Sequence record: LR756504.1
Length of the DNA stretch: 64,000 nt
Strand: one strand, 5' to 3'
Part shown: positions 1-64,000 of the stretch, piece by piece
How positions within the stretch are numbered: the stretch's first letter is position 1
How the letters are laid out: each line of letters begins with the position of its first letter
The notes under the pieces: model-generated
What the model saw: the letters and a program-made list of their open reading frames with translations, nothing else
Database searches by the model: none
Told to the model about the DNA's origin: nothing
Made by a program: the position numbers and the translations under genes

Positions 1-1061
1 GTCATTACAGGATCACCACTATCAGGTCTAATTACTAAAGTACCTTCTCTTGCTAAAATAATATCACGTAAGTCTGTTCCCCAATATTGCATACATGCCC
101 TTAAAATGTCAAATGAATCAGAAACACACGCAACTAATCCCTTTGGTTTAGATAGTAATACACGTTTAAATACCTCAAGCTCTCCATCTTCTCCCTCCAT
201 TGTACAAATAGAATGTTCTGTAGCATCAATAGATTTTCCCCACATTGTTTTAGTATTATAAAATTTCATTAGCATATCAGAACCAGCAACGTTGTCAGAT
301 CCCATGAAATTGACTAAATGTGATGCCCCGCCTATACTTGCTGATTCAACACTTGATGCGCCCCTGAATCCAAAATCATTTAAAATAAATTGTACCATTG
401 TTGGAATCATTGCTGGATTAGCACCAGTCTTGATGAGATATTCAACTACAACTTTTTTAACTTCTCTTGATAATGTTGCTACAGTGATTGGATACCAAAT
501 TTCAAGAAATAATGATTCAATAAATCCTGTTACCCAAGGGAATTCATCATCAGTACTTTCAATTAAAGCAAGAACATTTTTAACAGGTACTACAGCACCT
601 TCAGGTACAGATTTTATTCTTATTGGGAATTTCCCATCATGCTTTTTAATCATTTTTAACCATTGTTCTTTAGAGAAAGAACCGTCTTTACCAAAAACAC
701 CATTTTCACCATTCAACTTCTCTTCAGCCTCTTCTACCATATATTCGGATAAAACACTACCAACTAAATATTTTTTCAAAATATATTGAATACCAAACAT
801 TACAGTCTCTTGAAATTTACCACCTCTAGATTCTAAATACGAAATCATTTTAGTTAAACCTGGTGTATAAAACTTCGGATGTGAATATTTATATGCATCA
901 GTTAATAAAATTAAATTCGGCTCAATAGATTGTAATGCACGTTCTAATGCTTTGATTACAGCATCTTTTGTCATAACATTATTAATGGCTTTATTAGAAA
1001 ATCTTAGTAATAGTCTTCTAGTTTCTCTATTTAAAGTAATTGTATCTGTATTTGTTTCCAT
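1..1061 (-). CDS. nadV: Nicotinamide phosphoribosyltransferase (NAMPT/NadV), 3' end runs off window
   Basis: Missing from ORF track; hand translation from ATG at 1061 gives METNTD...NLILLTDAYKYSH..., YLESRGG, FGIQYILKKYL, ending ...GTLVIRPDSGDPVM at the window edge (NAMPT motifs). Confidence 0.93.
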   Translation of the reverse strand, partial: METNTDTITLNRETRRLLLRFSNKAINNVMTKDAVIKALERALQSIEPNLILLTDAYKYSHPKFYTPGLTKMISYLESRGGKFQETVMFGIQYILKKYLVGSVLSEYMVEEAEEKLNGENGVFGKDGSFSKEQWLKMIKKHDGKFPIRIKSVPEGAVVPVKNVLALIESTDDEFPWVTGFIESLFLEIWYPITVATLSREVKKVVVEYLIKTGANPAMIPTMVQFILNDFGFRGASSVESASIGGASHLVNFMGSDNVAGSDMLMKFYNTKTMWGKSIDATEHSICTMEGEDGELEVFKRVLLSKPKGLVACVSDSFDILRACMQYWGTDLRDIILAREGTLVIRPDSGDPVM

Positions 1062-1078
1062 AATATTAAATTTATTTT

Positions 1079-2065
1079 TTATGCTTGTTGTTTTTGAATA
1101 TATTGAAAATGTGGATGATTCATGAATATGTTAAGACACTTTCTATGTTCTCTTACTACACCTTCTTCTAAATTGAGTTCTGAAAATTTAAACCATTTTA
1201 CTTTAGCTAAATCATCACTTGCTTTAGCATGACTATTAATTACTTTATCATGCCATCCTGAACCAATATGTACAGAATAAATAGTAGTCATGATACTATG
1301 TTCAGTACCAATATATCTCCAATCATTTACTCTTACTTGATCAATGATATTAAATAATGATGGTGATGCACTAATACAAGTTTCTTCACAAAGTTCTCTT
1401 GATGCAGTATCTCTACCAAATTCATCAGTAGGATCTATAAATCCACCAGGAATTCTCCATAAGTTCTTACCTACTTCATATGATTTTTGACCAAGAAGAA
1501 CTTCTAATTCACCATCTAAAAATCTAGTTGCAATAACATCTACTGTAGCGAACGCTGTAGGGTAAAAATTATTGTATTGTGCATATATAATACCTTTTCT
1601 AAAATCATCAGAATTGATATATTCATTTGCTGTTATTTCTCTTAATTCTGTGGCATTATGATTTTCTTTTTGTGGAATAATTATAGATTTATATTTACCA
1701 CCATGTCTTAAATACGTATTAATACACGAGTCTCTACTACCATATAGAACTACATTTTTATCGGGTATTAATTCATTGATTATACCTTCTAAACTTATTA
1801 CCCAATCTTCATTAGATTTGTGATCATAAAGTGGGTAAATTTCTATCGATGGATATAAAGATTTAACCATCATTTCTCTATTCTTATAATCCAATGCGTT
1901 TTTTCTTGACATAACAGGCGTTACTCCCAAGAAAATAATAACTCTTTTGTGATTTTTTATTACTGTATCTACAAGAAATCTTTGACCTTCATGAAGGGTA
2001 TGATTTTGAAATCGAGCTACTATTATTCCTGTTTTCATATTTTGTGTTATTTCATTTGTGTACAT
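1079..2065 (-). CDS. nadM: Bifunctional NMN adenylyltransferase / NUDIX hydrolase (NadM-Nudix)
   Basis: N-terminal GIIVARFQ..HEGQ (HxGH-like) nucleotidyltransferase; C-terminal ATVDVI...RIPGGFID...RELCEET Nudix box; directly upstream of NAMPT. Confidence 0.9.
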   Translation of the reverse strand: MYTNEITQNMKTGIIVARFQNHTLHEGQRFLVDTVIKNHKRVIIFLGVTPVMSRKNALDYKNREMMVKSLYPSIEIYPLYDHKSNEDWVISLEGIINELIPDKNVVLYGSRDSCINTYLRHGGKYKSIIIPQKENHNATELREITANEYINSDDFRKGIIYAQYNNFYPTAFATVDVIATRFLDGELEVLLGQKSYEVGKNLWRIPGGFIDPTDEFGRDTASRELCEETCISASPSLFNIIDQVRVNDWRYIGTEHSIMTTIYSVHIGSGWHDKVINSHAKASDDLAKVKWFKFSELNLEEGVVREHRKCLNIFMNHPHFQYIQKQQA

Positions 2066-2134
2066 TATACACAGTATATATTAAAAGTTTTACCCCTTTA
2101 TGTATTTATTACACATATAAGTAGTTAAAATTTT

Positions 2135-2488
2135 TTACAATAAAGTTTTAATGATAAATTTTCTTGGTATCTCATTATTTACCAATACTTTACACATTTT
2201 ATTAATCTTTCTGTATTTTTTGATAATTTCGATAAAATAGTAAACTTTTGTTCCAAATGTAGCATCGTAACTAATATGTAAGTTCACCTCTTCATTATCA
2301 TGTTTTTCGAGAGTGATATGTACATTTTTATCAAGAAATTCTATTTTAGCAGAAACGTTTATCTTAGCAGAATAAAACAAGATAGTATGTGAATATTCGT
2401 ATATAGGTTCTCTGAATTCGAATTTTTCACCACTTTCATTAAAAATTTTTAGAGCCAAGTCTATACACTCTTGCTTTTCCATAAACAA
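2135..2488 (-). CDS. Hypothetical protein with C-terminal RxxxIxxLL tag
   Basis: 117-aa ORF in co-directional operon; ends RKFIIKTLL. Confidence 0.75.
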   Translation of the reverse strand: MFMEKQECIDLALKIFNESGEKFEFREPIYEYSHTILFYSAKINVSAKIEFLDKNVHITLEKHDNEEVNLHISYDATFGTKVYYFIEIIKKYRKINKMCKVLVNNEIPRKFIIKTLL

Positions 2489-2522
2489 AATTATGGAATT
2501 ATTTACGAAAAAGCAAGCTTTA

Positions 2523-2825
2523 TTAAAAAATGTTATTATCTTTAAATAAAATAGCTTCTAAAAGTTTAACTTTTTCTTCTAAAAGTCTAATTTTCTCTTC
2601 TTGGAATTCATTATTTAAATTATCAATTCTCTCACCACGGGTAGGTGGAGCTAATAAATTAGTCTTCAATTCAATCAATCTATTGGATTCGCCACGTGTG
2701 CCAATTCTATGAAATTCTATTTTAGGTGGATAATATTCATTGTTTAATATTGCAAATTCTCTATCATCAATTTTTATGGCTAAAGATTCTACAATTGATA
2801 TTAGTTCAAGTAAAGTATCTTTCAT
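2523..2825 (-). CDS. Hypothetical protein, coiled-coil C-terminus
   Basis: 100-aa ORF in co-directional operon. Confidence 0.7.
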   Translation of the reverse strand: MKDTLLELISIVESLAIKIDDREFAILNNEYYPPKIEFHRIGTRGESNRLIELKTNLLAPPTRGERIDNLNNEFQEEKIRLLEEKVKLLEAILFKDNNIF

Positions 2826-2826
2826 G

Positions 2827-3495
2827 TTATTTATCTTCTAATACATCATCAATTTTACTTTTCCTTTCACTTTTAATATAAGTTAAAGGAACATAAATAT
2901 CATTTCTTACAACCGATACAAAAATTATTTTATCAGAATTTTCTTTTTCTAAAATATGAAGAATAGGTTCTTTTTTATAAGCTTTTATTGTTGGCCATAC
3001 ATTATAGTCACCCTCTACTATTTCTATCCATGATGTATTTGGTGGTGGATTATGAGTAACTTTAGAATAGTATTTAAAATCTGATGACCATTTATCAATA
3101 CTATTTTTAATTTTTACTATATCTTTTATATTAGTAGGTGATAATTTTCCGCGATATTCATTTGCTTGCATAAAAGTCATATTATAACTTCTACTAATTT
3201 TTAATATACTGGATTTCTTAATTAAGACACCACCATCATCTATAATAGATTTTAATTTATTTAAAATATTGGGTGAATATTCATCTACGTTTCTATTAAA
3301 TCCTAAACTTTTTATTATTTTAATATCATCATCACTTATTAGTTCGAATTCATCTAATATTTTTTTATGTGTTTCTTCACTATCTTCTTTTAATTCATTG
3401 AAGATTCCAAAACTATTCCATGATGTATAATTTAGTTTAGGTACATTGAATATACCAACTCTATTAGCTTTTTTCTTTTTTAAAAATCCAAACAT
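2827..3495 (-). CDS. Hypothetical protein with C-terminal RxxKIxxVL tag
   Basis: 222 aa; ends ERKSKIDDVLEDK; start overlaps the nrtR stop. Confidence 0.8.
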   Translation of the reverse strand: MFGFLKKKKANRVGIFNVPKLNYTSWNSFGIFNELKEDSEETHKKILDEFELISDDDIKIIKSLGFNRNVDEYSPNILNKLKSIIDDGGVLIKKSSILKISRSYNMTFMQANEYRGKLSPTNIKDIVKIKNSIDKWSSDFKYYSKVTHNPPPNTSWIEIVEGDYNVWPTIKAYKKEPILHILEKENSDKIIFVSVVRNDIYVPLTYIKSERKSKIDDVLEDK

Positions 3496-4157
3496 TATAT
3501 TTCAAAATAAAAACCGTTCTCTAATTTATTTTCGTATTTCTTTTTATTAAATTTAAATAGACTACCTGCTCTATACGGCACATCCATTTGCTTCTCACTC
3601 AATTGATCAATAATATTTAATTTTAGAAATTTCTTTCTAAAATTTCTTCTATCAAATGGTATATCTAAGATAGTTTCATATAAACTTTGTAATTGAGAGA
3701 ATGGAAATTTAGATGGTAATAACTCAAATCCTATTGGTTGATATGATACTTTACTTTGCAGTCTTCTATATGCAATTTCAATTATGTTTATATGATCGAA
3801 TGCTATCAATGGGAGAGTCTTAACTGAAAACCATTTTGCGTCACATGCATCTGTTTTTGCGTGTAATAGATGTTTATCAGGATTTACTAAACCATAATAT
3901 GCAACAGACACAATTCTTTCTCTTGGATCTCTTTTTACTTCACCAAAAGTATACAGTTGTTCTAAATAAATATCTTCAATACCTGCTTCTTCTTTTAATT
4001 CTCTTTCTACTGCATCATCAACAGACTCTTCTTCTAAAACAAAACCTCCAGGTAATGCCCAAGAATCTTGAAAAGGTTCATATTTTCTTTTTATTAAAAG
4101 AATTTTCAAATCTTTTTCAACATAACCAAATACTACTGCATCTACTGTTAATTTCAT
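3495..4157 (-). CDS. nrtR: NrtR-family NUDIX + winged-helix transcriptional regulator of NAD metabolism
   Basis: TVDAVVF, WALPGGFV, RELKEEAG, LEQLYTFG..RDPR, FDH, LPSKF..SQLQSLYE, DRRNFRKK motifs. Confidence 0.9.
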   Translation of the reverse strand: MKLTVDAVVFGYVEKDLKILLIKRKYEPFQDSWALPGGFVLEEESVDDAVERELKEEAGIEDIYLEQLYTFGEVKRDPRERIVSVAYYGLVNPDKHLLHAKTDACDAKWFSVKTLPLIAFDHINIIEIAYRRLQSKVSYQPIGFELLPSKFPFSQLQSLYETILDIPFDRRNFRKKFLKLNIIDQLSEKQMDVPYRAGSLFKFNKKKYENKLENGFYFEI

Positions 4158-4432
4158 TAATGATAAAATTCGTCCAATTCAATTTTTTTACCTCTATACT
4201 CGTGTTCTGATTCATCGAGATATATTATATGACCATTTTTAATAAATGAATGACATTTAATATTTTTATGAGAAATTATTTTAATATCTGCATTTATTGT
4301 CGGTGTATAATTATCACCATTCCATTCAATTTTATCTGTATCTACAGAATGATTTGATGAACAAGCTTTACACCAAAATAATAGTTTTTTCTCACCTCTT
4401 ACAATCGCTTCGTATATTTTTAGCTTTCCCAT
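4157..4432 (-). CDS. Small metal-binding protein, DUF6527-like
   Basis: FWCKAC...H, WNGD..TPT, CHSFIKNG.I.YL pattern. Confidence 0.6.
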   Translation of the reverse strand: MGKLKIYEAIVRGEKKLLFWCKACSSNHSVDTDKIEWNGDNYTPTINADIKIISHKNIKCHSFIKNGHIIYLDESEHEYRGKKIELDEFYH

Positions 4433-4433
4433 T

Positions 4434-4655
4434 TTATTTCCATTTTATTACGTGTTCTTGTTTTACTTCCCAAAAACCAGATGTTGCCTTTTTGTAGAAA
4501 ACAACATCAGAAATATCAGAATCATATACAAATTCATTATATTCATTAAACCATTTGTGAACAAGTCCTGAAGCTGTACCTATTCCAATTTTTTCACCAA
4601 TGTCTGAAATAACTCCAACTGGTGGATCAATTTTAGTGTTAATATAAATTTTCAT
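4434..4655 (-). CDS. Hypothetical protein
   Basis: 73-aa ORF tightly packed in operon. Confidence 0.7.
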   Translation of the reverse strand: MKIYINTKIDPPVGVISDIGEKIGIGTASGLVHKWFNEYNEFVYDSDISDVVFYKKATSGFWEVKQEHVIKWK

Positions 4656-4701
4656 ATTTATTTTTATTTTTTTAATTATAGTATAAAATTCATTAAATGT
4701 T

Positions 4702-5055
4702 TTATTTAAAAAATTTTAAAATTTTCATATGTCTCGAAATTTCTTCAATTGTATCAATTCTAAGTTTACAACTAGATATAAAACCTTGATTATTAGTTTG
4801 TATTATTACTGGTTTAGCAGTTATAATGATAAAATACTTTCCTTTTTTAGTATCAAAAAGTATTAAATCTCTCCATTCCATATCACTTTTCCATATTTGA
4901 AAGTATTTTGTCAGTTCTATGTCTTTATTTTCCGTATCTATGAAAATTTCACATGATTTATTAGTGAATGCTAATTGCGTAGAAAATGAATAAGTTTCTA
5001 ATTGTAATAATTTTTTATTTTCCCATTCAATGAAAACCATAGAAAATACATGCAC
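4702..5055 (-). CDS. Hypothetical protein, weakly tail-tube-like, C-terminal RxxKIxxFF tag
   Basis: YFQIW...WRDLIL...AKPVII; ends SRHMKILKFFK. Confidence 0.65.
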   Translation of the reverse strand: MHVFSMVFIEWENKKLLQLETYSFSTQLAFTNKSCEIFIDTENKDIELTKYFQIWKSDMEWRDLILFDTKKGKYFIIITAKPVIIQTNNQGFISSCKLRIDTIEEISRHMKILKFFK

Positions 5056-5088
5056 TATTTTATGTATGTATTCTATGTATATTTCTTC

Positions 5089-5424
5089 CTATTGTAATTC
5101 TTTTATTGCTTGTTCGTACTTTTCAACAAACCAACTATTAGTAATATTATTAATATCTGCTGATATTTGACTATTTACTCTAATCATAGTCTGTCCAATA
5201 GGCGATTTTAAAAACAATAAAATTTCGTCAATATCTGATTCTGTTAAATTTTTCTCATAAAATGGTAAAATTCTTTCTTCTAATTCTTCAATATTAAAAT
5301 GTCTTTTAAATTGCGAACTTAAAACTGATTTTTCACCATCACCGTCTATTAAAGCGCTTAATTGTGCTTTAGTTAAATCATAAAATTGAGTTAACTTTAA
5401 AAATTCTTTTATTTTATCTTTCAT
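5089..5424 (-). CDS. DUF2059-like protein
   Basis: PFYEKNLTESDIDEILLFLKSPIGQ matches the Y...(L/F)T..E...l..F..SP.G pattern. Confidence 0.7.
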   Translation of the reverse strand: MKDKIKEFLKLTQFYDLTKAQLSALIDGDGEKSVLSSQFKRHFNIEELEERILPFYEKNLTESDIDEILLFLKSPIGQTMIRVNSQISADINNITNSWFVEKYEQAIKELQ

Positions 5425-5765
5425 AATAAATCTTTTATTTTGTCTTTTCGTATTTCGTATTTTAACATTTTATTTGTGTATTCATCTGATACATTGAAAT
5501 AGCAATCATACATTAATGATACTTCATATAAACCATCTCTATCAACAGTTGAAATACTTGTAGGAAATACACCATTTAATATAAACCCTGACCATTTTTC
5601 ATTTTTTTTATATGTTAAAAATATTTCTTTTGCTTTAACATTATAATTAACTATATTTTTTGACCATTCCAAATAAAATTCATAATTTAATGATGGTATG
5701 TCAAATGTTATAATGTCTTTATTTATAGTATAAGAATTTAAAATTATGTAACTTGGAAAATTCAT
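5421..5765 (-). CDS. Short gp19-like (tail tube) fragment protein with C-terminal RxxKIxxLL tag
   Basis: FYLEW...KEI...FILNGVFPTSI...EVSLMYD resembles the gp19-family C-terminal half; ends IRKDKIKDLL. Confidence 0.5.
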   Translation of the reverse strand: MNFPSYIILNSYTINKDIITFDIPSLNYEFYLEWSKNIVNYNVKAKEIFLTYKKNEKWSGFILNGVFPTSISTVDRDGLYEVSLMYDCYFNVSDEYTNKMLKYEIRKDKIKDLL

Positions 5766-6454
5766 TATTTACTTAGAATTTTATCAATCAATCCATAACC
5801 TAATGCTTCTTTAGCATCTAACCATTTATCTCTATCACAATCTCTCCATACCTTCTTAAATGGTTGTTTTGTGTTATCTGCTAATGTTTGTACTAATTCT
5901 CTCTTAATTTTTTTAATTTCTTTAGCTTCAATTTCTATATCAGATGCTTGTCCCCAAGTTCCACCAAGAGGTTGGTGTATCATAACTCTACTTCTACTAA
6001 GTGAACATCTTTTTCCTTCTGTACCATGACTTAAAATTACAGCAGCCATAGAAGCTGCTAATCCTGTACAAACAGTTGCTACATCAGTTTCAACTAAATC
6101 CATTACATCGAGAATGGAATTACCATCATAAACAGAACCACCTGGGCTATTAATGTAAAGTTTAATATCAGCCGTTTTATCTATAGATGTTAAATAAAGA
6201 AATTGTGCGGATATAACATTTGCAACATAATCATCAATTTCAGTTCCTAAAAAAATAATTCTATCCATCATTAATCTCGAAAAGACATCCATTATAGCAA
6301 TATTTAAATTTCTCTCTTCTACTATAGCAGGTGTTAAAGATGCTTGTGGAAATAGTTTTTTATATTTATCTAATGTGGTGGAAGGTACACCTTTAGATTT
6401 AGCAAATAGTGCAAAGTCTTTATCTAAATTCATAGTTTTTTCTATTTTTTTCAT
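5765..6454 (-). CDS. clpP: ATP-dependent Clp protease proteolytic subunit
   Basis: EER...MDVFSRLMMDRIIFLG, YINSPGGSV, AASMAAVIL, MIHQPLGG, CDRD motifs; Bacteroidota-like N-terminus. Confidence 0.96.
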   Translation of the reverse strand: MKKIEKTMNLDKDFALFAKSKGVPSTTLDKYKKLFPQASLTPAIVEERNLNIAIMDVFSRLMMDRIIFLGTEIDDYVANVISAQFLYLTSIDKTADIKLYINSPGGSVYDGNSILDVMDLVETDVATVCTGLAASMAAVILSHGTEGKRCSLSRSRVMIHQPLGGTWGQASDIEIEAKEIKKIKRELVQTLADNTKQPFKKVWRDCDRDKWLDAKEALGYGLIDKILSK

Positions 6455-6579
6455 AGTTTATATGAATAATTCTTATTTAGTTTAATCTATAACAATGTAA
6501 TTATTGATAATTTTTGATAATTTTTAAAACATTTGGTTTTTAAAAACGTAGAATGGTTAAATTATTGAATATTTTAGTT

Positions 6580-7629
6580 ATGAGCGAAAAAATAAATCCT
6601 GACGTAAAGAAAAAAATTGATAACATATTTGATGATGATAATACTGATAATCAAGTTGTTACTGTAAAAGAAGAAGCTATATCATCAGTAATACCTACTG
6701 ATACTAAATCTAAAGCATCTAAATTTTTAGATGATGTTGAGGATGAAGAACCTAAGAAAGCTGAGAAAAAAATTGATACTACGCCAATTAAACAAAGAAT
6801 TAAAGAACTTTATATACAATGCTTAGAATCTGCTAAAGTAAAAGATAAAGAAGGTATTTTATCAACATATGTAGAGGATTTGTATAATCCCGATACTACA
6901 AAACTCGATGATGGAAACTTACTTTTAAATTTATTAGTATTATCTCGTTTACAGGAATTAAATATTATTGATTTTTATTTTGATGATAATATGAAAAATC
7001 ATTCATCTACTGACTATCAATTAGATTTAAAGTGGTATGAGAAAATATTAGAGCAACCTGTAGAAGAACAAGCTAAATATGTTCATATTCTTGAAAGCAA
7101 TTTTAAATTGAAGTTCTATAAGAATATGTTTGAATCAATTTTGAAGTCTGCTGATAAAATGGCATACAATCAGAATAAGGTTAAAATGAAAAATGTGTGG
7201 AAGTTTATTGAAGATGAAACATCCACAGATTTCGATATTGAAGAATATTTTATTCAATTTATCGAAGATAAAACATTAGATGGTTCTGTTATAATGGTTA
7301 CACCAGATTTAACACCTTACTTCAAATTTGAAACCAAAAATGATGAAGAGTATGCAGAAAAACCTTATATAAAACTTGTCGGTAAATGGAAAAATAGATT
7401 CATTTATGAAATTGATACAAACCAAGTGGCATATCTTAAGGGTTTTAAACGTGGTGCGTTCTTTATTAAAGAAGGTAATAGATACGTAGTTAATCCTACT
7501 AGGCCACTAGTTTATTTTAATACTGTAAAAAATCCATTTGTTAATAATCCAATATTGTTGTTGTTTGCATCATTAGATTTTAATTTCTATACATCTGCTA
7601 CAACTTTCTTGAGAGTAGAAGATATGTAA
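6580..7629 (+). CDS. Hypothetical protein
   Basis: About 350-aa ORF; ATG at 6580 preferred over the track start at 6553. Confidence 0.8.
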   Translation: MSEKINPDVKKKIDNIFDDDNTDNQVVTVKEEAISSVIPTDTKSKASKFLDDVEDEEPKKAEKKIDTTPIKQRIKELYIQCLESAKVKDKEGILSTYVEDLYNPDTTKLDDGNLLLNLLVLSRLQELNIIDFYFDDNMKNHSSTDYQLDLKWYEKILEQPVEEQAKYVHILESNFKLKFYKNMFESILKSADKMAYNQNKVKMKNVWKFIEDETSTDFDIEEYFIQFIEDKTLDGSVIMVTPDLTPYFKFETKNDEEYAEKPYIKLVGKWKNRFIYEIDTNQVAYLKGFKRGAFFIKEGNRYVVNPTRPLVYFNTVKNPFVNNPILLLFASLDFNFYTSATTFLRVEDM

Positions 7630-7638
7630 ATAAATAAC

Positions 7639-7956
7639 ATGAATAAATATTTAAGAATTTTAGAAGATTTGGATAAACATGGTGTTGGTAAAATGAAGTG
7701 TTTTGGAAATTCAATGACACCAATTTTAAAAACGGGCTCTTTAATCACATTCGAAAAACAAGATGAATATCAAGTTGGTGATATAGTCTTTTGTAAAGTG
7801 AACGGCAGATTTATTGATGCTCATAAGATTACTAAAATAGATGCAGAAGGTAGATTTTTGATTGCAAATAATCATGGTTGGGAAAATGGATGGACTAAAC
7901 ATATTTTTGCTAAAGCTATTAAATCTGAATGTGATGATAATGAAAAACAATTGTAA
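7639..7956 (+). CDS. S24/S26 family peptidase-like protein
   Basis: GNSMTPIL..G, VGDIVF, AHKI motifs. Confidence 0.75.
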   Translation: MNKYLRILEDLDKHGVGKMKCFGNSMTPILKTGSLITFEKQDEYQVGDIVFCKVNGRFIDAHKITKIDAEGRFLIANNHGWENGWTKHIFAKAIKSECDDNEKQL

Positions 7957-7958
7957 CT

Positions 7959-7986
7959 AAAAAAGGGAGTTAAAACTCCCTTTTTT
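7959..7986. terminator. Bidirectional intrinsic terminator
   Basis: AAAAAAGGGAGTT-AA-AACTCCCTTTTTT between convergent genes. Confidence 0.85.
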
Positions 7987-7999
7987 ATATTATTTAAAA

Positions 8000-8443
8000 T
8001 TATTCAGCATCTTCTTCAATATCTAAGTCTTCACCTTCTTCATCTTCAGTTTTCTCTTCGCCTTCTTCTTCGTGAGATTCTTCGGATTCTTCATCATCAG
8101 CAATTAAGATAGCTTGAACTTTATCTTCAATAGCATCAACAATAGCATCAGCAATGACATCTTTGTCTTCATCATCACCTAATTCATTCATAACACCATC
8201 AATAATATCTCTAAGATTATCAGCATAATTGGAATCTAAAATAGCAACAATTTTATCTTTTAATTCTGTGTTTTCTTCTTCAACGTCTTCTTCGTGAGAT
8301 TCTTCATCATCAGCAAATTCATCATCATTATGAGTTTCTTCTGTATTATTATCTTCTAATTCGTCTGGTAATAGCGCATCATCTTCGAATTCATGTAAAT
8401 AGGATTCTTTGAATAATGAGAAAGATTTAATTCTTCTTTTCAT
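8000..8443 (-). CDS. Highly acidic protein with capsid-targeting-like N-terminus
   Basis: MKRRIKSFSLFKE|S; D/E-rich; TTATATATA upstream. Confidence 0.75.
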   Translation of the reverse strand: MKRRIKSFSLFKESYLHEFEDDALLPDELEDNNTEETHNDDEFADDEESHEEDVEEENTELKDKIVAILDSNYADNLRDIIDGVMNELGDDEDKDVIADAIVDAIEDKVQAILIADDEESEESHEEEGEEKTEDEEGEDLDIEEDAE

Positions 8444-8520
8444 GAGTTATAAACTATTTTTTAGTATATATAAAGATAATATATTCACTTTTTGACAGTT
8501 TATACCAAATTTAATTTATT

Positions 8521-8552
8521 TTTGTGATTTAAAATAATATCTTGTATATTTG
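8521..8552 (+). promoter_or_regulatory. Bacteroidota housekeeping-sigma promoter (-33 TTTG, -7 TATATTTG)
   Basis: TTTG 8521-8524, 20-nt spacer, TATATTTG 8545-8552, upstream of RNA ligase. Confidence 0.75.
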
Positions 8553-8585
8553 CATTTTATATTATCTTTATGTATATTTACTATT

Positions 8586-9248
8586 ATGAAGATTAAATAC
8601 CCAAGAAGTTTTCACATTCCATACTCAGAAAATTGTACTACAGATGATAAAATGTGTAAATCTGATGCACATTTCGAAAATGAAGTAGTTGTTGGAACTA
8701 TAAAAATGGATGGTGAAAATACAACAATATACAACGATTATATTCATGCTAGATCATTATCATCGAATATGGATACGGAAGACCGTAGATGGATAGATAC
8801 ATTAAGACTTTTAAAAATTCGAGGTAATATATCAGAAACTCAAAGAATTGTTGGTGAAAATTTATTTTATAAACATACTTGTAATTATAATAGTTTATTG
8901 GATTTTTTTTATATGTTTTCTTTATGGGATGGTGATGTGTGTTTAAGTTGGGAAGAAACTAAAAATATTGCAAATAAGTTAAATTTGGTTACTGTACCAG
9001 AATTTTATTATGGTATTTATGATAAAGATAAAATATTAAAAGATTTTGATAATTACATAAAAAATTCTTCTGATGATGTTGAAGGATTTGTTATTAGAAA
9101 AGCTGACAGTTTTAATATTAATGATTTTAGTAATAATTTAAACAAATTTGTTAGAAAAACGTTTATTATACCACAAAATCACTGGAGACATAGTAAAAAA
9201 GAATTTAATAAATCTATTGATGGTGTAAATCCTTGGGAAAAATTATGA
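8586..9248 (+). CDS. RNA ligase (Rnl2-like / ATP-dependent nucleotidyltransferase family)
   Basis: KYPRSFH.P, KMDGEN (motif I), GENL, FSLWD, EGFVIR, KFVR. Confidence 0.85.
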   Translation: MKIKYPRSFHIPYSENCTTDDKMCKSDAHFENEVVVGTIKMDGENTTIYNDYIHARSLSSNMDTEDRRWIDTLRLLKIRGNISETQRIVGENLFYKHTCNYNSLLDFFYMFSLWDGDVCLSWEETKNIANKLNLVTVPEFYYGIYDKDKILKDFDNYIKNSSDDVEGFVIRKADSFNINDFSNNLNKFVRKTFIIPQNHWRHSKKEFNKSIDGVNPWEKL

Positions 9249-9724
9249 AATATAGAGTAAAGCAAGATGTAAGAAAAGGAAGATTTTATCCACAAATAAG
9301 AATTTTAGGTTTGTGGTTATATTTTAGCTATGATAATTCTATTATAATAGCTAAAACAAAAAATGCTTATTATACGGATAGTGTGGAGACATCGTGGGCG
9401 TGCGTAAATGTTCATAAGCATCATAAGGGAACTAATGGAACTACATATGAATATTTACCCAATATGCTCGGATTTAGACTTAAAAAGGTAACTAAAAATG
9501 GTAATATTAAATATCATGCGCAAAAAAGATTTATCTTTATATGGTATAGATTTGGTAGAAATAATGATATAAATTATGAAAGACATGTACACTATAGTGC
9601 CCAAAGTGGATGGGATTATATTATAAGATTAGATACACTATTTAAAACACCAAAGCCGAAAAAAGTACTTTACCATTACCCAGAAAAAACAAGAAAAGAA
9701 AAAATTAAATCTTTAAAGGTATGA
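9245..9724 (+). CDS. Hypothetical protein with internally duplicated module and C-terminal RxxKI tag
   Basis: KYRVKQ..RFYPQ.R.LGLW and FRLKKV..KYHAQKR.IFIW repeats; ends RKEKIKSLKV. Confidence 0.7.
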   Translation: MKYRVKQDVRKGRFYPQIRILGLWLYFSYDNSIIIAKTKNAYYTDSVETSWACVNVHKHHKGTNGTTYEYLPNMLGFRLKKVTKNGNIKYHAQKRFIFIWYRFGRNNDINYERHVHYSAQSGWDYIIRLDTLFKTPKPKKVLYHYPEKTRKEKIKSLKV

Positions 9725-9909
9725 AATATTTAAAATGGATTTTACTACTTTCAGCTATTTTGCTTATCATTATAAGTATATGTTCAATATTAAAAATTAA
9801 AAGTGTTATAGCATTTGGTTTGAGTATTGTTATAGTTGTTGCATTATTAGTTTTGAATTTTTGTAATTTCAAATACATTAATGATATTAAAAAGAAATAT
9901 GATTTATAA
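9721..9909 (+). CDS. Small two-helix membrane protein
   Basis: Two hydrophobic stretches; ATGA overlap with upstream gene. Confidence 0.7.
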   Translation: MKYLKWILLLSAILLIIISICSILKIKSVIAFGLSIVIVVALLVLNFCNFKYINDIKKKYDL

Positions 9910-9939
9910 GCGAATTAATAATTTTACTAAAAGTTTAAA

Positions 9940-10057
9940 GGATGCCTATTACGTCTAATAGGCAGAGCCTTATGGTCATATCTTACTCCTATGTAATTTG
10001 ATTCACCGAAAAAGTCCTCAGCAAGTGTGCATCTTCATCATAGGTAGAGAGGCATCT
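9940..10057. ncRNA. Candidate structured RNA element between convergent genes
   Basis: GC-richer than flanks; 9-bp hairpin 9943-9964, GATGCCT/AGGCATC long-range pair, CCTATG/CATAGG pair. Confidence 0.35.
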
Positions 10058-10103
10058 AAGGAACTAATAATAAATAAAGCTATTCTAATATTTTTTCTAT
10101 TTT

Positions 10104-10904
10104 CTATTTTCTTCCTAGTCCAAAGTAAGCTCTTAATTTAGATTCATAATCCTTAACTTTTAGTATCTTTGGTTCATCAATTGATGGTGGAATATAAACT
10201 AATGCGCAAGAATCAACGTGAATATCATATTCAGAAAGAATTAATTTATATAAATTTAATTGAATTGAATACTTATTTAATTCATTCTCCCATTCATCAT
10301 GAAATGGTGCTTTAAGTTTTTGCCAACATTTATCAGCATCAGTGGACATTTTAGCATTAGTTTTATAATCTAAAATCATCAATTTACCATTTCTCATAAA
10401 AAGTCCATCAATAGTTCCAGCCAATTTTAATTTTCTTGAAAATATTCTTAATTCTTGTGCAATTGGAATTACATTAGTTAATTTTGATTCATATAATGTT
10501 TCAAATTTATCAATCCTTCTTAGGGTTTCTAAGTCTTCGAAATTATCTCTTGTGATTGTTGATCCAGGTGTAAATTTATTTTCAATATAAAAATGAACAT
10601 TTGTACCCATATCACAAGCAGTATCCCTCTTTTTATCCCATTCGCCAATAATTTCTTTTATTGTCAAATCTAAATCAGGATCATTATCTTTTATTTGCTC
10701 ACGCGAAATACCTCTTTTCTCAGCTATTCTATCTTTAGCTTTTCTCTTACTCCAATATTCAGCATCAAATGGTTCTGAGAAATTTTTAATAAAAGTAGTT
10801 ACTGATGTTAATTTCTCTTTTCCATATGTATAAGCATGTGCTTTTTCATCGAAAACAAAATTATCATCATTAAATATTTTTATTTTGTCTAAAATTTCTT
10901 GCAT
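10104..10904 (-). CDS. PD-(D/E)XK exonuclease (RecB/Cas4-like phage nuclease)
   Basis: SVTT, GTNVH.YIE, ELRIFS, AGTIDGL, ILDYKT, YSIQLNLY. Confidence 0.88.
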   Translation of the reverse strand: MQEILDKIKIFNDDNFVFDEKAHAYTYGKEKLTSVTTFIKNFSEPFDAEYWSKRKAKDRIAEKRGISREQIKDNDPDLDLTIKEIIGEWDKKRDTACDMGTNVHFYIENKFTPGSTITRDNFEDLETLRRIDKFETLYESKLTNVIPIAQELRIFSRKLKLAGTIDGLFMRNGKLMILDYKTNAKMSTDADKCWQKLKAPFHDEWENELNKYSIQLNLYKLILSEYDIHVDSCALVYIPPSIDEPKILKVKDYESKLRAYFGLGRK

Positions 10905-10986
10905 TTTATAAATATTTTACTTTTATACAAGAGAATTAAATTTAGTTTAGTGATAAAACAAAATTAAAATTTAGTATAAATATGCT

Positions 10987-11334
10987 ATGGAAACTATAAT
11001 TATCAACTTAGACAGTGATGAATCATTATCAAATATTGCACAATATAGTTTAACTTGTAATGTTTCAAAATCTAAAAATAGAAAATTTTTTAGAAAATGG
11101 ATTAATGATATTTTTAGTTATGAGGTTAGTGGAAGTCGTGCTAAACATATTATATTTATATGGAATAATGATATTATTGGATTTGGTAATGTGATAATAA
11201 CATCAATAGAAACATATGTTGGTGATGAAAATAGAATGGAAGTTAGTTTAGTATATGATTACAATTTGAATATTAATAATAACTCAGAAATGAAAAGACT
11301 AATGAGAAAAAAAATAATTAATCAATTAATTTAA
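10987..11334 (+). CDS. Short tail-tube-like protein with C-terminal RKKIIxxLI tag
   Basis: FFRKWINDI...ITSI...EVSLVYDY; similar to 5421-5765. Confidence 0.5.
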   Translation: METIIINLDSDESLSNIAQYSLTCNVSKSKNRKFFRKWINDIFSYEVSGSRAKHIIFIWNNDIIGFGNVIITSIETYVGDENRMEVSLVYDYNLNINNNSEMKRLMRKKIINQLI

Positions 11335-11598
11335 TAAATCTGAATCTAAATCAGTATTATAAGGATTGCATTTTTTGAAATAATTCTCAACTTCCCCATC
11401 AAATTTCACATCTGCTCTAATATGACTTTTTATATCTTCGATAGTAATCATACTATCATCAACGTTGATTACTTTATAAGTAGTTCCTCTTTTTAATTTA
11501 TCATCATAATCTTTTATGAATACTATTTCTTCACCTTTTTTGTAATTTAACGCACATTTTGGAGTTTTAAAGCTTTCGAAAGTTTTGATGTGTTTCAT
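11326..11598 (-). CDS. Small protein with capsid-targeting-like N-terminus
   Basis: MKHIKTFESF start. Confidence 0.7.
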   Translation of the reverse strand: MKHIKTFESFKTPKCALNYKKGEEIVFIKDYDDKLKRGTTYKVINVDDSMITIEDIKSHIRADVKFDGEVENYFKKCNPYNTDLDSDLLN

Positions 11599-11600
11599 AA

Positions 11601-12074
11601 TTAAAATCTATTAGTCTTTGTAATTGTTGGTTTTATTTCAAGCCATTCTTTAGCTATATTTATCAAATTGTTTATACATTTTTCATATGTAAGCATTATA
11701 CTCTGTTCTGCGTAAACTTTTTTGATTTTTTTTATGGTAGATTCTATTTTTCTATACGCTTCGATAATTTTAGTATCATCTCTAACTATAACTTTACCAT
11801 CAACATGTTTAATATAAGGTATTACAGCGTTTGTGGTTATAATTTTATTAAATATTTCTGTTACTTTTTCTAATTGATGAACATAGTCTTCGAACATATA
11901 GTCTTCTTGTTCTTTTGAAAGTAAGACATATCTTTTTTCTAATTCATTTGTAGCTGAATATAATTTTATTATTAATTTTTGTACCATAACTTCATCAGTT
12001 TCTTCCTCTCTTTTTTTAAATAATGACATTAATCCTTCATTTAAAAAATCATTAAATTGTAGTATATGTTTCAT
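11601..12074 (-). CDS. Helical protein with capsid-targeting-like N-terminus
   Basis: MKHILQFNDFLNE|G; TTATATATA immediately upstream. Confidence 0.75.
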   Translation of the reverse strand: MKHILQFNDFLNEGLMSLFKKREEETDEVMVQKLIIKLYSATNELEKRYVLLSKEQEDYMFEDYVHQLEKVTEIFNKIITTNAVIPYIKHVDGKVIVRDDTKIIEAYRKIESTIKKIKKVYAEQSIMLTYEKCINNLINIAKEWLEIKPTITKTNRF

Positions 12075-12136
12075 ATAGTATATATAAAAAAAGACTTGAT
12101 ATTTTTAATATATAATAAAAAGTATTAAGATATACT

Positions 12137-12589
12137 ATGAAAAATAAATATGTAAAAGGTTTCGACGATTACAGAAAAGCTATCAAAGAAGGATTAAACA
12201 TTTATGAATTTGAAGATGATGTTCAAGAACCTGTTGCTGATTTAGATACTGAAACTGAAAAAGCAGAAGAAGCACCATCAACAGAAGAAACTCCCATAAC
12301 TGAACCAGAAACTACGGAAGAACCTATTGAAGAACCTGCTGTAGAAGAACCTGCTGTAGAAGAACCAAAGGAAGATGTTTCTGAACCTGTTGCATCTAAT
12401 GATGAAGCTAAACCATTAGATTTTGGTGATAATGGTAATGGTAGTATGTCGGAAGATGAATTGACAACTAAATTGGATTTCATTAGCGGTATTATCGATG
12501 AATATAAAAAACTTATCAAAAAAGGTGATGTTGTGGATACTAATAAAATTCAAACAAAAATACAAAGTGCATTTGATTCGGTATCATAA
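12137..12589 (+). CDS. Acidic E/P-rich protein with capsid-targeting-like N-terminus
   Basis: MKNKYVKGFDDYRKAIKE|G; EEPAV repeats; AATATATA upstream. Confidence 0.75.
   Translation: MKNKYVKGFDDYRKAIKEGLNIYEFEDDVQEPVADLDTETEKAEEAPSTEETPITEPETTEEPIEEPAVEEPAVEEPKEDVSEPVASNDEAKPLDFGDNGNGSMSEDELTTKLDFISGIIDEYKKLIKKGDVVDTNKIQTKIQSAFDSVS
12329..12366 (+). repeat. In-frame 15-nt tandem repeat (EEPAV)
   Basis: GAAGAACCTGCTGTA x2 plus partial third copy. Confidence 0.8.
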
Positions 12590-12592
12590 ATT

Positions 12593-12619
12593 AAAAAGCC
12601 TCTAATTTAGAGGCTTTTT
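12593..12619. terminator. Bidirectional intrinsic terminator
   Basis: AAAAAGCCTCTA-ATT-TAGAGGCTTTTT between convergent genes. Confidence 0.85.
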
Positions 12620-13306
12620 TTATAATATTTCATAAACAATTTCAAAAAATGAATCAATATAACTATTCTCCAATTCATTTAAATTAAACTTCATTTTATC
12701 AAACGGTATTCTATTTAAAGAATCTTTTTTATGTTCAAAAAAAACATCTAATTGATTAAACAATAATTTTTCTAATCTAAATTTTTTTTCATCATCTGTA
12801 ATATCAGGTGATATAATATCTCTTTTTATAGTTATAAGTTCATCAAAGAAAGGAGTGTTAATAAATAATTCTTTTATTTTATCAATTAGATAATAAAACT
12901 TAACGCCAGAGTTTCTAAAAATTTCCTCGTGTTCTTTACCATTATAAACATTAAGGGCTACAACTTCTTTTATATTCTTCCTTGCTATTCTTTTAGCGCA
13001 CATTTTACACGGTGTCATTGTTACAAATAAAATGTGATTCTCTGGATCAATCATATTAGCTTCAATGATAGCATTTTCTTCTGCATGAAGAAATCCTGAT
13101 TCACCAGACACCATAGAATCCCTTTCATTGGGACCACCAGGATAATTACCATTATATCCTATAGCAGCAATTTTAGAAAATTCCTTATTAACTACAATTG
13201 AACCAACTTGATACTTCTTATCATAACTTAAAGATGCAACCCTTTCTGTCATTTTCATAAAAGTAAGATTCTTTAAAATTTTTCTAAGATTGCTATTAGA
13301 TGTCAT
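12620..13306 (-). CDS. dCMP deaminase family protein
   Basis: QVGS.V, IGYNG, HAEENAI, PCKMC zinc motifs. Confidence 0.9.
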   Translation of the reverse strand: MTSNSNLRKILKNLTFMKMTERVASLSYDKKYQVGSIVVNKEFSKIAAIGYNGNYPGGPNERDSMVSGESGFLHAEENAIIEANMIDPENHILFVTMTPCKMCAKRIARKNIKEVVALNVYNGKEHEEIFRNSGVKFYYLIDKIKELFINTPFFDELITIKRDIISPDITDDEKKFRLEKLLFNQLDVFFEHKKDSLNRIPFDKMKFNLNELENSYIDSFFEIVYEIL

Positions 13307-13353
13307 TTAATATCAGAGTTTTTATATATAGAAAAAAGTTATAATAAGTTTTA

Positions 13354-15672
13354 ATGAAATATTTAAAAAGATTTGATTTTTTATTTGAAGGTTTAATTTT
13401 AGAAAAAGTTGTAGTTTGTAGTGATGAATTGGTTAAAATCCTTAAAACTATGGAAAGCCCTGTAGCTAAAACTCTGTTAAAAGCACAGGAAGAGAGTGCT
13501 GATGTAGTTGATAATTCTTATATAGATTTTGATAAGGAAGATGGTTTAGTTTCTTATTTACCTGCTAATAGAGAAATTAACAGAGATAATGGTCAAGAAA
13601 TAGCAGACAAATGGAATGTTAGAGGTAGACAAAAGATTTCTATTGGTAAATTAGCGAAAGCTATAGTAATTAAATTAGGTGTACATTATTCAGAATCAGA
13701 AATAGAGAAATTTGTAAATGAATATAAATCCAAGCAAAAACCAACAAGATTTGTTTTAGCAAAAGACGAAGCATCCATAAAGAAATATTACTACGAAGAT
13801 AATTACGATAGATTTAGTATGGTTGGTGATTCATCTCTTATAAATAGTTGTATGAGAGGCACTAATGCACAAGATTTCTTCTCTATTTACTACAATAATG
13901 ATACACCATGCAAACTTTTAGTTTTATTGAATAATGAAAACAATAAAGTTATGGGTAGAGCCATTATATGGGATAATGTTATCGATAATAATGATAATGG
14001 TAAAATATTTACATTTATGGATAGAATATACACCATTGATTCAGCATTAGAAGAATCATTTAAAGCATATGCAAGAGAAATAGGGTGGTGGTATAAAGAA
14101 ACTCAAAGTAGTGGGAGATATGCTATAACTGATGGTAAAACATCTAAAGAGTTACCGCTTTTAAAAGTTTCTGTACCTAATATAGAATGGGATGCTGTAG
14201 AAATGCCTTATATGGATACGTTTGCATATTTAGGATATGAGTATATAGATGGTAAATTTCAACCATTTTTATATAATGAAGTTTATAAAAGTAGTAAATT
14301 ACATAACTGGTATCTTAAATTTCGTTCTCAATCTGGAGGTAATGAAGAAAAAATCTATTATAACAGAAATAAAGATGTTTTTGGAAATAGAATAATTAAT
14401 CCCAATGCAAAAGTATTAAAAGAATATGATGATTATGTGTGGATGATAGATGACGATAATGATGATTTATTGGATCCAAATAATTTTGAAACTGTTTACA
14501 TATTATTTAAAAAAAATCGAAATGGTATCGGGGATGCTATAGTTGCTTTAGGTATTGATAATACAAATGATGAAGCCGATGGTTTATGTGTGGTAGAAAC
14601 TGCAATATACGAAAATAGATTTGGAGATTACATATCATTTAGTTCAGAAATAGCTGACATAGTTAAACAACAAAATAATCTAATAAAGTACAAAGATTGG
14701 GAATATGATGGTAACTTTAAAATACCAGGACATATAAAAGATCCTGAAATTCTTAATACAATTTTAAATCATACTGATAAACAATGGATAGAGCATGGTA
14801 TAGCTTTATATGAAGCTACCAATAAAGAATGTGCGGAAGTAATATTAAAATATAAACCAGATATTCTAAAAAATAATAATGTTTCCAACTTACTTAGTTT
14901 AATGAAATATGGCTTGATTGAAAATAATAATATTGGCGATAAAATAAAAAAATGTGGTGTATCCGATTTAGTGTATAAAGATGATTTTTTATGGGTTTCA
15001 TTTGAAGAGTATATTCAATTAATTTTTATGTTTAATGATAGTGATAAAGTTTATCACAGAATATCATCAAGAAAATATGCAAAAGATATTTTAAGCGGGA
15101 GTTGGGATTATGGTTATATAGAATATTCTTTAAATGATATTGATTTTTCTACAATAAATGAAAAAAATAGAGAAACTATATTAACATTAATGGAAAATGA
15201 TATTGCTATTATTAAGTCTTGGTTCGAAGAAAATGAACTTGTGTGGAATGATAATTGGAAAGATATATTTAGAAATAATATTTCTGGTAAATTGATACGG
15301 CTAGTTCTTAAAACTGATTATAAAGATATTAGTGATGCTATAAAATATTCTATGAATAATGCACAAGAAAATGCTGATTTAGAACAAGCGTATGATAAAA
15401 TCACAGATAGACTTGTTGATATTACTACTATTGTAATGGATGATGTAGAAAGTGGGCCAAGATTTCAATTTAAATACGAATGGTTAATAGCGGTAAAATA
15501 CGATGATAAAAAAATTCTTAATGCTATAAAACGTTATTATGAAGATTGGGAAGATTTTAATATAGATGAACCACGATTTACTACAGTTAATATTCCGCAT
15601 CGTGGATGGCAGGGTGATGTATCTAATGCTCAATTTAATGAGGAATTACAGTATAGATTAGGAGAAATTTAA
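13354..15672 (+). CDS. Large protein with capsid-targeting-like N-terminus and SCM...RAIIW...DRIY (PcfJ/GNAT-like) domain
   Basis: MKYLKRFDFLFE; NSCMRG, VMGRAIIW, FMDRIY, PYMDTF motifs; fold call is inference. Confidence 0.5.
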   Translation: MKYLKRFDFLFEGLILEKVVVCSDELVKILKTMESPVAKTLLKAQEESADVVDNSYIDFDKEDGLVSYLPANREINRDNGQEIADKWNVRGRQKISIGKLAKAIVIKLGVHYSESEIEKFVNEYKSKQKPTRFVLAKDEASIKKYYYEDNYDRFSMVGDSSLINSCMRGTNAQDFFSIYYNNDTPCKLLVLLNNENNKVMGRAIIWDNVIDNNDNGKIFTFMDRIYTIDSALEESFKAYAREIGWWYKETQSSGRYAITDGKTSKELPLLKVSVPNIEWDAVEMPYMDTFAYLGYEYIDGKFQPFLYNEVYKSSKLHNWYLKFRSQSGGNEEKIYYNRNKDVFGNRIINPNAKVLKEYDDYVWMIDDDNDDLLDPNNFETVYILFKKNRNGIGDAIVALGIDNTNDEADGLCVVETAIYENRFGDYISFSSEIADIVKQQNNLIKYKDWEYDGNFKIPGHIKDPEILNTILNHTDKQWIEHGIALYEATNKECAEVILKYKPDILKNNNVSNLLSLMKYGLIENNNIGDKIKKCGVSDLVYKDDFLWVSFEEYIQLIFMFNDSDKVYHRISSRKYAKDILSGSWDYGYIEYSLNDIDFSTINEKNRETILTLMENDIAIIKSWFEENELVWNDNWKDIFRNNISGKLIRLVLKTDYKDISDAIKYSMNNAQENADLEQAYDKITDRLVDITTIVMDDVESGPRFQFKYEWLIAVKYDDKKILNAIKRYYEDWEDFNIDEPRFTTVNIPHRGWQGDVSNAQFNEELQYRLGEI

Positions 15673-15700
15673 TAATTTTTGAAAAATATTATAGAATTTG

Positions 15701-15731
15701 TTGGTTTTTACTAAAAAATACATTAACTTTG
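15701..15731 (+). promoter_or_regulatory. Bacteroidota housekeeping-sigma promoter
   Basis: TTG 15701-15703, 20-nt spacer, TAACTTTG 15724-15731. Confidence 0.7.
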
Positions 15732-15752
15732 TATCTGTAATTATCAAAGAAT

Positions 15753-16826
15753 ATGGCATTAAAACACATCAAAGATTATAACGCTCATGGTATTTCAGAA
15801 TCAGTTGTAAACTGGATTCAAGTCATTGTTGAAGTGTATTACAAAGAAATGTTGAAGAAGTTTTCTGACACTAAAAATGATACATTCACCAAACATTCAG
15901 CCGATTACTCACTTGTACATAATGTATTTATGGATAAAAAATACATTGAAAAATTTGTACACAAGAATGATATAGTTCTTAAAATGGCGGATAAGTGGAA
16001 TATTAAGTTTAATCTTTATGGACAACTAGATGTTAAGGACTATCCACTTGATATGTCTGCAAACATCATTTTGGACGACAAAACAGTAAATTTGATAGTA
16101 AACTGTAATTTTAATGAAGAAGATTGGAGAGCAATTTTAACAAATGACGATTTTCTCGATGAACTAGAAGATACGTTGGCTTATGAGTTGACTAAATTAA
16201 TAGAAAAATTAAATTTAAAGAAAAACAAGAAGAAAACATTTCATAAAGGATATCAACTTAACGCGATTAAAAACTATTTTAAATCAGGTGTTATAGATGA
16301 TAATGACTATGCAATGATTTATCTACTAACTTGTATAAGTTTGAGTGTTAAACATGAAATTAGTGCAAGGGTAAATCAGTTCTTTCAAGAAGTTGAAAGA
16401 TATGATGTTGAAAACACTCATTCTTTTGAGGATTTTTGGAGAAAATCAATACACTATAAAATTTATGAGGCTTTGAAAAATTTTAATGCAGATGAAATTT
16501 TCAATGAGCTTGTTAAAGTTCATGGTGTGGAATATTTAAAAAATGAAATCATTTTACAATGGGATGAATACGCTAAATCTAACGATGAACTATCGGATGT
16601 TAGAGTCAAAAAGAAGTATATCGATAACCCATTAGAATTTATAAAATATTGGGAATCTGTATTTAAGAGCGCTGCCGAATATTATAGAAGAAAGTGTATG
16701 AAAGCTTACTCAGCACATTTCTCAATGGATGATATTAAGAAGAAACGAGACGAAGAAAGAAAAAAAGAAGAAAAGAAAACACCAACATATAACTATCAAA
16801 GTAATAGTTATGATAATTGGGATTAA
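15753..16826 (+). CDS. Hypothetical protein, capsid-targeting-like start, degenerate zincin-like motif
   Basis: MALKHIKDY...ISE|S; LAYELTKL where HExxH would be expected. Confidence 0.6.
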   Translation: MALKHIKDYNAHGISESVVNWIQVIVEVYYKEMLKKFSDTKNDTFTKHSADYSLVHNVFMDKKYIEKFVHKNDIVLKMADKWNIKFNLYGQLDVKDYPLDMSANIILDDKTVNLIVNCNFNEEDWRAILTNDDFLDELEDTLAYELTKLIEKLNLKKNKKKTFHKGYQLNAIKNYFKSGVIDDNDYAMIYLLTCISLSVKHEISARVNQFFQEVERYDVENTHSFEDFWRKSIHYKIYEALKNFNADEIFNELVKVHGVEYLKNEIILQWDEYAKSNDELSDVRVKKKYIDNPLEFIKYWESVFKSAAEYYRRKCMKAYSAHFSMDDIKKKRDEERKKEEKKTPTYNYQSNSYDNWD

Positions 16827-16836
16827 ATAAGAAATG

Positions 16837-16862
16837 AAAAAGGACTCTTATGAGTCCTTTTT
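16837..16862. terminator. Bidirectional intrinsic terminator
   Basis: AAAAAGGACTC-TTAT-GAGTCCTTTTT. Confidence 0.85.
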
Positions 16863-17354
16863 TCTATTATATGTAATGAATTGTATATTTAATTCAACAT
16901 TCTCTTTTTTATCAAAATCTGTAATATTTTCAATATTGTGTATAGAGAAATTTTTCAATTCATTCTCTAAAAATTTGATATTAGCATCATATTTTCTTTC
17001 ACATTCGACTTTCGTTAATTCTATCACATCTATATAAGGCATAAATAGTTGACAAATTTCAGAACCACCAATAACCCAAATATCCTCTGTTTTAGCCATT
17101 TCAAGAACTGGTATAATTGAATCAAATATCAAATCAGGATTTTTATTTAACTCCATATAAGCCCTTGAAATCACTATATTTGTCCTATTAGGAAGCTTGA
17201 ATGGTAAGCTCTCCCATGTCTTCCTTCCCATAACAACAGTTTTCTTTGATGTTAATTCTTTAAATCTTTTTAAGTCCTTTGCGAAATGGTATTGTAAACT
17301 ATTTTCAAATCCAATACCCCAATTATTATCACATGCTAATATTATACTTATCAT
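16848..17354 (-). CDS. folA: Dihydrofolate reductase
   Basis: IILACD.NWGIG, DLKRFKELT, VVMGRKTWESLP..LPNRTNIVIS, WVIGG. Confidence 0.95.
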   Translation of the reverse strand: MISIILACDNNWGIGFENSLQYHFAKDLKRFKELTSKKTVVMGRKTWESLPFKLPNRTNIVISRAYMELNKNPDLIFDSIIPVLEMAKTEDIWVIGGSEICQLFMPYIDVIELTKVECERKYDANIKFLENELKNFSIHNIENITDFDKKENVELNIQFITYNRKKDS

Positions 17355-17533
17355 TTTAGTAACTCTTTTATAATTTTTTTGCGGTTTTTAATTTTTTCAT
17401 TTCTAATTTGTATTTCCAACTTTTTTATATGCTCTTCAAAAGCATCAGCAGGATAAATTCTACCCGAATTTGCTTGTGGAAACTGTAGAAATATACTTTC
17501 TAATATTATTCTATCGTTCTGACTCGATTTCAT
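17351..17533 (-). CDS. 60-aa protein resembling the gp21 prohead protease N-terminus fused to an RKKIIxxLL tag
   Basis: LESIFLQ...NSGRIYP...EE; ends NRKKIIKELLK; no catalytic His/Ser region. Confidence 0.55.
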   Translation of the reverse strand: MKSSQNDRIILESIFLQFPQANSGRIYPADAFEEHIKKLEIQIRNEKIKNRKKIIKELLK

Positions 17534-17627
17534 TTAAAAGTTCTTTAATTCTTATATTATTTATTGTTATATAGTTTAAAAAATAGAATAGAAATAAAAA
17601 AGTGTTGTATTCCAACACTTTTTTAAC

Positions 17628-17999
17628 TTATTTCTTAATAGCATTTATAATTTTCTCAACTTTTGCTACAGTATCATCCAATACTGCTAAAAATTCACCG
17701 TCAACTTGTGCAAAATTACAACTCTCTAAATCTGAACCTAACACATTTTCCCAATTATCAAATGTTTTTTTACTTTTTATAATTAAACAATCATCGGTAT
17801 AAAAAACTCCAAGTGAAGTAATATCTTTATTACCCACTTCTTTTCTGATGATTTCATATTGTTCAGCAGTAATCTTTTTAATTTCATCTTTACATCCTAA
17901 AAGATTTAAAACATCGGTTTCTTTAGTAGTTAAAGATTCAGTAATTTTTTCTATATTTCTTGTTTCTTCGCTGAAATAAGTGAATTTCTTAATTGACAT
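17628..17999 (-). CDS. Hypothetical protein with capsid-targeting-like N-terminus
   Basis: MSIKKFTYFSEE; AATATATA upstream. Confidence 0.7.
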   Translation of the reverse strand: MSIKKFTYFSEETRNIEKITESLTTKETDVLNLLGCKDEIKKITAEQYEIIRKEVGNKDITSLGVFYTDDCLIIKSKKTFDNWENVLGSDLESCNFAQVDGEFLAVLDDTVAKVEKIINAIKK

Positions 18000-18095
18000 A
18001 TATTCAATATATTTTCTGTATATATTATTTTTTATGCCTAAAAATAAAACAAATTGATATTATTTATTAATAATGTAACTATAATTAATCCGAAT

Positions 18096-18362
18096 ATGAA
18101 TAGACGAAAAACTGAAATAACTAAGCTAAATGAATATTATAAATATCTTAAAAGTTTTGGAAATGATTTAGAGGATATTGAACTAATATGTAAGTATTGT
18201 GACAATATGATTAAAAACTCATCAATACCTTTAAAATTCGTTATGGATAGAGAAACTGATGCGGAATATTATTATTCTATGTTGAGTGTTAAATTTCCAG
18301 ATAAAGTAGACACATTTTCCAAATGGAATAGAAAACAAAGCAAAAATATAAAACAAAAATGA
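18096..18362 (+). CDS. Hypothetical protein
   Basis: ORF, ATG at 18096 preferred. Confidence 0.6.
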   Translation: MNRRKTEITKLNEYYKYLKSFGNDLEDIELICKYCDNMIKNSSIPLKFVMDRETDAEYYYSMLSVKFPDKVDTFSKWNRKQSKNIKQK

Positions 18363-18396
18363 TTTTTTGTTTATAATTAAAAATACTTTTTAGAAA

Positions 18397-18624
18397 ATGA
18401 AAATAAAAGATTTAGTAGAATTCCTAGGATCTTTACCTGAAGAGTTTCAAAACTTTGAACTTGTTATTAGAAGCTTTGGAACAGAAGAAGATAATAATAC
18501 TTATATGTATGATTTACCTATAATTTCTGGATTTGTAGACGAAGAAAATAAAGAGTTATGCTTATTGGATGAAGATAATACGGAATTATATAAAAAATTA
18601 AATGAAGAAAATGAAAATAAATAA
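18397..18624 (+). CDS. Hypothetical acidic protein
   Basis: 75 aa, overlaps nusA start. Confidence 0.7.
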   Translation: MKIKDLVEFLGSLPEEFQNFELVIRSFGTEEDNNTYMYDLPIISGFVDEENKELCLLDEDNTELYKKLNEENENK

Positions 18625-19873
18625 AGAAGAAAATACTTTAGTAAGCTCTTTTGCAGAATTTGCTAAAACAAAGAATATAGATAGACCTACTACAATTAGA
18701 ATTATAGAAGATGTATTTAAAACCATAGTTAAAAAGAAATATGGTGATGATACTAATTTTAATGTAATTGTTAATATAGAAAAGGGTGATTTAGAGATTT
18801 GGAGAAATAGAGAAATTGTCGATGATGAATTCGCAGAAGACAGTTTTGATTACGATGAAAACAAACATATTTCTCATACAGAAGCAATAAAGATTGCTGA
18901 TGATTTTGAAATAGGCGAACAGTGCTCAGAAGAAATTAAAATTGATGATTTCGGTAGAAGAAATGTACTTATAGCAAAACAAGCACTTCTTCAAAAAATA
19001 AAGGATTGGGACAACCACTTATTAACCGAAAGATACGAAGAGCTACTAGGTGAAATAATTCATGGTGAAGTAATTGGTTTTACTAATAATAGAAGTATTA
19101 TAATTCATGATGCTCTTGGTAAAGAACTTATTTTACCTAAAGAAGAACAAATATTTGCAGACAGATATAAAAAAGGTGATACAATTAAAGCATTGGTTCA
19201 TAAAATTGATACTTTTAAAGGTAAACCTGTAATTATTCTATCGAGAACAAATTCTTTATTTTTAGAACGTTTAATGGAGAATGAAATTCCAGAAGTTGGC
19301 GATGGACTAATCTCCATTAAATATGTTGTTAGAGAACCAGGTGAAAAAGCTAAAATATTAGTTGAATCATATGATGATAGAGTAGATCCAGTTGGTGCTT
19401 GTGTTGGTTCAAAAGGAAGTAGAATAAATACTATAGTAAAAGAATTGAGAAATGAGAACATTGATATTATTAACTATACTGAAAATTTCGATTTACTTAT
19501 TCATCGCGTTCTTTCTCCTGCTAAAGTCTCCGATGTAAAAATTGAAGAAAATAAAATAATTGTTTTCTTAAATAACGATCAAGTTCCTTTAGCAATTGGT
19601 AGAAAAGGAGTTAATATTAAATTAGCAAGTAGAATATTAGGTAAAACTGTTGAAATATTCAGAAAAACTGTCGCAATTGACGAAGATGATGTTGATTTAC
19701 AAGAATTTTCTGATGAAATTGAAGCATGGATTATAAACGAATTTAGAAAAGTTGGTTTGGATACAGCTAAACAAATTTTAGCATCTGATAAAAAAGATTT
19801 AATAAAAAGAACTGATTTAGAAGAAGAAACAATAGATGATGTAATACAAATTTTATCAAATGAATTTGAATAG
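18602..19873 (+). CDS. nusA: Transcription termination/antitermination factor NusA
   Basis: NusA N-domain, S1, two KH domains (VREPGEKAKI, VDPVGACVG.KGSRI, AIGRKGVNIKLAS) and Bacteroidota-type C-terminus (DLEEETIDDV). Confidence 0.95.
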   Translation: MKKMKINKEENTLVSSFAEFAKTKNIDRPTTIRIIEDVFKTIVKKKYGDDTNFNVIVNIEKGDLEIWRNREIVDDEFAEDSFDYDENKHISHTEAIKIADDFEIGEQCSEEIKIDDFGRRNVLIAKQALLQKIKDWDNHLLTERYEELLGEIIHGEVIGFTNNRSIIIHDALGKELILPKEEQIFADRYKKGDTIKALVHKIDTFKGKPVIILSRTNSLFLERLMENEIPEVGDGLISIKYVVREPGEKAKILVESYDDRVDPVGACVGSKGSRINTIVKELRNENIDIINYTENFDLLIHRVLSPAKVSDVKIEENKIIVFLNNDQVPLAIGRKGVNIKLASRILGKTVEIFRKTVAIDEDDVDLQEFSDEIEAWIINEFRKVGLDTAKQILASDKKDLIKRTDLEEETIDDVIQILSNEFE

Positions 19874-19882
19874 AATGATAAT

Positions 19883-19905
19883 GGGCGTTGAAAAACGCCC
19901 TTTTT
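19883..19905 (+). terminator. Intrinsic terminator after nusA
   Basis: GGGCGTT-GAAA-AACGCCC-TTTTT. Confidence 0.85.
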
Positions 19906-19909
19906 AATT

Positions 19910-20197
19910 ATGAACTGGCAAGAAAAGAAAGATAATTGGCAACCATCGGAACGTTATTTAAAACGTGAAGAAAATAAATTTATAATGAAAATGATTAGTA
20001 AAATGCCATCTTCATATAAAGAATGGTGGTCATATTTAAAAGATTCACAAAAAGATTTAGTATTTAGAAGATATGAAACTTCTTATTATAAGGAAAGTTT
20101 TTCTAATAGTATTTTTTGGAAATGGTGTTATTCCGATATTAAAATAGATAAATTTGAAGTAAGGAAAAAAAGAATAAATGATATTTACGATGAATAA
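19910..20197 (+). CDS. Hypothetical protein with C-terminal RKKRIxxIY tag
   Basis: 95 aa; ends VRKKRINDIYDE. Confidence 0.7.
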   Translation: MNWQEKKDNWQPSERYLKREENKFIMKMISKMPSSYKEWWSYLKDSQKDLVFRRYETSYYKESFSNSIFWKWCYSDIKIDKFEVRKKRINDIYDE

Positions 20198-20669
20198 AAT
20201 AATTATAGCGGGAAAATGCGGGTGTGGTAAAACATATCTTAAAGAAAGATTCATTTCAAGAGGATATATACCATCCATAAGCTATACATCAAGAGCTATT
20301 AGAATAGAGAATGATGAAGTTAATGGTAAAGATTATAATTTTGTATCTAAAAATGAATTCAAGGAATTAATTGAGAATGATAAATTACTCGAATGGGAAG
20401 AATTTAATGGTGATTATTATGGAACACCCATAGATACGGAAGGTAATATATTAATTATGTCCACTGATGGCATTAAACAAATACCAAAAGAAATAAGAAA
20501 ATAATATTTTATAATATACCTTGATATTCCACGTGATATTCTTATTAAAAGAATGGAAAATAGAGGTTGGAACGATGATAAAATTCATAAACGTCTTATT
20601 GAAGTTGATGATGTTAAATTTGAAGGTTTTGTAGATTATGATTTAAGGGTAACTAACTCATATTTCTAA
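20190..20669 (+). pseudogene. gmk: Guanylate-kinase-like NMP kinase interrupted by one in-frame TAA (20502-20504)
   Basis: IIIAGKCGCGKT P-loop, SYTSRAIR..EVNGKDYNFVS, FNGDYYGT; same frame continues YFIIYLDIP..LIKRM..RG...RL to TAA at 20669. Confidence 0.8.
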
Positions 20670-20712
20670 TTCCAATCTTAATATATAACTAACAAAATAT
20701 AATGTTTTTATA

Positions 20713-21678
20713 ATGAAATATCTTAAAAATAGAAAACAGTACACTGAACAAATAAAAGTACCTAAAGTTAACGAAGGTGTAGAAAATGTTAATTTACACA
20801 ATACTATTATTAAACAAATATGTGAAATTAAATTACCAGATCCTCAACATGGTGATTTAAAATTAAGTATGCTTCAATTTGAAAATAATAGTGAATGGAT
20901 AAGTTTACCAGAAGGATTTAAAATATGGGAGGAATCATTTAATAATATTATTAAAATGATTCCATTACAAGAAGGAGCTAATACACATTATGTAACTATT
21001 GATACTAAATTTTTTACTAAACCTGAGTTTTTAAGAAGAGAAGGTGTTCATGCAGATGGTAATTTTTGTGTAGATCCTAATTTTGTATCTGAGAAAAAAA
21101 CTTTTAAATCATCTTGGGGTGATACCAAACCTACTTGGGGAGGAGCAAAAGCAAATGTTGAGGAAGAAGAGTCTATAAAATCGTCATGGGGCGGTGCAAG
21201 TCCTAAACCAACATGGGGTGGTGCTAAAATAAACGATGAAGAGGAAGAAACATTAAAATCATCTTGGGGAGATACTAAACCATCTTGGGGAGGAGCAAGA
21301 GCTAAAAAAAATTATGTTGTAAAAGAAGATAATAGCCATGTTTCTATGGATTGGGTATTACCATATAATATAACTATTCCTATTGGTGATTACATATCAG
21401 AAAAGAAAGGTGGTATTCTAACAGTATCTACAGAGGTTGGTTGTCAGGGATGGCACGGAACATTTAAAGGTGAAATTCTATCAGAAGGTGCTTATGATGA
21501 TATGACTGATCAATTAACAGATGATAAAAAAGTACTATTTGAAAAAAATATGCTTTATTTCATGACTAGTAATACACCACACGAAACATTATTAATAGAT
21601 AAAGGTAAAAGAAGAACTTTCATGAGAATAACATTGAATCATGAATATAAAAATGAATCAATGTTAAGTAAATTATAG
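20713..21678 (+). CDS. 2OG-Fe(II) dioxygenase-like protein with internal SWG/WGG repeat insert
   Basis: RREGVHADG (HxD) ... TPHE ... RRTFMR; capsid-targeting-like MKYLKN start. Confidence 0.6.
   Translation: MKYLKNRKQYTEQIKVPKVNEGVENVNLHNTIIKQICEIKLPDPQHGDLKLSMLQFENNSEWISLPEGFKIWEESFNNIIKMIPLQEGANTHYVTIDTKFFTKPEFLRREGVHADGNFCVDPNFVSEKKTFKSSWGDTKPTWGGAKANVEEEESIKSSWGGASPKPTWGGAKINDEEEETLKSSWGDTKPSWGGARAKKNYVVKEDNSHVSMDWVLPYNITIPIGDYISEKKGGILTVSTEVGCQGWHGTFKGEILSEGAYDDMTDQLTDDKKVLFEKNMLYFMTSNTPHETLLIDKGKRRTFMRITLNHEYKNESMLSKL
21106..21298 (+). repeat. Three imperfect in-frame repeats KSSWG(D/G)xxPTWGGA
   Basis: Near-identical DNA units at 21106-21148 and 21256-21298, diverged unit between. 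Confidence 0.85.
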
Positions 21679-21683
21679 TAATT

Positions 21684-21709
21684 AAAGGACTTTTTTAAAA
21701 AAGTCCTTT
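21684..21709 (+). terminator. Terminator-like palindrome
   Basis: AAAGGACTTTTTT/AAAAAAGTCCTTT. Confidence 0.65.
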
Positions 21710-21714
21710 ATATT

Positions 21715-21746
21715 TTTGGATAAATTAAATTTTTATCATATATTTG
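21715..21746 (+). promoter_or_regulatory. Bacteroidota housekeeping-sigma promoter
   Basis: TTTG near 21715-21718, TATATTTG 21739-21746. Confidence 0.7.
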
Positions 21747-21765
21747 TATACAAATATATCTAATT

Positions 21766-22041
21766 ATGGCTACATATAAAGATTTAACAGTAAATGTATC
21801 ACAAGAGTTCTTAGACGCAGTTCTAACATTTCTTGTAGTTCAACCATCCATTCATTTCTATACAACTATTTTCTTGGATGAACTTGAAGAAAACGTAGAT
21901 TTGGAAGATGAAGAAAATGAAGGCTTCATTATAGGAATTCTTGATGGTGATGGAATTCAAACAATTGAAAAATGTTTTGTTGATAATCTATCAACGGATG
22001 AAACTGCCGAACAATTCTTTAACACTTACCTCCAAGCATAA
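21766..22041 (+). CDS. Acidic hypothetical protein
   Basis: 91 aa behind host-type promoter. Confidence 0.7.
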   Translation: MATYKDLTVNVSQEFLDAVLTFLVVQPSIHFYTTIFLDELEENVDLEDEENEGFIIGILDGDGIQTIEKCFVDNLSTDETAEQFFNTYLQA

Positions 22042-22409
22042 TGAAATTACAAGATAAGAAAAAAATAAAACAGGTTATTCTACATGCAAATGAGAATAAA
22101 TTAGATTTAAAACAAATGATTTCTATTGTTAATGGTGAAAGCCATCCAGTAGGAGATGATGTTAATTTTACAACTATTTTAAGTGATAGTAATAGAATTG
22201 CTTTTAGTATAGAAGAACATCCACATGGTTGGTGTAGACATATATCAATTAGCAAAAATAATAAACCACCTGTAATGAAAGAAGCAGGTATAATTTTACA
22301 AGAATTTGAATTCGATCTAAATGTATCCATGACATTCTATGAAGAGGAATTCATTTCAAATGATATTAATATTATTTCTATTAATTGGATACAGAAAATA
22401 GAAGAATAA
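22041..22409 (+). CDS. Hypothetical protein (RHISIS motif)
   Basis: FSIEEHP.GWCRHISIS pattern seen in phage hypotheticals. Confidence 0.7.
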   Translation: MKLQDKKKIKQVILHANENKLDLKQMISIVNGESHPVGDDVNFTTILSDSNRIAFSIEEHPHGWCRHISISKNNKPPVMKEAGIILQEFEFDLNVSMTFYEEEFISNDINIISINWIQKIEE

Positions 22410-22452
22410 ATTAGGAAAATTAAAAAAATAATTGTAATTTTGTAAAACATTT

Positions 22453-22541
22453 GGCGTGTTCGTCTAGTGGGAAGAGGGTAACTCTTCGGTAGGACAGTAT
22501 CTTTTCAGATAAAAACATAGGTTCGAATCCTTTACACGCTA
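22453..22541 (+). tRNA. tRNA-Glu(TTC)-like gene with hairpin inserted in D-loop and 6-nt anticodon loop
   Basis: Acceptor GGCGTGT/ACACGCT, D-stem GTCT/GGAC, TATC-TTTTCA-GATA, GGTTCGAATCC; extra GAAGAG-GGTAA-CTCTTC; promoter TAATTTTG at 22435-22442. Confidence 0.65.
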
Positions 22542-22556
22542 CTAAAATTAAAAAGT

Positions 22557-23546
22557 ATGAAAAAATTGTTAGTATTATTGTTATTAATGTTTATGCAATT
22601 AAACAGCTACGCCCAATGTCCAATAGATGTTAATTCTACGAATGGGTATAGTGTACATATAAATGTAAATATCACATCAATGATAGTAACACCTAATGGG
22701 TGTAATCCAGGTTATTGTTTATGTGGTTATGTTTATAACTATGTTGTAAGCTATAATGTTACATTTAGCGGTTTAAATATTCCACCAAATTTATATACGC
22801 TACAAGGTGTAATATATGATAATAATGGTAGTTCATTTTATAATTTACCCAATACTGGTGGAACTGGCACTACAACATCAGCAAATGTATCCACATTACA
22901 AAGTAATTGCAATACTGTAACATATAACTATTTTAACCCTTGTATTACAGTTGAAATTAAGGGTCCTGGTATTCCTGACCAAACAATATCATTAACGTGT
23001 CCGTGTACATCTACAGCACCAGTCGAATTAGTCTATTTTAAAGGAGACTCAAAAAATAATACCGCTATTTTAACATGGAGTACAGCAATGGAAAAAAATA
23101 ATGATTATTTCATATTAGAAAGAAGTGATGATGCGGTATCATGGAATGAGTTAGGAAAAATAAAAGGTAATGGTACATCAACATCAACAAATTATTATTC
23201 TTATTCAGATATCAATCCATTTCCAGTTAATTATTACAGATTAAAACAGGTAGATTATAACGGTGATTATACATACAGTCATATTGCTAATGTTAATTTA
23301 TCTATAATCACTACATATGTTTATTCAAATCAAACGGATGTTAATATTAAAGTAATATCGGAATCATTCACAGGTGTTAATTTCATTTTATATGATGCTT
23401 TTGGTAGAGTAATTTATAATGATTATGTTCTTAAAACAAGTGTAGAAATGCTACATAAAATGCAGACACAAGGCAAGCAATTATACATATTAAAAATTGT
23501 TCAAGATAATTATGTAATCGGTATTCATAAATTTATTTCAGAATAA
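22557..23546 (+). CDS. Secreted Cys-containing protein with T9SS-type C-terminal region
   Basis: Signal peptide MKKLL...SYAQ; PVELVYF.G...LTWSTAMEKNNDYFILERS.D...YYRLKQVDYNG module typical of Bacteroidota T9SS cargo. Confidence 0.8.
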   Translation: MKKLLVLLLLMFMQLNSYAQCPIDVNSTNGYSVHINVNITSMIVTPNGCNPGYCLCGYVYNYVVSYNVTFSGLNIPPNLYTLQGVIYDNNGSSFYNLPNTGGTGTTTSANVSTLQSNCNTVTYNYFNPCITVEIKGPGIPDQTISLTCPCTSTAPVELVYFKGDSKNNTAILTWSTAMEKNNDYFILERSDDAVSWNELGKIKGNGTSTSTNYYSYSDINPFPVNYYRLKQVDYNGDYTYSHIANVNLSIITTYVYSNQTDVNIKVISESFTGVNFILYDAFGRVIYNDYVLKTSVEMLHKMQTQGKQLYILKIVQDNYVIGIHKFISE

Positions 23547-23608
23547 TTAAAGAAAGAGAAAACATTTTATAAATATATACGTTATAATAAGTATAAATAA
23601 ATAAAGCA

Positions 23609-23692
23609 ATGAAAAATTTAACTAACATATTTTGGCATTTTCATTTTAAAGCTACAAGAAGACTTGGAATGGAAAACCTATATGTAAGTTAA
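23609..23692 (+). CDS. Attenuator leader peptide MKNLTNIFWHFHFKATRRLGMENLYVS
   Basis: 27-aa ORF below track cutoff; codons TTT TGG CAT TTT CAT TTT at 23630-23647; followed by terminator. Confidence 0.75.
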   Translation: MKNLTNIFWHFHFKATRRLGMENLYVS

Positions 23693-23748
23693 TCTAAACA
23701 TAAAGGAAGAAATTAAAAACCCAAGTCTTAAAAGGCTTGGGTTTTTTT
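23638..23748 (+). promoter_or_regulatory. Transcription attenuator (1:2, 2:3 and 3:4 hairpins)
   Basis: 23638-49 pairs with 23664-75; AAGACTTGG 23659-67 pairs with CCAAGTCTT 23721-29; terminator CCCAAGTCT-TAAA-AGGCTTGGG-T7 23720-23748. Confidence 0.75.
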
Positions 23749-23758
23749 GTTTTTATAC

Positions 23759-23836
23759 ACACCGATACTAGAATGATCTCCAAAATCATAATCGTATAAT
23801 TGGGTGAAAATACAGGTTCGAGTCCTGTGCGGTGTC
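23759..23836 (+). tRNA. D-armless tRNA-Trp(CCA)-like element with long variable region
   Basis: Acceptor ACACCGA/GCGGTGT; ATGAT-CTCCAAA-ATCAT; ACAGG-TTCGAGT-CCTGT; only 7 nt where the D-arm should be; overlaps tRNA-His 5' end. Confidence 0.55.
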
Positions 23837-23905
23837 TGTAGTGTAGTGGTTTAAGCACAATACTTTGTGGAAGTATTGGGATGGTTTCGAATACCATCGG
23901 ACACA
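23832..23905 (+). tRNA. tRNA-His(GTG)
   Basis: GTGTCTG/CGGACAC acceptor, G-1 encoded at 23831, GTGT/GCAC D-stem, ATACT-TTGTGGA-AGTAT; atypical T53:A61 and A73. Confidence 0.8.
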
Positions 23906-23909
23906 CAAA

Positions 23910-23981
23910 GGGGGTTAAGCTAATCAGGTGAAAGCAGGCCATTGAAGCTGGTCAGAGACGGATCGATACCGTTATCCCCCA
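23910..23981 (+). tRNA. tRNA-Phe(GAA)
   Basis: GGGGGTT/ATCCCCC acceptor, GCT/AGC D-stem, GGCCA-TTGAAGC-TGGTC, GACGG-ATCGATA-CCGTT; atypical A8 and A54. Confidence 0.75.
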
Positions 23982-23999
23982 CAATGTTATTATTTTGGT

Positions 24000-24021
24000 N
24001 NNNNNNNNNNNNNNNNNNNNN
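24000..24021. other. Assembly gap (22 N)
   Basis: Run of N right after the tRNA cluster. Confidence 1.
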
Positions 24022-24031
24022 TGTATATTTA

Positions 24032-24667
24032 TTACCACATTTCTGATGGTAAATTTGGATTATGCTTCTGCTCACTTGATTCAGAATCATCTTCATCCGA
24101 TACTTCTTCTTCAAACTCATCCATATCCGCTTCATCATCTTCGTCTATTTCATCGTGTTTAAAATCATCATGATGGTGATGTGAATAAGCTTCTTCGTCG
24201 TCCCAATCATCAAATTTTAAAACATGTGAATCATCATCTTCGTCTTCGTCATCATCTTTAGAATGACTAAAATCATCCTCAGCAAAATCGTCATCCGAAT
24301 TATCTTCTGAATCATCTTCATCAAATTTTGCATTTCTTATAAAATTTGAAATTTCTTCATCAGAATCTTCTTCACGCGGCTCTTTTCCATCTTCATGGTT
24401 AATCATGTCTTCTTCCTCTTCTTCTAATGTAGCTTCCTCATCTGACATAACTTCACAAGATGCTTTAGCTGCATTTACATCCTCTAATGCACTATGAAGT
24501 TCTTCTTCGGACATAACACTTAACTCATCTTTTGTAAAAGCATGATACTCACATTCATTTGGATCAATGCTATTTTGAATAGCTAATATTTTATCAACCA
24601 ATCTGTTAAATATTTCTAAATCAAGGCTTTCGTTTATGAATGTTTTAAATCTTTTTAAATGTTTCAT
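24032..24667 (-). CDS. Highly acidic protein with capsid-targeting-like N-terminus
   Basis: MKHLKRFKTFINE|S; D/E-rich C-terminal half; TTATATATA upstream. Confidence 0.75.
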   Translation of the reverse strand: MKHLKRFKTFINESLDLEIFNRLVDKILAIQNSIDPNECEYHAFTKDELSVMSEEELHSALEDVNAAKASCEVMSDEEATLEEEEEDMINHEDGKEPREEDSDEEISNFIRNAKFDEDDSEDNSDDDFAEDDFSHSKDDDEDEDDDSHVLKFDDWDDEEAYSHHHHDDFKHDEIDEDDEADMDEFEEEVSDEDDSESSEQKHNPNLPSEMW

Positions 24668-24770
24668 TAATTAATTTGATATTTTTTTTAGTTAAAAGTA
24701 TATATAAATTTTAATACCTCTTTTTTAATCTATATAATCATTTAGAAAACTAAAAATTTATATATATTAA

Positions 24771-26135
24771 ATGAAATTATTTAGCAACTCTTTTTTAAAT
24801 GATTATAGTATCTTAAAACAAGCTGTTATAGGCATAGAATTTGAAGCATATTCTAAGGCCAATTATCCAATTACATTAGAAATATTTAATAGAGAATTAT
24901 CACCAATTAAAGTGTGGGGTTATCAACATTGTGATAAAAATTTTAAAGTTGATTCTAAAAATTTTAAAATTTTGCCAGATTTGAGTGGAGGATTCAATTG
25001 TTTAGAATTAGTAACTGGGCCGCAAACATATTTGGAATGTAGACTAACATTATCCAAAATATTGAAAGTATTACAACAAATAGCACACACTACCGATAGA
25101 ACTGGATTACATATCAATATTTCGTTTCCAAATGATTCTGGTAAGAATATAGAAAAACTTAATATTCTAAAACTTATCTTAAATTTAGAAGAAACTAAAA
25201 TTTATGATTCATTTCCAGATAGAAAAGATAACGTATATGCTAAGTCTATTAAAAACATAATACCTTATAAAGATTACGATTACACAAATTCAACCGCAAA
25301 TATTCTTGGAAACTCATTATTACTACCCAATACTAAATATTATGGAATTAATTTTGCAACAATGGGAGAAGGTAGATTAGAATTTAGATACATTGGTGGC
25401 GAAAATTATCAATTCAAAGTAAATGAAATTTTAGACTTAATGGATTACTTTATTTTATTAACATGGAATTCTATAGGCGAACAATTGGATAATAATGAAG
25501 CTAAAATGTTAAGAGTTTATTTAGATGAAAACATTAGAAAATATAAGGCTTTAAATAAACTTGATACCTTTATGGCCCAATTCCCTACAGTGGAACTTCA
25601 AATTGATAAAAGAAATGATTATGAAATAGTAAGTGCGTACTATTCAATTTTATATGATGATATTTATGAATTAATTAGACATAGTAAAAATTTTAAAAAT
25701 GCAATCATAAATTATGACACTGAAACTAGATGTATTGAAATTGTTGGTGGTGAAAATATAGAATTTACAGGACCAGTTTCTCAGTTGGATTTTATTAACT
25801 GTACATTAGAACAAGGTGATTTTACAGAATGTAATTTTATCAGAAGTCAAATTAAGAATAGTATAATGTTATCGAGTAATTTATCAGACTCCTACGCAGA
25901 AGAATCAAAACTACTGTCTTGTAAAGTAGATAAAGAATCTGAAATAAAAGATTGCTATTTCACAGAAGGTGTTATGGGTGGTAATATGGTCGGTGGAGTA
26001 TTTCGTTCAGGTAAAATTGGTGTAGATGGTCATGTTAGTCAAGAAACTAAAGTACTTAATGATGAACAAGACTTTTTTAATATTAAGAAATATGGTACTA
26101 ATGATATAAATAAAAAAGGATTTAAAAAGAAATAA
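24771..26135 (+). CDS. Putative amidoligase (COOH-NH2 ligase type 2) with C-terminal beta-helix-like repeats
   Basis: IGIEFE, PDLSG, LELVT.P, TGLHINIS, KYYGIN, RLEFR. Confidence 0.8.
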   Translation: MKLFSNSFLNDYSILKQAVIGIEFEAYSKANYPITLEIFNRELSPIKVWGYQHCDKNFKVDSKNFKILPDLSGGFNCLELVTGPQTYLECRLTLSKILKVLQQIAHTTDRTGLHINISFPNDSGKNIEKLNILKLILNLEETKIYDSFPDRKDNVYAKSIKNIIPYKDYDYTNSTANILGNSLLLPNTKYYGINFATMGEGRLEFRYIGGENYQFKVNEILDLMDYFILLTWNSIGEQLDNNEAKMLRVYLDENIRKYKALNKLDTFMAQFPTVELQIDKRNDYEIVSAYYSILYDDIYELIRHSKNFKNAIINYDTETRCIEIVGGENIEFTGPVSQLDFINCTLEQGDFTECNFIRSQIKNSIMLSSNLSDSYAEESKLLSCKVDKESEIKDCYFTEGVMGGNMVGGVFRSGKIGVDGHVSQETKVLNDEQDFFNIKKYGTNDINKKGFKKK

Positions 26136-26145
26136 TACACCAACA

Positions 26146-26817
26146 ATGAAATATTTAAAATTATATGAAGATTTTTCGGATTGGGATGATGAAGAGGAAG
26201 AAGATGATGAAGATATTATAAAAATTGATAAATTTATAGAAACATTAGAATCAAATCCTAAACTTATTAAAGATTATGTATTCTACAATATTACTAATAA
26301 TGATGAATATGATAATAATAAGTATATAGTTTCTGCATATAATTTAGAATCTGCTAAAATAGCACAAAATAAATATACAAATTTTGAAGAATTTTTAAAT
26401 AATATAAATATGGTTAACTTTGTTGTATATATTACAAATATAAATAAAGTGAAAATTTTCAATTATAGATTAGCATATTTAGATATTTATTTAAATAGAT
26501 ACTTAGAATTACCTAATGTAACTAAAATTATATTGGATAATATAGAAAAAGATGATAGTTTAGTTTATGCAATATTTACATCATCACCTGATAATATGTG
26601 TTTTTATGATAAAAATTTTAATATTATAATGAATTACATTAATTACTTTTTAGAATCATATGGTAAATATTTAATTTATTACAAAGTAGTAAAAAAAGAT
26701 AGAACATCTACATATTTTGTTTTAGACTCACTTACTGGTGAATTAGTTACTACAAAAACTTTAAAGGATTATAGTGAAATAAATAATGAATTATTAGAGG
26801 AGTTGGGCATAAAATAA
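26146..26817 (+). CDS. Hypothetical protein with capsid-targeting-like and acidic N-terminus
   Basis: MKYLKLYEDFSDWDDEEEEDD, shared with 44060-44470. Confidence 0.75.
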   Translation: MKYLKLYEDFSDWDDEEEEDDEDIIKIDKFIETLESNPKLIKDYVFYNITNNDEYDNNKYIVSAYNLESAKIAQNKYTNFEEFLNNINMVNFVVYITNINKVKIFNYRLAYLDIYLNRYLELPNVTKIILDNIEKDDSLVYAIFTSSPDNMCFYDKNFNIIMNYINYFLESYGKYLIYYKVVKKDRTSTYFVLDSLTGELVTTKTLKDYSEINNELLEELGIK

Positions 26818-26820
26818 AAT

Positions 26821-26852
26821 ATAAAGGGAGTTAATTAATTAACTCCCTTTAT
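26821..26852. terminator. Bidirectional terminator (near-perfect palindrome)
   Basis: ATAAAGGGAGTTAATTAATTAACTCCCTTTAT between convergent genes. Confidence 0.8.
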
Positions 26853-26874
26853 ATTTTATTTTCATCAAAAATCA

Positions 26875-27312
26875 TCATTTTATTTTTCTAGCATCTACTA
26901 AAAAAATGCCTTTTGGTGTTTTAAATTGAATTTTATATTCAGGATATTCGACTTCATTTTCAATAGATACCAATGTTATATTATTTGATATTGGATATTC
27001 ATCTATTATTGGATATTCAATATCATCCTTATTCTGTAAATTTTCTTTAATTTCTGACAATTCTTTTTGAGCAGTTTTAAAAATTGGTTCATCATTAGAA
27101 ACATTAGCTACGAAATCTATCATAGAAGCGGCTTTCTTTTTTCCAACTTTTTTAACTAGATCTTCTGCTAGTTCTTTACCTGAAGTATATACATCTGATA
27201 TTTTTTTATCTTCTGGAATACCAAGCACATCGTGCATTTTACCCTTTTTGGGATGGACATCTTTTGCCCATTTCTTTTCATTTAAAAATGTGTTAAATTT
27301 CTTAATGGCCAT
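26875..27312 (-). CDS. Small basic protein with capsid-targeting-like N-terminus
   Basis: MAIKKFNTFLNE|KKW; TTATATATA upstream. Confidence 0.75.
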   Translation of the reverse strand: MAIKKFNTFLNEKKWAKDVHPKKGKMHDVLGIPEDKKISDVYTSGKELAEDLVKKVGKKKAASMIDFVANVSNDEPIFKTAQKELSEIKENLQNKDDIEYPIIDEYPISNNITLVSIENEVEYPEYKIQFKTPKGIFLVDARKIK

Positions 27313-27436
27313 AATTATTAATTAAACTTTTTTATTAATTATATATAAAATATGAGTATTGATATTTATCAAAACAACAAACCCTAATTATAATATTTAT
27401 ATGACAAATTGAAATATTGAAAATAGATTTAAATAA

Positions 27437-27757
27437 TTATTTGTCTAATTTTAATGATATATATTCTTTTAAATTTTCGATTTCTTTGATCACTATTTCA
27501 TTCGAATGTTTTTGATTTTCTAATACTTTATCAAGAGTATTATTTACATCATTCAAAATTTGTAAGTTCTCTTTATCACTTTCTCTGATATATCCATTAA
27601 GAGTATCTATTTCTTTCTCCTTTTTATTTACTTGTTTATAGAAATATATACATACTAATATAGCAATAGTAACTACAGGACCTTGTTCAGCTAATTTTTC
27701 AAGCATTTTATCAACTGCACCTGCTTGTAAAATAAAATTTGAAATTAAATATAACAT
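27437..27757 (-). CDS. Single-TM coiled-coil protein, holin-like (BhlA/UviB-type architecture)
   Basis: GPVVTIAILVCIYFY TM followed by coiled coil; holin role is inference. Confidence 0.45.
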   Translation of the reverse strand: MLYLISNFILQAGAVDKMLEKLAEQGPVVTIAILVCIYFYKQVNKKEKEIDTLNGYIRESDKENLQILNDVNNTLDKVLENQKHSNEIVIKEIENLKEYISLKLDK

Positions 27758-27865
27758 TATTACTACTATACTATTTACATTATATATTAATTATTTGAAT
27801 AGAAATATAGTATCTATGGGAAATTATGGCTTATTTTGCCAAATAAAGCACTATTTTATTAAATA

Positions 27866-28240
27866 TTATCTAAATATTGCTCTAACACCAACATCATTAA
27901 CAGTAATATCAATAATAAGGATGTCTTGTAAAGTACCTTGCATTAATGACACATCAAGCGTATAATTAAATTGTGTCAATTCGGGAATATATTGCGAGAA
28001 TTGTTGTTGTATAACACCTTTAATAAATTCTGGTGATACTGTAGTCTGCCATAAATAAAAATCAAGATCAGCACCTAAATCAACATCACCAATATAATCT
28101 CCCTTATTAGTAAATAAACATAACTCAATCTTCTGTATTACTACTGAAACAGGATCTTGCTGAATAATCTCACCATCTTTGTATCTGGGGTGGCCTGGCC
28201 ATGTAATGTAAAAGTCTCTGAAATCTAATGGTGATGCCAT
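27866..28240 (-). CDS. gp25-like baseplate wedge protein
   Basis: IELCLFTNKGDY.GD.DLGADL..YLW...I.QQF..YIP pattern. Confidence 0.75.
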   Translation of the reverse strand: MASPLDFRDFYITWPGHPRYKDGEIIQQDPVSVVIQKIELCLFTNKGDYIGDVDLGADLDFYLWQTTVSPEFIKGVIQQQFSQYIPELTQFNYTLDVSLMQGTLQDILIIDITVNDVGVRAIFR

Positions 28241-28261
28241 AAAGTATAAACTCCTTTTTAT

Positions 28262-29023
28262 TTATTTTTTTATACAAAAAAAGAACGTGTTCGCATTCAT
28301 AGCTTTTATTTCTTCTTTAATTTTATCAATTTCAGTATCACCTTCATTTTTAATTGCTTCACCATTTATTTGAACATTACCTGGTAATGGCATATTATAT
28401 CGAGTAAGTAGTCTACCCAATTGTTGTTTAGATAAAGCTAAAGCATATCTTTTAAAATGATCCATTTCGAAAATATCTTCTGCTGGAATTCTTGAATAAG
28501 TTTCTAAAATAATATCAGTAGTTGCTGATGTTAATAAGTGAAACTTTTTTGATTGAAAGTGATAATCAAACTTTAATGTATGTTTAGATAATTGATTTAA
28601 CATATCAGAGAAACTATCAATAATAACTTTATAAACGCCTAATTCTCCTATCGTGGTGACCATTGAATTTAAATAGGGTTGATTAGTTAATCCATTATTA
28701 ACACTAACATTTCCTTGACCATTTCCTGTACCAAAACCGAGTGAGAATAAACTTCTATCTGTAATTTGATAAGTCCATATAACATTTTGAATTTCGTCTG
28801 GTAGAGTAATATATTTATATTGAGTAAACTGCTCAGTACATAAAGTATCAAGTGGTAAATAATAATAAGCTCTTATTACAGAAAATGGATGGTGTTCATA
28901 GAACCAAGGTAATGCTATTTTTTCAACCAATCTTTTAATTTCAATTGTTGGAAGAATTTGAGGCAAACTACAAGACATCGTTAGATCCATATTAATCAGG
29001 TCAAAAATTTCTAAATCTGTCAT
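28262..29023 (-). CDS. gp13-like neck protein
   Basis: C-terminal KRYALALSKQQLG..L.RY...LPGNVQINGE.I..EG..EI pattern of T4 gp13 family. Confidence 0.75.
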   Translation of the reverse strand: MTDLEIFDLINMDLTMSCSLPQILPTIEIKRLVEKIALPWFYEHHPFSVIRAYYYLPLDTLCTEQFTQYKYITLPDEIQNVIWTYQITDRSLFSLGFGTGNGQGNVSVNNGLTNQPYLNSMVTTIGELGVYKVIIDSFSDMLNQLSKHTLKFDYHFQSKKFHLLTSATTDIILETYSRIPAEDIFEMDHFKRYALALSKQQLGRLLTRYNMPLPGNVQINGEAIKNEGDTEIDKIKEEIKAMNANTFFFCIKK

Positions 29024-29109
29024 AATTTAATATCATTTTATGTATATATTAAAAAAAAATTAAAACATTTAACAAAAATAGTATATAACAAAATAGTAAT
29101 TGTTAAAAC

Positions 29110-30903
29110 ATGAAAATTTTAGAAATAATAAAAGAAAAAGAAAATAATATAGGATCATTAATTTTATTCATAAATAAAAGACCAGAATTATTAAATGAGA
29201 TAGAAGACTTAATTCAAACTAATATAGGAGAAAATAATTTAACTATATCACAAAAATTATGGCATATAATAAATAAAAATTGGAATTTACAATTATGTAC
29301 TTGTGGTAAGTTGTGTAATTGGATTGGTTTTAAAAATGGATGGAAAATATCATGTGGTAATAAAATATGTTATATACCTATGGTTAAAAAGAATAATTTA
29401 GAAAAATATGGCGTTGAAAATCCAGCACAATTAGAAAGTATACAAAAATTGAAAAAAGTTAATTATAAAAATAAATATGGTGTAGAACACCAAATGAAAA
29501 GAATCGATATTCAAAATAAAGTGAAACAAACAACATTTGAAAGATATGGTGTAGAACACCCGACACAAAGCAAAGAAATTTTAAAAAATGTTAGAAATAC
29601 ATGGAACAATAAAACTGATGAAGAATTACAATTAATTAAAGATAAATTAAGTAATACTTTTTTAAATAAAAGTGATGAAGAGAAGGAGTCTATTTTAAAT
29701 AAAAGGAAAAATAATCTTAAAGAAAATTATGGAGTAGAACATACTTTTCATGTTCCTTATATTAAAGAAAAAATAAAACAAACCCATTTAGAAAGATATG
29801 GTGTGGATCATCCAATGAGAAATGATGAAATTCAAGAAAAAAGAATTGAATCTTATAAAAAAGGATATATCGAAAATCTTTTAACTAAAGTTGAAAATGT
29901 TGAATATATCAATCATGTTAATAATAAAAAGGGTGGATTACACTTACACTGTAATATATGTGACAAAAACTTTACAATTCATCCTACATTATTATATAGT
30001 AGATTAAAAGCTAATGTACATATATGTACTAAATGTGTAGATAAAACTTCTACATCAACAGGAGAAAAAGAATTATTAGACTTTATAAAAAGTATCTATA
30101 ATGATGAAATAGTAATAAATGACAATAAACAGATAGCTCCACGACATTTAGATATTTATATTCCAAAATTGAAAATGGCATTAGAATTTAACGGTTTATA
30201 TTGGCATAACGAATTATTTAAAAGTGATGACTACCATAAAGAAAAATCGGATAAATGTTTAGCTAATGATATAAGGCTTATTCACATATGGGAAGATGAT
30301 TGGAATTATAAAAAAGATATTGTAAAATCTAGAATTAAAAATTTATTCAAACTTAACAGTGAAAAAATATTTGCTAGAAAATGCGATATTAGAGAAATTT
30401 GTGCGAATCAATGTAGAGATTTTTTAGATGAAAATCATTTACAAGGTTTTATAAATTCTAAATACTACATAGCACTATATTATGATGATGTAATAGTTTC
30501 TATTATGACTTTTGGTGTATTAAGAAGTGTAAAAAATATAGATAATTATTTTGAATTATATCGTTTTTGTAATAAGCTAAATATTAATGTTGTAGGAGGT
30601 GCATCAAAAATGTTTAAATATTTTATTGATAAATATAAGCCAATTGAGATAACAACATATTTCGATAGATCTTGGGGATACTCTATCGTATATAACACAA
30701 TTGGTTTTAAATTTGACTCACTTACAATACAAGGTTATCATTATGTAATATCGGGTATTAGAGAACATCGATCAAAATGGAATAAGAGTAAACTAGTTAA
30801 ATTGGGTTATGATAAAAATAAAACAGAAAAAGATATTATGTTAGAAAATAAAAAATACAGAATTTATAATAGTGGTAATGAAAAGTGGATATGGAAGCAA
30901 TAA
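29110..30903 (+). CDS. Hef-like / PD-(D/E)XK homing endonuclease with KYGVE repeats
   Basis: CTCGK zinc knuckle, YGVE(N/H)P repeats, CNIC..CTKC, LDIYIP..K.A.EFNGLYWH, FLDENHLQG C-domain. Confidence 0.8.
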   Translation: MKILEIIKEKENNIGSLILFINKRPELLNEIEDLIQTNIGENNLTISQKLWHIINKNWNLQLCTCGKLCNWIGFKNGWKISCGNKICYIPMVKKNNLEKYGVENPAQLESIQKLKKVNYKNKYGVEHQMKRIDIQNKVKQTTFERYGVEHPTQSKEILKNVRNTWNNKTDEELQLIKDKLSNTFLNKSDEEKESILNKRKNNLKENYGVEHTFHVPYIKEKIKQTHLERYGVDHPMRNDEIQEKRIESYKKGYIENLLTKVENVEYINHVNNKKGGLHLHCNICDKNFTIHPTLLYSRLKANVHICTKCVDKTSTSTGEKELLDFIKSIYNDEIVINDNKQIAPRHLDIYIPKLKMALEFNGLYWHNELFKSDDYHKEKSDKCLANDIRLIHIWEDDWNYKKDIVKSRIKNLFKLNSEKIFARKCDIREICANQCRDFLDENHLQGFINSKYYIALYYDDVIVSIMTFGVLRSVKNIDNYFELYRFCNKLNINVVGGASKMFKYFIDKYKPIEITTYFDRSWGYSIVYNTIGFKFDSLTIQGYHYVISGIREHRSKWNKSKLVKLGYDKNKTEKDIMLENKKYRIYNSGNEKWIWKQ

Positions 30904-30934
30904 TTCAAAAAACTATTGCTTCCATATCCACTTT
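30882..30934. repeat. Perfect 21-bp inverted repeat at endonuclease gene 3' end
   Basis: AAAGTGGATATGGAAGCAATA (30882-30902), 11-nt loop, TATTGCTTCCATATCCACTTT (30914-30934). Confidence 0.9.
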
Positions 30935-31175
30935 ATCTAAATTTTGGCATAATGATATTTTCCTTTTTATGGGTAGTTTCATATTTCTTAATTTTTTTAG
31001 CCATTTTCATATCCCTGTGTAAACTTTTTACATTTCTACGAATGGCTTTCTTAGGATTAAGTTTGGACATACCCAAGTTTTTACATTTATGCTTCTTTTC
31101 CTTATCATTAGAAACAGCAAATGTTATATTAATACTTAATATAAAAATTATTATAAATACCAATAGCTTCTTCAT
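30933..31175 (-). CDS. Small basic secreted protein
   Basis: Signal peptide MKKLLVFIIIF...TFA; K-rich mature part. Confidence 0.65.
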   Translation of the reverse strand: MKKLLVFIIIFILSINITFAVSNDKEKKHKCKNLGMSKLNPKKAIRRNVKSLHRDMKMAKKIKKYETTHKKENIIMPKFR

Positions 31176-31263
31176 AATTATTTGATTTATACTTAAATAT
31201 ACTAAATTTTTTCTATAAAGTCTATATTTTTTCAATATTTATTTACAAAACCTTTAAAATTTT

Positions 31264-31845
31264 CTATTTTCTGAGTTTTGCTATGGATATTTCATCTAAA
31301 TCGAAGATGGGTACTTTAGTACAAAAATCCCATCTTTTTTGACCATCCCAATCAGCCCTCGTATAAAGGGTGTAAATTTCCACATTTTTATAATAAGTTT
31401 TATTTAAAGAATTAGACACTTTCATTAAGTTATAATGATTCGAAATATTTTCTTTTAGTGTTAAATTATCATCATATTGGAAATTTGTTTTATCGGTAGT
31501 ATAAAACTGTAATTTATCTTTCAATAAATTCCAAATATCTTCTATTTTCACAAGCAAGAAACTATCAGATGTTTCAAATGCTATTATTTCAGCTTTAGAA
31601 GCCATCCAGCCACTATTTCCTCTAACATCTATGAATTCCACACATCTTGTATTATCGTCTGTCTTAGGGCTTGATTTTATTTGAATTGATACATTAGTTT
31701 TACCCATATAATAATCAATCTTATTTACCATATCATCATTCGAATTACTTTTTTCAAATGATACACCTTTTTTAGCTAATAATTCTTCAAATAATAGTTC
31801 AGTCGTTTTACCATCTTGGAAGCAAATATTCCTTCTATTGTTCAT
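31264..31845 (-). CDS. PD-(D/E)XK-like nuclease
   Basis: GK..E..FEE, KIDYY, IQIKS, VEF..VRG..GW pattern. Confidence 0.6.
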   Translation of the reverse strand: MNNRRNICFQDGKTTELLFEELLAKKGVSFEKSNSNDDMVNKIDYYMGKTNVSIQIKSSPKTDDNTRCVEFIDVRGNSGWMASKAEIIAFETSDSFLLVKIEDIWNLLKDKLQFYTTDKTNFQYDDNLTLKENISNHYNLMKVSNSLNKTYYKNVEIYTLYTRADWDGQKRWDFCTKVPIFDLDEISIAKLRK

Positions 31846-31926
31846 AAAAATTATATATGAAAATGATAAAATGTTTAGAATTTAACCTTTACATTTTTAT
31901 ATATAATAAAAATTATCATTTTAATA

Positions 31927-32787
31927 ATGAAGTATTTAAAGAAGTATCAAGATTATGGTAAAATAAATGAAGCGGTTGATGCAGCTAAATTACAAATATC
32001 AATTCAACTTATTGGGTATGCTGTTGGTGAAAAATACAAAAAAGGTATTACAGGTGCATGCACATTCCTCTATGATGGAAAGCCTTTAAACACAGCCCCA
32101 ATGAATTTTACTTTCCTTGATAGCGAAGATAGATTCATTTACTCTACTAATGAGTCTTTTAATATTGCAACAGGTTCTTCTATTCATGGACCATTTAAAA
32201 TGGGTATCTTAAAAAAGAATATCGGTGCTGATGGTAAAGCTGTAATTGGAAATTATGGTACAGAACAAAACACATGGGTTTTAAATCTTAATAAAAATGG
32301 TACTGCTTGGATGGCTCAGGGTATTATAGTACCAGGTGGTGCTAATCCAGTAACAATAAAACCAATTGAATTAGATTTAGGAAATTTCTTTGCACCCAAT
32401 GTTGATGTTATAGACGAAACTAAGAAGACTGAATTAAATGATATGTTAAAACCATTTGAAACATATTTTACTGAAAATAAAGGTGCTTTAAGAGCGCCAG
32501 GTGCTACCGATAAGTATACATTTACTTTTGTTGGTGGTGCATCACAAGTTGCCACTACATATCAAGGTGGAAACCAAGCTTTAGCACAAGCAAGAGCTAA
32601 CAATTTGAAAAATTATGTCATTACTTTATATAAAACATCCAATCCAGATTTATCGAGATTTATATCACAAGTTGCGACAGTAACTACAGTAATGGGGAAA
32701 ACACCATACGTGAAAGGTACAGACAATCCACAAGATCCTAAATTCTTAGCTGAACAATTTGTTAAACTTAGCTTAAAAGTTAAATAA
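31927..32787 (+). CDS. Capsid-targeting-like N-terminus plus OmpA-like C-terminal domain
   Basis: MKYLKKYQDYGKINE|A; F..N...I, GGAS, NQALAQARANNLKNY, EQFV. Confidence 0.65.
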   Translation: MKYLKKYQDYGKINEAVDAAKLQISIQLIGYAVGEKYKKGITGACTFLYDGKPLNTAPMNFTFLDSEDRFIYSTNESFNIATGSSIHGPFKMGILKKNIGADGKAVIGNYGTEQNTWVLNLNKNGTAWMAQGIIVPGGANPVTIKPIELDLGNFFAPNVDVIDETKKTELNDMLKPFETYFTENKGALRAPGATDKYTFTFVGGASQVATTYQGGNQALAQARANNLKNYVITLYKTSNPDLSRFISQVATVTTVMGKTPYVKGTDNPQDPKFLAEQFVKLSLKVK

Positions 32788-32815
32788 AAAAGGGAGTTTT
32801 TAACTCCCTTTTTTT
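32786..32815. terminator. Bidirectional intrinsic terminator
   Basis: AAAAAAGGGAGTT-TTT-AACTCCCTTTTTTT. Confidence 0.85.
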
Positions 32816-33981
32816 ATTACATTTTTTAAATAATTAATTCGATTACAATCAGTAGATTCATCAATCATTATTATATAACCCAACGACTTTATTTTACTAT
32901 TAGAAAATGTATTAATATTTTTAAAATAAATATCCCATGTCAAGTCTACATAATATACTTTATTTTTAAATACCAAAATATTATTAGCGTGTAGCCCATT
33001 ATTAGTACTCAACGTTATATGATAACACTCTATATTATTTTTATTTAGAAAATGCTTTAAAATGATAGCATACCCATTACATATAGTAGTTCGATATAGA
33101 ATTATTTTTTCTATATTAGTGTAATTTGTATATGTAGTAGTATTTTTTTGTGCGTATGATAAAAATGCTCTAAAGAAATAATATGTTACGAATATCTTTT
33201 CACTATCACTAAAATTCGTATTTGTGTATAAATAATCACATATTTGTTTTTCGTTTATAAACCGTTTAGTTCTAATTACATTTTTAAAGAAAACATATGC
33301 ATCATTTTGAATTGACATTACTTTACCAGAAGGAGATTTAGTAGAGTTCATTAAATCAAAATCTTCGGAATATAAATTTAATAAATCTACATTCTTATAT
33401 TTACTCATGAATTTTACTAAATTCGAATTATTAACTTTAAATATTTTATCTCTTGCTATAGTATCCTTTTTCGAAAGGAAATTATACAATTCACTGAGTT
33501 TAAGTGTTTGTCGAATATCACTTTTTATTTCTTTAATATCATCAATTTCTATAGGATGACTTGATAATGCATTATCAACAAGTATTTTAAACTCATCAAT
33601 AATGGGAGTGTTATATAGACTATCTATCCAATTTAAAAACTTAGGATACACATCTTCTTTGGAAAAATATTTTAATATGGCATCATTTTGTACGATATAA
33701 TTATAATAGAAAGCATCAGAATTTATATTATATAAACTATGAAGCTCATAATACTTCATTTCAGATGAAATATAAGTAATATTATCATTAAATTTTATAC
33801 CAAATGGTGTTAAACTATACCCACTATAGCTACCTTTAGCTATCACACGTGTTAAATCATAACACTTTTTATATTCGGCGTTATCGTAATAAGTTTTTAG
33901 ATAGGTATCCAAATTTAAAGTTTTTGAAAAACCTGTAATGGATATTGAAAATAGAATTAACAATATAAACAATCTCTTCAT
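32800..33981 (-). CDS. Secreted transglutaminase-like protein
   Basis: Signal peptide; ICNGYA (Cys), HANN (His), VDLTWD (Asp) triad; host promoter TAACTTTG at 34000-34007 on minus strand. Confidence 0.75.
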   Translation of the reverse strand: MKRLFILLILFSISITGFSKTLNLDTYLKTYYDNAEYKKCYDLTRVIAKGSYSGYSLTPFGIKFNDNITYISSEMKYYELHSLYNINSDAFYYNYIVQNDAILKYFSKEDVYPKFLNWIDSLYNTPIIDEFKILVDNALSSHPIEIDDIKEIKSDIRQTLKLSELYNFLSKKDTIARDKIFKVNNSNLVKFMSKYKNVDLLNLYSEDFDLMNSTKSPSGKVMSIQNDAYVFFKNVIRTKRFINEKQICDYLYTNTNFSDSEKIFVTYYFFRAFLSYAQKNTTTYTNYTNIEKIILYRTTICNGYAIILKHFLNKNNIECYHITLSTNNGLHANNILVFKNKVYYVDLTWDIYFKNINTFSNSKIKSLGYIIMIDESTDCNRINYLKNVIKKGS

Positions 33982-34056
33982 ATTTCTATAATTAGAGAAC
34001 AAAGTTATAAAATATTGTAGACTAATACAAATATTTTATAACTTATTTTGAGAAAT

Positions 34057-34557
34057 TTATTCTATAGATTTAAAAAAATGTTGATAATCTGGATTTTTCC
34101 ATACACCGCCCCAATTCCACCCATATTTCTTAAAAATTTGGATTACATCATCATTTATAGTGCCTTTATTTCCTATTTTATACACTCTACCTTCAATTTT
34201 ATGTGCATTTATATGTATCCATGGATTTTGAAAAGGATTTATATCTATGGCACATCCTTTAGCATGTTCAGATAATTCGGTTGTACCTACTACGACTCTA
34301 TAATTAAAGCACGAAGTATTGTTTGCTTTACAAGACTGATAATCAGACCATTCAAATTCAGAAATAGGAATAATTGAATGTATAGGAAATTTAATAGAAA
34401 ATAAATCTTGAAATATTCTTTTTACATCATCCTCTAATTTTTTATGCACAATTATCTGTCCTTGATGAATTGTATCATCAAATCCATAATATTTAACAGT
34501 TGTAATAACCAAAACTTCTAAAATTTCTTTAGGAATTTTTTTACCTTTTAATATCAT
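34057..34557 (-). CDS. M15 family peptidase (endolysin candidate)
   Basis: FNYRVV, SEHAKG.AIDINP, WGG.W, DYQHF. Confidence 0.88.
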   Translation of the reverse strand: MILKGKKIPKEILEVLVITTVKYYGFDDTIHQGQIIVHKKLEDDVKRIFQDLFSIKFPIHSIIPISEFEWSDYQSCKANNTSCFNYRVVVGTTELSEHAKGCAIDINPFQNPWIHINAHKIEGRVYKIGNKGTINDDVIQIFKKYGWNWGGVWKNPDYQHFFKSIE

Positions 34558-34566
34558 TTGTAAGTT

Positions 34567-35514
34567 TTAATATCTCGGTTCTATTACGCTTGGTTTATAT
34601 TTAATGTCATTATCACATAATATATTCAAACATTCTACTAAATCTGCTAAATGTAGAGATAGTACACTATTATAATCATCTTTTCTATAACCACCGAATA
34701 GTGAAAGAGCTAAAGGAAATGGCTTTTTTAATTCTTCTTCAATACTTTTAACAAAGTTGTATACTATTTTAGAACATTCTATCCATTGTTCAGTATTTAA
34801 TTGTGTACCATAGTCGTCCCAAAAATGGGAGTCAGCACCATGACAGAATACTAAATAATGTGTTTTTCCTTGAATTATTCGTTCTCTTAATTTTTCTAAT
34901 CTTTCCTGTAAATCAATAATGTAATATTTACTATGATATTGAGGATTAATATTACATTCTGTAGGAACAGCTTCATTTAAATCAGGTGCAAAATACCTAC
35001 TGTCTTCTAAACTATTTCCAAAATGCCCATCTAAATCGAGATATGCACCAGATAATCCAAGTTCTCTATAAATTTTTAGTGATGCTATTACTTGTCCTGA
35101 AAATGTACAAAATCCCATTCCTTCATCAGGTGTAGCATGATGGAAACCAGCAGTATTACTAAATGATACTTCATCTGGATTTTTTATAGAATTTAAAATA
35201 GCATTATATAAACTCGCATTAGTATATCTTACCGAATCTGCAAATTGAGCATTCCACTTCAAACCATTTGATGATGCTTGTGGTTCTATACCATTAAAAA
35301 AATTGTCAACATATTTTTCGAAGTGTGCTGTATAAAAAACTTCTTTTTCGAAAGGTTCAAACTCCTTGATGTCGAAATATTCCAATAATCCGTTTTTATG
35401 GATGTATTCTATAATTTTTTTTGGTTTTAATGGTGATTTGGAAATATTTGGCACATTTTCGTCCATTAAAACCATTCTTTCATCATAAAATGTTGATATT
35501 GTCTTTTTTCTCAT
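34567..35514 (-). CDS. Histone-deacetylase-family (Zn-dependent) deacylase
   Basis: GFHHA, GFCTFSG, LDLDGHFGN, GADSH..D, GGY. Confidence 0.88.
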   Translation of the reverse strand: MRKKTISTFYDERMVLMDENVPNISKSPLKPKKIIEYIHKNGLLEYFDIKEFEPFEKEVFYTAHFEKYVDNFFNGIEPQASSNGLKWNAQFADSVRYTNASLYNAILNSIKNPDEVSFSNTAGFHHATPDEGMGFCTFSGQVIASLKIYRELGLSGAYLDLDGHFGNSLEDSRYFAPDLNEAVPTECNINPQYHSKYYIIDLQERLEKLRERIIQGKTHYLVFCHGADSHFWDDYGTQLNTEQWIECSKIVYNFVKSIEEELKKPFPLALSLFGGYRKDDYNSVLSLHLADLVECLNILCDNDIKYKPSVIEPRY

Positions 35515-35616
35515 TGCTCATAATAACGTTTTTTTTAATATAAATGTTATATAAATAATGAGAAAAAAATTTAAGTGTCGATAAAATATATTGAGAATAT
35601 GTTTAATATATACAAC

Positions 35617-35862
35617 ATGAAAAATAAAAAAAGAAAACACTTGAAGTCATTCAATCAATTCTTGAAGCCTTCTTTTCCAAATTATCCACCGATGGGAATA
35701 TCATATTTTGATAATGACCAAGATTGTTTTATGAATGGTGTAATAGAAGAAGATGAAGAAATTTTTAAAAAAGGTGAAATTTGTACTTGTGGTGGAAATG
35801 GTTGTTCAGAGTGTAATGGTATAGGCTTTAAAAGATTAGATTCAAATGAGGAATTAGACTAG
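35617..35862 (+). CDS. Small Zn-ribbon protein with capsid-targeting-like N-terminus
   Basis: MKNKKRKHLKSFNQF; CTCGGNGCSECNG; AATATATA upstream of 35617. Confidence 0.65.
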   Translation: MKNKKRKHLKSFNQFLKPSFPNYPPMGISYFDNDQDCFMNGVIEEDEEIFKKGEICTCGGNGCSECNGIGFKRLDSNEELD

Positions 35863-36122
35863 TTAACAATATCATCTATAATAACTTTCCTTCTAACATT
35901 TTTATTTTTAAAATTTAAGCAATTTTGACAAACAGGTATAAAAGTATTATAATATTTCTCTTCGTATGATATTTTACCTCTCTTTTTACAGTATTGACAT
36001 TTTTTAAATTTTTTAGACAGATATAATATTGGTATAGCAAATATTGACAATATTAATACTATAACCAATATTATTACTCCTAATATAATTTTTTGAAATT
36101 TTAATAGAATCTCTTTTTTCAT
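35859..36122 (-). CDS. Membrane-anchored CxxC protein with C-terminal RxxIIxxIV tag
   Basis: TM helix, CQYC...CQNC; ends RRKVIIDDIVN. Confidence 0.7.
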   Translation of the reverse strand: MKKEILLKFQKIILGVIILVIVLILSIFAIPILYLSKKFKKCQYCKKRGKISYEEKYYNTFIPVCQNCLNFKNKNVRRKVIIDDIVN

Positions 36123-36142
36123 GAATATTTTATTATAAATAG

Positions 36143-36760
36143 TTATTTTTTGTATTTTTTATCAAAAGCTGACCTATCTGTTAAATCACTTTCAAAAATA
36201 ACATCAAATTTAGAGCAACACCATATATCAGCAGGGGTTGTTCTAGCTATAGTACCTGTGAAAAATGTATTGTAAGCATTAGCAATAACTTCTGAACATT
36301 CAATTGTTCTTTTTCCGTCTTCGTTATTTTTACCTGTCCACCAACCTTTACCAAATACTTTTTTAGTTAATAGATATATTACTTGTGTGAATAATAGTGT
36401 ACCATAAGCATATGGTTTATTAACTATATCAGTAATATTATTATACACCGTTTCAACAGTATATCCAAATTCTGGTTTAGCTCTTAAAACTGCTATTTCT
36501 CTAACATCACCTAATTCTGTCATATATTTATCCAATCGTTTAGTGACAACAAAACCATTAGCTACAGCTTCAGCTATGTATAAAGTATCTAAATAGTTAA
36601 CAACTAAAGCAGCATGATTATAATAACATTTAGTCAACATTCTAATAACTGGTGAAGGTATATCACTTATAGATGATATTTTATTTTTGTGTACCAAAAT
36701 AACATCTGTTTCATTAAACGTTATGTTTTGTCCTTTGTAAGTAAATTGTTTAGTTATCAT
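36143..36760 (-). CDS. Permuted papain-like NlpC/P60 (YiiX/YebB-type) amidase
   Basis: YNHAALV, IAEA, KPY, late ECSEVIA (His before Cys). Confidence 0.8.
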   Translation of the reverse strand: MITKQFTYKGQNITFNETDVILVHKNKISSISDIPSPVIRMLTKCYYNHAALVVNYLDTLYIAEAVANGFVVTKRLDKYMTELGDVREIAVLRAKPEFGYTVETVYNNITDIVNKPYAYGTLLFTQVIYLLTKKVFGKGWWTGKNNEDGKRTIECSEVIANAYNTFFTGTIARTTPADIWCCSKFDVIFESDLTDRSAFDKKYKK

Positions 36761-36856
36761 ATATTTTTAATTATTTTTTTCATTTAGTTTTTGATATTAC
36801 ATCTCATTATCCATAGATAGTAATATTTTAATATATATTAAAAAAGTATAGACTTT

Positions 36857-37564
36857 ATGTATAGTTATATTGGAGTTGATTTATCGTTAACATCTGCTGC
36901 ATTAGTTATCAAAACTAATGGTGTATATCACTATCTTTCATATGTTAAAAATTTCAAATATGGGAAATGGACTAAGTTAATGAATTTTGTTAATATTACG
37001 AGTACAGAGTTTAAAATTAGTGATAATTATTCTACAAACGAAAACAATAAATTAATTGATTATGATAGAATAACTGATCAAATAATTTTTGATATTAAAA
37101 AAATAACAGGTGATGATAATATAATTTATAATATAGAAGGGTTTTCCTATAGCAGCGGTGGTAAAACATCTTCAATTATTGACATAGTAACATATACGAC
37201 TTTATTTAGAAGTAAAATGAAAAATATATTAAACGCAAAAATGAATGTTATATCACCATCAACTTTAAAAATGCAAGCTTGTTATTTAGTATATGGTGGT
37301 GAAATTAAAAAAAATAAAAGTGGTAATATTATTAAAATAATCACAAAAACATCAGATGGTATAAGTGGGGGCTCTATGAAAAAACATCAAATCTTTAAAG
37401 CTTTAAATGATTCGAATATTAATAATGATTTAACAAAATTTATTAGAGAAAATTTTAAAGAAATTTATAAAATGTCTTCTATTATAAAACCATTAGATGA
37501 TATAAATGATGCTTTTTTCTTATTACTATTTTTAGAATCAAATATTGTGGATATTATAAAATAA
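36857..37564 (+). CDS. RuvC-like Holliday junction resolvase
   Basis: IGVDLSLTS, IEGFSY, SPSTLK, DDINDAF. Confidence 0.8.
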   Translation: MYSYIGVDLSLTSAALVIKTNGVYHYLSYVKNFKYGKWTKLMNFVNITSTEFKISDNYSTNENNKLIDYDRITDQIIFDIKKITGDDNIIYNIEGFSYSSGGKTSSIIDIVTYTTLFRSKMKNILNAKMNVISPSTLKMQACYLVYGGEIKKNKSGNIIKIITKTSDGISGGSMKKHQIFKALNDSNINNDLTKFIRENFKEIYKMSSIIKPLDDINDAFFLLLFLESNIVDIIK

Positions 37565-37596
37565 AAAATAATATATAGTCAATATTACAATTTATT

Positions 37597-39210
37597 ATGA
37601 AACGTATATTCAATTTCACACAATTTATAAAGGAAGCATTAAAGGATGAGATTCCAAAACATCAACAAGACATATTAAAGAATAACATTTTACAGTATGA
37701 TCCAGACGATGATGACTATTCAGTTTATAATATAGATGCATATGATATATTAGATACTGATGTTCCAAAGAAAACAGATAATATCACCGATGGCTTATGG
37801 AAACTTTCAGAGGAAGATAAAGATAAGGCAATTCAACTAATGTTTAACATAAACATATCATCTGTAGAAAACTCTTTAAAAGAATTTAAACCATCTGAAA
37901 GATTTTTAGATATAGTTAAGCAATCCTATATACACGATAATGAAATTAATATAATTAAACCTACCATTAAAGATATAAAAATGTTATATGGTAATAATTT
38001 TAGGATGCTGAGTATAAGTGAAACCAAAGGTGATAGAAAAGTAATACGTGATAAAAGTGGTATACCTCTAAGAAAAGATGGTGAGTTATCATATGAAGAT
38101 AAATTACCAGGTGAACCAGTATTTACAGATAATAAATCTAACATTAATAGCTTATTTATGGGTTATCACAATTGTTATGGTGGTGATATTTCAAATCCAT
38201 ATATTTTAGAAGCTTTCAAAAATATCTATTCAAGGATTAATGATATTACTAGAAATAATTTCGATATTGATATTTTAGGTAAATTTGATTTAGAATTATA
38301 CATTTCATCAAAAGCAGAAGATATGTTAAATATGTCTTTATCAGCATTTTACGATTCTTGTCAAAATATGTATAATGGTGGATATAGACATCAATTACCT
38401 TCAAATGTGTTTGATAAAAATTGTAAAATTTGTTTTTTAAGATTTAATACACCATTTATAGATATAGGGAATAATATAATACCATTCACACCATTTTCAA
38501 GATGTCTTATAAGAAATATTAAAGGAAAATTATATTTTGAATCAGCTTATCCTAAAATGTATGATATGAATGAGTTTCATCATGGAATGATAGAAAAATA
38601 TACTTCTATGAAAAATACTTATAAAGGTGATAGATATTTTTACAAAAATACAAAAGGATTAGCTACACCTTATATGGACACATTAGGTATAGAAGAAATA
38701 AAATCAGCATTCAATGATACTAAAGCAATTTTATTATCAAAAGAGCTTAATTTAGATATAGAATATATTGTTAAAGATAAGTCATGTGAATATACCTATG
38801 TTGATGAAGAGTCTAAAACATTCTATATTTTTGATATTACAAAAGATGAAACTGTAATTATTGATAAAATGTTTTCTTCGTTGAAGAATAATTTCACTGA
38901 AATTTATCCTGTAGATGATTGGGCACATTATATTGATATGGATAGATTTAGAGGTGAATTTTCTACAACTGTTAATGAAACAGCTAAAAAGTATAATATG
39001 GATAGAAAAGATGTTGAAGCAGAAGACGTTTATAAATATCTCAGGTCAATATTGGGTAGAAGTAATCTTATAGGTTATTTTTATGATTTTATTGATAGAA
39101 AATTTTATGATAAAATACTTTTAGATTGGAAAAATCAAATAGTCAGGGTTTTGGGTGGGAAAAACAAAGAAATTCGAGTAGGTGATTACTTAATTATTCA
39201 GAAATCTTAA
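37597..39210 (+). CDS. Paralog 1 of tandem trio (MLNMS...DSCQN domain), capsid-targeting-like start
   Basis: MKRIFNFTQFIKE|ALKD; SSKAEDMLNMS..FYDSCQN..SRCLIRNIKG. Confidence 0.8.
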   Translation: MKRIFNFTQFIKEALKDEIPKHQQDILKNNILQYDPDDDDYSVYNIDAYDILDTDVPKKTDNITDGLWKLSEEDKDKAIQLMFNINISSVENSLKEFKPSERFLDIVKQSYIHDNEINIIKPTIKDIKMLYGNNFRMLSISETKGDRKVIRDKSGIPLRKDGELSYEDKLPGEPVFTDNKSNINSLFMGYHNCYGGDISNPYILEAFKNIYSRINDITRNNFDIDILGKFDLELYISSKAEDMLNMSLSAFYDSCQNMYNGGYRHQLPSNVFDKNCKICFLRFNTPFIDIGNNIIPFTPFSRCLIRNIKGKLYFESAYPKMYDMNEFHHGMIEKYTSMKNTYKGDRYFYKNTKGLATPYMDTLGIEEIKSAFNDTKAILLSKELNLDIEYIVKDKSCEYTYVDEESKTFYIFDITKDETVIIDKMFSSLKNNFTEIYPVDDWAHYIDMDRFRGEFSTTVNETAKKYNMDRKDVEAEDVYKYLRSILGRSNLIGYFYDFIDRKFYDKILLDWKNQIVRVLGGKNKEIRVGDYLIIQKS

Positions 39211-39228
39211 ACTTTTTTTAAAAAAATG

Positions 39229-39258
39229 TTGGTTTTTAAAACTTTTATGGTATATTTG
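39229..39258 (+). promoter_or_regulatory. Bacteroidota housekeeping-sigma promoter for paralog 2
   Basis: TTG 39229-39231, 19-nt spacer, TATATTTG 39251-39258. Confidence 0.65.
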
Positions 39259-39287
39259 TATAAATGTATTTGAAAAAGCAATAACAT

Positions 39288-40922
39288 ATGTCGTTAAAAG
39301 ACCTCTTACCAAAACATCAATTAGAATTGATGGATAAAAAAATAGGTAAAAAATACCTAAATCTTGAATTACCCACAAAGGCTGAAAACATTATTGAGGG
39401 TGAATGGACATTAACTAAAGAGGAAAAGGATGGTGTTATCCAACTTCTTTTTGGTGTTGACGTTAAGGGTATTGATAAAGTATTGGCTAAATTTAAACCA
39501 ACTGAGCATTTTTTAGAAATTTTTGAGCTTTCAAGAACTACTAAAGACGCAATTAATCTTTTAAAACCATCAATTATTGATATTAAAATGCTTAATTCTA
39601 ACAGTTTTAAGCTTATTAATGTTGGTGAAACAAAAGGTGATAAAATGATTCTTAGAAATGATAACGGTCATCCTATTACGGAAGGATTATTGAAAATGCC
39701 TAAAAAAGTAGATAAAAAGAAAGGTGAAATTGTATTTTCAAACAATAAATCTAACTTCAATGCTTTCTTAGAGTCTTATAATTCTGCATGTGACGCTAAA
39801 ATAGAAAATCCTTTCATGAGTAGAGAGTTTACAGAAGTTCTTTCTTATGTAAAACAGGGTAATTTCGACTTTGAGCTATTTACCAAATTCGACTTACAGC
39901 TTTACATATCATCTAAGCCAGAAGATATGTTGAATATGTCAATTTCCAAATTTTATGATTCATGTCAAAATCTTTATAGTGGTGCTCAAAATAATTGTCT
40001 TGCGCCAAATTTGTTCGATAAGAACTGTAAAATTGCTTATTTAAAATTTAATACACCATATACCGATAGAAATGGAAATGTTATGCCCTTTACATCTTTT
40101 ACAAGATGCATAGTTAGAAACATTAAAGGTAGAATTTATTTTGATATGGTATACCCTAAATTTTCAAATGATTTGAGATTATTTGTACACTCAATCATTG
40201 AAAAATATACAGGAATGAAGAATTCTTTTGCTGATAAAGAATCAAAGACTTATTATTATACCGAAGTTGGATTAGGTCGTCCTTATTTTGATAGTGTAAT
40301 CGGTGTTCCTATTAAATTCAATCCTGATGCTTACAAAGACATAAAACTTCAAGCATTAGCTAAATTCTTAAAAACTGAAGCTGATTATATACTCGAAGCT
40401 GATAAGAATGTTTATGGAACTGACCAAGGAGACTTTCTTGTGTTATCTATCGAAGAAGCTTTAAATGCAACTAAACATTATATTACAGAAGAAATGATTT
40501 ATAAGCAAGATATTTACAAAAAATATGTTGATATCGAAAAATTCTTCGAAGAAAATAAAAGTAAATGTTTGGTTAACTATAGTGGATCATGTGACTTTGA
40601 TGAAATTACTAAATGGGCAGAAGAACCACCAACACCTAAAAAAGAAAAAAAGAAAAAAAGAGATTTAAATGAAGATGATGATGAAAGGCGTGGTTCAGAT
40701 TTAGGATTTGATCCTAAAAAATTTGGTGGAAATAATAAACATAATATCACCAAACACAATCTTTATCGTTTTATGAAACCGTATTTGGATTCAAAATTCT
40801 GGGAAGAAAGATTAACCGATGAAAGTATTTCAAGTAAAAGAAATAAACTTTCAGTTGATGAAAATGAAATTAACATGGGTGACTATTTCGCATACAAACA
40901 AGAAATAAAGAAGAGAAATTAA
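39288..40922 (+). CDS. Paralog 2 of tandem trio, lacks the N-terminal propeptide
   Basis: Starts MSLKDLLPKH, aligned with the post-Glu residue of paralogs 1 and 3; same conserved core. Confidence 0.8.
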   Translation: MSLKDLLPKHQLELMDKKIGKKYLNLELPTKAENIIEGEWTLTKEEKDGVIQLLFGVDVKGIDKVLAKFKPTEHFLEIFELSRTTKDAINLLKPSIIDIKMLNSNSFKLINVGETKGDKMILRNDNGHPITEGLLKMPKKVDKKKGEIVFSNNKSNFNAFLESYNSACDAKIENPFMSREFTEVLSYVKQGNFDFELFTKFDLQLYISSKPEDMLNMSISKFYDSCQNLYSGAQNNCLAPNLFDKNCKIAYLKFNTPYTDRNGNVMPFTSFTRCIVRNIKGRIYFDMVYPKFSNDLRLFVHSIIEKYTGMKNSFADKESKTYYYTEVGLGRPYFDSVIGVPIKFNPDAYKDIKLQALAKFLKTEADYILEADKNVYGTDQGDFLVLSIEEALNATKHYITEEMIYKQDIYKKYVDIEKFFEENKSKCLVNYSGSCDFDEITKWAEEPPTPKKEKKKKRDLNEDDDERRGSDLGFDPKKFGGNNKHNITKHNLYRFMKPYLDSKFWEERLTDESISSKRNKLSVDENEINMGDYFAYKQEIKKRN

Positions 40923-40971
40923 TTTATATTTATTCAATATATTATTTATATATCATAAAAACTTATTTTCA

Positions 40972-42699
40972 ATGAAGAATAGTAAAAATATTAAATCTCT
41001 TGAAGAATTTCAAGTAAAAGAAGCACTAAAAGATCAAATTCCTGATCACCATAAAAAGATTTTAACCAAGAGGATTGGTAAAAAATATCTTGATATGGAA
41101 GTTCCTGATAAAGCCGAAAACTTAACCGAGGGTGAATGGATATTGACCAAAGAAGAGAAAGATGAAGCAATACAATCGATGTTTATGGTGAACGTTAAAA
41201 AAATTGAATTGCTTCTCGAAGGATGGAAACCATCAACTAAATTTATCAACACTATAAAAGAAGCTAAAACCATAGATGGTGTTATTGATATCGAAAAACC
41301 ATCTTTGCTTGATTTAAAATTAATGACTTCTAATATTTATAAATTAATTAGCATTGGAGAAACAAGAGGTAATAGAATAATGATAAAAGGAGATAATGGA
41401 AAACCATTATTAGGTGAAGACAATCTACCAACATATAGAAATAAAGAACCTGGTGAAATTATTCTATCAAATAACATATCCAACTTCAATGGTTTTTATG
41501 AAAGTTATATGTTAGCTTTCCCTGGAGAGAATGATATGAAAAACCCATTTATTAATCCAGCCTTTACTAATATTCTTTCAATGGCTGTTGATAGAAATTT
41601 TGACATTGATTTATTTTCTAAATACGACTTACAGCTTTACATATCTTCTAAGTCAGAAGATATGTTAAATATGTCCATATCAAAATTTTATGATTCGTGT
41701 CAAAATCTTTATAGTGGATCACATAATAAGCATTTACCAGCAAATTTATTTGATTCAAACGTTAAAATTGCTTATCTAAAATTCAATACACCGTTCACAG
41801 ATAAAAAGAAAAACATTGTACCTTTTACTATATTTTCAAGATGTTTAATTAGAAATGTTAAAGGTCAAATATTCTTTGATATGGTATATCCTGGTGTTTT
41901 AAAACAATTCTTCCATAAAATTGTTACGAAATATACGGGAATGAAGAATGAATATAAAGGTGGAAATTATTTCTTTACTAATATTGGTTTGGGCGCACCG
42001 TATATGGATACTTTAGCTGCGAGAAGTATTAAAACTAATCCAAATGCTACTAAAGATAGTAGATTAATGGCACTCGCTACTTATCTAAACCATACACCAG
42101 AAGATATTTTCGAAATTGAAAAAAACATATATGTCACTGATAAAGGAACATTCAAAGTAATGACTGAGGAAGAAGCTAACAAAGCTACTTATAGTTATTT
42201 AACCGATGAAATGGTTTATAGACAAGATATTTATAAAAATTATGTAAATGTTCAAGCATTTTATGATGCTAATATAGAAACATCAGAATTAAAACCTGAC
42301 ACAAAAACAAGAAATAGAAAGTCTACAGAAAAACTTTTGAAATGGTATAACGGGTCTGTTAATTTTGATGAAATTGCTAAATGGGCAGATGAACAGCCAT
42401 TCAAAAAAGTTAAGAAGAAAGATGGTACTGTGGAAAGAGTTCCTGTACCTGATAAGAAAAATAGAATTACTAAACACAATCTCTATCGTGCAATGAAACC
42501 ATTTATTGATCCTATATTCTTTGCTGAAAGAACTACACCTGAACAAATTGCAAATAAACGTAATAAACTTGCTGTTGACGATATTCAAATACCTTTAACA
42601 GATAATTTATTCGCATATAGAATACAAGATAGGCAATTACCTGGTGATGAATATGACTATGATTATGATGACGAAGACGGTAATGAAGACGATGGCTGA
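40972..42699 (+). CDS. Paralog 3 of tandem trio, capsid-targeting-like start
   Basis: MKNSKNIKSLEEFQVKE|ALKD; same core; acidic tail. Confidence 0.8.
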   Translation: MKNSKNIKSLEEFQVKEALKDQIPDHHKKILTKRIGKKYLDMEVPDKAENLTEGEWILTKEEKDEAIQSMFMVNVKKIELLLEGWKPSTKFINTIKEAKTIDGVIDIEKPSLLDLKLMTSNIYKLISIGETRGNRIMIKGDNGKPLLGEDNLPTYRNKEPGEIILSNNISNFNGFYESYMLAFPGENDMKNPFINPAFTNILSMAVDRNFDIDLFSKYDLQLYISSKSEDMLNMSISKFYDSCQNLYSGSHNKHLPANLFDSNVKIAYLKFNTPFTDKKKNIVPFTIFSRCLIRNVKGQIFFDMVYPGVLKQFFHKIVTKYTGMKNEYKGGNYFFTNIGLGAPYMDTLAARSIKTNPNATKDSRLMALATYLNHTPEDIFEIEKNIYVTDKGTFKVMTEEEANKATYSYLTDEMVYRQDIYKNYVNVQAFYDANIETSELKPDTKTRNRKSTEKLLKWYNGSVNFDEIAKWADEQPFKKVKKKDGTVERVPVPDKKNRITKHNLYRAMKPFIDPIFFAERTTPEQIANKRNKLAVDDIQIPLTDNLFAYRIQDRQLPGDEYDYDYDDEDGNEDDG

Positions 42700-42711
42700 A
42701 TGTAAATATTT

Positions 42712-42740
42712 AAAGACTTGTAAATTTACAAGTCTTTTTT
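42712..42740 (+). terminator. Intrinsic terminator
   Basis: AAAGACTTGTAAA/TTTACAAGTCTTT-TTT. Confidence 0.7.
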
Positions 42741-42800
42741 ATGTTTTTAATCAAACTGATTTCTTTTTCTGTGTATAATACTAAAATATTATATTACACG

Positions 42801-43406
42801 ATGTGCTTATTACAAGATATAGGTATAGTAACTGGAAAATCTAAATCTACAAAAGTAGCAGTGATATTTGAAAGTTTAGAAGGAGATTTCAGAAATTTAG
42901 AATACAATACTCCATCCGAATACATTAAAAAATATTGGGATAGCTATACAACTAAAATTAAAAATAAAAATAATAGCCAAAATGGTAAAATTTTTGAATA
43001 CATTTTAGCAACACTTTTATATAGAGAAAACATAATTCCATTTTACATGGGTGCTAAAGTATCTTTTGTTGCAGACATAAATTTTGATATTATGATGTAC
43101 AGCAAAGAAGTTGGTCCTTTATGTATAAGTGCAAAAACAACTTTGAGAGAACGATATAAACAATCTGATTTTGAATCATTGATGTTAAAAGACGTACATA
43201 AAGGTTCTAAATCATATTTGATTACACTTGATGAAAGTTTTGAAAAATATAAATCAAAGCTTGAAAAGGGACACATCAGAACTCTAAACGGCATAATACA
43301 TGCACAATCTACCGAATTTGATACATTTATTGAAAAATTAAAAAAGTATACTATTACAGCATCACCATCAGTAAAAATAATAGATTCAAAACTATTTATA
43401 AAATAA
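42801..43406 (+). CDS. Type II restriction-endonuclease-like protein (EcoRII-C/Cfr10I-like), orphan
   Basis: NGKIFE, NFDI, ISAKTTLRERYKQ motif; no methyltransferase in the window. Confidence 0.7.
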   Translation: MCLLQDIGIVTGKSKSTKVAVIFESLEGDFRNLEYNTPSEYIKKYWDSYTTKIKNKNNSQNGKIFEYILATLLYRENIIPFYMGAKVSFVADINFDIMMYSKEVGPLCISAKTTLRERYKQSDFESLMLKDVHKGSKSYLITLDESFEKYKSKLEKGHIRTLNGIIHAQSTEFDTFIEKLKKYTITASPSVKIIDSKLFIK

Positions 43407-43425
43407 TTAAAGATATAATAATTTA

Positions 43426-43632
43426 ATGCGAGAGGTTTATATTGATATAATGATGGCTTCTTACCCTGTTACATTTCTACTTTGTAAATGGGCAAGACAT
43501 ATTGACACCAAGAAAAGAATTAATCTTTCGTTTTCGTATAAAATGTTTTTTCTATTTCCTTTTTGGAATATGGTATTAGCATTCATTTACTTATTGGTAA
43601 TTAAATTCATTTACTTAAATGATAAAAAATAA
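43426..43632 (+). CDS. Small membrane protein
   Basis: Two hydrophobic segments. Confidence 0.6.
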   Translation: MREVYIDIMMASYPVTFLLCKWARHIDTKKRINLSFSYKMFFLFPFWNMVLAFIYLLVIKFIYLNDKK

Positions 43633-44043
43633 TTATTTTAGATTGTTCAATATTGATAACGAATTATATATGTCCACTACTCTAGTCTTTAGAACACCAA
43701 TAACATTTTGTGAATAATATTTAGCATCCTTTTTTCTAAGCATTGCTGTTATGTATATAATATCACCGCGCGAAACTTCTGTATTTCCCAAATCAGCATT
43801 AACAATAACAGCTTCTTTTATTTGCGGCTCTTCTTTTGTAAAATCAATTATGCTCACAATTTCCCAATCATTATCTTTTAACTTGATAGGTTTTTGTTGT
43901 TTTTCAATTTCATCTTGAATGGGCTCTAAATCATTAGTAAGAGGTTCCAAAGTATTTCCTTTTTTTGGCATTTCGAAAGGCTTTTCTACCTCTTTCTCTT
44001 TTCTTCTACTTGCATCAGCAACAAACTTTTTAAATGATTTCAT
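43633..44043 (-). CDS. Hypothetical protein, short capsid-targeting-like start
   Basis: MKSFKKFVAD. Confidence 0.7.
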   Translation of the reverse strand: MKSFKKFVADASRRKEKEVEKPFEMPKKGNTLEPLTNDLEPIQDEIEKQQKPIKLKDNDWEIVSIIDFTKEEPQIKEAVIVNADLGNTEVSRGDIIYITAMLRKKDAKYYSQNVIGVLKTRVVDIYNSLSILNNLK

Positions 44044-44059
44044 TTTTAATATTTATTTT

Positions 44060-44470
44060 TTAACATAATTCTACACCAATTCCACGTTTAAAATTTAAAA
44101 TAAATGTATTGTATTTTATATTGTTTACAATAGTTTCTATAAAAGATAAACTCTTAAAATCATTATCTATTTTTAAAATTACTTCTTCATCAACTTTATC
44201 ATATCGGGGATAAATATGAGAATATAATTCATATTCACTAAATTGTTCATCACCCCAATCTTTATTATTTTCAACCATTATACCTTCAATTAATATACCG
44301 TTAACTTCAAAATATCTTCTTAATTCATTATAGTTTACTTTAATATATGTATCATAACCACCATACCCATTAATAATTTCAAATACTGAATCGAGCGTAT
44401 CATCTTCCTCCTCTTCATCTTCATCATCCCATTCTTCTGAGAAATTTTCGTATAATTTTAAGTACTTCAT
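44060..44470 (-). CDS. Hypothetical protein with capsid-targeting-like and acidic N-terminus
   Basis: MKYLKLYENFSEEWDDEDEE; AATATATA upstream. Confidence 0.75.
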   Translation of the reverse strand: MKYLKLYENFSEEWDDEDEEEEDDTLDSVFEIINGYGGYDTYIKVNYNELRRYFEVNGILIEGIMVENNKDWGDEQFSEYELYSHIYPRYDKVDEEVILKIDNDFKSLSFIETIVNNIKYNTFILNFKRGIGVELC

Positions 44471-44535
44471 GAACTATATATTATTCTTGGACAGTTAAAA
44501 TTTAATATATAATAAAAATTAACCAAATCAATTTA

Positions 44536-45792
44536 ATGGGTTATTTATATTCGGATTCAGCTAGAAGAGCAAATTTAGCAAGATTGAGAAATTGGGATAA
44601 AATTGTAGAAGTTCAAACCGCGCACACAACTCTACATTTAGAAAGAAAGGTTAATGATATAAAATATTATGAAAATAATAATAAAAAAGTAGTAGAATTT
44701 GTATTACGACATGATTATTATCCAGAAATTAAACTTAATGAAGATAATACATATGTTCCGAGATTTAATATTAAAAAATATACAAATCCATTATTTACTA
44801 AATTTCCACCAAATAAAGAGCTTAAATATAGCAAAGAATTAATGTCTATAGCTATTAATTATGGTATGATTCTACAGATTCAATATAGAGGTGATAAAGA
44901 TGATTTCGTTCAAGGAAGACAGAGAGTTATTTATCCAATGGTTGTTGGTACAAGCAGTAAAGGTAAACCACTTTTAAGAGCATATCACTTGAAAGGATGG
45001 TCATTGTCACAAAATGGTAAAGTTGATAAGACATGGAGAATGTTTAGAACAGACAGAATACTTTCAATGTCTTTTACAGGACATTTCTTTAGACTACCTC
45101 CTGCGGGATATAATATGAACGATAAGGGTATGAGAGGCGGTATTATTGCTGCCGCTGACTTCAATAAAATTAGAAATAATCAAAAGACATTAATTCAAAA
45201 AAACATTATTCAAAATAAAGAACAAATAAGTCTCAATGATTCTATAGAAGTTGATAAAACAGATACTAAGCTAAATTTAGGAGAACCTTTCGTAAATCCA
45301 AATATTAATGAAGATGATAAAAAACTCATTAGAATGACTTTCTTAAAGTCTATTACATCAAATCATTATATAGCTATTTTGGGGGCTTTGGGTGAGAAGA
45401 ACAAAATTGTCAGAGTATATTCACGTGATAAGTATTTGGGTCAATATAAAGTCTTAAAATGGATTATGGGTGATGCTTTGGGTAAGCCTCATATGAGAAA
45501 TATTGATGGTCAAACTGAATTTGATTTATTGGTATTCATTAAAAGATTAGCATTCGCACCTAACCGCCCATCCGAACAAATAAAAGTAGAGCCTAAAAAA
45601 GAAGAACCCAAAGAAGAAGTTGCTGTAGCAGCTGAAGAACTTCCTTCTAAAATAAAAGCTGAACCAAGTCAAGAAGTTAAACCCAATAAACCAACCAAAT
45701 TTGAAGAAATGACTAATAAGATAAATCAAATGGGAAAACACTATAAAGAAAGAACTGAAAAATCAGATAATTCTAAAGAAGGAACTACTTAA
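44536..45792 (+). CDS. WYL-domain-like protein
   Basis: IQYRG...RVIYPMVVG...LLRAYH...WRMFRTDRILS. Confidence 0.6.
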   Translation: MGYLYSDSARRANLARLRNWDKIVEVQTAHTTLHLERKVNDIKYYENNNKKVVEFVLRHDYYPEIKLNEDNTYVPRFNIKKYTNPLFTKFPPNKELKYSKELMSIAINYGMILQIQYRGDKDDFVQGRQRVIYPMVVGTSSKGKPLLRAYHLKGWSLSQNGKVDKTWRMFRTDRILSMSFTGHFFRLPPAGYNMNDKGMRGGIIAAADFNKIRNNQKTLIQKNIIQNKEQISLNDSIEVDKTDTKLNLGEPFVNPNINEDDKKLIRMTFLKSITSNHYIAILGALGEKNKIVRVYSRDKYLGQYKVLKWIMGDALGKPHMRNIDGQTEFDLLVFIKRLAFAPNRPSEQIKVEPKKEEPKEEVAVAAEELPSKIKAEPSQEVKPNKPTKFEEMTNKINQMGKHYKERTEKSDNSKEGTT

Positions 45793-45794
45793 TT

Positions 45795-46082
45795 TTATAA
45801 ACTATACCAATAGTGCATAGAACCCATCGGACAATTAAATGAATTTGGATAATTTTTTGTCTTTACTAAAATACCACACTTTCTACATTGATAATTTCTA
45901 TCACCAACTTCACCTAAATTACACCAATTGTGTGTAGAACCACTCGGACAATTAAATGCAGAAGGAAATGCATTAGATTGAATCAAAGTTCTACATTTAG
46001 AACATTCATAATATGATAATGTTAGTGTTGTAGCTAAGGTTAATATTGGTAATAAAGCCAATATAATAAGAAATTTTTTCAT
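45795..46082 (-). CDS. Small secreted protein with two CxxC...C...H repeats
   Basis: Signal peptide; YECSKC..P..FNCPSG..HNW and YQCRKC..P..FNCPMG..HYW. Confidence 0.75.
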   Translation of the reverse strand: MKKFLIILALLPILTLATTLTLSYYECSKCRTLIQSNAFPSAFNCPSGSTHNWCNLGEVGDRNYQCRKCGILVKTKNYPNSFNCPMGSMHYWYSL

Positions 46083-46091
46083 AAATATTTA

Positions 46092-46622
46092 TTAATTTCG
46101 TCTTTTAAATAATCTAAATCTTCTCTTCTTAACTACTTTTTCTTCTATTTTATCAGTTATATTTGAATCAATTTTTTTAATGGGTTCTACTGGTATAATA
46201 TCATCTTTTATATCAGTATTCTGAATAGTTTCTTCCGAAATATTAGGGACAGTTTGTATATAATCATTATTAATTACATTTTTAGAAACTTTTGATGTAT
46301 CAACCTTTACCTTTGCTACAATTTTTTCTTTTTTAATTTTAAGTGTATCTTTTAATGGTTTAGATTCAACTACAGGGATTAAAATAGTAGATTCTGGAAT
46401 ATGACTTACCGAAACAATGGTGGTATCACCAAAGTCATCAATAATAGTAATAGTGTATGCATTATCAATATTTTTATGAAATGGTTTTTTAAAAATTTGA
46501 GAAAATTGTTCTCTACATAAAAACCCTATAACACATATTACCACTATAAATAATAGTGATTTTTTCCAAATAGGTTTTTCATATCTAATTGGACTCTCAT
46601 ATCTTTTATATCTATTATCCAT
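46092..46622 (-). CDS. Membrane-anchored hypothetical protein
   Basis: N-terminal TM; low-complexity C-terminus ending KKRRFRLFKRRN. Confidence 0.7.
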   Translation of the reverse strand: MDNRYKRYESPIRYEKPIWKKSLLFIVVICVIGFLCREQFSQIFKKPFHKNIDNAYTITIIDDFGDTTIVSVSHIPESTILIPVVESKPLKDTLKIKKEKIVAKVKVDTSKVSKNVINNDYIQTVPNISEETIQNTDIKDDIIPVEPIKKIDSNITDKIEEKVVKKRRFRLFKRRN

Positions 46623-46623
46623 A

Positions 46624-47943
46624 TTATTTAATTTTAGTTATATTATCTGCTTCTGTTTTATCATTTCTAATTTCTTCTAATCTCGGTAAGAATAATGAAT
46701 GATTTCCATGTTTATCAACTATTCTAACATTGTATATAATTTTTACAATTTTACCAATATAATATTCAGGATTTTCACTAATTTCATTAATGAATTCATC
46801 AGAAAAACCAGATCCAACATCAACTTTTAATTCACCACAAGAAGATTCACAACAAAATCCTCCGACTTTACCCTTTCTTTTTCCTTTACCTTCGTACCAA
46901 CCTGTAATTTTTAAATCGCAGTCTTGAATTTCTTTTATTTTATTCCAATTTTTAGAACGCTTTAATTCATAAATGTGTTCAGGTTTTTTAACAATTACAC
47001 CCTCGCCGCCAATTTTTATTAAATCTCTATAAATATCCATTATTTCATCGGGTGTTGTAGCTTTCCAACGTGTAGAAAGTCTAAGAACATCTTTGTTATC
47101 AACATGATATTCATTAAGAACATCATTCAACATATCTCTCCTTCTTTCATAAGGAGTTTTAGTCAATTTATCAAAAATACTAACATCTTCAAAATCAAAA
47201 AGATGAAATAAAAAATCATCGTCTATATTTACAGGAGCAGTACCTTTAAGAATTCTATTAACTTTACCGCTTACACTTTTTCTGTCCAAATCTGTCAACT
47301 CACCATCAACAAACACATTATTATATTTTTCAAGTAATTTTTCAACAGCACTTTCCACTTTAGACATCCCTATAAGCTGATTGAAATTTCTTGTCAAAAA
47401 TGTAATGATACCATTCTTTTTAATTGCTATTACACGAACACCATCATATTTCTCTTCTACCCACACATGTCCATAAGTATCAAGCCATCTATTTATTTCT
47501 TCTTCGTTAGATTCTGCTAACATCACATCGACATCAGGTATAAGCGTTTTACCAACTGCTTTATTAACAGATTTAGCACCAATACCTATATTGAGCGATT
47601 TAGATACTATTTTACCAAGCATTTCTCTTTCTCCATAAGAAAGTCCCGCACCATTTAATACTAAATGTAATTCAGTACGTAAATCATTATTAGCAGCTTT
47701 GGAGTTAATTAGTTTTGTCAATACTAATTTTGTAGAATCTATAGTAGTTGATATATCTGTTATAGATTCACGTTGAACATCAATTTTGTTAATATTTGTT
47801 TTAATAAAAGGATCTAAAGCTATTTGTAAAAAATATTCCAATATATTACTATAATTCTCTCTTATAAGTTGCTGTTTTATAGCTTGTGAGCCTGTTCCAG
47901 TGGTTTTTTCAACTTCAATAAGTACAGAAAGTTCTTTCTTCAT
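46624..47943 (-). CDS. lig: ATP-dependent DNA ligase (T4 gp30-like)
   Basis: EEKYDGVR, VDGEL, LFDF, EGVIVK, KIKE..DCDL, SLFLPR; host promoter TATATTTG at 47964-47971 on minus strand. Confidence 0.95.
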   Translation of the reverse strand: MKKELSVLIEVEKTTGTGSQAIKQQLIRENYSNILEYFLQIALDPFIKTNINKIDVQRESITDISTTIDSTKLVLTKLINSKAANNDLRTELHLVLNGAGLSYGEREMLGKIVSKSLNIGIGAKSVNKAVGKTLIPDVDVMLAESNEEEINRWLDTYGHVWVEEKYDGVRVIAIKKNGIITFLTRNFNQLIGMSKVESAVEKLLEKYNNVFVDGELTDLDRKSVSGKVNRILKGTAPVNIDDDFLFHLFDFEDVSIFDKLTKTPYERRRDMLNDVLNEYHVDNKDVLRLSTRWKATTPDEIMDIYRDLIKIGGEGVIVKKPEHIYELKRSKNWNKIKEIQDCDLKITGWYEGKGKRKGKVGGFCCESSCGELKVDVGSGFSDEFINEISENPEYYIGKIVKIIYNVRIVDKHGNHSLFLPRLEEIRNDKTEADNITKIK

Positions 47944-48020
47944 AGAAATAATTAATATTTTAACAAATATACATAAAAAAATTGTATTTGTCAAGTTTTA
48001 TTAAAAATCTATGATAAACT

Positions 48021-48407
48021 CTATTTTACAGGAACATTAAAATTTTTAGCAAAATCAATTATAGCTTGTTTTAGGAATTTTATATTATCCTCTGTTGCTT
48101 TATACTTAACTTTAAGATAATTACACATAATATCTAATTTATCTTTATAAATTGGTTTGGGATTTTTAGAAAATAATGCTAATATTACACGTTTCATACT
48201 ATCAACACTTTCGTTAGCATCTTTAAATACTTGTATCATTTCATCCATAGTGCCAAATTTTTTAATCAATTTGTCAATATCAATTTCATTAGCAAATTCA
48301 AATATCTTCTTTAACAAATCGATATTATTGATTAATTTTAATACATCACCAAATCCTTCAGTAGATTCATTGATAGTATATTGGTTAAACGATTTTATAT
48401 GTTTCAT
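48021..48407 (-). CDS. Helical protein with capsid-targeting-like N-terminus
   Basis: True start MKHIKSFNQYTINE|S at 48407; TATATATA upstream. Confidence 0.75.
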   Translation of the reverse strand: MKHIKSFNQYTINESTEGFGDVLKLINNIDLLKKIFEFANEIDIDKLIKKFGTMDEMIQVFKDANESVDSMKRVILALFSKNPKPIYKDKLDIMCNYLKVKYKATEDNIKFLKQAIIDFAKNFNVPVK

Positions 48408-48455
48408 ATAGGTATATATATTATATATATAACAAAAATAAGACAAGAGAAAAAA

Positions 48456-49754
48456 ATGTCTAAATTAATACCGCTTACTCAATTAAACATCGAAAACTTT
48501 ATAGAATTATTAAAAGATTCTGAAATATTAGTATATGAAAATATACAAGGTTCTAAGATATTTTTTAAATATGATGGAAATAACATCATTATTAAAGCTA
48601 GGAATCTTAACTCCGATCCAATCAATAGAATTGATTTAGCACTTCAAAAGTATTACAATCCTGTGTGGAATTATCTTGAAGGATTAGACGAAAGAGTTAA
48701 AAAATTAATACCTAAAAATTGGTGGTTTTGTTGTAATTTTTTCTTTGATGAACAACCATCACATGTTAGATATGATAAACTACCAAAGAATAATTTAATT
48801 TTAACATCAATAGTTAAAGACAATAAATTTATATTTGATTATAATGAAGTGTGTGAATATTCAAATTTATTTGATATAGATTTTCAACCTGTTATTTTTA
48901 AAGGCAAAATGACAGATAAACAATTAGAGTTAATAACATATTTCTTAAATACATCACCAGATGATTTAGAATATATTTTCGGAGAAAATAACTTTGCATA
49001 TTTTTTCTACAAAATTTTAAATCCCCAAATATCAAATTCCATTTTGATGGATGATGGAAACTTTCAAACAAATTTAGAAAAATTAATTATAAGAATTGAT
49101 AGTGACGAAGAGATAGCATTTTCGGTGTTAAATCCTCTTTACAAACAAGCACAGGCAGAAAAAAGCGAACATGTTGATGTATATACTATACTTTTAGCTG
49201 AGTTCTTAGAATTTCTTCAATTAGTAAGTTTTGATAAATTACCACTAAAATCTAATACAGGTGATGAATTATATTTAGAATTAATGTCGGCTTTATTTAA
49301 TTCTTATTGTAAAAATAGAGAAATAAAAATTACAAATTTCGATTTTAATATTCCCATATTTTTTCAAGCAGATAAATATAAAATTAATATCGATTTAGTA
49401 CAGAATACCCAAACACGTTATTGGGTATCAAAAAATCCTAAATTTGAATATTTCTTTAAAATTATTTTAAGTTCTTTTAGACATAAAAAGAAAAAAGCTA
49501 TTGGCGTATTTAATGATACAACTTTGAAAATTTTTAATGATGCAGTTGATAGAATAACTTCAACAATTGATAAGAAATTAAAAATTGAAAGAGAATTAAA
49601 GATTGATAAAGATAAGCTGATGGGATTTAATGATTTTTATGAAATAAAATATCCTGCTGATGCCAGCGGCTCTGTATACCCCGACTTATATAAAGATTTA
49701 AGCTCGGAAGTAGAAGTTGGAAATAAAAATAAAACTATTACAAAGAAGAAGTAA
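48456..49754 (+). CDS. Degenerate RNA-ligase-fold protein (catalytic Lys apparently absent)
   Basis: VYENIQGSKI in place of YEKxDG, QPVIFKG, EKLIIR; start MSKLIP at 48456. Confidence 0.45.
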   Translation: MSKLIPLTQLNIENFIELLKDSEILVYENIQGSKIFFKYDGNNIIIKARNLNSDPINRIDLALQKYYNPVWNYLEGLDERVKKLIPKNWWFCCNFFFDEQPSHVRYDKLPKNNLILTSIVKDNKFIFDYNEVCEYSNLFDIDFQPVIFKGKMTDKQLELITYFLNTSPDDLEYIFGENNFAYFFYKILNPQISNSILMDDGNFQTNLEKLIIRIDSDEEIAFSVLNPLYKQAQAEKSEHVDVYTILLAEFLEFLQLVSFDKLPLKSNTGDELYLELMSALFNSYCKNREIKITNFDFNIPIFFQADKYKINIDLVQNTQTRYWVSKNPKFEYFFKIILSSFRHKKKKAIGVFNDTTLKIFNDAVDRITSTIDKKLKIERELKIDKDKLMGFNDFYEIKYPADASGSVYPDLYKDLSSEVEVGNKNKTITKKK

Positions 49755-49845
49755 AATAAACTATGATAGGTAGCTTCATATTACTTATCTTATAATTTTA
49801 TATCATATATATAGATGTAGCAATTAAACATATTTATACCACTAT

Positions 49846-50400
49846 TTATATTTTTAAATTATTATCTTCTAATATCTTTTTTATGTTTTCTATCGTATTT
49901 TCAAAATAATGTTTTTCTCTATGACAATTAGAACACAATAAATCACATTTATCTACTTCTTTTAATATATTTGACCATTTACTATTAGATAATATTCTTG
50001 TATTTAAAGAAAATTCTTTCATATTAGAATCTTTATGATGAAATTCTAATGCTGTTATATTTTTATTGTACCCACATTCTTCACACCCACCACCCTTTAA
50101 TTCAATAAGATTTATTTTTCTTTGAAATCCTTTTAATTCTTTATAATGTATTCCACTTATTTTTCCACCATTATTATAAAAATCTTTTTGTTTACATTTA
50201 TTAGAACAAAATTTTGTTCTATTTCCTTGTAAATTACTATTACAAATTTTACATTTAAGATTATTGTATAATACCGTAGTATTATGACAATTAAAAGGTG
50301 AACAATCTAAACAATACTTCCTATTATTAAAATTTCTTTTTTTACCATCTATTAACATGGTATTCGGAAATTCAGAATTACACTTATTACAATTTTTCAT
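49846..50400 (-). CDS. HNH homing endonuclease
   Basis: Zn-finger CxxC pairs; CEECGY...ALEFHH...KCDLLCSNCHREKH; just downstream of a tRNA. Confidence 0.88.
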   Translation of the reverse strand: MKNCNKCNSEFPNTMLIDGKKRNFNNRKYCLDCSPFNCHNTTVLYNNLKCKICNSNLQGNRTKFCSNKCKQKDFYNNGGKISGIHYKELKGFQRKINLIELKGGGCEECGYNKNITALEFHHKDSNMKEFSLNTRILSNSKWSNILKEVDKCDLLCSNCHREKHYFENTIENIKKILEDNNLKI

Positions 50401-50469
50401 TATATACTTTTTTTAGTATATATAAAAATTGTTAGCTATGTTTAATACATATAACTTTTAAGGCTATTG

Positions 50470-50546
50470 TGGGCCCTGGGGGATTCGAACCCAAAACCAA
50501 CCACCTGTGTATGAGACAGTTGCACCACCAATTGTGCTAAGGGCCC
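50470..50546 (-). tRNA. tRNA with CAT anticodon, Ile2-like, 4-nt bulge in T-stem
   Basis: GGGCCCT/AGGGCCC acceptor + A73, GCAC/GTGC D-stem, CTGT-CTCATAC-ACAG, GG(TTTT)GGG-TTCGAAT-CCCCC. Confidence 0.75.
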
Positions 50547-50553
50547 TTTTTTA

Positions 50554-50718
50554 TTAAAATTGTGTAATTCCTGTAAAGTGTTTGAATACAAAGTTTGAAA
50601 TTTCGGCATGTTCAATAAGAATTTCATCCATAGCATCCATCTCTGATTGATTTAAAGGTTTAGTATCAACCTCATTCAAAATATTAACGGAATTTAATAT
50701 ATTATTGTTATTTACCAT
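50554..50718 (-). CDS. 54-aa hypothetical protein (below track cutoff)
   Basis: MVNNNNIL...GITQF; host promoter TAACTTTG 50736-50743 with TTTG 20 nt upstream; co-directional with tRNA. Confidence 0.55.
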   Translation of the reverse strand: MVNNNNILNSVNILNEVDTKPLNQSEMDAMDEILIEHAEISNFVFKHFTGITQF

Positions 50719-50783
50719 ATACATTTATTACTCTACAAAGTTAGCAAATAAATTTAATGTATACAAATTATTTTATATATTAT

Positions 50784-51428
50784 TTACAAAGAAATATTAA
50801 GTTTTGTGAATGTAGTTCCTGCTAAATTAGCACCCTCTTTAAAAAATATTTTTGCTTTATCTATATCTTTAATTTCGGCTATAACTTTAACTTTAAAAAT
50901 ATTAGGAATTAACATTTTAAATTCGGTGAATTTTTCCAATGTGGTAGTTTTATCTATTAATCCAGAAGAAGTTACTACATCTTTAATTCCAACTTCTTTA
51001 AAAAATTCTATTGTATCTTTAATATAATCTGCTGAATCTATACCAAATTCTAACATTGGTCTAATTATTTTACCTTGTGATAAGGCTTTAAGTACCACGC
51101 TTCTCCACTGTTCTTTTTCTAAAATATATTTCTTATCCCACGGAAATTCAATTTCATCAGCTTTAACACTTTCAATTTCTCTAAAAACTCTTGATGACGA
51201 GAATAATTTAGGATAATTTACTAATGCTATTTTCTTACATGGTATTTCTTCAAAATGCTCTATATTTTCAGAAAATGTAGCAATTGCTCTAAAATTGTTT
51301 AATTTAACAACTTTATAAATATCTCTTAATCTAGTAGTAGACAAATCATCTAAAATATAATAATAATCAAGTTTAGCACCCGTAGCATTATATTTCTCTT
51401 GGAATAATTCGAATGATTTAATAGACAT
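50784..51428 (-). CDS. DeoC-like TIM-barrel protein lacking catalytic Lys, capsid-targeting-like start
   Basis: MSIKSFELFQE|K; ADEIEF, GIKDVVTSSG (vs FIKTSTG), KVKVIAEI (vs VKASGGI), GANLAGTT. Confidence 0.6.
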   Translation of the reverse strand: MSIKSFELFQEKYNATGAKLDYYYILDDLSTTRLRDIYKVVKLNNFRAIATFSENIEHFEEIPCKKIALVNYPKLFSSSRVFREIESVKADEIEFPWDKKYILEKEQWRSVVLKALSQGKIIRPMLEFGIDSADYIKDTIEFFKEVGIKDVVTSSGLIDKTTTLEKFTEFKMLIPNIFKVKVIAEIKDIDKAKIFFKEGANLAGTTFTKLNISL

Positions 51429-51455
51429 GAACTATATATAAAAAATAACAGGATA

Positions 51456-51905
51456 TTATTCCTTACTTTTTAATAAGCTATTAACAGTATTAAGGCTACG
51501 ACTCACTTTATCTATTATTGCAAGTCTTTCATCTTTATCAACAATCATATTACCATTATATACCATAGAAACATCTCCACTAGCAAATGATATTATAATT
51601 TCCGATTCAACTGAGCCATTATTAATTTTCTTACATGTATAGTAGTTTAAATTACTTCCATTAAATAACATTTCTTCTATTGTATATTGAGACTTATATG
51701 AATGCTATATTGTAATTGTCGCTCTTAATGGTAGCCCACCTTTAATATGAATATCATAAAATTCAATGTATCCACTTTCAAATGTTTTATCTTTAAAAAA
51801 TGATAGTTTTTGTTCCTTTAAAACAGGATACACTTTTGTTGTGTCTTGCGCTTTTACACTGAAACTCAACAGAATTAGAACGATAATGATAAATATTTGC
51901 TTCAT
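51456..51905 (-). pseudogene. Secreted protein split by one in-frame TAG (51705-51707)
   Basis: Signal-peptide ORF 51705-51905 and ORF 51456-51671 are in frame, joined by HSYKSQYTIEE (33 nt). Confidence 0.6.
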
Positions 51906-52003
51906 TTCATATATATAAAAGTGTGAATATTCTTTTAAAATAAAAAGGATTGTAATTTTACTTCTATTTTACAACCCTTTTCTATATTTATATAAATATT
52001 TTA

Positions 52004-53494
52004 TTATTGTATAATCATCCTCTTAGTAGTTACACCTTTGTTTGTTTTTATTGATACAATTATTAATCCTTTCATAGCAGTTGTTATATCAGTGCCATTG
52101 AAAATTGCTTTTTCTGTTTGTCCCAATTGATTAGTTAACATTACTTCAACCACATCAAAGGAAGTTGCGATATTAAATGTACCACTGTTTGGATTTGGGT
52201 ATAATATTAAATCTGATTCGGAAATTTTATTTTCAACACCAGTCGTTACATTACCAAATAATACTGAATCGGACTCAGCAATTCCTGATATTTGTGTAAT
52301 ACCCACTTTATAATAACCTGATTGTGTTGGTGTATAAGAATATGATGTAGCACCTAAAACTTCTGTAAATGTTGAAGATGTTCTAAGTCCAGGAGCAGAT
52401 TCAGAATAATACCATTTATACGAAGCATTATCAACTACAATCGTGGACAATGATGTATTATTATCTACAGTTATGATTGGATTTGCATCAAAGTCATATA
52501 CATAAATACCTGTAGTAGTAGCTAAATACAAATCGCCTTCATCACTAATTTCAATATCTCTAATCCCTGTTGATAAAACAATACCGTGTGAGAAATTAGT
52601 ACCATCATATTTTTCAACTTTCATAGTTGTAGTACCATACTTGTAAGTATACCAAATATTACCATCTTTATCATAGGTAGCATAGGTAGCTTTAGTGATT
52701 GGCATACCATCTTTTGTAATAAATGATTTAGTTTTAGTTGCAATATCAAAGATTCTAACATAACCACCAGATGTAAATACAAACTTAGTAAAATCACTAT
52801 TTACTGATAAATTGGATACAACACCCGAAGTATAATATGTAGTTTTAGTATCATTTTTAATATCCCAATCCACTATAACTGGTGATATTAGTACACCATC
52901 ACCTGATGCGTACCATACGTGGTCTCCCCAATCTGTTGATGTAGTAGTACCTGCTACCCATTCTTTATAAATATGTCTTCGTGTAGTATCAAGTAAAATT
53001 GAATTATAAGAAATTGGTGCAGTTATAGTACCAACTGCATAGTTTCCACTACCATCATTTGAAGATAGTCCCATTACACCGCCACAAAAATCAACACCAG
53101 TTACACTATTTGTTGGCGCATAACTTGTAACATACCCGCTTGATGAACCCATATTTACATTATGATTAGTCCAAGTAGTTCCATTAAAAATAGAAACACC
53201 ATTAAGTCTACCCGCAATAACATTACCATTTACACATTTTATATAACTAACAGTGCGGGCTGTTGAAGTACTTGTTGCTAGATTGTATGTAGCTTCATCA
53301 TTTGGGTTATTTTTATTATATCTATATACGCCCTCTGTTGTACCAGCATATACATTTCCGTTATCATCAAAATCAATGCTATATACACTGTTTGATGGAA
53401 TTTTAGAATTTGTTGTTGTTTTTTGATTAAGAACTTGACCATAAGTAATAATCATAGAAACAAACATTAAAATTAGCGTGAATAGAGTTTTCAT
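52004..53494 (-). CDS. Secreted beta-propeller protein with T9SS type A sorting domain
   Basis: Signal peptide; IPSNSVYSIDFD..GN, D.DGNIW propeller repeats; C-terminal LILYPNP..G.FNI...KMIIQ; host promoter TAAATTTG 53531-53538. Confidence 0.85.
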   Translation of the reverse strand: MKTLFTLILMFVSMIITYGQVLNQKTTTNSKIPSNSVYSIDFDDNGNVYAGTTEGVYRYNKNNPNDEATYNLATSTSTARTVSYIKCVNGNVIAGRLNGVSIFNGTTWTNHNVNMGSSSGYVTSYAPTNSVTGVDFCGGVMGLSSNDGSGNYAVGTITAPISYNSILLDTTRRHIYKEWVAGTTTSTDWGDHVWYASGDGVLISPVIVDWDIKNDTKTTYYTSGVVSNLSVNSDFTKFVFTSGGYVRIFDIATKTKSFITKDGMPITKATYATYDKDGNIWYTYKYGTTTMKVEKYDGTNFSHGIVLSTGIRDIEISDEGDLYLATTTGIYVYDFDANPIITVDNNTSLSTIVVDNASYKWYYSESAPGLRTSSTFTEVLGATSYSYTPTQSGYYKVGITQISGIAESDSVLFGNVTTGVENKISESDLILYPNPNSGTFNIATSFDVVEVMLTNQLGQTEKAIFNGTDITTAMKGLIIVSIKTNKGVTTKRMIIQ

Positions 53495-53591
53495 ATTTTG
53501 CTTTAATTTAATTGAATTTGAATAACAATACAAATTTACAAACAATATTACAGAAAAGCAAAAAACTTCATATTATTTTTTTAAAAAAAAG

Positions 53592-53636
53592 ACAAGGAAA
53601 TAAGAGAATATTAAAATAATACTCTTATTTCCTTGT
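53592..53636. terminator. 15-bp perfect inverted repeat downstream of sigma gene
   Basis: ACAAGGAAATAAGAG (53592-53606) / CTCTTATTTCCTTGT (53622-53636). Confidence 0.65.
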
Positions 53637-53661
53637 AAAATTATGTTTTTAATGTTAATAA

Positions 53662-54255
53662 TTATACACCTGTATGATCAATTTCCCAAAATGAGCCTTT
53701 ATCCAATCTTTCTAACTCAGGTTTTATATATTTCTGTAGTAATAATCTACCTTGACGAATTCTCGATTTAATAGTATTTTCATTCAATTTTAAAACATCT
53801 GAGATTTCTTTATATGTAAATCCATCTATTTCTCTCATTGTTAATACTGTCGCATACTTTTTTGGTAAATCTGGTATTTTTCTTTTTATAATTTCAGCTT
53901 TTTTAAGTATCATGGTATCTACCATATTCATATTTCTATTATCCGACATAAGAAAATCTCCTATATTAGCACCGTCATGATCTTCTTCTATAGACTCAAA
54001 TTTCTTTTTCACCTTCATTCTTTGAATCATAAGTCTCTTAGTAATAGTGAATAACCAAGTTGAAAACTGTGATTTTTCAAAATCATATTTCCTGATTTCG
54101 TTTAATGCTTTTTCAAAACCATCATCAGCTACTTCTTCTGCTTCGGCTAAATCATTAGACATTCGCATTAAATACCAAATCAATTTTGGTCTATATTTTT
54201 TATAAAAATCATCAAAATTTATTCCAGTTTTCTCGTAGAATAATTGCTCAATCAT
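53662..54255 (-). CDS. ECF-type sigma-70 factor
   Basis: AEEVADD.F.KA, FSTWLFTITK, LTMREIDGFTYKEISDVL...TIKSRIRQGR. Confidence 0.9.
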   Translation of the reverse strand: MIEQLFYEKTGINFDDFYKKYRPKLIWYLMRMSNDLAEAEEVADDGFEKALNEIRKYDFEKSQFSTWLFTITKRLMIQRMKVKKKFESIEEDHDGANIGDFLMSDNRNMNMVDTMILKKAEIIKRKIPDLPKKYATVLTMREIDGFTYKEISDVLKLNENTIKSRIRQGRLLLQKYIKPELERLDKGSFWEIDHTGV

Positions 54256-54500
54256 AATTGCTGTCCCTCTGTTCCGTTAATTTTACTTATTTTATTGTTT
54301 GTGTTTGAGCGTAATAATGGTGTCAATTTTACCACATATGTGGATTTTAGTGTGGATTTAATTTTACATATATTCTACAAAATAGCATGAGGTTATCACT
54401 ATTTTTGAATATTTTTATATTTTTCTTACACCACATTAAAAAATTTTAATAATTTTGTACATATAATAAAACACTTTTACATTATTTTGATATAAAGTAC

Positions 54501-55640
54501 ATGAATTTAGACATAGACTACATAAAAAACGTAATAAAAAATATCTTAGAAACGAATCATAATATCAAGAGTAAGAAGGAAGTAAGGCTATCTCCAACAT
54601 CATCTAATCCAGACAGATTAAATTTTGCATGTCCTATTTGTGGAGATTCGGAGAGAAACACTTCTAAAAAAAGAGGTAATTTATACATTAAAAGTCTAAG
54701 ATTCAAATGTTTTAACTGCGGTGAAACCGAAACCTTCTTTTCTTTTGCTAAAAGATTTGACCAAGAGATAGATTTAGATAAAAAAATCCAAATGGTTGAT
54801 TATATCAACGAAAATATGGATAAAATCAGATGGACAGAAGATGATTTTGTTGTAAATAATCTAAATAAGCTAATACCTATAGAAGATTTAACAAAATATT
54901 TCGAAACTAATGAAAATTCACCAATAACTGATTTTAGACCAGTTCAAAAAGGAGGAAAAATATTTAATTATCTAAATGATAGAAAAATATTTAATCACGA
55001 TGATATTTACGAAGGTACATATTGGCATACAAGAAAATGGTGTGAGCCAATATTAATCAATATAAATCAATCTAAAGGTAAAGTGCTTGGTATTCAAGTA
55101 AGAAATATTAAAGGTAGAGATACTCGTTTTTATAAAATTTACGCATTTTCAGAGCTTTATAAAAGAGTTTATAAAACAGATATTGATGATATTGAAAAAT
55201 TAGGATATGATAAATTAAGCTATTTATACAACATATTAAAAGTTAATTGGGAACAACCGATAACAGTTTTTGAAGGATTTTTGGATACAAAGTTCTTTCC
55301 AAATGCTATAGGTTGCGTAGGAACTAACACCGATCTTACATTCCTTCTTAATCAAGATATAAAAATTAGATTCTTTTATGATTATGATAAAGCAGGTTTA
55401 AAAAAACAAAAAGAAATGATTAATGATGGACAAAGCGTATTCTTATGGGAAAGATTTTTCGAAGAGTGGGCATCAACAAGCAAAAATCCAACATCGGCTC
55501 TATATAAATTAAAATCACATATAGTAGATTTAAATGATATAGGGAGGCTAATCAATAACCCATATAAATCATTAGAATTGGAAAAACACTTTTCTGTTGA
55601 TGAAATGGATTTATTTTGGATAAAAGATTTAAACCATTAA
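54501..55640 (+). CDS. DNA primase (T4 gp61-like)
   Basis: FACPICGDS...KRG...KCFNCG zinc finger; TVFEGFLD TOPRIM; YDYDKAG. Confidence 0.85.
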   Translation: MNLDIDYIKNVIKNILETNHNIKSKKEVRLSPTSSNPDRLNFACPICGDSERNTSKKRGNLYIKSLRFKCFNCGETETFFSFAKRFDQEIDLDKKIQMVDYINENMDKIRWTEDDFVVNNLNKLIPIEDLTKYFETNENSPITDFRPVQKGGKIFNYLNDRKIFNHDDIYEGTYWHTRKWCEPILININQSKGKVLGIQVRNIKGRDTRFYKIYAFSELYKRVYKTDIDDIEKLGYDKLSYLYNILKVNWEQPITVFEGFLDTKFFPNAIGCVGTNTDLTFLLNQDIKIRFFYDYDKAGLKKQKEMINDGQSVFLWERFFEEWASTSKNPTSALYKLKSHIVDLNDIGRLINNPYKSLELEKHFSVDEMDLFWIKDLNH

Positions 55641-55650
55641 TATATAAAAA

Positions 55651-56112
55651 GTGAAATTAAAAGAAAATAAGAATCGAATAAAAAAATGGACATTCAAAGA
55701 TGCTACTGAATGGTTTATGAATTTTCCATTGGTGAAAGCATTCTACTTAGAAGGAAAAGACTTTAAGGATATGATGAATATCTTTTCTATTTTATTAATG
55801 GAAAAATTAAATATAAATCATAGACAAGATATTCCAACAACGGAAGAAGTTAAAGAAGCTTTAAAACAATTGAAGAATGTACCTAAAATAATGCCATTTG
55901 TTGCACTATTGCTTATGCCTATACCAGGTGTATTAACTAGTTATACATTAATTTCATTTTTATTACACAAACTCAGTGGCGGACAAATAAATATACTTCC
56001 TGATAAATTCAATATAGTTATTGACGATTTAAAAGATAAGAAAGTATTCACATTTCTTAAAAATAATAAAAAGAAACCCACCGAACTTCCATCAAAGTCT
56101 GAAGATGAATAA
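55651..56112 (+). CDS. Hypothetical membrane-associated protein (GTG start)
   Basis: PFVALLLMPIPGVL hydrophobic segment; AATATATA upstream. Confidence 0.65.
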   Translation: MKLKENKNRIKKWTFKDATEWFMNFPLVKAFYLEGKDFKDMMNIFSILLMEKLNINHRQDIPTTEEVKEALKQLKNVPKIMPFVALLLMPIPGVLTSYTLISFLLHKLSGGQINILPDKFNIVIDDLKDKKVFTFLKNNKKKPTELPSKSEDE

Positions 56113-56114
56113 TA

Positions 56115-57896
56115 TTATGTTATAGTAAAACTAACAGTTGAACTCATTAAAAATAACCCGTGATTATCATACACAGTTATTTTTACAGTATGTACTCCTA
56201 TAATACCTATCCAACCTTTTGTATAAGTACTACCAGATAAATAAACACCATTTCCTATAGAAATACTATCTACAAAGAATTCGACATAATTAATACCATC
56301 ATCAATATCCGTAGCCGTAGCTGAAAACGTAAGTGATTGTCCAGCAGAACCCCATGTTCCTGCACCTGATGGATCTGACATTACTGCCGAATTAGGTGGT
56401 AAATTAGTTACTGTAGTTATTGATATTGGTGGTGAATAATTAATTCCTTCTTCACCCAAATTATCAACCGCTCTTGCTGTATATGAATATGTTCCTGCTG
56501 ATGGTAAAGTGTGAACTATTTGATATGGTGAAGTATTATCAGAATCACCAGTATAAATACCACCCTTATATAACTTTATTGATGAAATTGTACCATCAAC
56601 ATCTGTTGCAGTTGATGTAAAAGTTACTAAATCTCCACTAAAATATGTACTATTATAAACAGGTGATGAAACAGTGAATGTATTAACTATGGGTGTAGTG
56701 TTTTGTGCTACAGTATAATTCAATGGTTTTGTAAGTATAATATCATTAGTTGAATTTTTTATTTCAATAACACCCCACGCAGAACCATTAGTTGCTAATG
56801 GAACTAAATCATAATTAACAGTAAATGTGAATGTACCACTTGTCATTGTAATTGGGGATGTAATAACTGTAGCATTAAAACTTCCGCTATTGCTTGAAAG
56901 TTTATTCGACACATTTCCGCTATCTTTAAATATTACACTCATTGTATCATTAACATCATTCATAACAGGTATGTATACAGTATACGATCCTGATGTAGAT
57001 TGATACTCTGCTAAATTTGTTGAATCTATATTAATATTAGAATGACATGTTAAATATGTATAATTAATATTAAATGATTCTGATGTTTTTATAACATACA
57101 CTTTAAGTTTTTTACTTGAGTCTATAGTAAAAATTGGTTTTTGTGCTAATGGTGAAATAGTAAATGGAAAATTAGCAGTTGAATCATAAGTATATCCATA
57201 ATGTGTTGGTGTAGTTGTATAAATAGGGCTTCCACTCGAATTATTTATTGTTGTTGGTGAACCACTACTTATAATACCATCAGTTTTATTTTGTATAGTA
57301 AATTTAATGGTATCATCTGATTGTATAGCATAAGCATGTAATTTTACGGGTATTGATGATGATGCTAAACTAATATCTAATGTACTATTAGATGGTGTTG
57401 GTATTGTTATTGGTGATATAGTAAAAGTTTTTTTACCATTAGCATCAGCATAATATGAATTTGAAATGTTGAATGTAAAATCTCTTTCAAAATCAATAAT
57501 ACCTTCATTTAATCTAATTATAATAGTATATGCAATTTCTGTTAAAAAAGTTGACGGGCTATAATTAAATCTCAAACTATTTTTAGCAGAGCTAATAGTA
57601 TATGTATTTGCAACATCACCATTTACATTAGATGTAGAATATGTATTTCCATTTTTAATTAATTGAATTTCTGTTGCACTAATATTAGTAGCTTCTCTTA
57701 TATAAACATTTAAAGCATTATAACCAGATGTAGAATTAATATAATTATAATCAGCAAAAATACTATCTAAATTAGAATTAAAAATTAATTCCACATCAAG
57801 ATAAGTTTTACTATTATATCTAACATCCCATTTCGATAGAATGAAATCTGCAATTTCATTAATATTTTCTGAACTTCTAATTATCCCTTTATTCAT
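56115..57896 (-). CDS. Structural protein with two C-terminal Ig-like (Big) domains
   Basis: VTF.STATDVDG.I..I..Y...SPY...GTYSYTARAVDNLG repeated. Confidence 0.75.
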   Translation of the reverse strand: MNKGIIRSSENINEIADFILSKWDVRYNSKTYLDVELIFNSNLDSIFADYNYINSTSGYNALNVYIREATNISATEIQLIKNGNTYSTSNVNGDVANTYTISSAKNSLRFNYSPSTFLTEIAYTIIIRLNEGIIDFERDFTFNISNSYYADANGKKTFTISPITIPTPSNSTLDISLASSSIPVKLHAYAIQSDDTIKFTIQNKTDGIISSGSPTTINNSSGSPIYTTTPTHYGYTYDSTANFPFTISPLAQKPIFTIDSSKKLKVYVIKTSESFNINYTYLTCHSNINIDSTNLAEYQSTSGSYTVYIPVMNDVNDTMSVIFKDSGNVSNKLSSNSGSFNATVITSPITMTSGTFTFTVNYDLVPLATNGSAWGVIEIKNSTNDIILTKPLNYTVAQNTTPIVNTFTVSSPVYNSTYFSGDLVTFTSTATDVDGTISSIKLYKGGIYTGDSDNTSPYQIVHTLPSAGTYSYTARAVDNLGEEGINYSPPISITTVTNLPPNSAVMSDPSGAGTWGSAGQSLTFSATATDIDDGINYVEFFVDSISIGNGVYLSGSTYTKGWIGIIGVHTVKITVYDNHGLFLMSSTVSFTIT

Positions 57897-57912
57897 ATCC
57901 TATTTATATATT

Positions 57913-60900
57913 TTATGGTCGGTAAATTGTTAATTCCAATGATGTAAAATCCGAATAATTTGGTTCACCAACATTGGTTTGAGTAGGATTCCATTTATAT
58001 CCAACTCCTTGTAATATAGATGGAATAGTTCCACCATCACCTATTATAGAGTGGTTATGTCTCCATATACTCTTAACCCAGTCAACCGAAGATACTGCAT
58101 AATGACCATTATAGAAACTATTTAAATATGTTAAAACTGATGCGTTGGTACTTGTAATATTTTTCCAAACTCCACCATCATTATAAATAGGATATGATAA
58201 ATCATATGGTATAAACAACGACATCAATTTATCTGTTTTAGTTACCTTAATTTCATTAACAAATTTATCACTAACACCATCGATTGAAATCTCACCAGTT
58301 GTATTATTTTTATAAAAGTATTTACCAATTGATGCAAATATTGATAATACTGGTCTATTAGAATCATTAACATTGGTATTATCATCAAACAATGCACCAT
58401 TAACGAATGTACCATTGAAAATAGAGAAATATCTAGTAGAACCACTTTTTATCATTGCTTTACCAAATAATGACGCTATATTATTTATTGCCAAATTTAC
58501 ACTACTTAATTCAAAATCCAATTTAGCTTTAGATATACCAAACATATTATCTAAATCCCAATCACCTTCGCTAGTATAAGCATTTGCTTTAATACCCATA
58601 AATAAACATCTATGACCATTCGTTTCATTTAAATATTCGTATGTTGTCCCATATGATGGTGATTGTCCAATAACATTCTTATCATTATAGTATGAGAAAT
58701 ATCCAGATAGCCACAATCCTCTAACCCACACACCAAGTGAAATTTTATTATTTTCACCATCATCAAAGAAATCAAATGAATCTATGCTTGTTATTTCTTT
58801 ATGTGAAAACATACCTCTTTGCCATACACCACCATGCCACACAGAGCCACGCATCCAACCATTAACCCAAACAGATGCAAGATTGTCTACACCACCCAAA
58901 TATCTCAAACTCTTAGTACTTATTATATTATCAATATTTGTAATAAATGTACTATCATTATTATATGTTAATGTTGTTGGATCACCTATCATAGTTGTAG
59001 GAATATTAGCATGATTTACAGCAAATGTATAATTTTTACCAGTTATTGTTGTAGTAAGAGCTAAAGTTGTTCCTTTGTATGTTAAATTTGTATTTGATGA
59101 TACACCACTTCTCCAAACAGACAAGTCAAATAATCCACCTTCCCACACACCAGCATTCCAAACAGAACGTGAAAATATACCGTCAGTAATTTCGATGTTA
59201 TCTGTAGTACCTGTTAAACCATCAGCCTTCCAATAACCTTTTTCCCACTGTGAACGATAGAATAAACTATTAGGAATTATCGTAGATGAATTTGTGGTAT
59301 TATTTGATGATCTATTGTTCCATAATCCCCCTTTCCAATAAGATGAATAGAAACAACCGTTATCAAACATAGATTCATTTCCTGATTCAGAAATAATTCC
59401 CAAATCTACATTATTAATACTTTTATTATCCCAATATGAGAATTGGAATATACCATTACTCCATTCACCTCTTTTCCAATAAACAGACAATATACCGTCA
59501 TTATTAAATTGACTCAACACTCTATTTTTAGAATTGGATACTGTTAGTGTATCTTTATTAAAATCAAATACTTTTTTACCTAAAATCGTTGTTGAATTAT
59601 TAGATAATTTAAATTTAAATTTAGTTGAATCCCAAACGAAATCACTACCTGGTGTGATAATATCAAAATTTGTAATATCACCAAATACAGTTTCCAAATT
59701 AGAAGTATTTGAATTTACTACACCACCCTCCCATATAGAATTTATCATCATACCACTATTCCATAAAGAAAATGATTTATGATATTTATATCCAAGATCT
59801 ATTTCATATCCAATTAAACCAGATGTGGCAGCAGATGCAGAGTGCCAAGTACCATTAGCAAATATACCACCATTCCATACACCTCTTAACCATTCACCAC
59901 CTAACCAAATTGAATTTACAACAGGTAATTCTATTTGTTTACCATCATTCAAATTATAAAATTTATATTCATTACTTTGATAAGTAAATTCTTTATCACC
60001 AATTAAATCAGAATTCCAAGTACCCCCATGCCATATAGAAGGATTATAGTGTGTAGTATATAATGTTGTTATTGTAGGTTTTGTGAAAATATAAGTATTA
60101 CTTTTTTCAATAATTCCTTCAGATACAAACACCACAGTATTTGTGTAATCAGTTATAGATGCGTCTTTAATCCATTTAATAGCACTTGCTGTATACATAC
60201 CATTATTTTTAATTAATACTTTATCACCTTCTTTAACAAGAACACCATCAATTATAGGCAATCCTGTTGCAAATGCTATAGTTGTAGCAACTCTAACTAC
60301 TCTAAAATTAAATTTAGAATACCACTCACCTTTATTCCACACCGACCAATCATCAGAAGTATATTGATTATTAAGACTCAATGATAACCAGTTTCCACCA
60401 TTCCATACACCACCTCTCCAGTATCCACGATACCAAATAATATTTTTAACAATACTTGTAGGATTACCAATATGGAATCCACCTAACCAATGTAAATGTG
60501 TATAAACTGGTAATAATTTATCAGAAGATATAGAACCATTATGTTTAATACCATATTTCCATATAGAACTTGTTATACCATCAAGATTTATATTTCCACT
60601 CACTAAAATTCCATTATACCATACTTTTGAATTAAATTTACCACCGTAGAAAAATGAATTTCTTGAAACATTAATATCAGATTGATTTAAATTAAATTGT
60701 TCTGAGAAAGTATAAGACAATGGTATAAAGCTTGTACTACCATATTGAATAAAATCTGTACCTTCATTACCTTCAACTGTATTAATTATATAATAATCAT
60801 TTATTATTCTTGCTGAATCATATACATAATCATACATCACACTTCCAACTTTACTGTTATTATATGATGTAATTAATTTTATATTTAAATTAGAAGTCAA

Positions 60901-63900
60901 ATAATCATAGTCTTTAGTTATTATTTTACCAATAAAATTATTATCATCATGTGTTACAATACGTGGCACGTAGAGAATATACTCAGTATTCTTACTTTCA
61001 TATACAATTTTACTATTTGTATTAGTTGAAGGATGATTAACATTTAAAATACTATCATCATATCCTACTATGTAATCATTATCTGTATTTTTATATTTAT
61101 AATATCTAAATCTATTTAAATCATTTACATAATTCCATGTAGCATCACTTCTTCTAATACCTTGAATTTTTTGATGTGAAGGATCATTTTTAATTCTTCT
61201 ATTATAAAATAAAATATTTGAATTTATTTTATCAAGTCTTATTGCAAAATAATTAAAGTTTGATTGTATAGTAGGATATGGTGGTGTCGAACCACTGTTT
61301 CTCACAACACCATTAACCACAGTTGAATTATAACTATCATTATATAAAGTAACATAATATCTAAGTATAACTTCATCTTCTCTATCTGCTATTTCCCATT
61401 TAGAACCAGTAGCAGGTGGATATAAATCAGTAAACAACATGTATATAATATCAATAGAGCTTATATATTTATATCTATAATCAACGAATGGTACGTCATT
61501 CATACTATAAGCATTGAAGTAGTTTTGAGTAGCAATCAATGGATCATCAACGAGTGTCATAATACCATTTGTTGATATTCTCATTTTAGCATTACCCGAA
61601 GTATCAGCAAATTTCTTACCAAATAATTCAAAATTTGACATATTAGATATTGTTAAAACAGTTGAGAAATCGTCTAACATATTTCCAACTGTTATAAAGT
61701 CAGTTCCTTCTAGCCAAGTAGAACTTGGTAAAGCTGTTGAAATTTTATCCGTATCAATAAATCTTAAACTATCATCAAAGTCAGATGAAATAATAGATCC
61801 ACTATCTCTAATATCTTTGTTATAAATTATTTCATCTCCTGATACCGAACTTTTATAATAATTTTCAGTTGTATAAATATAATGTTCCCAACTCATAGAA
61901 CCATCATTATTAAAATAAGGTATTTCAATTAATGATGAAGTAGATGCTGATATATTATTAGATATAATTCTATTACCAGAAGTTCCAAACGACTCCGAAA
62001 CAGAGAAATTTGTTATATCCTCTGGTGATATAATTCTATAGATGATATAATCTTCTTTAGTATTATTGTTTTCAAATATATTTACATTCTTTATGAAACC
62101 TCTTAAATATGTTGGTTGAACGCCATTTACATAAAGCGCTGCAACTGTATCATATTTAGAAGTGGGTGAGTAAGAACTATCACCTAAAGATACTCTAACT
62201 TTAACTGTTTGTTTAAATATATCTCTATTTCTAAATGAAATTTTCGATTCTGGTATAACAATACCATTAATATAAATACCATTTTCGGTTATTATTACAT
62301 TATGCCATTTCCAATATTCTATTTCACAAGGAATTGAATAGTAATTTTCTCTGCCCGCAACTACATTGTTTCCAGAAACTATGGTTTCTTTATATTTAAA
62401 ACTAAATGTTCCTTTTCTACCAGAAGATGACGCATCATTATCAATACCAAATAATTCAACAATATATTTAAATCCTGATACTCCCGATTCAACAAACCTC
62501 TCTTCTTCTATAGCTATAATTTTAAATGCACCATTTCTACTTTGTGTTAACATATCAAATTCATAGATAGCATTATTAACTTTAGTAAATGACAAAGTAT
62601 CAACTTTTTTAAATTCATTATCAAAAGCAAAATAATTTTCTTCTTTAGGATAATATTTAGCATTATCAATATCATAGTTTTCACCACTAAAGTATGCTAC
62701 AATTTGAGGTATATAACCATTTATAAATCTTTTATTTTGAAATAAATGTGGAGATAAGAAATAATCATACATATCTTTATTCCAAATTCTAATTTCATCC
62801 AATTGACCAATTAAGAAATTACTTACTATATTATTAGATAATCCAAATACGCATTGACCAATTAAATTTAAATCATAATTAACATTATCTACAAAAGAAT
62901 CCCATGTTGAAATATCTTTGGTATTATAATATGAATTAACAATATATTTAAGTGATGATGATGCAGTGCTATTATTTACGAATAATGAGATATTATTCCA
63001 TGTTCCGCTAGTTAAACCACCGTGTTCTAACTCTATAGTTACAGCCCCTTTATCTTTTTGATATTCTAAATATATTTTATCTATACCACCATCTTTTTTA
63101 ATGTATAATTTAAATCCTGTTCTTTGTACAGTTTCAGTATTATGAAAACCAAATATAGAACTCCTATCACCTTCCAACAAAGTATTATATTTAAATGCTA
63201 AATCAACAGTCATTTCACCTACACTACCAGTATTTAATGCCAAATCAACTAAATCACCTGTTGCAATACTATTATCACCATTAAAATTAATTACTAAACC
63301 ACCTGATGTTGCTCCGATATTTTTATCCATTAACGTATGCATATTTACATCATTAGTTGATGCTAAATTGACATTATAATCAACAATTAATGTATTATCT
63401 TCTAATGTATAAACATCAGAATTTTTATAATCCACTCTATATCTTGTAATATTTACTGGATAGTTACCTTCTTCTAAATAAATATTAGTTGTATACTCAG
63501 CTATTAAATTACCACTAGTACCATCATATTGAACATCACTATAAAAACCTTCTAAAACATCAACTAATTCAATGTTATTAAAAATTGAATTAAATTTAAT
63601 GTATATCAAATCCTTCTCTCTAACAATTCCGTTCAACCCTCTTATTGTAAGTAAGAATTTATTACCCAAATCATCTCTATTTAATTGTATCTCACCTTGC
63701 CAGTTAGAAGATTCTGGACTACCAAACCATTTACCATTAAAATTACCATCTCTGAAATTACCAGCATTCCAAATAGAATTAAAATCACCATAGAAGTCGC
63801 CACCATTCCATGATGAAACTGATGCCCAACCGTATTCAAATATGAAATTTGTTCCACCCGTATCAATTTTAGCATCAATAGAAGAAGTAGTAAGTGCTTT

Positions 63901-64000
63901 TAAAGACATTGTTTGTTTTTGAATTTGTAATTCATCAACATTAAAATCTTTCAAATATGGTGATGAATTTGTAGAATTTAAACCATAATAATATTTAAAT
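57913..64000 (-). CDS. Giant tail/baseplate-type protein, 5'-truncated by window; LamG domains plus WxxGxW repeats
   Basis: Frame stays open to base 63999 (track start is an internal TTG); W.NIS...LDEIRIWN and WHNVII...IKNVNIF LamG-like; many WxGGxW clusters. Confidence 0.75.
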   Translation of the reverse strand, partial: FKYYYGLNSTNSSPYLKDFNVDELQIQKQTMSLKALTTSSIDAKIDTGGTNFIFEYGWASVSSWNGGDFYGDFNSIWNAGNFRDGNFNGKWFGSPESSNWQGEIQLNRDDLGNKFLLTIRGLNGIVREKDLIYIKFNSIFNNIELVDVLEGFYSDVQYDGTSGNLIAEYTTNIYLEEGNYPVNITRYRVDYKNSDVYTLEDNTLIVDYNVNLASTNDVNMHTLMDKNIGATSGGLVINFNGDNSIATGDLVDLALNTGSVGEMTVDLAFKYNTLLEGDRSSIFGFHNTETVQRTGFKLYIKKDGGIDKIYLEYQKDKGAVTIELEHGGLTSGTWNNISLFVNNSTASSSLKYIVNSYYNTKDISTWDSFVDNVNYDLNLIGQCVFGLSNNIVSNFLIGQLDEIRIWNKDMYDYFLSPHLFQNKRFINGYIPQIVAYFSGENYDIDNAKYYPKEENYFAFDNEFKKVDTLSFTKVNNAIYEFDMLTQSRNGAFKIIAIEEERFVESGVSGFKYIVELFGIDNDASSSGRKGTFSFKYKETIVSGNNVVAGRENYYSIPCEIEYWKWHNVIITENGIYINGIVIPESKISFRNRDIFKQTVKVRVSLGDSSYSPTSKYDTVAALYVNGVQPTYLRGFIKNVNIFENNNTKEDYIIYRIISPEDITNFSVSESFGTSGNRIISNNISASTSSLIEIPYFNNDGSMSWEHYIYTTENYYKSSVSGDEIIYNKDIRDSGSIISSDFDDSLRFIDTDKISTALPSSTWLEGTDFITVGNMLDDFSTVLTISNMSNFELFGKKFADTSGNAKMRISTNGIMTLVDDPLIATQNYFNAYSMNDVPFVDYRYKYISSIDIIYMLFTDLYPPATGSKWEIADREDEVILRYYVTLYNDSYNSTVVNGVVRNSGSTPPYPTIQSNFNYFAIRLDKINSNILFYNRRIKNDPSHQKIQGIRRSDATWNYVNDLNRFRYYKYKNTDNDYIVGYDDSILNVNHPSTNTNSKIVYESKNTEYILYVPRIVTHDDNNFIGKIITKDYDYLTSNLNIKLITSYNNSKVGSVMYDYVYDSARIINDYYIINTVEGNEGTDFIQYGSTSFIPLSYTFSEQFNLNQSDINVSRNSFFYGGKFNSKVWYNGILVSGNINLDGITSSIWKYGIKHNGSISSDKLLPVYTHLHWLGGFHIGNPTSIVKNIIWYRGYWRGGVWNGGNWLSLSLNNQYTSDDWSVWNKGEWYSKFNFRVVRVATTIAFATGLPIIDGVLVKEGDKVLIKNNGMYTASAIKWIKDASITDYTNTVVFVSEGIIEKSNTYIFTKPTITTLYTTHYNPSIWHGGTWNSDLIGDKEFTYQSNEYKFYNLNDGKQIELPVVNSIWLGGEWLRGVWNGGIFANGTWHSASAATSGLIGYEIDLGYKYHKSFSLWNSGMMINSIWEGGVVNSNTSNLETVFGDITNFDIITPGSDFVWDSTKFKFKLSNNSTTILGKKVFDFNKDTLTVSNSKNRVLSQFNNDGILSVYWKRGEWSNGIFQFSYWDNKSINNVDLGIISESGNESMFDNGCFYSSYWKGGLWNNRSSNNTTNSSTIIPNSLFYRSQWEKGYWKADGLTGTTDNIEITDGIFSRSVWNAGVWEGGLFDLSVWRSGVSSNTNLTYKGTTLALTTTITGKNYTFAVNHANIPTTMIGDPTTLTYNNDSTFITNIDNIISTKSLRYLGGVDNLASVWVNGWMRGSVWHGGVWQRGMFSHKEITSIDSFDFFDDGENNKISLGVWVRGLWLSGYFSYYNDKNVIGQSPSYGTTYEYLNETNGHRCLFMGIKANAYTSEGDWDLDNMFGISKAKLDFELSSVNLAINNIASLFGKAMIKSGSTRYFSIFNGTFVNGALFDDNTNVNDSNRPVLSIFASIGKYFYKNNTTGEISIDGVSDKFVNEIKVTKTDKLMSLFIPYDLSYPIYNDGGVWKNITSTNASVLTYLNSFYNGHYAVSSVDWVKSIWRHNHSIIGDGGTIPSILQGVGYKWNPTQTNVGEPNYSDFTSLELTIYRP

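Follow-up and report, generated by a model that had tools for sequence, protein, structure and literature searches.

Several systems are known in which a short terminal peptide gives unrelated proteins a common destination. In phage T4, the capsid targeting sequence (CTS), a label of roughly ten residues, is the only feature shared by a hypervariable set of small, partly anti-defence internal proteins (PMC3012670). The CTS is N-terminal and is removed by the prohead protease. Encapsulin cargo-loading peptides and microcompartment encapsulation peptides are likewise short terminal peptides or amphipathic helices that address unrelated cargo to one protein shell. C-terminal peptides with basic and hydrophobic residues, namely the ssrA tag, the MuA-type C-motif and the ClpX-binding tail of SspB, hand many unrelated proteins or adaptors to a single AAA+ protease. 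The small phage protein SPO1 Gp53 docks on the host ClpC unfoldase in an adaptor-like manner (PMC6873191).

Two other cases are relevant. Poxvirus ankyrin/PRANC (F-box-like) multigene families lie near the genome ends and combine variable target-binding parts with a constant short C-terminal element that plugs into a degradation machine; that system is eukaryotic, ubiquitin-based and built on one repeat family. PIP-box and phage clamp-binding motifs often sit at the C-terminus, have h-x-x-a-a spacing and connect many partners to one hub. The tag described below is carried by a large fraction of the proteins of certain huge phages. It differs from the CTS in lying at the C-terminus, from encapsulin and microcompartment peptides in sequence, from Gp53 in being a shared motif on a seventh of the proteome rather than a single protein acting on a host enzyme, from the PRANC element in being carried by hundreds of unrelated folds, and from clamp-binding motifs in a number of carriers far beyond any known set of clamp partners. 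No prior description of it was found.

A shared C-terminus on otherwise unrelated proteins

The stretch of DNA analysed (the window) comprises 64,000 nucleotides and is 100% identical to LR756504.1, a 636-kb uncultured phage. A first-pass annotation reported that nine otherwise unrelated small proteins in this window share a C-terminal motif, and this observation holds. All nine open reading frames (ORFs) translate as described, with the motif ending 0-3 residues before the stop (Table 1). Two of the tags had been described as one residue shorter, but all nine fit a single register: R1, x2 (mostly K), x3, [K/I/R]4, I5, x6, x7, [L/I/V/F]8, x9. The statement that the proteins are unrelated is mostly right; with the tags trimmed, only 5421-5765 and 10987-11334 are detectably related (E 3e-6). 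It is also correct that none of the nine carries the N-terminal propeptide, and this holds statistically across the genome.

Table 1. Tag carriers and associated features within the window.
Position	Strand	Feature	Tag, its position and trailing residues	Matrix score	Further observations
2135..2488	-	Carrier, 117 aa	RKFIIKTLL (2138-2164)	19.1	Language-model lead only (0.89): Imm/SUKH-like immunity protein, not the tube fold
2827..3495	-	Carrier, 222 aa	RKSKIDDVL (2839-2865), then EDK		No Pfam or PHROG family
4702..5055	-	Carrier, 117 aa	RHMKILKFF (4708-4734), weaker tag, then K	10.2	Ortholog in L014 keeps RHVKILKFLK
5421..5765	-	Carrier, 114 aa; predicted Hcp/tail-tube fold (residues 1-96) plus C-terminal helix	RKDKIKDLL (5424-5450)	21.6 (top score)	Start overlaps the ClpP stop; 76%-identical ortholog P0002 has an identical tail
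5765..6454	-	Phage ClpP, 229 aa, with a ~50-aa N-terminal extension; not a carrier			Candidate part of the reader machinery; Pfam CLP_protease E 7.7e-69; one of three ClpP genes in the record
9233..9724	+	Carrier, 159-163 aa	RKEKIKSLK (9692-9718), then V		Paralog elsewhere in the genome (E 5.6e-5, tags trimmed)
10080..10904	-	PD-(D/E)XK nuclease (Pfam PDDEXK_1)	Interrupted: ...GRK-TAG-KIEKILE-stop (10083-10112; in-frame TAG at 10104-10106)		Ortholog in L014 ends GRKERIEKLFE
10987..11334	+	Carrier, 115 aa; paralog of 5421-5765	RKKIINQLI (11305-11331)		34% identity to 5421-5765, E 5e-7
17351..17533	-	Carrier, 60 aa	RKKIIKELL (17357-17383), then K	21.2
19910..20197	+	Carrier, 95 aa	RKKRINDIY (20162-20188), then DE	16.5
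24000..24021	.	Run of N, left unfilled; not part of the feature
35859..36122	-	Carrier, 87 aa; N-terminal membrane segment (TM-like, at residue 9) and four Cys	RKVIIDDIV (35865-35891), then N

Could the motif reflect only the composition of an AT-rich proteome rich in K, I and L? This possibility, named in advance as grounds for rejecting the tag, is excluded. Within the window, the nine carriers among 84 ORFs compare with 0.29 expected from the internal match rate. In the 288-kb assembly that holds the window there were 24 C-terminal matches against 0.52 expected (Fisher p 2e-27), whereas shuffling the last 20 residues of every protein gave a mean of 0.85 and at most 5; the top 24 matrix scores in that assembly all lie 0-4 residues from a C-terminus. 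Over the whole 636-kb record, 149 of 955 ORFs end in R-x-x-[KIR]-[IL]-x-x-[LIVFM] within 6 residues of the stop. A motif-free scan of C-terminal triads ranked R-x-x-x-I-x-x-L first, with 110 observed against 2.3 expected (p 9e-143).

Selection acts on the protein sequence. Synonymous codons at R1, K2, K4, L8 and L9 follow genome usage, with R encoded by AGA, AGG, CGA, CGC and CGT and L also drawn from more than one codon family, and the downstream DNA is not conserved. A nucleic-acid signal that happens to be read as these residues, such as translational coupling, a start-site enhancer or a promoter, has some points in its favour: 56% of carriers are followed within 5 nt by a same-strand gene, TGA stops are enriched (ATGA overlaps), and the ATA codon is over-used at I5 (80 against 49 expected, p 3e-8). 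However, the distance of the motif is fixed to the stop and not to the next start, 22% of carriers face a convergent gene, and 12% are followed by a gap of more than 40 nt. This explanation is close to refuted.

The tag recurs in four other huge phages, on 4-16% of ORFs, with D instead of K at position 2. R1 is conserved in 113 of 115 and I5 in 114 of 115 sequences, and position 4 is K, I or R in all but two. With the tag trimmed, 549 carriers from the five genomes fall into 448 BLAST clusters, of which 388 are singletons. Only 3 of 145 LR756504.1 carriers hit anything in the first 400 kb each of LR756502.1 and LR745206.1, yet each genome tags 15-16% of its ORFs. The tag stays constant while the cargo turns over between genomes.

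The carriers comprise different folds and domains, including a predicted Hcp/tail-tube fold, a riboflavin kinase, a PD-(D/E)XK nuclease and membrane proteins. For carrier 5421-5765, residues 1-96 of the AlphaFold2 (AF2) model (pLDDT 67) match Hcp1 8z7k_A with Z 8.2, rmsd 2.8 A and 91 aligned residues, and more than 30 tube or Hcp chains match at Z 5-7.5. All ten ESM Atlas structural neighbour sets with a name are tube/Hcp families. Modularity is also seen within one family: at least 18 of 115 representative homologs of a 936-aa carrier end in LRDxKIxxxL, while others end differently.

By contrast, a fifth relative, LR756501.1, lacks this tag. About 40 of its proteins, which are otherwise dissimilar, end in a different motif, D-P-Y-G-E-E-x-W.

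A proposed docking label for a common receptor

What could a motif of this kind do? The best reading is a short linear motif acting at the protein level, [hydrophobic]-x-R-(K or D/E)-x-(K/I/R)-(I/L)-(E/D/N/K)-x-(L/I)-(L/I)-(0-6 residues)-COOH, which would form the last turns of a C-terminal helix and has been placed on hundreds of unrelated, fast-evolving, mostly small accessory proteins in a clade of huge phages. In this view, it most likely works as a docking label: one conserved receptor would bind the invariant Arg and the I/L-x-x-L-L hydrophobic face, giving every carrier the same fate or place. The probability of this reading is put at about 0.55. The analysis itself establishes the enrichment, the selection at the protein level, the portability and the conservation across genomes. 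That a single receptor exists is inferred, its identity is speculative, and binding to, or degradation by, any Clp component remains an inference.

The interpretation offered by the first-pass annotation, a portable amphipathic-helix address label that recruits diverse cargo to one hub such as a membrane, a phage factory or a protease adaptor, is partly supported. A portable, protein-level label at the C-terminal end of a helix, found on soluble and membrane proteins alike, is supported; the reader of the label is not shown.

It is possible that there is no common receptor, and that the helix is an inherited structural or self-association element of one enormous, very diverged superfamily, spread by duplication and recombination. 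Many carriers do lie in tandem paralog arrays at the ends of the record, and many start with a G-D-x-V/I-x-V/I-K pattern that suggests small beta-barrels, although this fold was not confirmed. The tag also follows structured sequence without a linker. However, the tag is present directly after membrane segments, after a riboflavin kinase domain, on a PD-(D/E)XK nuclease, on the predicted Hcp/tube fold and on the 936-aa protein whose homologs often lack it. In the AF2 model of carrier 5421-5765, the last residues, which are of low confidence, do not pack on the domain. Moreover, one shared self-association helix on 150 different proteins in one cell would cross-link them, and this alternative is considered unlikely.

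Clp machinery as a candidate receptor

Which phage component might read the tag? The preferred candidate, although doubtful and inferred only from co-occurrence and precedent, is the phage's own Clp machinery: a ClpC-like unfoldase without an N-domain but with an M-domain and a VGF loop, together with ClpP and ClpS. On that reading, the tag would tether carriers, or what their variable domains hold, to the unfoldase for timed removal. Only 11 proteins of LR756504.1 occur in all five tag-bearing genomes and are absent from LR756501.1, and four of these are ClpP (three copies) and ClpS; this co-occurrence rests on one tag-free complete genome and is confounded by shared ancestry. The Clp ATPase of the tag-bearing genomes has an M-domain and a VGF loop, whereas that of LR756501.1 has neither, and that genome has no ClpP. 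SPO1 Gp53 provides a precedent for a phage protein docking on ClpC.

The argument from the position of clpP, said in the first-pass annotation to sit in the middle of the densest cluster, is weaker than it looked. ClpP itself is real, and is directly followed by a carrier in three genomes, but not in the 508-kb and 249-kb contigs. The densest carrier clusters are at the ends of the 636-kb record and not around ClpP. About 1,000 unique ORFs from roughly 65 other phage loci around ClpC-like genes, most of which lack an N-domain, carry only 2 such tags; Clp is therefore not sufficient. In addition, LR756501.1 has a tag system without ClpP. A complex prediction for the ClpC-like protein with the 114-aa carrier scored 0.00 (mark 0.32), a value that by the rule of the method is no evidence either way.

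The tag also departs from the described Clp signals, and its sequence differs from theirs. The ssrA-type degrons are recognised by the ClpX/ClpA pore through the last residues together with the free alpha-carboxylate, and are fixed at the extreme C-terminus. In LR756504.1, the number of residues after position 9 is none in 60, one in 33, two in 21 and three to six in 22 carriers, while in LR756502.1 and LR745206.1 it is mostly one to six. The SspB-type tail (XB motif) hangs on a flexible linker, but the 12 residues before R1 are depleted in Gly (0.31x) and Pro (0.67x), and the AF2 model shows a continuous helix at 94-106 running into the tag. The receptor of the SspB tail is the N-terminal zinc-binding domain of ClpX. 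No zf-C4_ClpX match was found in any of the four phage genomes searched, and the phage ClpX-like protein, which starts with a Lys-rich stretch and has no zinc-finger domain, is found only in LR756504.1.

Encapsidation and other possible destinations

Alternatively, the tag might load carriers into the virion (head or tail) so that they are injected with the DNA, as the CTS or encapsulin cargo-loading peptides do. The T-even internal proteins are the closest functional precedent. In LR756501.1, the alternative tag sits on a small T4-gp21-like (S77) protease homolog, although this match is below the Pfam cut-off, and one carrier family has the predicted Hcp/tail-tube fold. None of 31 carriers with an upstream gap has the TAnnTTTG box, against 96 of 407 other genes, which would fit non-early expression if the box marks host-type promoters. 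However, these phages already have an N-terminal motif of the T4 CTS pattern, K-x-[FY]-x-x-F-x-x-E (T4: MKTYQEFIAE, 10.1101/2021.01.19.427310), on 55-80 ORFs per genome. In three of the four megaphage genomes tested, that motif avoids tag carriers, with 3 against 8.6, 3 against 10.3 and 2 against 9.5 expected. About 7% of carriers have membrane segments, and 15% of the proteome is a lot to package. Membrane-anchored carriers do not fit a shell lumen, and no BMC shell gene was found. An encapsidation role is thus considered unlikely.

A label for a replication or assembly factory, for DNA via a sliding clamp, or for the inner face of the membrane is also unlikely. In favour of a clamp, I5-x-x-L8-L9 has PIP-box spacing, carriers flank the RFC-like clamp loader, and a 73-aa protein in L016, L021 and the 249-kb contig ends R-D-x-K-I-D-D-[IL]-F-D-x-F-D-F-D, which recalls the clamp-binding tail of the RB69 polymerase. 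However, the PIP-box is Q-x-x-[ILM]-x-x-[FY]-[FY], and its phage variant has an aromatic pair; in the tag, position 2 is K or D and not Q, and positions 8 and 9 are L or I. Four Pfam models detected no clamp gene, with no match to gp45, DnaN or PCNA, and the clamp loader is also present in tag-free LR756501.1. As for the membrane, the helix is amphipathic and basic in LR756504.1, and the motif is terminal with an i, i+3, i+4 hydrophobic pattern. MinD/FtsA-type helices are defined by physico-chemistry without invariant residues, whereas here R1 and I5 are 98-99% invariant. Position 2 is acidic in the other four tag-bearing genomes, and residues 6 and 7 are acidic or polar (acidic in those four), which is poor for lipid or DNA binding. 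A plain membrane-binding helix is unlikely, since R1 and I5 are almost invariant and 93% of carriers have no membrane segment.

Although somewhat less likely than not, a broader view is not excluded, in which huge phages run proteome-scale 'zip-code' systems. In this clade, a dedicated receptor would read a nine-residue C-terminal motif carried by 12-16% of all phage proteins, while a sister lineage would have independently installed the D-P-Y-G-E-E-x-W code, alongside a T4-like N-terminal capsid code. This would be a new layer of organisation of the infected cell, for sorting, timed destruction, or delivery of host targets to a phage machine.

The run of N within the window does not bear on these counts. 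It lies between tRNA-Phe (23909-23982) and the 3' end of ORF 24032-24667(-), and ORFs listed across it (23920-24138, 23995-24162) cannot be trusted. No carrier lies within 3.8 kb, the nearest being 19910-20197 and 35859-36122. Masking the 22 positions left the whole-genome count unchanged.

Data set and extent of the motif

The window has 26% G+C and is 100% identical to LR756504.1, an unannotated uncultured phage record of 636,363 bp, of which a 288,572-bp part (the 288-kb assembly) contains the window. By protein search, its relatives are other phage records of 635-735 kb and Cellulophaga phages. The analysis used the whole of LR756504.1, the related records LR756502.1, LR756501.1 and LR745206.1 in full, and two full IMG/VR contigs of 508 kb and 249 kb. 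Genes were called crudely, as the longest ORFs of 40 aa or more chosen greedily; starts are therefore uncertain, whereas C-termini depend only on stop codons and are robust. The run of N in the window lies between tRNA-Phe and the 3' end of an ORF on the minus strand. No carrier is closer to it than 3.8 kb, ORFs drawn across it should be ignored, and masking the same 22 positions in the whole-record analysis left all counts unchanged.

The first-pass annotation had described a shared C-terminal tag on nine otherwise unrelated small proteins, and this observation holds: all nine C-termini are as written. They share one register, R1, x2, x3, [K/I/R]4, I5, x6, x7, [L/I/V/F]8, x9, followed by 0-3 more residues, and the remark that some tags are one residue shorter is not needed. 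In the window, 9 of 84 ORFs carry the motif, against 0.29 expected from the rate of internal matches. In the 288-kb assembly, 24 matches are C-terminal against 0.52 expected (Fisher p 2e-27). Shuffling the last 20 residues of each protein, a comparison that had been set beforehand as a test, gave a mean of 0.85 and never more than 5. A position matrix built from these sites puts its 24 best hits in the whole proteome at C-termini. In the full record, 149 of 955 ORFs carry the tag when I or L is allowed at position 5, and a scan of all spaced residue triads, with no prior motif, ranks RxxxIxxL first (110 tails against 2.3 expected, p 9e-143).

The nine proteins were thus the edge of a feature that marks about 15% of the genes of this phage. 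Carriers are densest at the two ends of the record, with 47 in the first 50 kb and 27 in the last 36 kb, where they form tandem arrays of small paralogs. The coordinates of the features discussed here are collected in the table.

Coordinates of carriers and other features. L numbers are labels for loci and G numbers for longer sequences (G009 is the 249-kb contig).
Sequence	Position	Strand	Feature
Window	2135-2488		Carrier, 117 aa
Window	5421-5765		Carrier, 114 aa, next to ClpP
Window	10987-11334		Carrier, weakly similar to 5421-5765
Window	10080-10112	-	Interrupted tag of the PD-(D/E)XK gene
Window	23909-23982		tRNA-Phe
Window	24000-24021		Run of N
Window	8000-8443	-	ORF with N-terminal motif
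Window	17628-17999	-	ORF with N-terminal motif
Window	24032-24667	-	ORF with N-terminal motif; its 3' end faces the run of N
Window	26146-26817	+	ORF with N-terminal motif
Window	26875-27312	-	ORF with N-terminal motif
Window	43633-44043	-	ORF with N-terminal motif
Window	44060-44470	-	ORF with N-terminal motif
Window	50784-51428	-	ORF with N-terminal motif
LR756504.1	L036:14497-16443 (-), L025:1587-2744 (-), L007:14121-14405 (+), window 5765-6454 (-)		Phage Clp set
LR756501.1	Loci L066-L085, L119-L135; for example L073:5582-5887 (+), L126:12409-13491 (-), L127:466-1899 (-)		ORFs with the alternative C-terminal tag
L012	3844-12266 (G000 257844-266266)	+	PrkA / DUF444 (YeaH) / SpoVR (YcgB) gene trio
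L016	669-890	+	73-aa protein with extended tag
L021	1674-1895	+	73-aa protein with extended tag
G009	177918-178139	+	73-aa protein with extended tag
Window	37597-42699, and four more copies elsewhere in LR756504.1	+	Paralogs of a roughly 540-aa protein
L003	5313-5388 (G000 97313-97388)	+	tRNA with four-base anticodon
L011	6236-6311		tRNA with two-base anticodon
L029	8360-8435		tRNA with two-base anticodon
L032	13088-13164		tRNA with two-base anticodon
Window; L014	1079-2065 (-), 3495-4157 (-), 12620-13306 (-), 8550-9248 (+)		Nucleotide and NAD-related genes interleaved with carriers around ClpP

Selection on the protein

Does the motif reflect selection on the protein or on the DNA? The selection is on the protein. 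Synonymous codon use at R1, K2, K4, L8 and L9 matches the usage of the genome; Arg is written AGA, AGG, CGA, CGC and CGT, Leu, Ile and Val use many codons, and the DNA after the stop is not conserved. The motif keeps its distance to the stop and not to the next start, and 22% of carriers are followed by a convergent gene and 12% by a gap over 40 nt. One oddity remains, in that ATA is over-used at I5 (80 against 49 expected). A nucleic-acid signal that is merely read as these residues is considered very unlikely.

Diversity of the carriers

Are the carriers really unrelated? This is largely the case. With tags trimmed, BLASTP finds no pair among the 26 carriers of the 288-kb assembly, and phmmer finds three weak pairs, including 5421-5765 with 10987-11334. 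Over five genomes, 549 carriers form 448 clusters, 388 of them singletons. Pfam and PHROG scans of carriers found almost nothing, PDB sequence searches of conserved carriers and co-occurring unknowns found nothing, and a tblastn search with two array families against 50,697 phage records hit only the record itself.

The folds and domains that could be assigned differ from each other. The model of the 114-aa carrier next to ClpP has an Hcp/tail-tube fold over residues 1-96, with Z 8.2 to Hcp1 8z7k_A followed by dozens of tube proteins, and the ESM Atlas neighbours agree. By contrast, the 117-aa carrier at 2135-2488 does not share that fold, and its language-model lead is an immunity-protein family. 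Elsewhere the tag follows a riboflavin kinase domain and a PD-(D/E)XK nuclease, as well as bare membrane segments and a four-Cys module. Ten of 145 carriers have membrane-like segments. Many array proteins begin with a G-D-x-V/I-x-V/I-K pattern that suggests small beta-barrels; however, a single-sequence AF2 model of a 63-aa carrier had a pLDDT of 44, which is unusable, and the idea of an SH3-like barrel rests on the sequence pattern only.

In the AF2 model of the 114-aa carrier, a helix runs from residue 94 to 106, which is R1, while the final residues have pLDDT under 50 and do not pack on the domain. The 12 residues before R1 are poor in Gly and Pro. The tag is therefore the free end of a structured helix, as predicted by this model, and not a peptide on a floppy linker. 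A structural or self-association helix spread by descent, with no common receptor, appears unlikely.

Conservation across huge phages

A 76%-identical relative (locus L014) keeps the tags on the orthologs. When I or L is allowed at position 5, the tag is found on 142 of 997 ORFs in LR756502.1, 151 of 972 in LR745206.1, 96 of 790 in the 508-kb contig and about 11 of 267 in the 249-kb contig. R1, [K]4, [I/L]5 and [L/I]8 are kept, whereas position 2 is K in LR756504.1 (59%) and D/E/N in the others. The cargo is not kept: only 3 of 145 LR756504.1 carriers have any BLAST hit in the first 400 kb each of LR756502.1 and LR745206.1. A 936-aa carrier family has 115 representative homologs in global data, of which at least 18 end in L-R-D-x-K-I-x-x-x-L while others end differently. 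The tag is therefore gained and lost within a family.

In the window itself, the PD-(D/E)XK gene reads G-R-K-TAG-K-I-E-K-I-L-E-stop, where its ortholog reads G-R-K-E-R-I-E-K-L-F-E. This is an intact tag cut by one in-frame stop at tag position 3, and it represents either a very recent nonsense change or local read-through. General recoding of TAG was rejected, because no CTA-anticodon tRNA was found and there is no genome-wide excess of open frame after TAG. The tRNA search (ARAGORN) did report a tRNA with an eight-membered loop and a four-base 'tcta' anticodon beside a tRNA-Met, and three other tRNAs of undetermined type with two-base anticodons.

LR756501.1 (735 kb) has 1 match to the tag against 1.2 expected. 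Instead, about 40 of its ORFs (55-843 aa) end in [K/R]-[V/I]-[F/Y]-S-x-x-D-P-Y-G-E-E-x-W-x-x (DxYxxxxW, 41 against 1.9, p 2e-40), and two pairs that were compared share only that tail. One of these carriers is a small T4-gp21-like (S77) protease homolog, although below the Pfam cut-off. A candidate third tag, Y-x-x-x-x-W-L-F-G, appeared in pooled loci around ClpC-like genes but is an artefact, being one orthologous gene repeated at the same position in many related contigs.

All four large records also share an N-terminal motif, M-K-x-[I/L]-K-x-[F/Y]-x-x-F-x-x-E, on 55-80 ORFs each (KxFxxF, 39 against 4.5 expected), often followed by acidic low-complexity sequence. This is the 'propeptide' of the first-pass annotation, and it has the pattern of the T4 capsid targeting sequence MKTYQEFIAE (10.1101/2021.01.19.427310). 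In the three genomes with the RK/RD tag, the N-terminal motif and the C-terminal tag avoid each other: 3 against 8.6, 3 against 10.3 and 2 against 9.5 expected. This argues that the C-terminal tag is not the capsid address, and a virion-loading role is regarded as unlikely.

Candidate readers of the tag

Which protein might read the tag? Roughly 190 LR756504.1 proteins are conserved in LR756502.1 and LR745206.1. Eleven LR756504.1 proteins are present in all five tag-bearing genomes and absent from LR756501.1: three ClpP paralogs and ClpS, a HAD-like 168-aa protein next to ClpS, RNase R, a metallophosphatase, and four unknowns of 251, 151, 138 and 75 aa. LR756504.1 encodes a full Clp set, which comprises a ClpC-like ATPase, a ClpX-like ATPase without a zinc finger, ClpS and three ClpP genes. 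Several of the ClpP genes carry an N-terminal extension of tens of residues containing K-D-F-x-x-[Y/F]. The Clp ATPase of the tag-bearing genomes is ClpC-like, with no N-domain but with an M-domain insert and a VGF loop for ClpP, whereas the ATPase of LR756501.1 has an N-domain but neither an M-domain nor VGF, and that genome has no ClpP. One ClpP ortholog is followed directly by a carrier in three genomes.

However, this adjacency is absent in the 508-kb and 249-kb contigs, and about 1,000 unique ORFs from other phage loci around ClpC-like genes, most lacking an N-domain, hold only 2 such tags. In addition, the co-occurrence rests on a single tag-free genome. A complex prediction of the ClpC-like unfoldase with the 114-aa carrier scored 0.00, a value that is not evidence either way. 

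Two other candidates are excluded by their distribution. The ClpX-like protein occurs only in LR756504.1. The PrkA-DUF444-SpoVR module, a gene trio typical of bacterial stress and sporulation operons, is shared at 49-67% identity with LR756502.1 and LR745206.1, but PrkA is absent from the tag-rich, 97%-complete 508-kb contig.

Localisation elsewhere, such as to a clamp or a factory, is also considered unlikely. Models for clamps (gp45 C- and N-domains, DnaN, PCNA) and for the BMC shell gave no match. The 231-aa carrier beside the clamp loader was rejected as a sliding clamp, since it has no homolog in the other genomes. A 73-aa protein ends in R-D-x-K-I-D-D-[I/L]-F-D-x-F-D-F-D, which is the tag extended by an acidic-aromatic tail and resembles the clamp-binding C-terminus of the RB69 polymerase.

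Interpretation and comparison with known systems

The data fit a portable docking motif read by one conserved receptor, to which a probability of about 0.55 is given. The enrichment, the selection at the protein level, the portability and the conservation across genomes are demonstrated by the sequence analysis, whereas the existence of a single receptor is inferred, and its identity, together with any binding to or degradation by a Clp component, is speculative. The Clp machinery is the best single candidate, though a doubtful one. The proposal of the first-pass annotation, that the motif is an address label recruiting diverse cargo to one hub such as a membrane, a phage factory or a protease adaptor, is therefore partly supported: the label is supported, the hub is not shown.

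The nearest known systems are the T4 capsid targeting sequence, Clp C-terminal signals and SspB-type tethers, shell-loading peptides, and poxvirus PRANC families. In outline the tag would work like these, but for each of them it fails the defining features that could be tested. Literature searches on huge phages and megaphages, C-terminal motifs, capsid targeting, phage Clp tags and phage-nucleus import found no description of this motif. Terminal address tags as such are known; the present one is unusual for its scale and for the coexistence of different codes in sister phages.

Most genes of huge phages have no known function, and a label shared by one protein in seven gives a handle on hundreds of them at once. 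Identification of its reader would assign a common fate (degraded, sorted or delivered) to about 550 proteins in the five genomes examined, and to many more in metagenomes. The motif is short, sharply defined (R1, I/L5, L/I8) and has natural specificity variants, namely K against D at position 2 and a wholly different tag in a sister phage, which makes the question open to direct test although the phages are uncultured. If the reader is a protease or a compartment, the tag could also serve as a compact, orthogonal targeting or degradation tag. The simple terminal-triad enrichment test can be applied to any large viral genome to look for further such codes.

Expression and gene context

No RNA run containing this DNA was found; the only run that holds it is a soil metagenome that may be its source. 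In LR756504.1, none of the 31 carriers with an upstream gap of 40 nt or more has a TAnnTTTG box within 120 nt, against 96 of 407 other genes (p 5e-4). If that box marks host-type (Bacteroidota) promoters, carriers are not in that class, although this is an inference from a consensus only.

LR756504.1 contains seven paralogs of a roughly 540-aa protein with no family, PDB or confident Atlas match, which is single-copy in the three other tag-rich genomes and absent from LR756501.1. Around ClpP, where carriers are interleaved with nucleotide and NAD-related genes, the syntenic L014 annotation lists NUDIX (several), NAMPT/NAPRTase, dCMP deaminase and RNA ligase. The RNase R and a class II aminoacyl-tRNA synthetase are encoded elsewhere in the record.

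What the first reader, a model, noticed from the sequence alone, without database searches (positions are those of the whole stretch)
4702..17533. Truncated mimics of virion proteins (tail tube gp19, prohead protease gp21) fused to the C-terminal tag
17351-17533 is 60 aa with LESIFLQ...NSGRIYP, recognisable as the gp21 N-terminal motif but with no catalytic region. 5421-5765 (FYLEW...ILNGVFPTSI...EVSLMYD), 10987-11334 (FFRKW...EVSLVYDY) and weakly 4702-5055 resemble gp19-family tail-tube segments. All four end in the shared tag and lie outside structural modules. Inference: decoys that titrate host sensors of structural proteins, or dominant-negative inhibitors of co-infecting relatives.
Basis: inference. 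Interest (0 to 1): 0.68.

Follow-up and report, generated by a model that had tools for sequence, protein, structure and literature searches.

The report
Small tail-tube-fold proteins with shared tail
A 636-kb soil phage makes three small proteins with the fold of a phage tail tube or Hcp protein, plus one mini-protein resembling the start of its head protease; three of the four end in a short peptide motif shared by about 9% of the phage's genes, and what they do (decoy, tail part or protease-linked factor) is not settled.

Summary
The four ORFs exist as described, in uncultured phage LR756504.1 (636 kb, soil).

- **B and C:** B (5421-5765) and C (10987-11334) are paralogues. A confident model of B has the Hcp/contractile tail-tube fold (Z up to 9.2) followed by an extra C-terminal helix.
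- **A:** A (4702-5040) probably has the same fold, but only by the ESM Atlas's own model. My model of A failed.
- **D:** D (17351-17533) matches the N-terminal motif of this phage clade's S77/S80 prohead protease (14.6 bits, E 9e-4; 0 of 3000 shuffles reach it). It has no catalytic part.
- **The tag:** R-K-x-[K/I]-I-x-x-L-L lies at the C-terminus of 28 other genes, against 1.6 expected. B, C and D carry it. A carries a variant.

- A, B and C are complete, conserved small genes (dN/dS 0.14-0.51), not truncated copies. They show no sequence link to the phage's own 187-aa tube.
- D's protease-like part is missing in the closest relative. D is the leader ORF of a D-DHFR bicistron.
- ClpP-B-DUF2059-A is a conserved, translationally coupled block, and the phage encodes ClpX-like and ClpA/C-like ATPases.

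The decoy idea is neither supported nor excluded. My best reading is accessory tube-fold proteins docked by a common C-terminal motif, possibly onto the phage's Clp machinery.

The parts
5421..5765 (-). B: 114-aa protein. Residues 1-95 (5481-5765) form an Hcp/tail-tube fold; a C-terminal helix spans residues 94-113.
   Evidence: AF2 model pLDDT 82.9. Fold searches. Orthologues P0002 (76% identity) and P0006. dN/dS 0.20.
5424..5450 (-). C-terminal tag of B (R-K-D-K-I-K-D-L-L), directly before the stop. The stop overlaps the start of the next gene (ATGA).
   Evidence: Tag matrix 18.3 bits. Identical in the relative. Junction sequence.
10987..11334 (+). C: 115-aa paralogue of B. Its last nine residues (11305-11331) are the tag.
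   Evidence: BLASTP E 5e-7 to B. Orthologue in L005. Tag 18.0 bits. dN/dS 0.51.
4702..5040 (-). A: 112-aa protein (the ORF as listed runs to 5055 from a GTG). Probable tube/Hcp fold, with a variant tag ending at 4705-4734.
   Evidence: Orthologues in L005 and L009 start at the ATG. The ESM Atlas model matches TssD/Hcp/tail tube clusters at TM 0.66-0.77. My AF2 model was poor. dN/dS 0.14.
17351..17533 (-). D: 60-aa leader ORF of the D-DHFR bicistron. Residues 3-45 (17399-17527) resemble the N-terminus of the prohead protease. The tag lies at 17357-17383.
   Evidence: protease match. (tag 20.2 bits). (the protease-like part is absent in the relative). (terminators, ATGA overlap with DHFR).
5765..6454 (-). 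ClpP proteolytic subunit. Its stop overlaps B's start (TAATG).
   Evidence: Pfam CLP_protease 231.7 bits. Junction. Same order in L005/L006 and L009/L010.
5089..5424 (-). DUF2059 protein, lying between B and A in the conserved block.
   Evidence: Pfam PF09832 E 3.8e-11. Synteny.
16848..17354 (-). Dihydrofolate reductase, translationally coupled to D.
   Evidence: Pfam DHFR_1 E 3.8e-37. ATGA overlap.
17595..17625 (.). Bidirectional terminator-like hairpin upstream of D. Together with the hairpin at 16837-16862 it bounds the D-DHFR unit.
2135..2488 (-). Another tag-bearing 117-aa protein in the same leftward gene string. It has no detectable relation to B or C.
   Evidence: The tag is kept in the relative.

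Best explanation
A, B and C are real, complete accessory proteins of about 113 aa. Each has a minimal Hcp/tail-tube beta-barrel (shown for B, inferred for its paralogue C, probable for A). After it comes a short C-terminal helix ending in the lineage-wide motif R-K-x-[K/I]-I-x-x-L-L.

They are not truncated copies of the phage's own tube gene. They are also not part of the conserved virion core. B and A sit in a translationally coupled ClpP-B-DUF2059-A block next to NAD-salvage genes.

I infer that the motif is a docking or recognition peptide that brings about 30 otherwise unrelated small proteins to one common partner. The likeliest partner is the phage's own Clp proteolysis machinery (ClpP plus ClpX-like and ClpA/C-like ATPases). 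The motif would then act either as a tether, as in the SspB adaptor, or as a C-terminal degron. In this reading the tube-fold domain is the part that binds something else or forms a ring.

D is a small, fast-changing leader ORF of the DHFR operon. Its conserved part is the tag helix. Its protease-like N-terminal 40 residues are a lineage-specific captured or diverged fragment, not a conserved functional mimic.

Shown: the folds, paralogy, selection, synteny, motif enrichment and the D-protease similarity. Inferred: that the motif docks onto a partner, the Clp link, and what D's protease-like fragment does, if anything.
For: Fold:
- B model pLDDT 82.9.
- Hcp and tail tube proteins dominate the structure searches.
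- The Atlas model of A matches the same fold families.

Real genes:
- Orthologues exist in two other phage lineages.
- dN/dS is 0.14, 0.20 and 0.51 for A, B and C.

Not core virion:
- The real tube (187 aa, phrog_45, beside the sheath and terminase) has 60 homologue clusters by the same word search that finds one relative for B and none for D.
- A full HMM search of 1.84 billion proteins adds only two more B/C relatives.
- There is no profile similarity to the tube family.

Operon:
- ClpP/B overlap as TAATG and B/DUF2059 as ATGA.
- The gene order is kept in L005/L006 and L009/L010.

Tag:
- 28 carriers against 1.6 expected, with A-D left out.
- An unbiased all-against-all comparison of C-termini also exceeds both nulls.
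- Synonymous codons vary, so the motif is at protein level.
- It is kept in relatives and in more distant phages.

Clp machinery: ClpP, a 385-aa ClpX-like ATPase and a 648-aa ClpA/C-like ATPase.

D: protease match. The N-terminal part is missing in the relative while a tag-like tail remains. The bicistron lies between terminators.
Against: - No direct evidence links the tag to Clp. The complex prediction of B with ClpP, DUF2059 and A gave no verdict.
- More distant phage ClpP loci lack B/A neighbours, so the association is narrow.
- Small tube-fold proteins of 105-120 aa are known as tail terminators and tail-tip parts (matches), and giant phages scatter structural genes. A virion role therefore stays open.
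- The same promoter-like motif precedes structural and non-structural genes, so timing could not be inferred.
- The fold of A rests on a moderate-confidence model that I did not make.
- Some weak 'tag' carriers are ordinary enzymes (CCA-adding enzyme, PRPP synthetase), where the ending may be coincidental.
Confidence: 0.4

Rival explanations
1. A, B and C are minor structural tail proteins. They would be tube terminator, tube initiator or tail-tip adaptor-like rings that stack on the 187-aa tube, and merely happen to be encoded far from the main tail module, as is common in giant phages.
For: Structural matches include small tube-fold virion parts:
- T4 neck-tail complex chain, Z 7.1.
- Mu terminator, 117 aa, Z 6.4.
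- Lambda tail-tip protein, 109 aa, Z 5.7 (all).
- A 105-aa 'tail completion and sheath stabilizer' protein, with the best TM of 0.56/0.60.

A and B are under purifying selection. The same promoter-like motif occurs before structural and other genes.
Against: - Their distribution is very narrow compared with the real tube.
- B is translationally coupled to ClpP and DUF2059, inside a string of NAD-salvage and Nudix genes.
- C evolves fast (dN/dS 0.51).
- The extra C-terminal helix and motif is shared with about 28 unrelated small proteins and is not part of the tube fold (only residues 1-99 align).
Confidence: 0.25
2. The tube-fold proteins are decoys that occupy host sensors of tail tube proteins (DSR2- or Avs16-like) without activating them, or that poison the tail assembly of co-infecting relatives. 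D would similarly interfere with a prohead protease.
For: - Tail tube proteins are known triggers of DSR2 and of an Avs family (PMC10981675; PMC12803255).
- DSR2 depletes NAD+, and phages counter that with Nampt-based NARP2 (bioRxiv 10.1101/2024.02.11.579819).
- The same leftward gene string here carries Nampt, a 328-aa Nudix protein and an NrtR-like regulator.
- A, B and C have the tube fold but lie outside the tail module.
Against: - There is no sequence or profile similarity to the phage's own tube, so any mimicry would be of fold only.
- A fold-level mimic would be expected to trigger a shape-recognising sensor rather than silence it.
- D's protease-like part is not conserved in the nearest relative.
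- No defence-system assay or binding evidence exists.
Confidence: 0.12
3. D is not a functional protein at all. It would be an upstream leader ORF, or the remnant of a recombination event, kept open only because its 3' end provides translational coupling for DHFR. Its protease similarity would be a molecular fossil.
For: - The N-terminal 40 residues are deleted or replaced in the closest relative, which still has a short ORF overlapping the DHFR start.
- No homologue exists in 5.8 billion clustered proteins.
- A second fragment-like ORF matches the C-terminal protease motif elsewhere in the genome (G000 196901-197065).
- Many homing endonucleases in this genome could promote such fragments.
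Against: - D carries one of the best-scoring copies of the tag (20.2 bits), and the relative's short ORF keeps a tag-like tail. This suggests that at least the C-terminal half is translated and selected.
- The similarity to proteases is only 35-40% identity, so it is not a recent fragment.
Confidence: 0.35

Closest known systems
Hcp (T6SS TssD) and contractile tail tube proteins (T4 gp19 family, PVC/Afp tube proteins)
   Same: The predicted fold of B residues 1-95: a beta-barrel/sandwich with one flanking helix. Z 9.2-7.4 to Hcp1, Hcp3, Bacteroides Hcp5 and the PVC tube, and 20-23% identity to PVC/Afp tube chains in Foldseek alignments.
   Different: - No Pfam PF06841 or other profile match.
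- Only about 95 residues of core, against 140-190.
- An extra C-terminal motif helix.
- Not next to sheath or baseplate genes.
- No evidence of ring or tube formation.
The phage's own tail tube protein (G000 215579-216142; LR756504 about 162.3-162.9 kb; phrog_45)
   Same: Presumably the same fold class.
   Different: - 187 aa, lying beside the sheath and terminase.
- 60 homologue clusters.
- No significant sequence or profile similarity to A, B or C.
- No tag.
T4 gp21-type prohead protease (MEROPS S77; also S80), here the 764-aa ORF at G000 190797-193091
   Same: D residues 3-45 align to the N-terminal strand-loop motif (protease residues 76-112), inside the stretch that matches Pfam Peptidase_S77.
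   Different: D is 60 aa with no catalytic His/Ser region. It gives no Pfam hit, is 35-40% identical at best, and is not conserved in the closest relative.
SspB-type ClpX adaptors and C-terminal ClpX degrons (ssrA-like and MuA-like classes). Named from my own knowledge, not tested here.
   Same: Architecture only: a small beta-rich domain followed by a short basic/aliphatic peptide at the extreme C-terminus, encoded beside ClpP in a genome that also has Clp ATPases.
   Different: No sequence or fold relation to SspB. The motif differs from known tether or degron sequences. Binding is untested (one search gave no verdict).
DSAD1, the phage inhibitor of the tail-tube sensor DSR2
   Same: A small phage protein that acts on a sensor of tail tube protein (PMC10981675, PMC11087589). 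This is the nearest precedent for the decoy idea.
   Different: No similarity was tested or found. DSAD1 did not appear among the structural matches listed. Whether DSAD1 is tube-like was not established here.

Membership tests
Phage_T4_gp19 (PF06841) / Hcp-tail tube superfamily | Significant match to the family's sequence profile | tested here: not met
   No Pfam hit for A, B or C at E<=10. PF06841 finds nothing in G000 or LR756504.1. No gp19 among the PDB sequence hits.
Phage_T4_gp19 (PF06841) / Hcp-tail tube superfamily | Tube/Hcp fold (beta-sandwich barrel with a flanking helix) | tested here: met
   B: Z 9.2-5.5 to Hcp and tail tube chains, with about 90 residues aligned; BFVD tail tube hits with probability 0.99-1.00. 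A: Atlas model TM 0.66-0.77 to TssD/Hcp/tail tube clusters, but my own model was unusable. C: by paralogy to B.
Phage_T4_gp19 (PF06841) / Hcp-tail tube superfamily | Hexameric ring that stacks into a tube; presence in the virion | not testable with these tools
   Only four copies can be co-folded. The phage is uncultured, and only DNA runs from soil hold it.
Phage_T4_gp19 (PF06841) / Hcp-tail tube superfamily | Encoded with sheath, baseplate or other tail genes | tested here: not met
   The sheath, tube and terminase cluster lies more than 100 kb away. The neighbours here are ClpP, DUF2059, Nudix, Nampt, a nuclease, a deaminase and DHFR.
Prohead protease S77/S80 (T4 gp21 type), for D | Catalytic domain with His/Ser residues; profile match over the domain | tested here: not met
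   D is 60 aa. Only residues 3-45 align, to profile positions 21-64 of 208. No Pfam hit.
Prohead protease S77/S80 (T4 gp21 type), for D | N-terminal strand-loop motif of the protease | tested here: met
   14.6 bits, E 9e-4 over 911 ORFs. 0 of 3000 shuffles reach it. It is the best non-self hit in the genome by single sequence.
Clp adaptor or degron-tagged substrate | C-terminal peptide that binds a Clp ATPase, or that causes degradation | tested here: inconclusive
   The motif is enriched at C-termini and Clp genes are present. The only binding test (B with ClpP, DUF2059 and A) gave no verdict. The ATPases were not tested.
Anti-defence decoy of tail-tube sensors | Binds or silences a tube-sensing defence protein | not tested
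   No host or defence system is known for this phage. The only support is context: a NARP2-like pair in the same gene string.

The most novel reading that the evidence does not exclude
The C-terminal motif R-K-x-[K/I]-I-x-x-L-L is a phage-specific address label read by the phage's own Clp unfoldases. About 30 small proteins would be either timed-degradation substrates or adaptors. The tube/Hcp-fold proteins B, A and C would be ring- or cup-shaped adaptors that hand bound cargo, from the host or the phage, to the ClpP encoded beside them. That would be a virus-encoded, self-contained targeted-proteolysis system built on a tail-tube fold.
Probability: 0.12. Interest if true: 0.8.

Novelty: new variant of a known kind. 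Interest (0 to 1): 0.5.

Why it matters
It shows that the tail-tube/Hcp fold has been reused in a megaphage for small proteins that are probably not part of the virion.

These proteins belong to a larger set of about 30 proteins that all end in one conserved C-terminal peptide. Such a shared label implies a hub partner. That partner could be a protease, a clamp, a capsid or something unknown, and a single pull-down could identify it.

If the partner is the phage's own Clp system, this would be a rare case of virus-encoded programmed proteolysis in bacteria. If the proteins turn out to be sensor decoys, it would be a new counter-defence principle.

Either way, the sequence gives concrete, cheap experiments for proteins that had no annotation at all.

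Tried and rejected
Searches that found nothing
- Pfam, PHROGs and PDB sequence searches of A-D gave nothing relevant.
- tblastn against 50,697 phage records found only the window's own genome.
- The search for related loci with the B/C alignment, the A alignment, B alone and the tube alone found nothing usable.

Comparisons that were not significant
- Profile-profile comparison of A against B/C, so A's relation to B/C rests on fold only.
- A, B and C against the own tube, as a single sequence or as a 28-sequence family.

Predictions that failed or gave no answer
- The AF2 model of A from a 3-sequence alignment had pLDDT 40.5. It was unusable and not searched.
- The complex prediction of B with ClpP, DUF2059 and A gave no verdict. 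It is not evidence either way.

Explanations of the tag that I rejected or could not support
- A DNA-level repeat or promoter artefact: rejected, because the synonymous codons for R, I and L vary between copies and the downstream DNA is unrelated.
- A by-product of ATGA start/stop overlap: only some carriers overlap a downstream start.
- A membrane-targeting amphipathic helix: not favoured. The hydrophobic moment of the last 14 residues is at the 10th-17th percentile for C and B.
- A sliding-clamp (PIP-like) motif: the spacing fits, but no DnaN or gp45 profile match exists in the genome. A host clamp is not excluded.
- Other tagged proteins of about 115 aa as hidden B/C paralogues: no core similarity by hhalign.

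Context analyses that did not help
- Temporal class from promoters: one TTTTAATATATAA-like motif precedes structural and non-structural genes alike, so nothing could be inferred.
- More distant phage ClpP loci do not have B/A neighbours.

Other points
- The Lon N-terminal domain appeared among the Foldseek hits by E-value. It has a lower TM and is absent from the top 50 of the exhaustive search, so I rejected it as the fold.
- No RNA runs hold the region.
- The N run at 24000-24021 was left untouched.

Full report
**What the window is.** The window is 100% identical to GenBank LR756504.1, an unannotated 636,363-bp 'uncultured phage'. It is also held as a 288,572-bp IMG/VR record, G000, where the window is 28373-92372 on the minus strand. 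GC content is about 25-30%. Only soil metagenome DNA runs hold the region, and no RNA runs. The masked N run at 24000-24021 was not touched.

**The four ORFs.** All four are present.
- A is 4702-5055 on the minus strand. Two relatives start at the internal ATG, so 4702-5040 (112 aa) is the likely gene.
- B is 5421-5765 on the minus strand, 114 aa.
- C is 10987-11334 on the plus strand, 115 aa.
- D is 17351-17533 on the minus strand, 60 aa.
- None has a Pfam or PHROG family or a PDB sequence relative.

**B and C have a tail-tube/Hcp fold.**
- B and C are paralogues (34% identity, E 5e-7).
- A word search found one orthologue of B, P0002 at 76% identity.
- A full HMM search of 1.84 billion representative proteins added only P0006 (112 aa) and P0007 (137 aa).
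- With this six-sequence alignment, AlphaFold2 gave a confident model of B (pLDDT 82.9, pTM 0.71). It has three strands, a helix (residues 25-39), four strands, then a C-terminal helix at 94-113 whose confidence falls towards the end.
- An exhaustive structural comparison with 48,161 PDB chains put Hcp proteins first (Z 9.2, 8.5, 8.2, 8.2, 8.1, 8.1). The next thirty places were filled almost entirely by tail tubes of contractile systems, tube terminators and siphophage tubes, always over residues 1-99.
- Foldseek against PDB and against BFVD gave the same families. These include PVC/Afp tube chains at 20-23% identity, and proteins annotated as gp19 tail tube, tube initiator, and tail completion and sheath stabilizer.
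- Lon N-domains appeared in Foldseek by E-value, but with lower TM. They are absent from the exhaustive top 50, so I reject them.

**A probably has the same fold.** My AF2 model of A, from three sequences, was unusable (pLDDT 40.5). The ESM Atlas holds its own model of A (pTM 0.55). Its structural neighbours are TssD/Hcp and several phage tail tube families (TM 0.66-0.77 over residues 1-104). Profile comparison of A with B/C is not significant. I rate the tube fold at about 85% for B and C and about 65% for A.

**They are not truncated copies of the phage's tube.**
- The real tube is a 187-aa protein (phrog_45, E 2.4e-12). It lies downstream of the 1248-aa sheath, separated from it by a homing endonuclease, and beside the large terminase. 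In G000 it is at 215579-216142, more than 125 kb from A, B and C.
- It has 60 homologue clusters at 47-90% identity by the same word search that found one relative for B and none for D.
- Neither single-sequence nor family-profile comparison links A, B or C to it.
- A, B and C are complete minimal domains kept in relatives. Against the SRR26541667 contig, dN/dS is 0.14 (A), 0.20 (B) and 0.51 (C), at dS of about 0.45-0.55.

**Gene context.**
- On the minus strand the order is ClpP (5765-6454), B, DUF2059 (5089-5424), A, a 73-aa ORF, a DUF6527/BubE-like ORF, and an NrtR-type Nudix regulator.
- Then come two small ORFs, the tagged 117-aa ORF at 2135-2488, a 328-aa Nudix protein and Nampt.
- The ClpP stop overlaps B's start (TAATG), and B's stop overlaps the DUF2059 start (ATGA).
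- The same ClpP-B-DUF2059-A order is kept in the close relative (L005/L006) and in a more distant one whose B is only 40% identical (L009/L010). It is not kept in still more distant phage ClpP loci.
- The Nampt plus Nudix pair resembles the NARP2 NAD+ reconstitution pathway, which counters NAD-depleting defences including DSR2 (bioRxiv 10.1101/2024.02.11.579819). Assigning an Nmnat function to the 328-aa protein is my inference.
- Elsewhere LR756504.1 encodes a 385-aa ClpX-like ATPase and a 648-aa two-module ClpA/C-like ATPase. The ClpP therefore probably works with phage partners.

**D.**
- D's best non-self hit in the genome is the 764-aa prohead protease ORF (Pfam S80 and S77). It aligns at the N-terminal strand-loop motif (13/38 identical, E 0.0097).
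- A profile of 81 clade proteases scores D at 14.6 bits, E 9e-4 over all 911 ORFs, at profile positions 21-64. None of 3000 shuffles exceeds 7.8 bits.
- Identity to any clade protease is only 35-40%, so this is no recent copy.
- D has no homologue in the protein collections.
- In the closest relative the stretch encoding the protease-like part is missing. A 41-aa ORF remains there, with a tag-like tail, still overlapping the DHFR start.
- D and DHFR form a bicistron between two terminator-like hairpins, with an ATGA overlap.
- So the conserved element is the tagged leader ORF, not the protease mimic.
- A second small ORF outside the window (G000 196901-197065, 54 aa) matches the C-terminal motif of the same protease profile (E 5.6e-4; 0 of 3000 shuffles). 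It ends in a tag-like sequence.

**The tag.**
- An unbiased all-against-all comparison of the last ten residues of all genes shows far more similar pairs than internal segments do. Pairs scoring 28 or more number 23 against 4.0. Against within-segment shuffles the figures are 23 against 8.4.
- The top pairs share one motif. A matrix learnt with A-D left out finds 28 carriers, against 1.6 expected from internal positions.
- The motif is R (22/28), K (17), x, K/I/R, I (25), x, a polar and often acidic residue, L/V/I, L/I. It lies within 0-4 residues of the C-terminus, and most carriers are proteins of 50-240 aa.
- B, C and D score 18-20 bits. A scores -0.9, but it has the same spacing with F in place of L, and its L009 orthologue scores 12.1.
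- Codons vary synonymously between copies. The motif is kept in orthologues and occurs in other phages (L011, L103).
- It is not strongly amphipathic, and the tagged proteins share no detectable core.
- In the relative, the PD-(D/E)XK nuclease carries a tag that the window's copy lacks because it stops eight residues earlier. This points to a modular, removable label.

**Interpretation.**
- The parsimonious reading is that A, B and C are accessory tube-fold proteins carrying a lineage-wide C-terminal docking peptide.
- The partner is unknown. Because of the coupled ClpP gene and the phage Clp ATPases, I favour the Clp machinery, with the motif as tether or degron. This is inference only.
- A complex prediction of B with its operon partners gave no verdict and counts for nothing.
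- A structural role as a small terminator- or initiator-like ring remains a serious rival.
- The decoy idea is compatible with the NAD-salvage context and with known tube sensors (PMC10981675, PMC12803255). It has no direct support, and it is weakened by the lack of any similarity to the phage's own tube and by the non-conservation of D's mimic half.
- Promoter analysis could not assign timing.

**Verdict.** The most interesting element is the shared C-terminal motif rather than the 'mimicry'. I rate interest at 0.5, as a new variant of a known kind.

Noticed in passing
G000 genome-wide; in the window e.g. 2135-2488(-), 2827-3495(-), 9233-9724(+), 19910-20197(+), 35859-36122(-): About 28 genes besides B, C and D end in the motif R-K-x-[K/I]-I-x-x-L-L within 0-4 residues of the stop, against 1.6 expected. 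Most are small proteins of unknown function. The motif is kept in relatives and seen in other phage contigs (L011, L103).
   Followed up: partly
G000:C1:196901-197065 (-), outside the window; neighbouring ORF at 197055-197342 (-): A 54-aa ORF matches the C-terminal F-x-Y-D-x-V-x-x-P-G-F motif of the prohead protease profile (E 5.6e-4; 0 of 3000 shuffles) and ends in a tag-like sequence. It overlaps the end of a 95-aa ORF by 11 nt. It may be a second protease-fragment ORF or a frameshifted small paralogue.
   Followed up: partly
LR756504.1 about 37.6-38.7 kb and 534.5-536.4 kb (loci L120, L119); window 5765-6454: The phage encodes a full Clp set: ClpP, a 385-aa ClpX/HslU-like ATPase and a 648-aa two-module ClpA/C-like ATPase without a Clp_N domain.
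   Followed up: partly
window 3-1061(-), 1079-2065(-), 3495-4157(-): Nampt, a 328-aa protein with a C-terminal Nudix domain, and an NrtR-type Nudix/winged-helix regulator. This looks like a NARP2-like NAD+ salvage (counter-defence) set. A PRPP synthetase lies elsewhere, at G000 141297-142241.
   Followed up: partly
G000 190797-193091 (+), locus L017: The prohead protease ORF is 764 aa. An S77/S80 domain is followed by a long array of roughly 15-residue repeats (Y-S-x-Y-[IL]-A-E-x-L-D-K-x-I) and an acidic tail, like a fused scaffold. IMG/VR holds 368 relatives at about 60-66% identity, including contigs of 640-676 kb.
   Followed up: no
window 10104-10904(-) against L005:3914-4738: In the relative the PD-(D/E)XK nuclease is eight residues longer and ends in the tag. 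The window's copy stops just before it.
   Followed up: no
genome-wide in G000; e.g. upstream of D at window about 17560-17575: A promoter-like motif TTTTAATATATAA(T/C)AAAA sits about 25-30 nt upstream of many start codons. The core is present before 128 of 338 genes. It occurs in front of structural genes (sheath, tube) and metabolic genes alike.
   Followed up: partly
window 29110-30903(+); LR756504 between the sheath and tube (L101:7746-9587); L101:14369-14839: Several large HNH/homing endonuclease genes (phrog_3339/559). One separates the sheath from the tube, and one lies just upstream of the terminase.
   Followed up: no
window 7639-7956(+) against L005:7180-8106: The window has a 105-aa Peptidase_S24-like ORF at this position, where the close relative has a 308-aa GIY-YIG (LEM-3-like) nuclease. 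This is a variable slot between conserved neighbours.
   Followed up: no
window 18602-19873(+): A phage-encoded NusA-like protein (NusA_N plus KH domains).
   Followed up: no
whole record: The same sequence is held as a 636,363-bp GenBank record and as a 288,572-bp IMG/VR record. The IMG/VR record is classed as complete with inverted terminal repeats, so the two assemblies disagree on genome size.
   Followed up: no

Follow-up and report, generated by a model that had tools for sequence, protein, structure and literature searches.

Ribosome-mediated (leader-peptide) transcription attenuation is a textbook mechanism, in which a short leader reading frame rich in particular codons is followed by a terminator/antiterminator switch. 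In its classical forms (trpL, hisL and pheL) and its multivalent forms (ilvL for Leu/Val/Ile, thrL for Thr/Ile), it as a rule controls amino-acid biosynthesis enzymes, while the pheM leader peptide of the E. coli pheST operon appears to adjust a synthetase, PheRS, to the supply of charged tRNA. T-box riboswitches (Rfam RF00230) typically adjust synthetase and related genes to the charging state of a cognate tRNA by direct tRNA binding, without a reading frame. Large phages, including T4, T5 and the jumbo and huge phages, carry arrays of tRNA genes with accompanying synthetases (PMC7162821). These are usually discussed as a fixed supplement for codon usage or as spare parts against host tRNA nucleases, and how they are regulated is largely unknown.

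Here, we analyzed a 64,000-nucleotide stretch (hereafter, the window) of LR756504.1, an uncultured 636,363-bp phage. It is one of the >634-kb Mahaphage-clade genomes that were predicted to infect Bacteroidetes (PMC7162821), and its assembly has 26.8% G+C. Several features are consistent with this host prediction: a phage NusA homologue encoded in the window, a gene just upstream of the locus that belongs to a family of Bacteroidota T9SS-sorting-domain proteins, and TAnnTTTG-like motifs upstream of the leaders of more distant relatives. An initial annotation, made from the sequence alone, proposed that a 27-codon leader in this window forms an attenuator whose Trp, His and Phe codons match the tRNA genes it controls. 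We found that all the sequence features described there are present, that the interpretation is supported by comparative data, and that the unit is not a single oddity but belongs to a family predicted to govern most tRNA genes, and several cognate aminoacyl-tRNA synthetase genes, of these phages.

Anatomy of the locus

The features of the locus are listed in Table 1. The leader region as a whole folds far better than shuffled sequences (z = -6.0), and the leader is embedded in a long imperfect hairpin whose core pairs the regulatory codons (region 1) with region 2. Region 2, AAGACTTGG, is perfectly complementary over 9 bp to region 3, CCAAGTCTT, with a duplex energy of -14.0 kcal/mol against -5.2 for shuffles (p = 0.002). 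Region 3 also forms part of the 5' arm of a 14-pair intrinsic terminator, the only terminator-like site in 2.5 kb. Only about 10 nt separate this terminator from the first tRNA-like gene, which leaves no room for a separate promoter. The regulatory run is short, at six codons, yet it is not a chance feature: in the six-frame translation of 288 kb, only two runs of six or more F/W/H residues containing all three occur, and one of them is this leader. Each codon of the run can be read by the downstream tRNAs, with TGG read only by the CCA-like element. Among Rfam matches at E<=10 in 23000-24100 there was no leader family and no T-box, indicating that the unit is analogous, not homologous, to the curated leader families (His_leader, Trp_leader, Thr_leader and others).

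Table 1 Features of the predicted attenuator and tRNA unit, in window positions.
Feature	Position	Strand	Remarks
NusA homologue	18602-19873		About 4 kb upstream of the unit
T9SS-sorting-domain family gene	22557-23546		Just upstream of the unit
Conserved promoter-like box	23556-23588	+	Ends in ATATATACGTTATAAT, 20 nt upstream of the leader ATG; promoter function inferred
Leader ORF	23609-23692	+	27 codons
Regulatory codons	23630-23647	+	TTT TGG CAT TTT CAT TTT (F-W-H-F-H-F)
Region 1:2 hairpin (anti-antiterminator)	23618-23692	+	Core 23638-23649 pairs with 23664-23675; -19.3 kcal/mol
Region 2, antiterminator 5' strand	23659-23667	+	AAGACTTGG
Region 3, antiterminator 3' strand	23721-23729	+	CCAAGTCTT
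Intrinsic terminator	23715-23748	+	Stem 23715-23746, core 23719-23742, T7 tract; -14.4 kcal/mol
tRNA-like RNA without a D arm	23759-23835	+	Loop CUCCAAA, CCA at 23780-23782
tRNA-His (GTG)	23832-23906	+	ARAGORN; Rfam 56.8 bits
tRNA-Phe (GAA)	23909-23982	+	ARAGORN; Rfam 38.7 bits

The tRNA-like gene assigned to Trp in the initial annotation is the exception. It was not called by ARAGORN at default settings or by Rfam (RF00005) at E<=10, and relaxed ARAGORN settings gave contradictory identities (Thr, or Ile with an intron), which we set aside. The element has a 7-bp acceptor stem, an anticodon-type stem-loop and a T arm but no D arm, and in the window only, its 3' acceptor strand overlaps the first 4 nt of tRNA-His. 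Its function as a tRNA is thus uncertain. It is nevertheless a real, conserved tRNA-like RNA of unusual architecture: its acceptor, anticodon and T stems are kept in L054 and L056 (see below), and in three homologues 9 of 16 pairs show compensatory changes. We found no canonical tRNA-Trp in the parts of this genome that we examined.

Conservation in related phages

We next searched for orthologous loci. Synteny around the conserved 454-aa downstream gene was uninformative, as it is lost in the other >460-kb phages and in several metagenomic relatives, with no tRNAs nearby. Scans of IMG/VR with the upstream protein, an 18-nt leader word, a flank pattern with free regulatory codons, and a ThrRS encoded elsewhere in the genome (unit C, below) found no relatives; the 47 hits to the 18-nt word were chance matches. 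A scan of metagenome contigs returned only the source contig itself. Closer relatives were found through protein look-ups in public assemblies, and we denote these metagenomic loci L005/L006, L054 and L056. All of them keep the box, the leader, the terminator and a tRNA cluster.

The leader ORF is 91-94% identical at the nucleotide level in L005, L054 and L056, compared with 78-84% for the flanking protein genes and 61-87% for the tRNAs. A 60-nt core that includes the six regulatory codons is invariant. Start, frame and stop are kept (27-28 codons), including across an in-frame 3-nt insertion in L056. The box is nearly identical in these three loci although the upstream genes differ between relatives, so the unit is conserved as a module.

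Notably, only Trp, His and Phe tRNAs follow this leader: Trp, Phe, His, Phe, Trp in L005; Trp, Phe, His, CCA-like, His, Phe in L054; and CCA-like, His, Phe in L056. After the tRNAs come a full-length TrpRS (TIGR00233, 283 bits) and/or a truncated HisRS-like protein. Since the gene order differs between loci, the agreement between the W-H-F order in the peptide and the order of the tRNA genes, noted in the initial annotation, is coincidental.

Alternative pairings in the leader RNA

Equilibrium folding of the full leader always kept the terminator, also with ribosome footprints imposed, and the switch therefore has to be kinetic, as in classical attenuators. We thus folded the RNA that is free 3' of a ribosome parked on each W/H/F codon, truncated before region 4 is made. 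In all four homologues this gives the 2:3 helix. The 1:2 pairing is present in this unit and its three homologues, and without a ribosome it dominates in the window and in L056.

The 2:3 helix covaries between the window and L056: region 2 changes from AAGACUUGG to GAAACUUGG while region 3 changes from CCAAGUCUU to UCAAGUUUC. One G-C to A-U change is mirrored in region 4, whereas one A-U to G-C change lies in the terminator loop, so only the antiterminator explains it. However, two of the four W/H/F homologues have only 7-9 bp antiterminators of borderline significance (p about 0.055).

Leader codons co-vary with the downstream tRNA set

To test whether leader codons are related to tRNA identity beyond this locus, we scanned upstream of every tRNA cluster in the same genome. 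Denoting the Trp/His/Phe unit as unit A, this revealed four more primary units, B to E, with the same architecture. Units B-D also have the same box, and all four exact genome-wide matches to TATATACGTTWWAW in the 636-kb record lie at units A-D. In unit B, the run I-A-I-V-E-I-A-V-I-G-G-A-E-E-G-V precedes Glu, Ala, Ile(UAU), Val, Gly and Glu tRNAs, followed by a GlyRS-like fragment. In unit C, T-T-I-I-R-N-M-N-N-N-I-N-R-T-R-T-T precedes Thr, Asn, Thr, Arg, Arg, Ile(GAU) and Met, with a ThrRS after the first tRNA-Thr. In unit D, K-Q-D-K-Q-Y-Q-P-Q-Y-D precedes Asp, an Rfam-only tRNA with a Pro(UGG) loop, Tyr, Tyr, Gln and Lys x4, with a LysRS-like gene. In unit E, L-S-L-C-L-S-L-S-L-S-L precedes Leu, Leu, Ser, Cys, Ser, Ser, Leu and Leu. 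Together, the five sets cover all 20 amino acids. Only Ile appears twice, and it uses different codons, ATA in unit B and ATT/ATC in unit C.

Nested leaders inside the clusters follow the same rule, dropping the amino acids whose tRNAs lie upstream of them. After tRNA-Asp, the run has K/Q/Y/P but no D; before the Lys tRNAs and the LysRS-like gene, the run is KKKK; and before Arg(UCU)-Ile-Met, the run uses only ATG, ATT and AGA. The match extends to individual codons: ATA goes with tRNA-Ile(UAU) and ATT/ATC with tRNA-Ile(GAU), while AGA goes with Arg(UCU) and CGC with Arg(ACG).

The same scan was run on the tRNA clusters of LR756501, LR756502, LR745206 and LR756500. It detected units such as Q7 before four tRNA-Gln genes, P/Q/D before Pro-Asp-Gln, S/R before Arg-Ser, T/P/A/V/R/G before Arg-Thr-Val-Ala-Gly-Pro, and S/K/H/F/W before Trp-His-Phe-Lys-Ser. 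The last example shows the W/H/F unit gaining K and S codons where Lys and Ser tRNAs have joined the cluster. The box ATATATACGTT is specific to the phage analyzed here and its closest relatives, and the more distant records have other upstream motifs.

Overall, across the five phage records plus relatives, 27 leaders match their own tRNA set at p<1e-4, compared with a mean of 2.3 and a maximum of 8 when sets are permuted among clusters. At p<1e-6, the counts are 17 against 0.6. Of 250 run codons, 212 are readable under strict wobble by a tRNA of the cluster, and most of the rest lie in four-fold boxes or correspond to tRNAs that ARAGORN missed. A terminator is present in 24 of 24 scored units, at -5 to -20 kcal/mol, usually ending 9-30 nt before the first tRNA, and 20 of 24 units have an antiterminator duplex stronger than shuffles at p<0.05 (combined P about 1e-24).

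A proposed mechanism and its alternatives

We consider it highly likely, on sequence and comparative evidence alone, that the unit is a ribosome-mediated transcription attenuator gating a phage operon of tRNA genes. In the proposed mechanism, transcription starts at or near the conserved box, a promoter inferred from conservation only, and the leader is translated at once. If charged Trp-, His- and Phe-tRNA are plentiful, the ribosome would run through to the stop codon, and region 2 would stay paired with region 1 or be covered by the ribosome. Region 3 would then be left free to pair with region 4, and RNA polymerase would terminate at the T7 tract. If any of the three charged tRNAs is scarce, the ribosome would stall on F-W-H-F-H-F and hold region 1. 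Region 2 would then pair with region 3, the terminator could not form, and the CCA-like RNA, tRNA-His and tRNA-Phe, together with TrpRS and a HisRS-like gene in relatives, would be transcribed. The new tRNAs would relieve the stall and shut the unit off again, giving a negative feedback loop. Unit A has the full 1:2 / 2:3 / 3:4 design and should be off without translation. Units B-D show no clear 1:2 anti-antiterminator, so their default state may differ, and ribosome passage over region 2 may be what turns them off.

An unlikely alternative is that the leader senses general translation capacity or transcription-translation coupling, perhaps as a timing device acting with the phage's own NusA, with codon content being secondary. 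The NusA homologue is syntenic in relatives, and since units B-D lack a clear 1:2 hairpin, any slowing of ribosomes would open them. However, general sensing does not predict that each leader uses exactly the amino acids, and often the exact codons, of its own tRNA cluster, nor that nested leaders drop amino acids whose tRNAs lie upstream. Less probable still is a translation-independent sensor, in which uncharged tRNAs pair by their anticodons with the codon run, in T-box fashion, and stabilize the antiterminator. The runs are indeed complementary to the anticodons of the downstream tRNAs, and tRNAs and synthetases are of the kind of genes that T-boxes control. Yet no T-box match was found even at E<=10, every run lies in frame in an ATG-initiated ORF with a conserved N-terminus and a stop, the L056 insertion preserves the frame, and runs of 6-20 different codons are not a single specifier. 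It is also very doubtful that the small ORFs encode functional micro-proteins with incidental RNA structures: an N-terminal motif (M-K/R-T/N...N-I) is shared by several units, but the C-terminal halves change by non-synonymous substitutions while the pairings are kept, and the composition of each peptide follows the tRNA set and does not look like a protein family. Finally, a coincidence, in which a chance ORF in AT-rich DNA precedes a terminator that simply ends the upstream gene 170 nt away, with no other terminator intervening, TTT and CAT being common codons at 27% G+C, and the tRNAs are transcribed independently, is contradicted by the leader's conservation above flanking genes and behind unrelated upstream genes in L054 and L056, the compensatory changes, the short distance from the T-tract to the first tRNA-like gene, and the permutation analysis.

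A broader reading, which we regard as somewhat more likely than not, is that these huge phages run a self-contained, modular supply control for translation. Nearly all their elongator tRNA genes, and several cognate synthetase genes, would sit behind attenuators whose codons name the tRNAs they release, with five primary units in this phage partitioning all 20 amino acids and nested units fine-tuning sub-clusters. Each tRNA set would then be made only when ribosomes actually stall for it. Such stalling could result from codon-usage mismatch between a 27%-G+C phage and its host, or from host shut-off. It could also result from tRNA-cleaving defense nucleases, which would make these units counter-defense sensors, although this trigger, named in the initial annotation, is pure inference. 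A demand-driven switch of this kind would explain how a 636-kb phage with 45 tRNA hits avoids making them needlessly, and would offer a built-in readout of which host tRNAs become limiting during infection. It would also show that leader-peptide attenuation operates in phages predicted to infect Bacteroidota (PMC7162821). The units are compact (about 150 nt), modular and naturally diversified for every amino acid, and are potentially useful as codon-specific or tRNA-specific sensors.

Comparison with described systems

The tRNA arrays and synthetases described here are of the sort reported for large phages, and LR756504.1 is itself one of the genomes in that report, which mentions no attenuator, leader or terminator (PMC7162821). 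In full-text literature searches, we found no report of leader-peptide control of tRNA genes, in phages or elsewhere, and this regulated class, the closed feedback topology, the nesting and the genome-wide partition of the genetic code appear to be new. T-box riboswitches share with the proposed mechanism a terminator/antiterminator choice tied to tRNA charging, but a T-box typically binds the tRNA directly and needs no ORF, whereas the leader frame here is conserved.

The E. coli pheST attenuator likewise appears to combine a short leader ORF rich in cognate codons with a terminator/antiterminator switch that controls a gene of the translation apparatus. It probably senses one amino acid and controls a synthetase only, on a bacterial chromosome, whereas the phage unit is predicted to control tRNA genes themselves, with cognate synthetases in relatives and sister units, and the family uses mixed runs for 3-7 amino acids. 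There is no sequence homology between the two: Rfam leader families give no hit. With ilvL, thrL, trpL, hisL and pheL, unit A shares the four-region geometry and, with the multivalent leaders, mixed regulatory codons for several amino acids, although sister units B-D lack an obvious 1:2 hairpin. Unlike these biosynthetic attenuators, the units here are also nested inside operons, and the product would be the sensed molecule itself, the tRNA, which would close a direct feedback loop.

Genes flanking the leader-tRNA unit

Examining the surroundings of the leader-tRNA unit revealed a phage-encoded NusA homologue with NusA_N and KH domains. This gene is syntenic with the unit in the relatives L005, L054, and L056, and might tune pausing or termination at the attenuators. 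The gene upstream of the unit belongs to a family of Bacteroidota T9SS type A sorting-domain proteins, an unusual cargo for a phage that supports a Bacteroidota host. Directly after tRNA-Phe lies a masked stretch of N, and a further short element there cannot be excluded. We also detected a 454-aa protein of unknown function with a weak pentapeptide-repeat match, which is conserved at 32-45% identity in the other huge-phage records of the phage collection and has more than 1,300 metagenomic homologues.

Features of the window, of record LR756504.1, and of other sequences
Sequence	Coordinates	Strand	Feature
Window	18602-19873	+	NusA homologue
Window	22453-22541	+	tRNA detected only by Rfam
L005	5880-5985		tRNA detected only by Rfam
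LR756504.1	9960-10171; 280876-281120; 461091-461310		Similar odd tRNAs
Window	22557-23546	+	T9SS type A sorting-domain family gene
Window	23759-23835		tRNA-like RNA without a D arm
L054	6327-6404		tRNA-like RNA without a D arm
L056	about 5180-5258		tRNA-like RNA without a D arm
Window	24001-24022		Masked N stretch
Window	24771-26135	+	454-aa protein
Window	50469-50546	-	Solitary tRNA-Met(CAT)
LR756504.1	134215-135375; 398748-399884; 220859-221536	-	Cognate aminoacyl-tRNA synthetase genes
L005	8116-9720		Cognate aminoacyl-tRNA synthetase gene
L054	7511-8473		Cognate aminoacyl-tRNA synthetase gene
L056	6622-7263		Cognate aminoacyl-tRNA synthetase gene
L005	7640-8110		HNH-endonuclease ORF
L083	3781-4641	-	HNH-endonuclease ORF

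Unusual tRNAs, and genes inside or just after the tRNA operons

A tRNA with a 21-nt insert in the D loop, found in the window and also in L005, was detected by Rfam (35.9 bits) but not by ARAGORN. Similar odd tRNAs, often paired with tRNA-Met(CAT), lie just upstream of units C and D, two further leader-tRNA units of this genome, and at three other positions in the record; none has a leader. A solitary tRNA-Met(CAT) has no leader or terminator unit upstream. It may be an initiator-type tRNA, which an elongation-stalling sensor could not report on.

The conserved tRNA-like RNA that lacks a D arm carries a CCA anticodon-type loop and a conserved single-stranded segment of 21-22 nt. In the window it overlaps tRNA-His by 4 nt, whereas in relatives the two are separated by 1-2 nt.

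HNH-endonuclease ORFs are inserted within tRNA clusters of L005 and of L083, and may be mobile elements that reshuffle the clusters. In addition, cognate aminoacyl-tRNA synthetase genes sit inside or just after the attenuated tRNA operons: ThrRS, a LysRS-like gene, a GlyRS-like fragment, TrpRS, and a truncated HisRS-like gene of about 210 aa. Several of these are shortened relative to bacterial enzymes.
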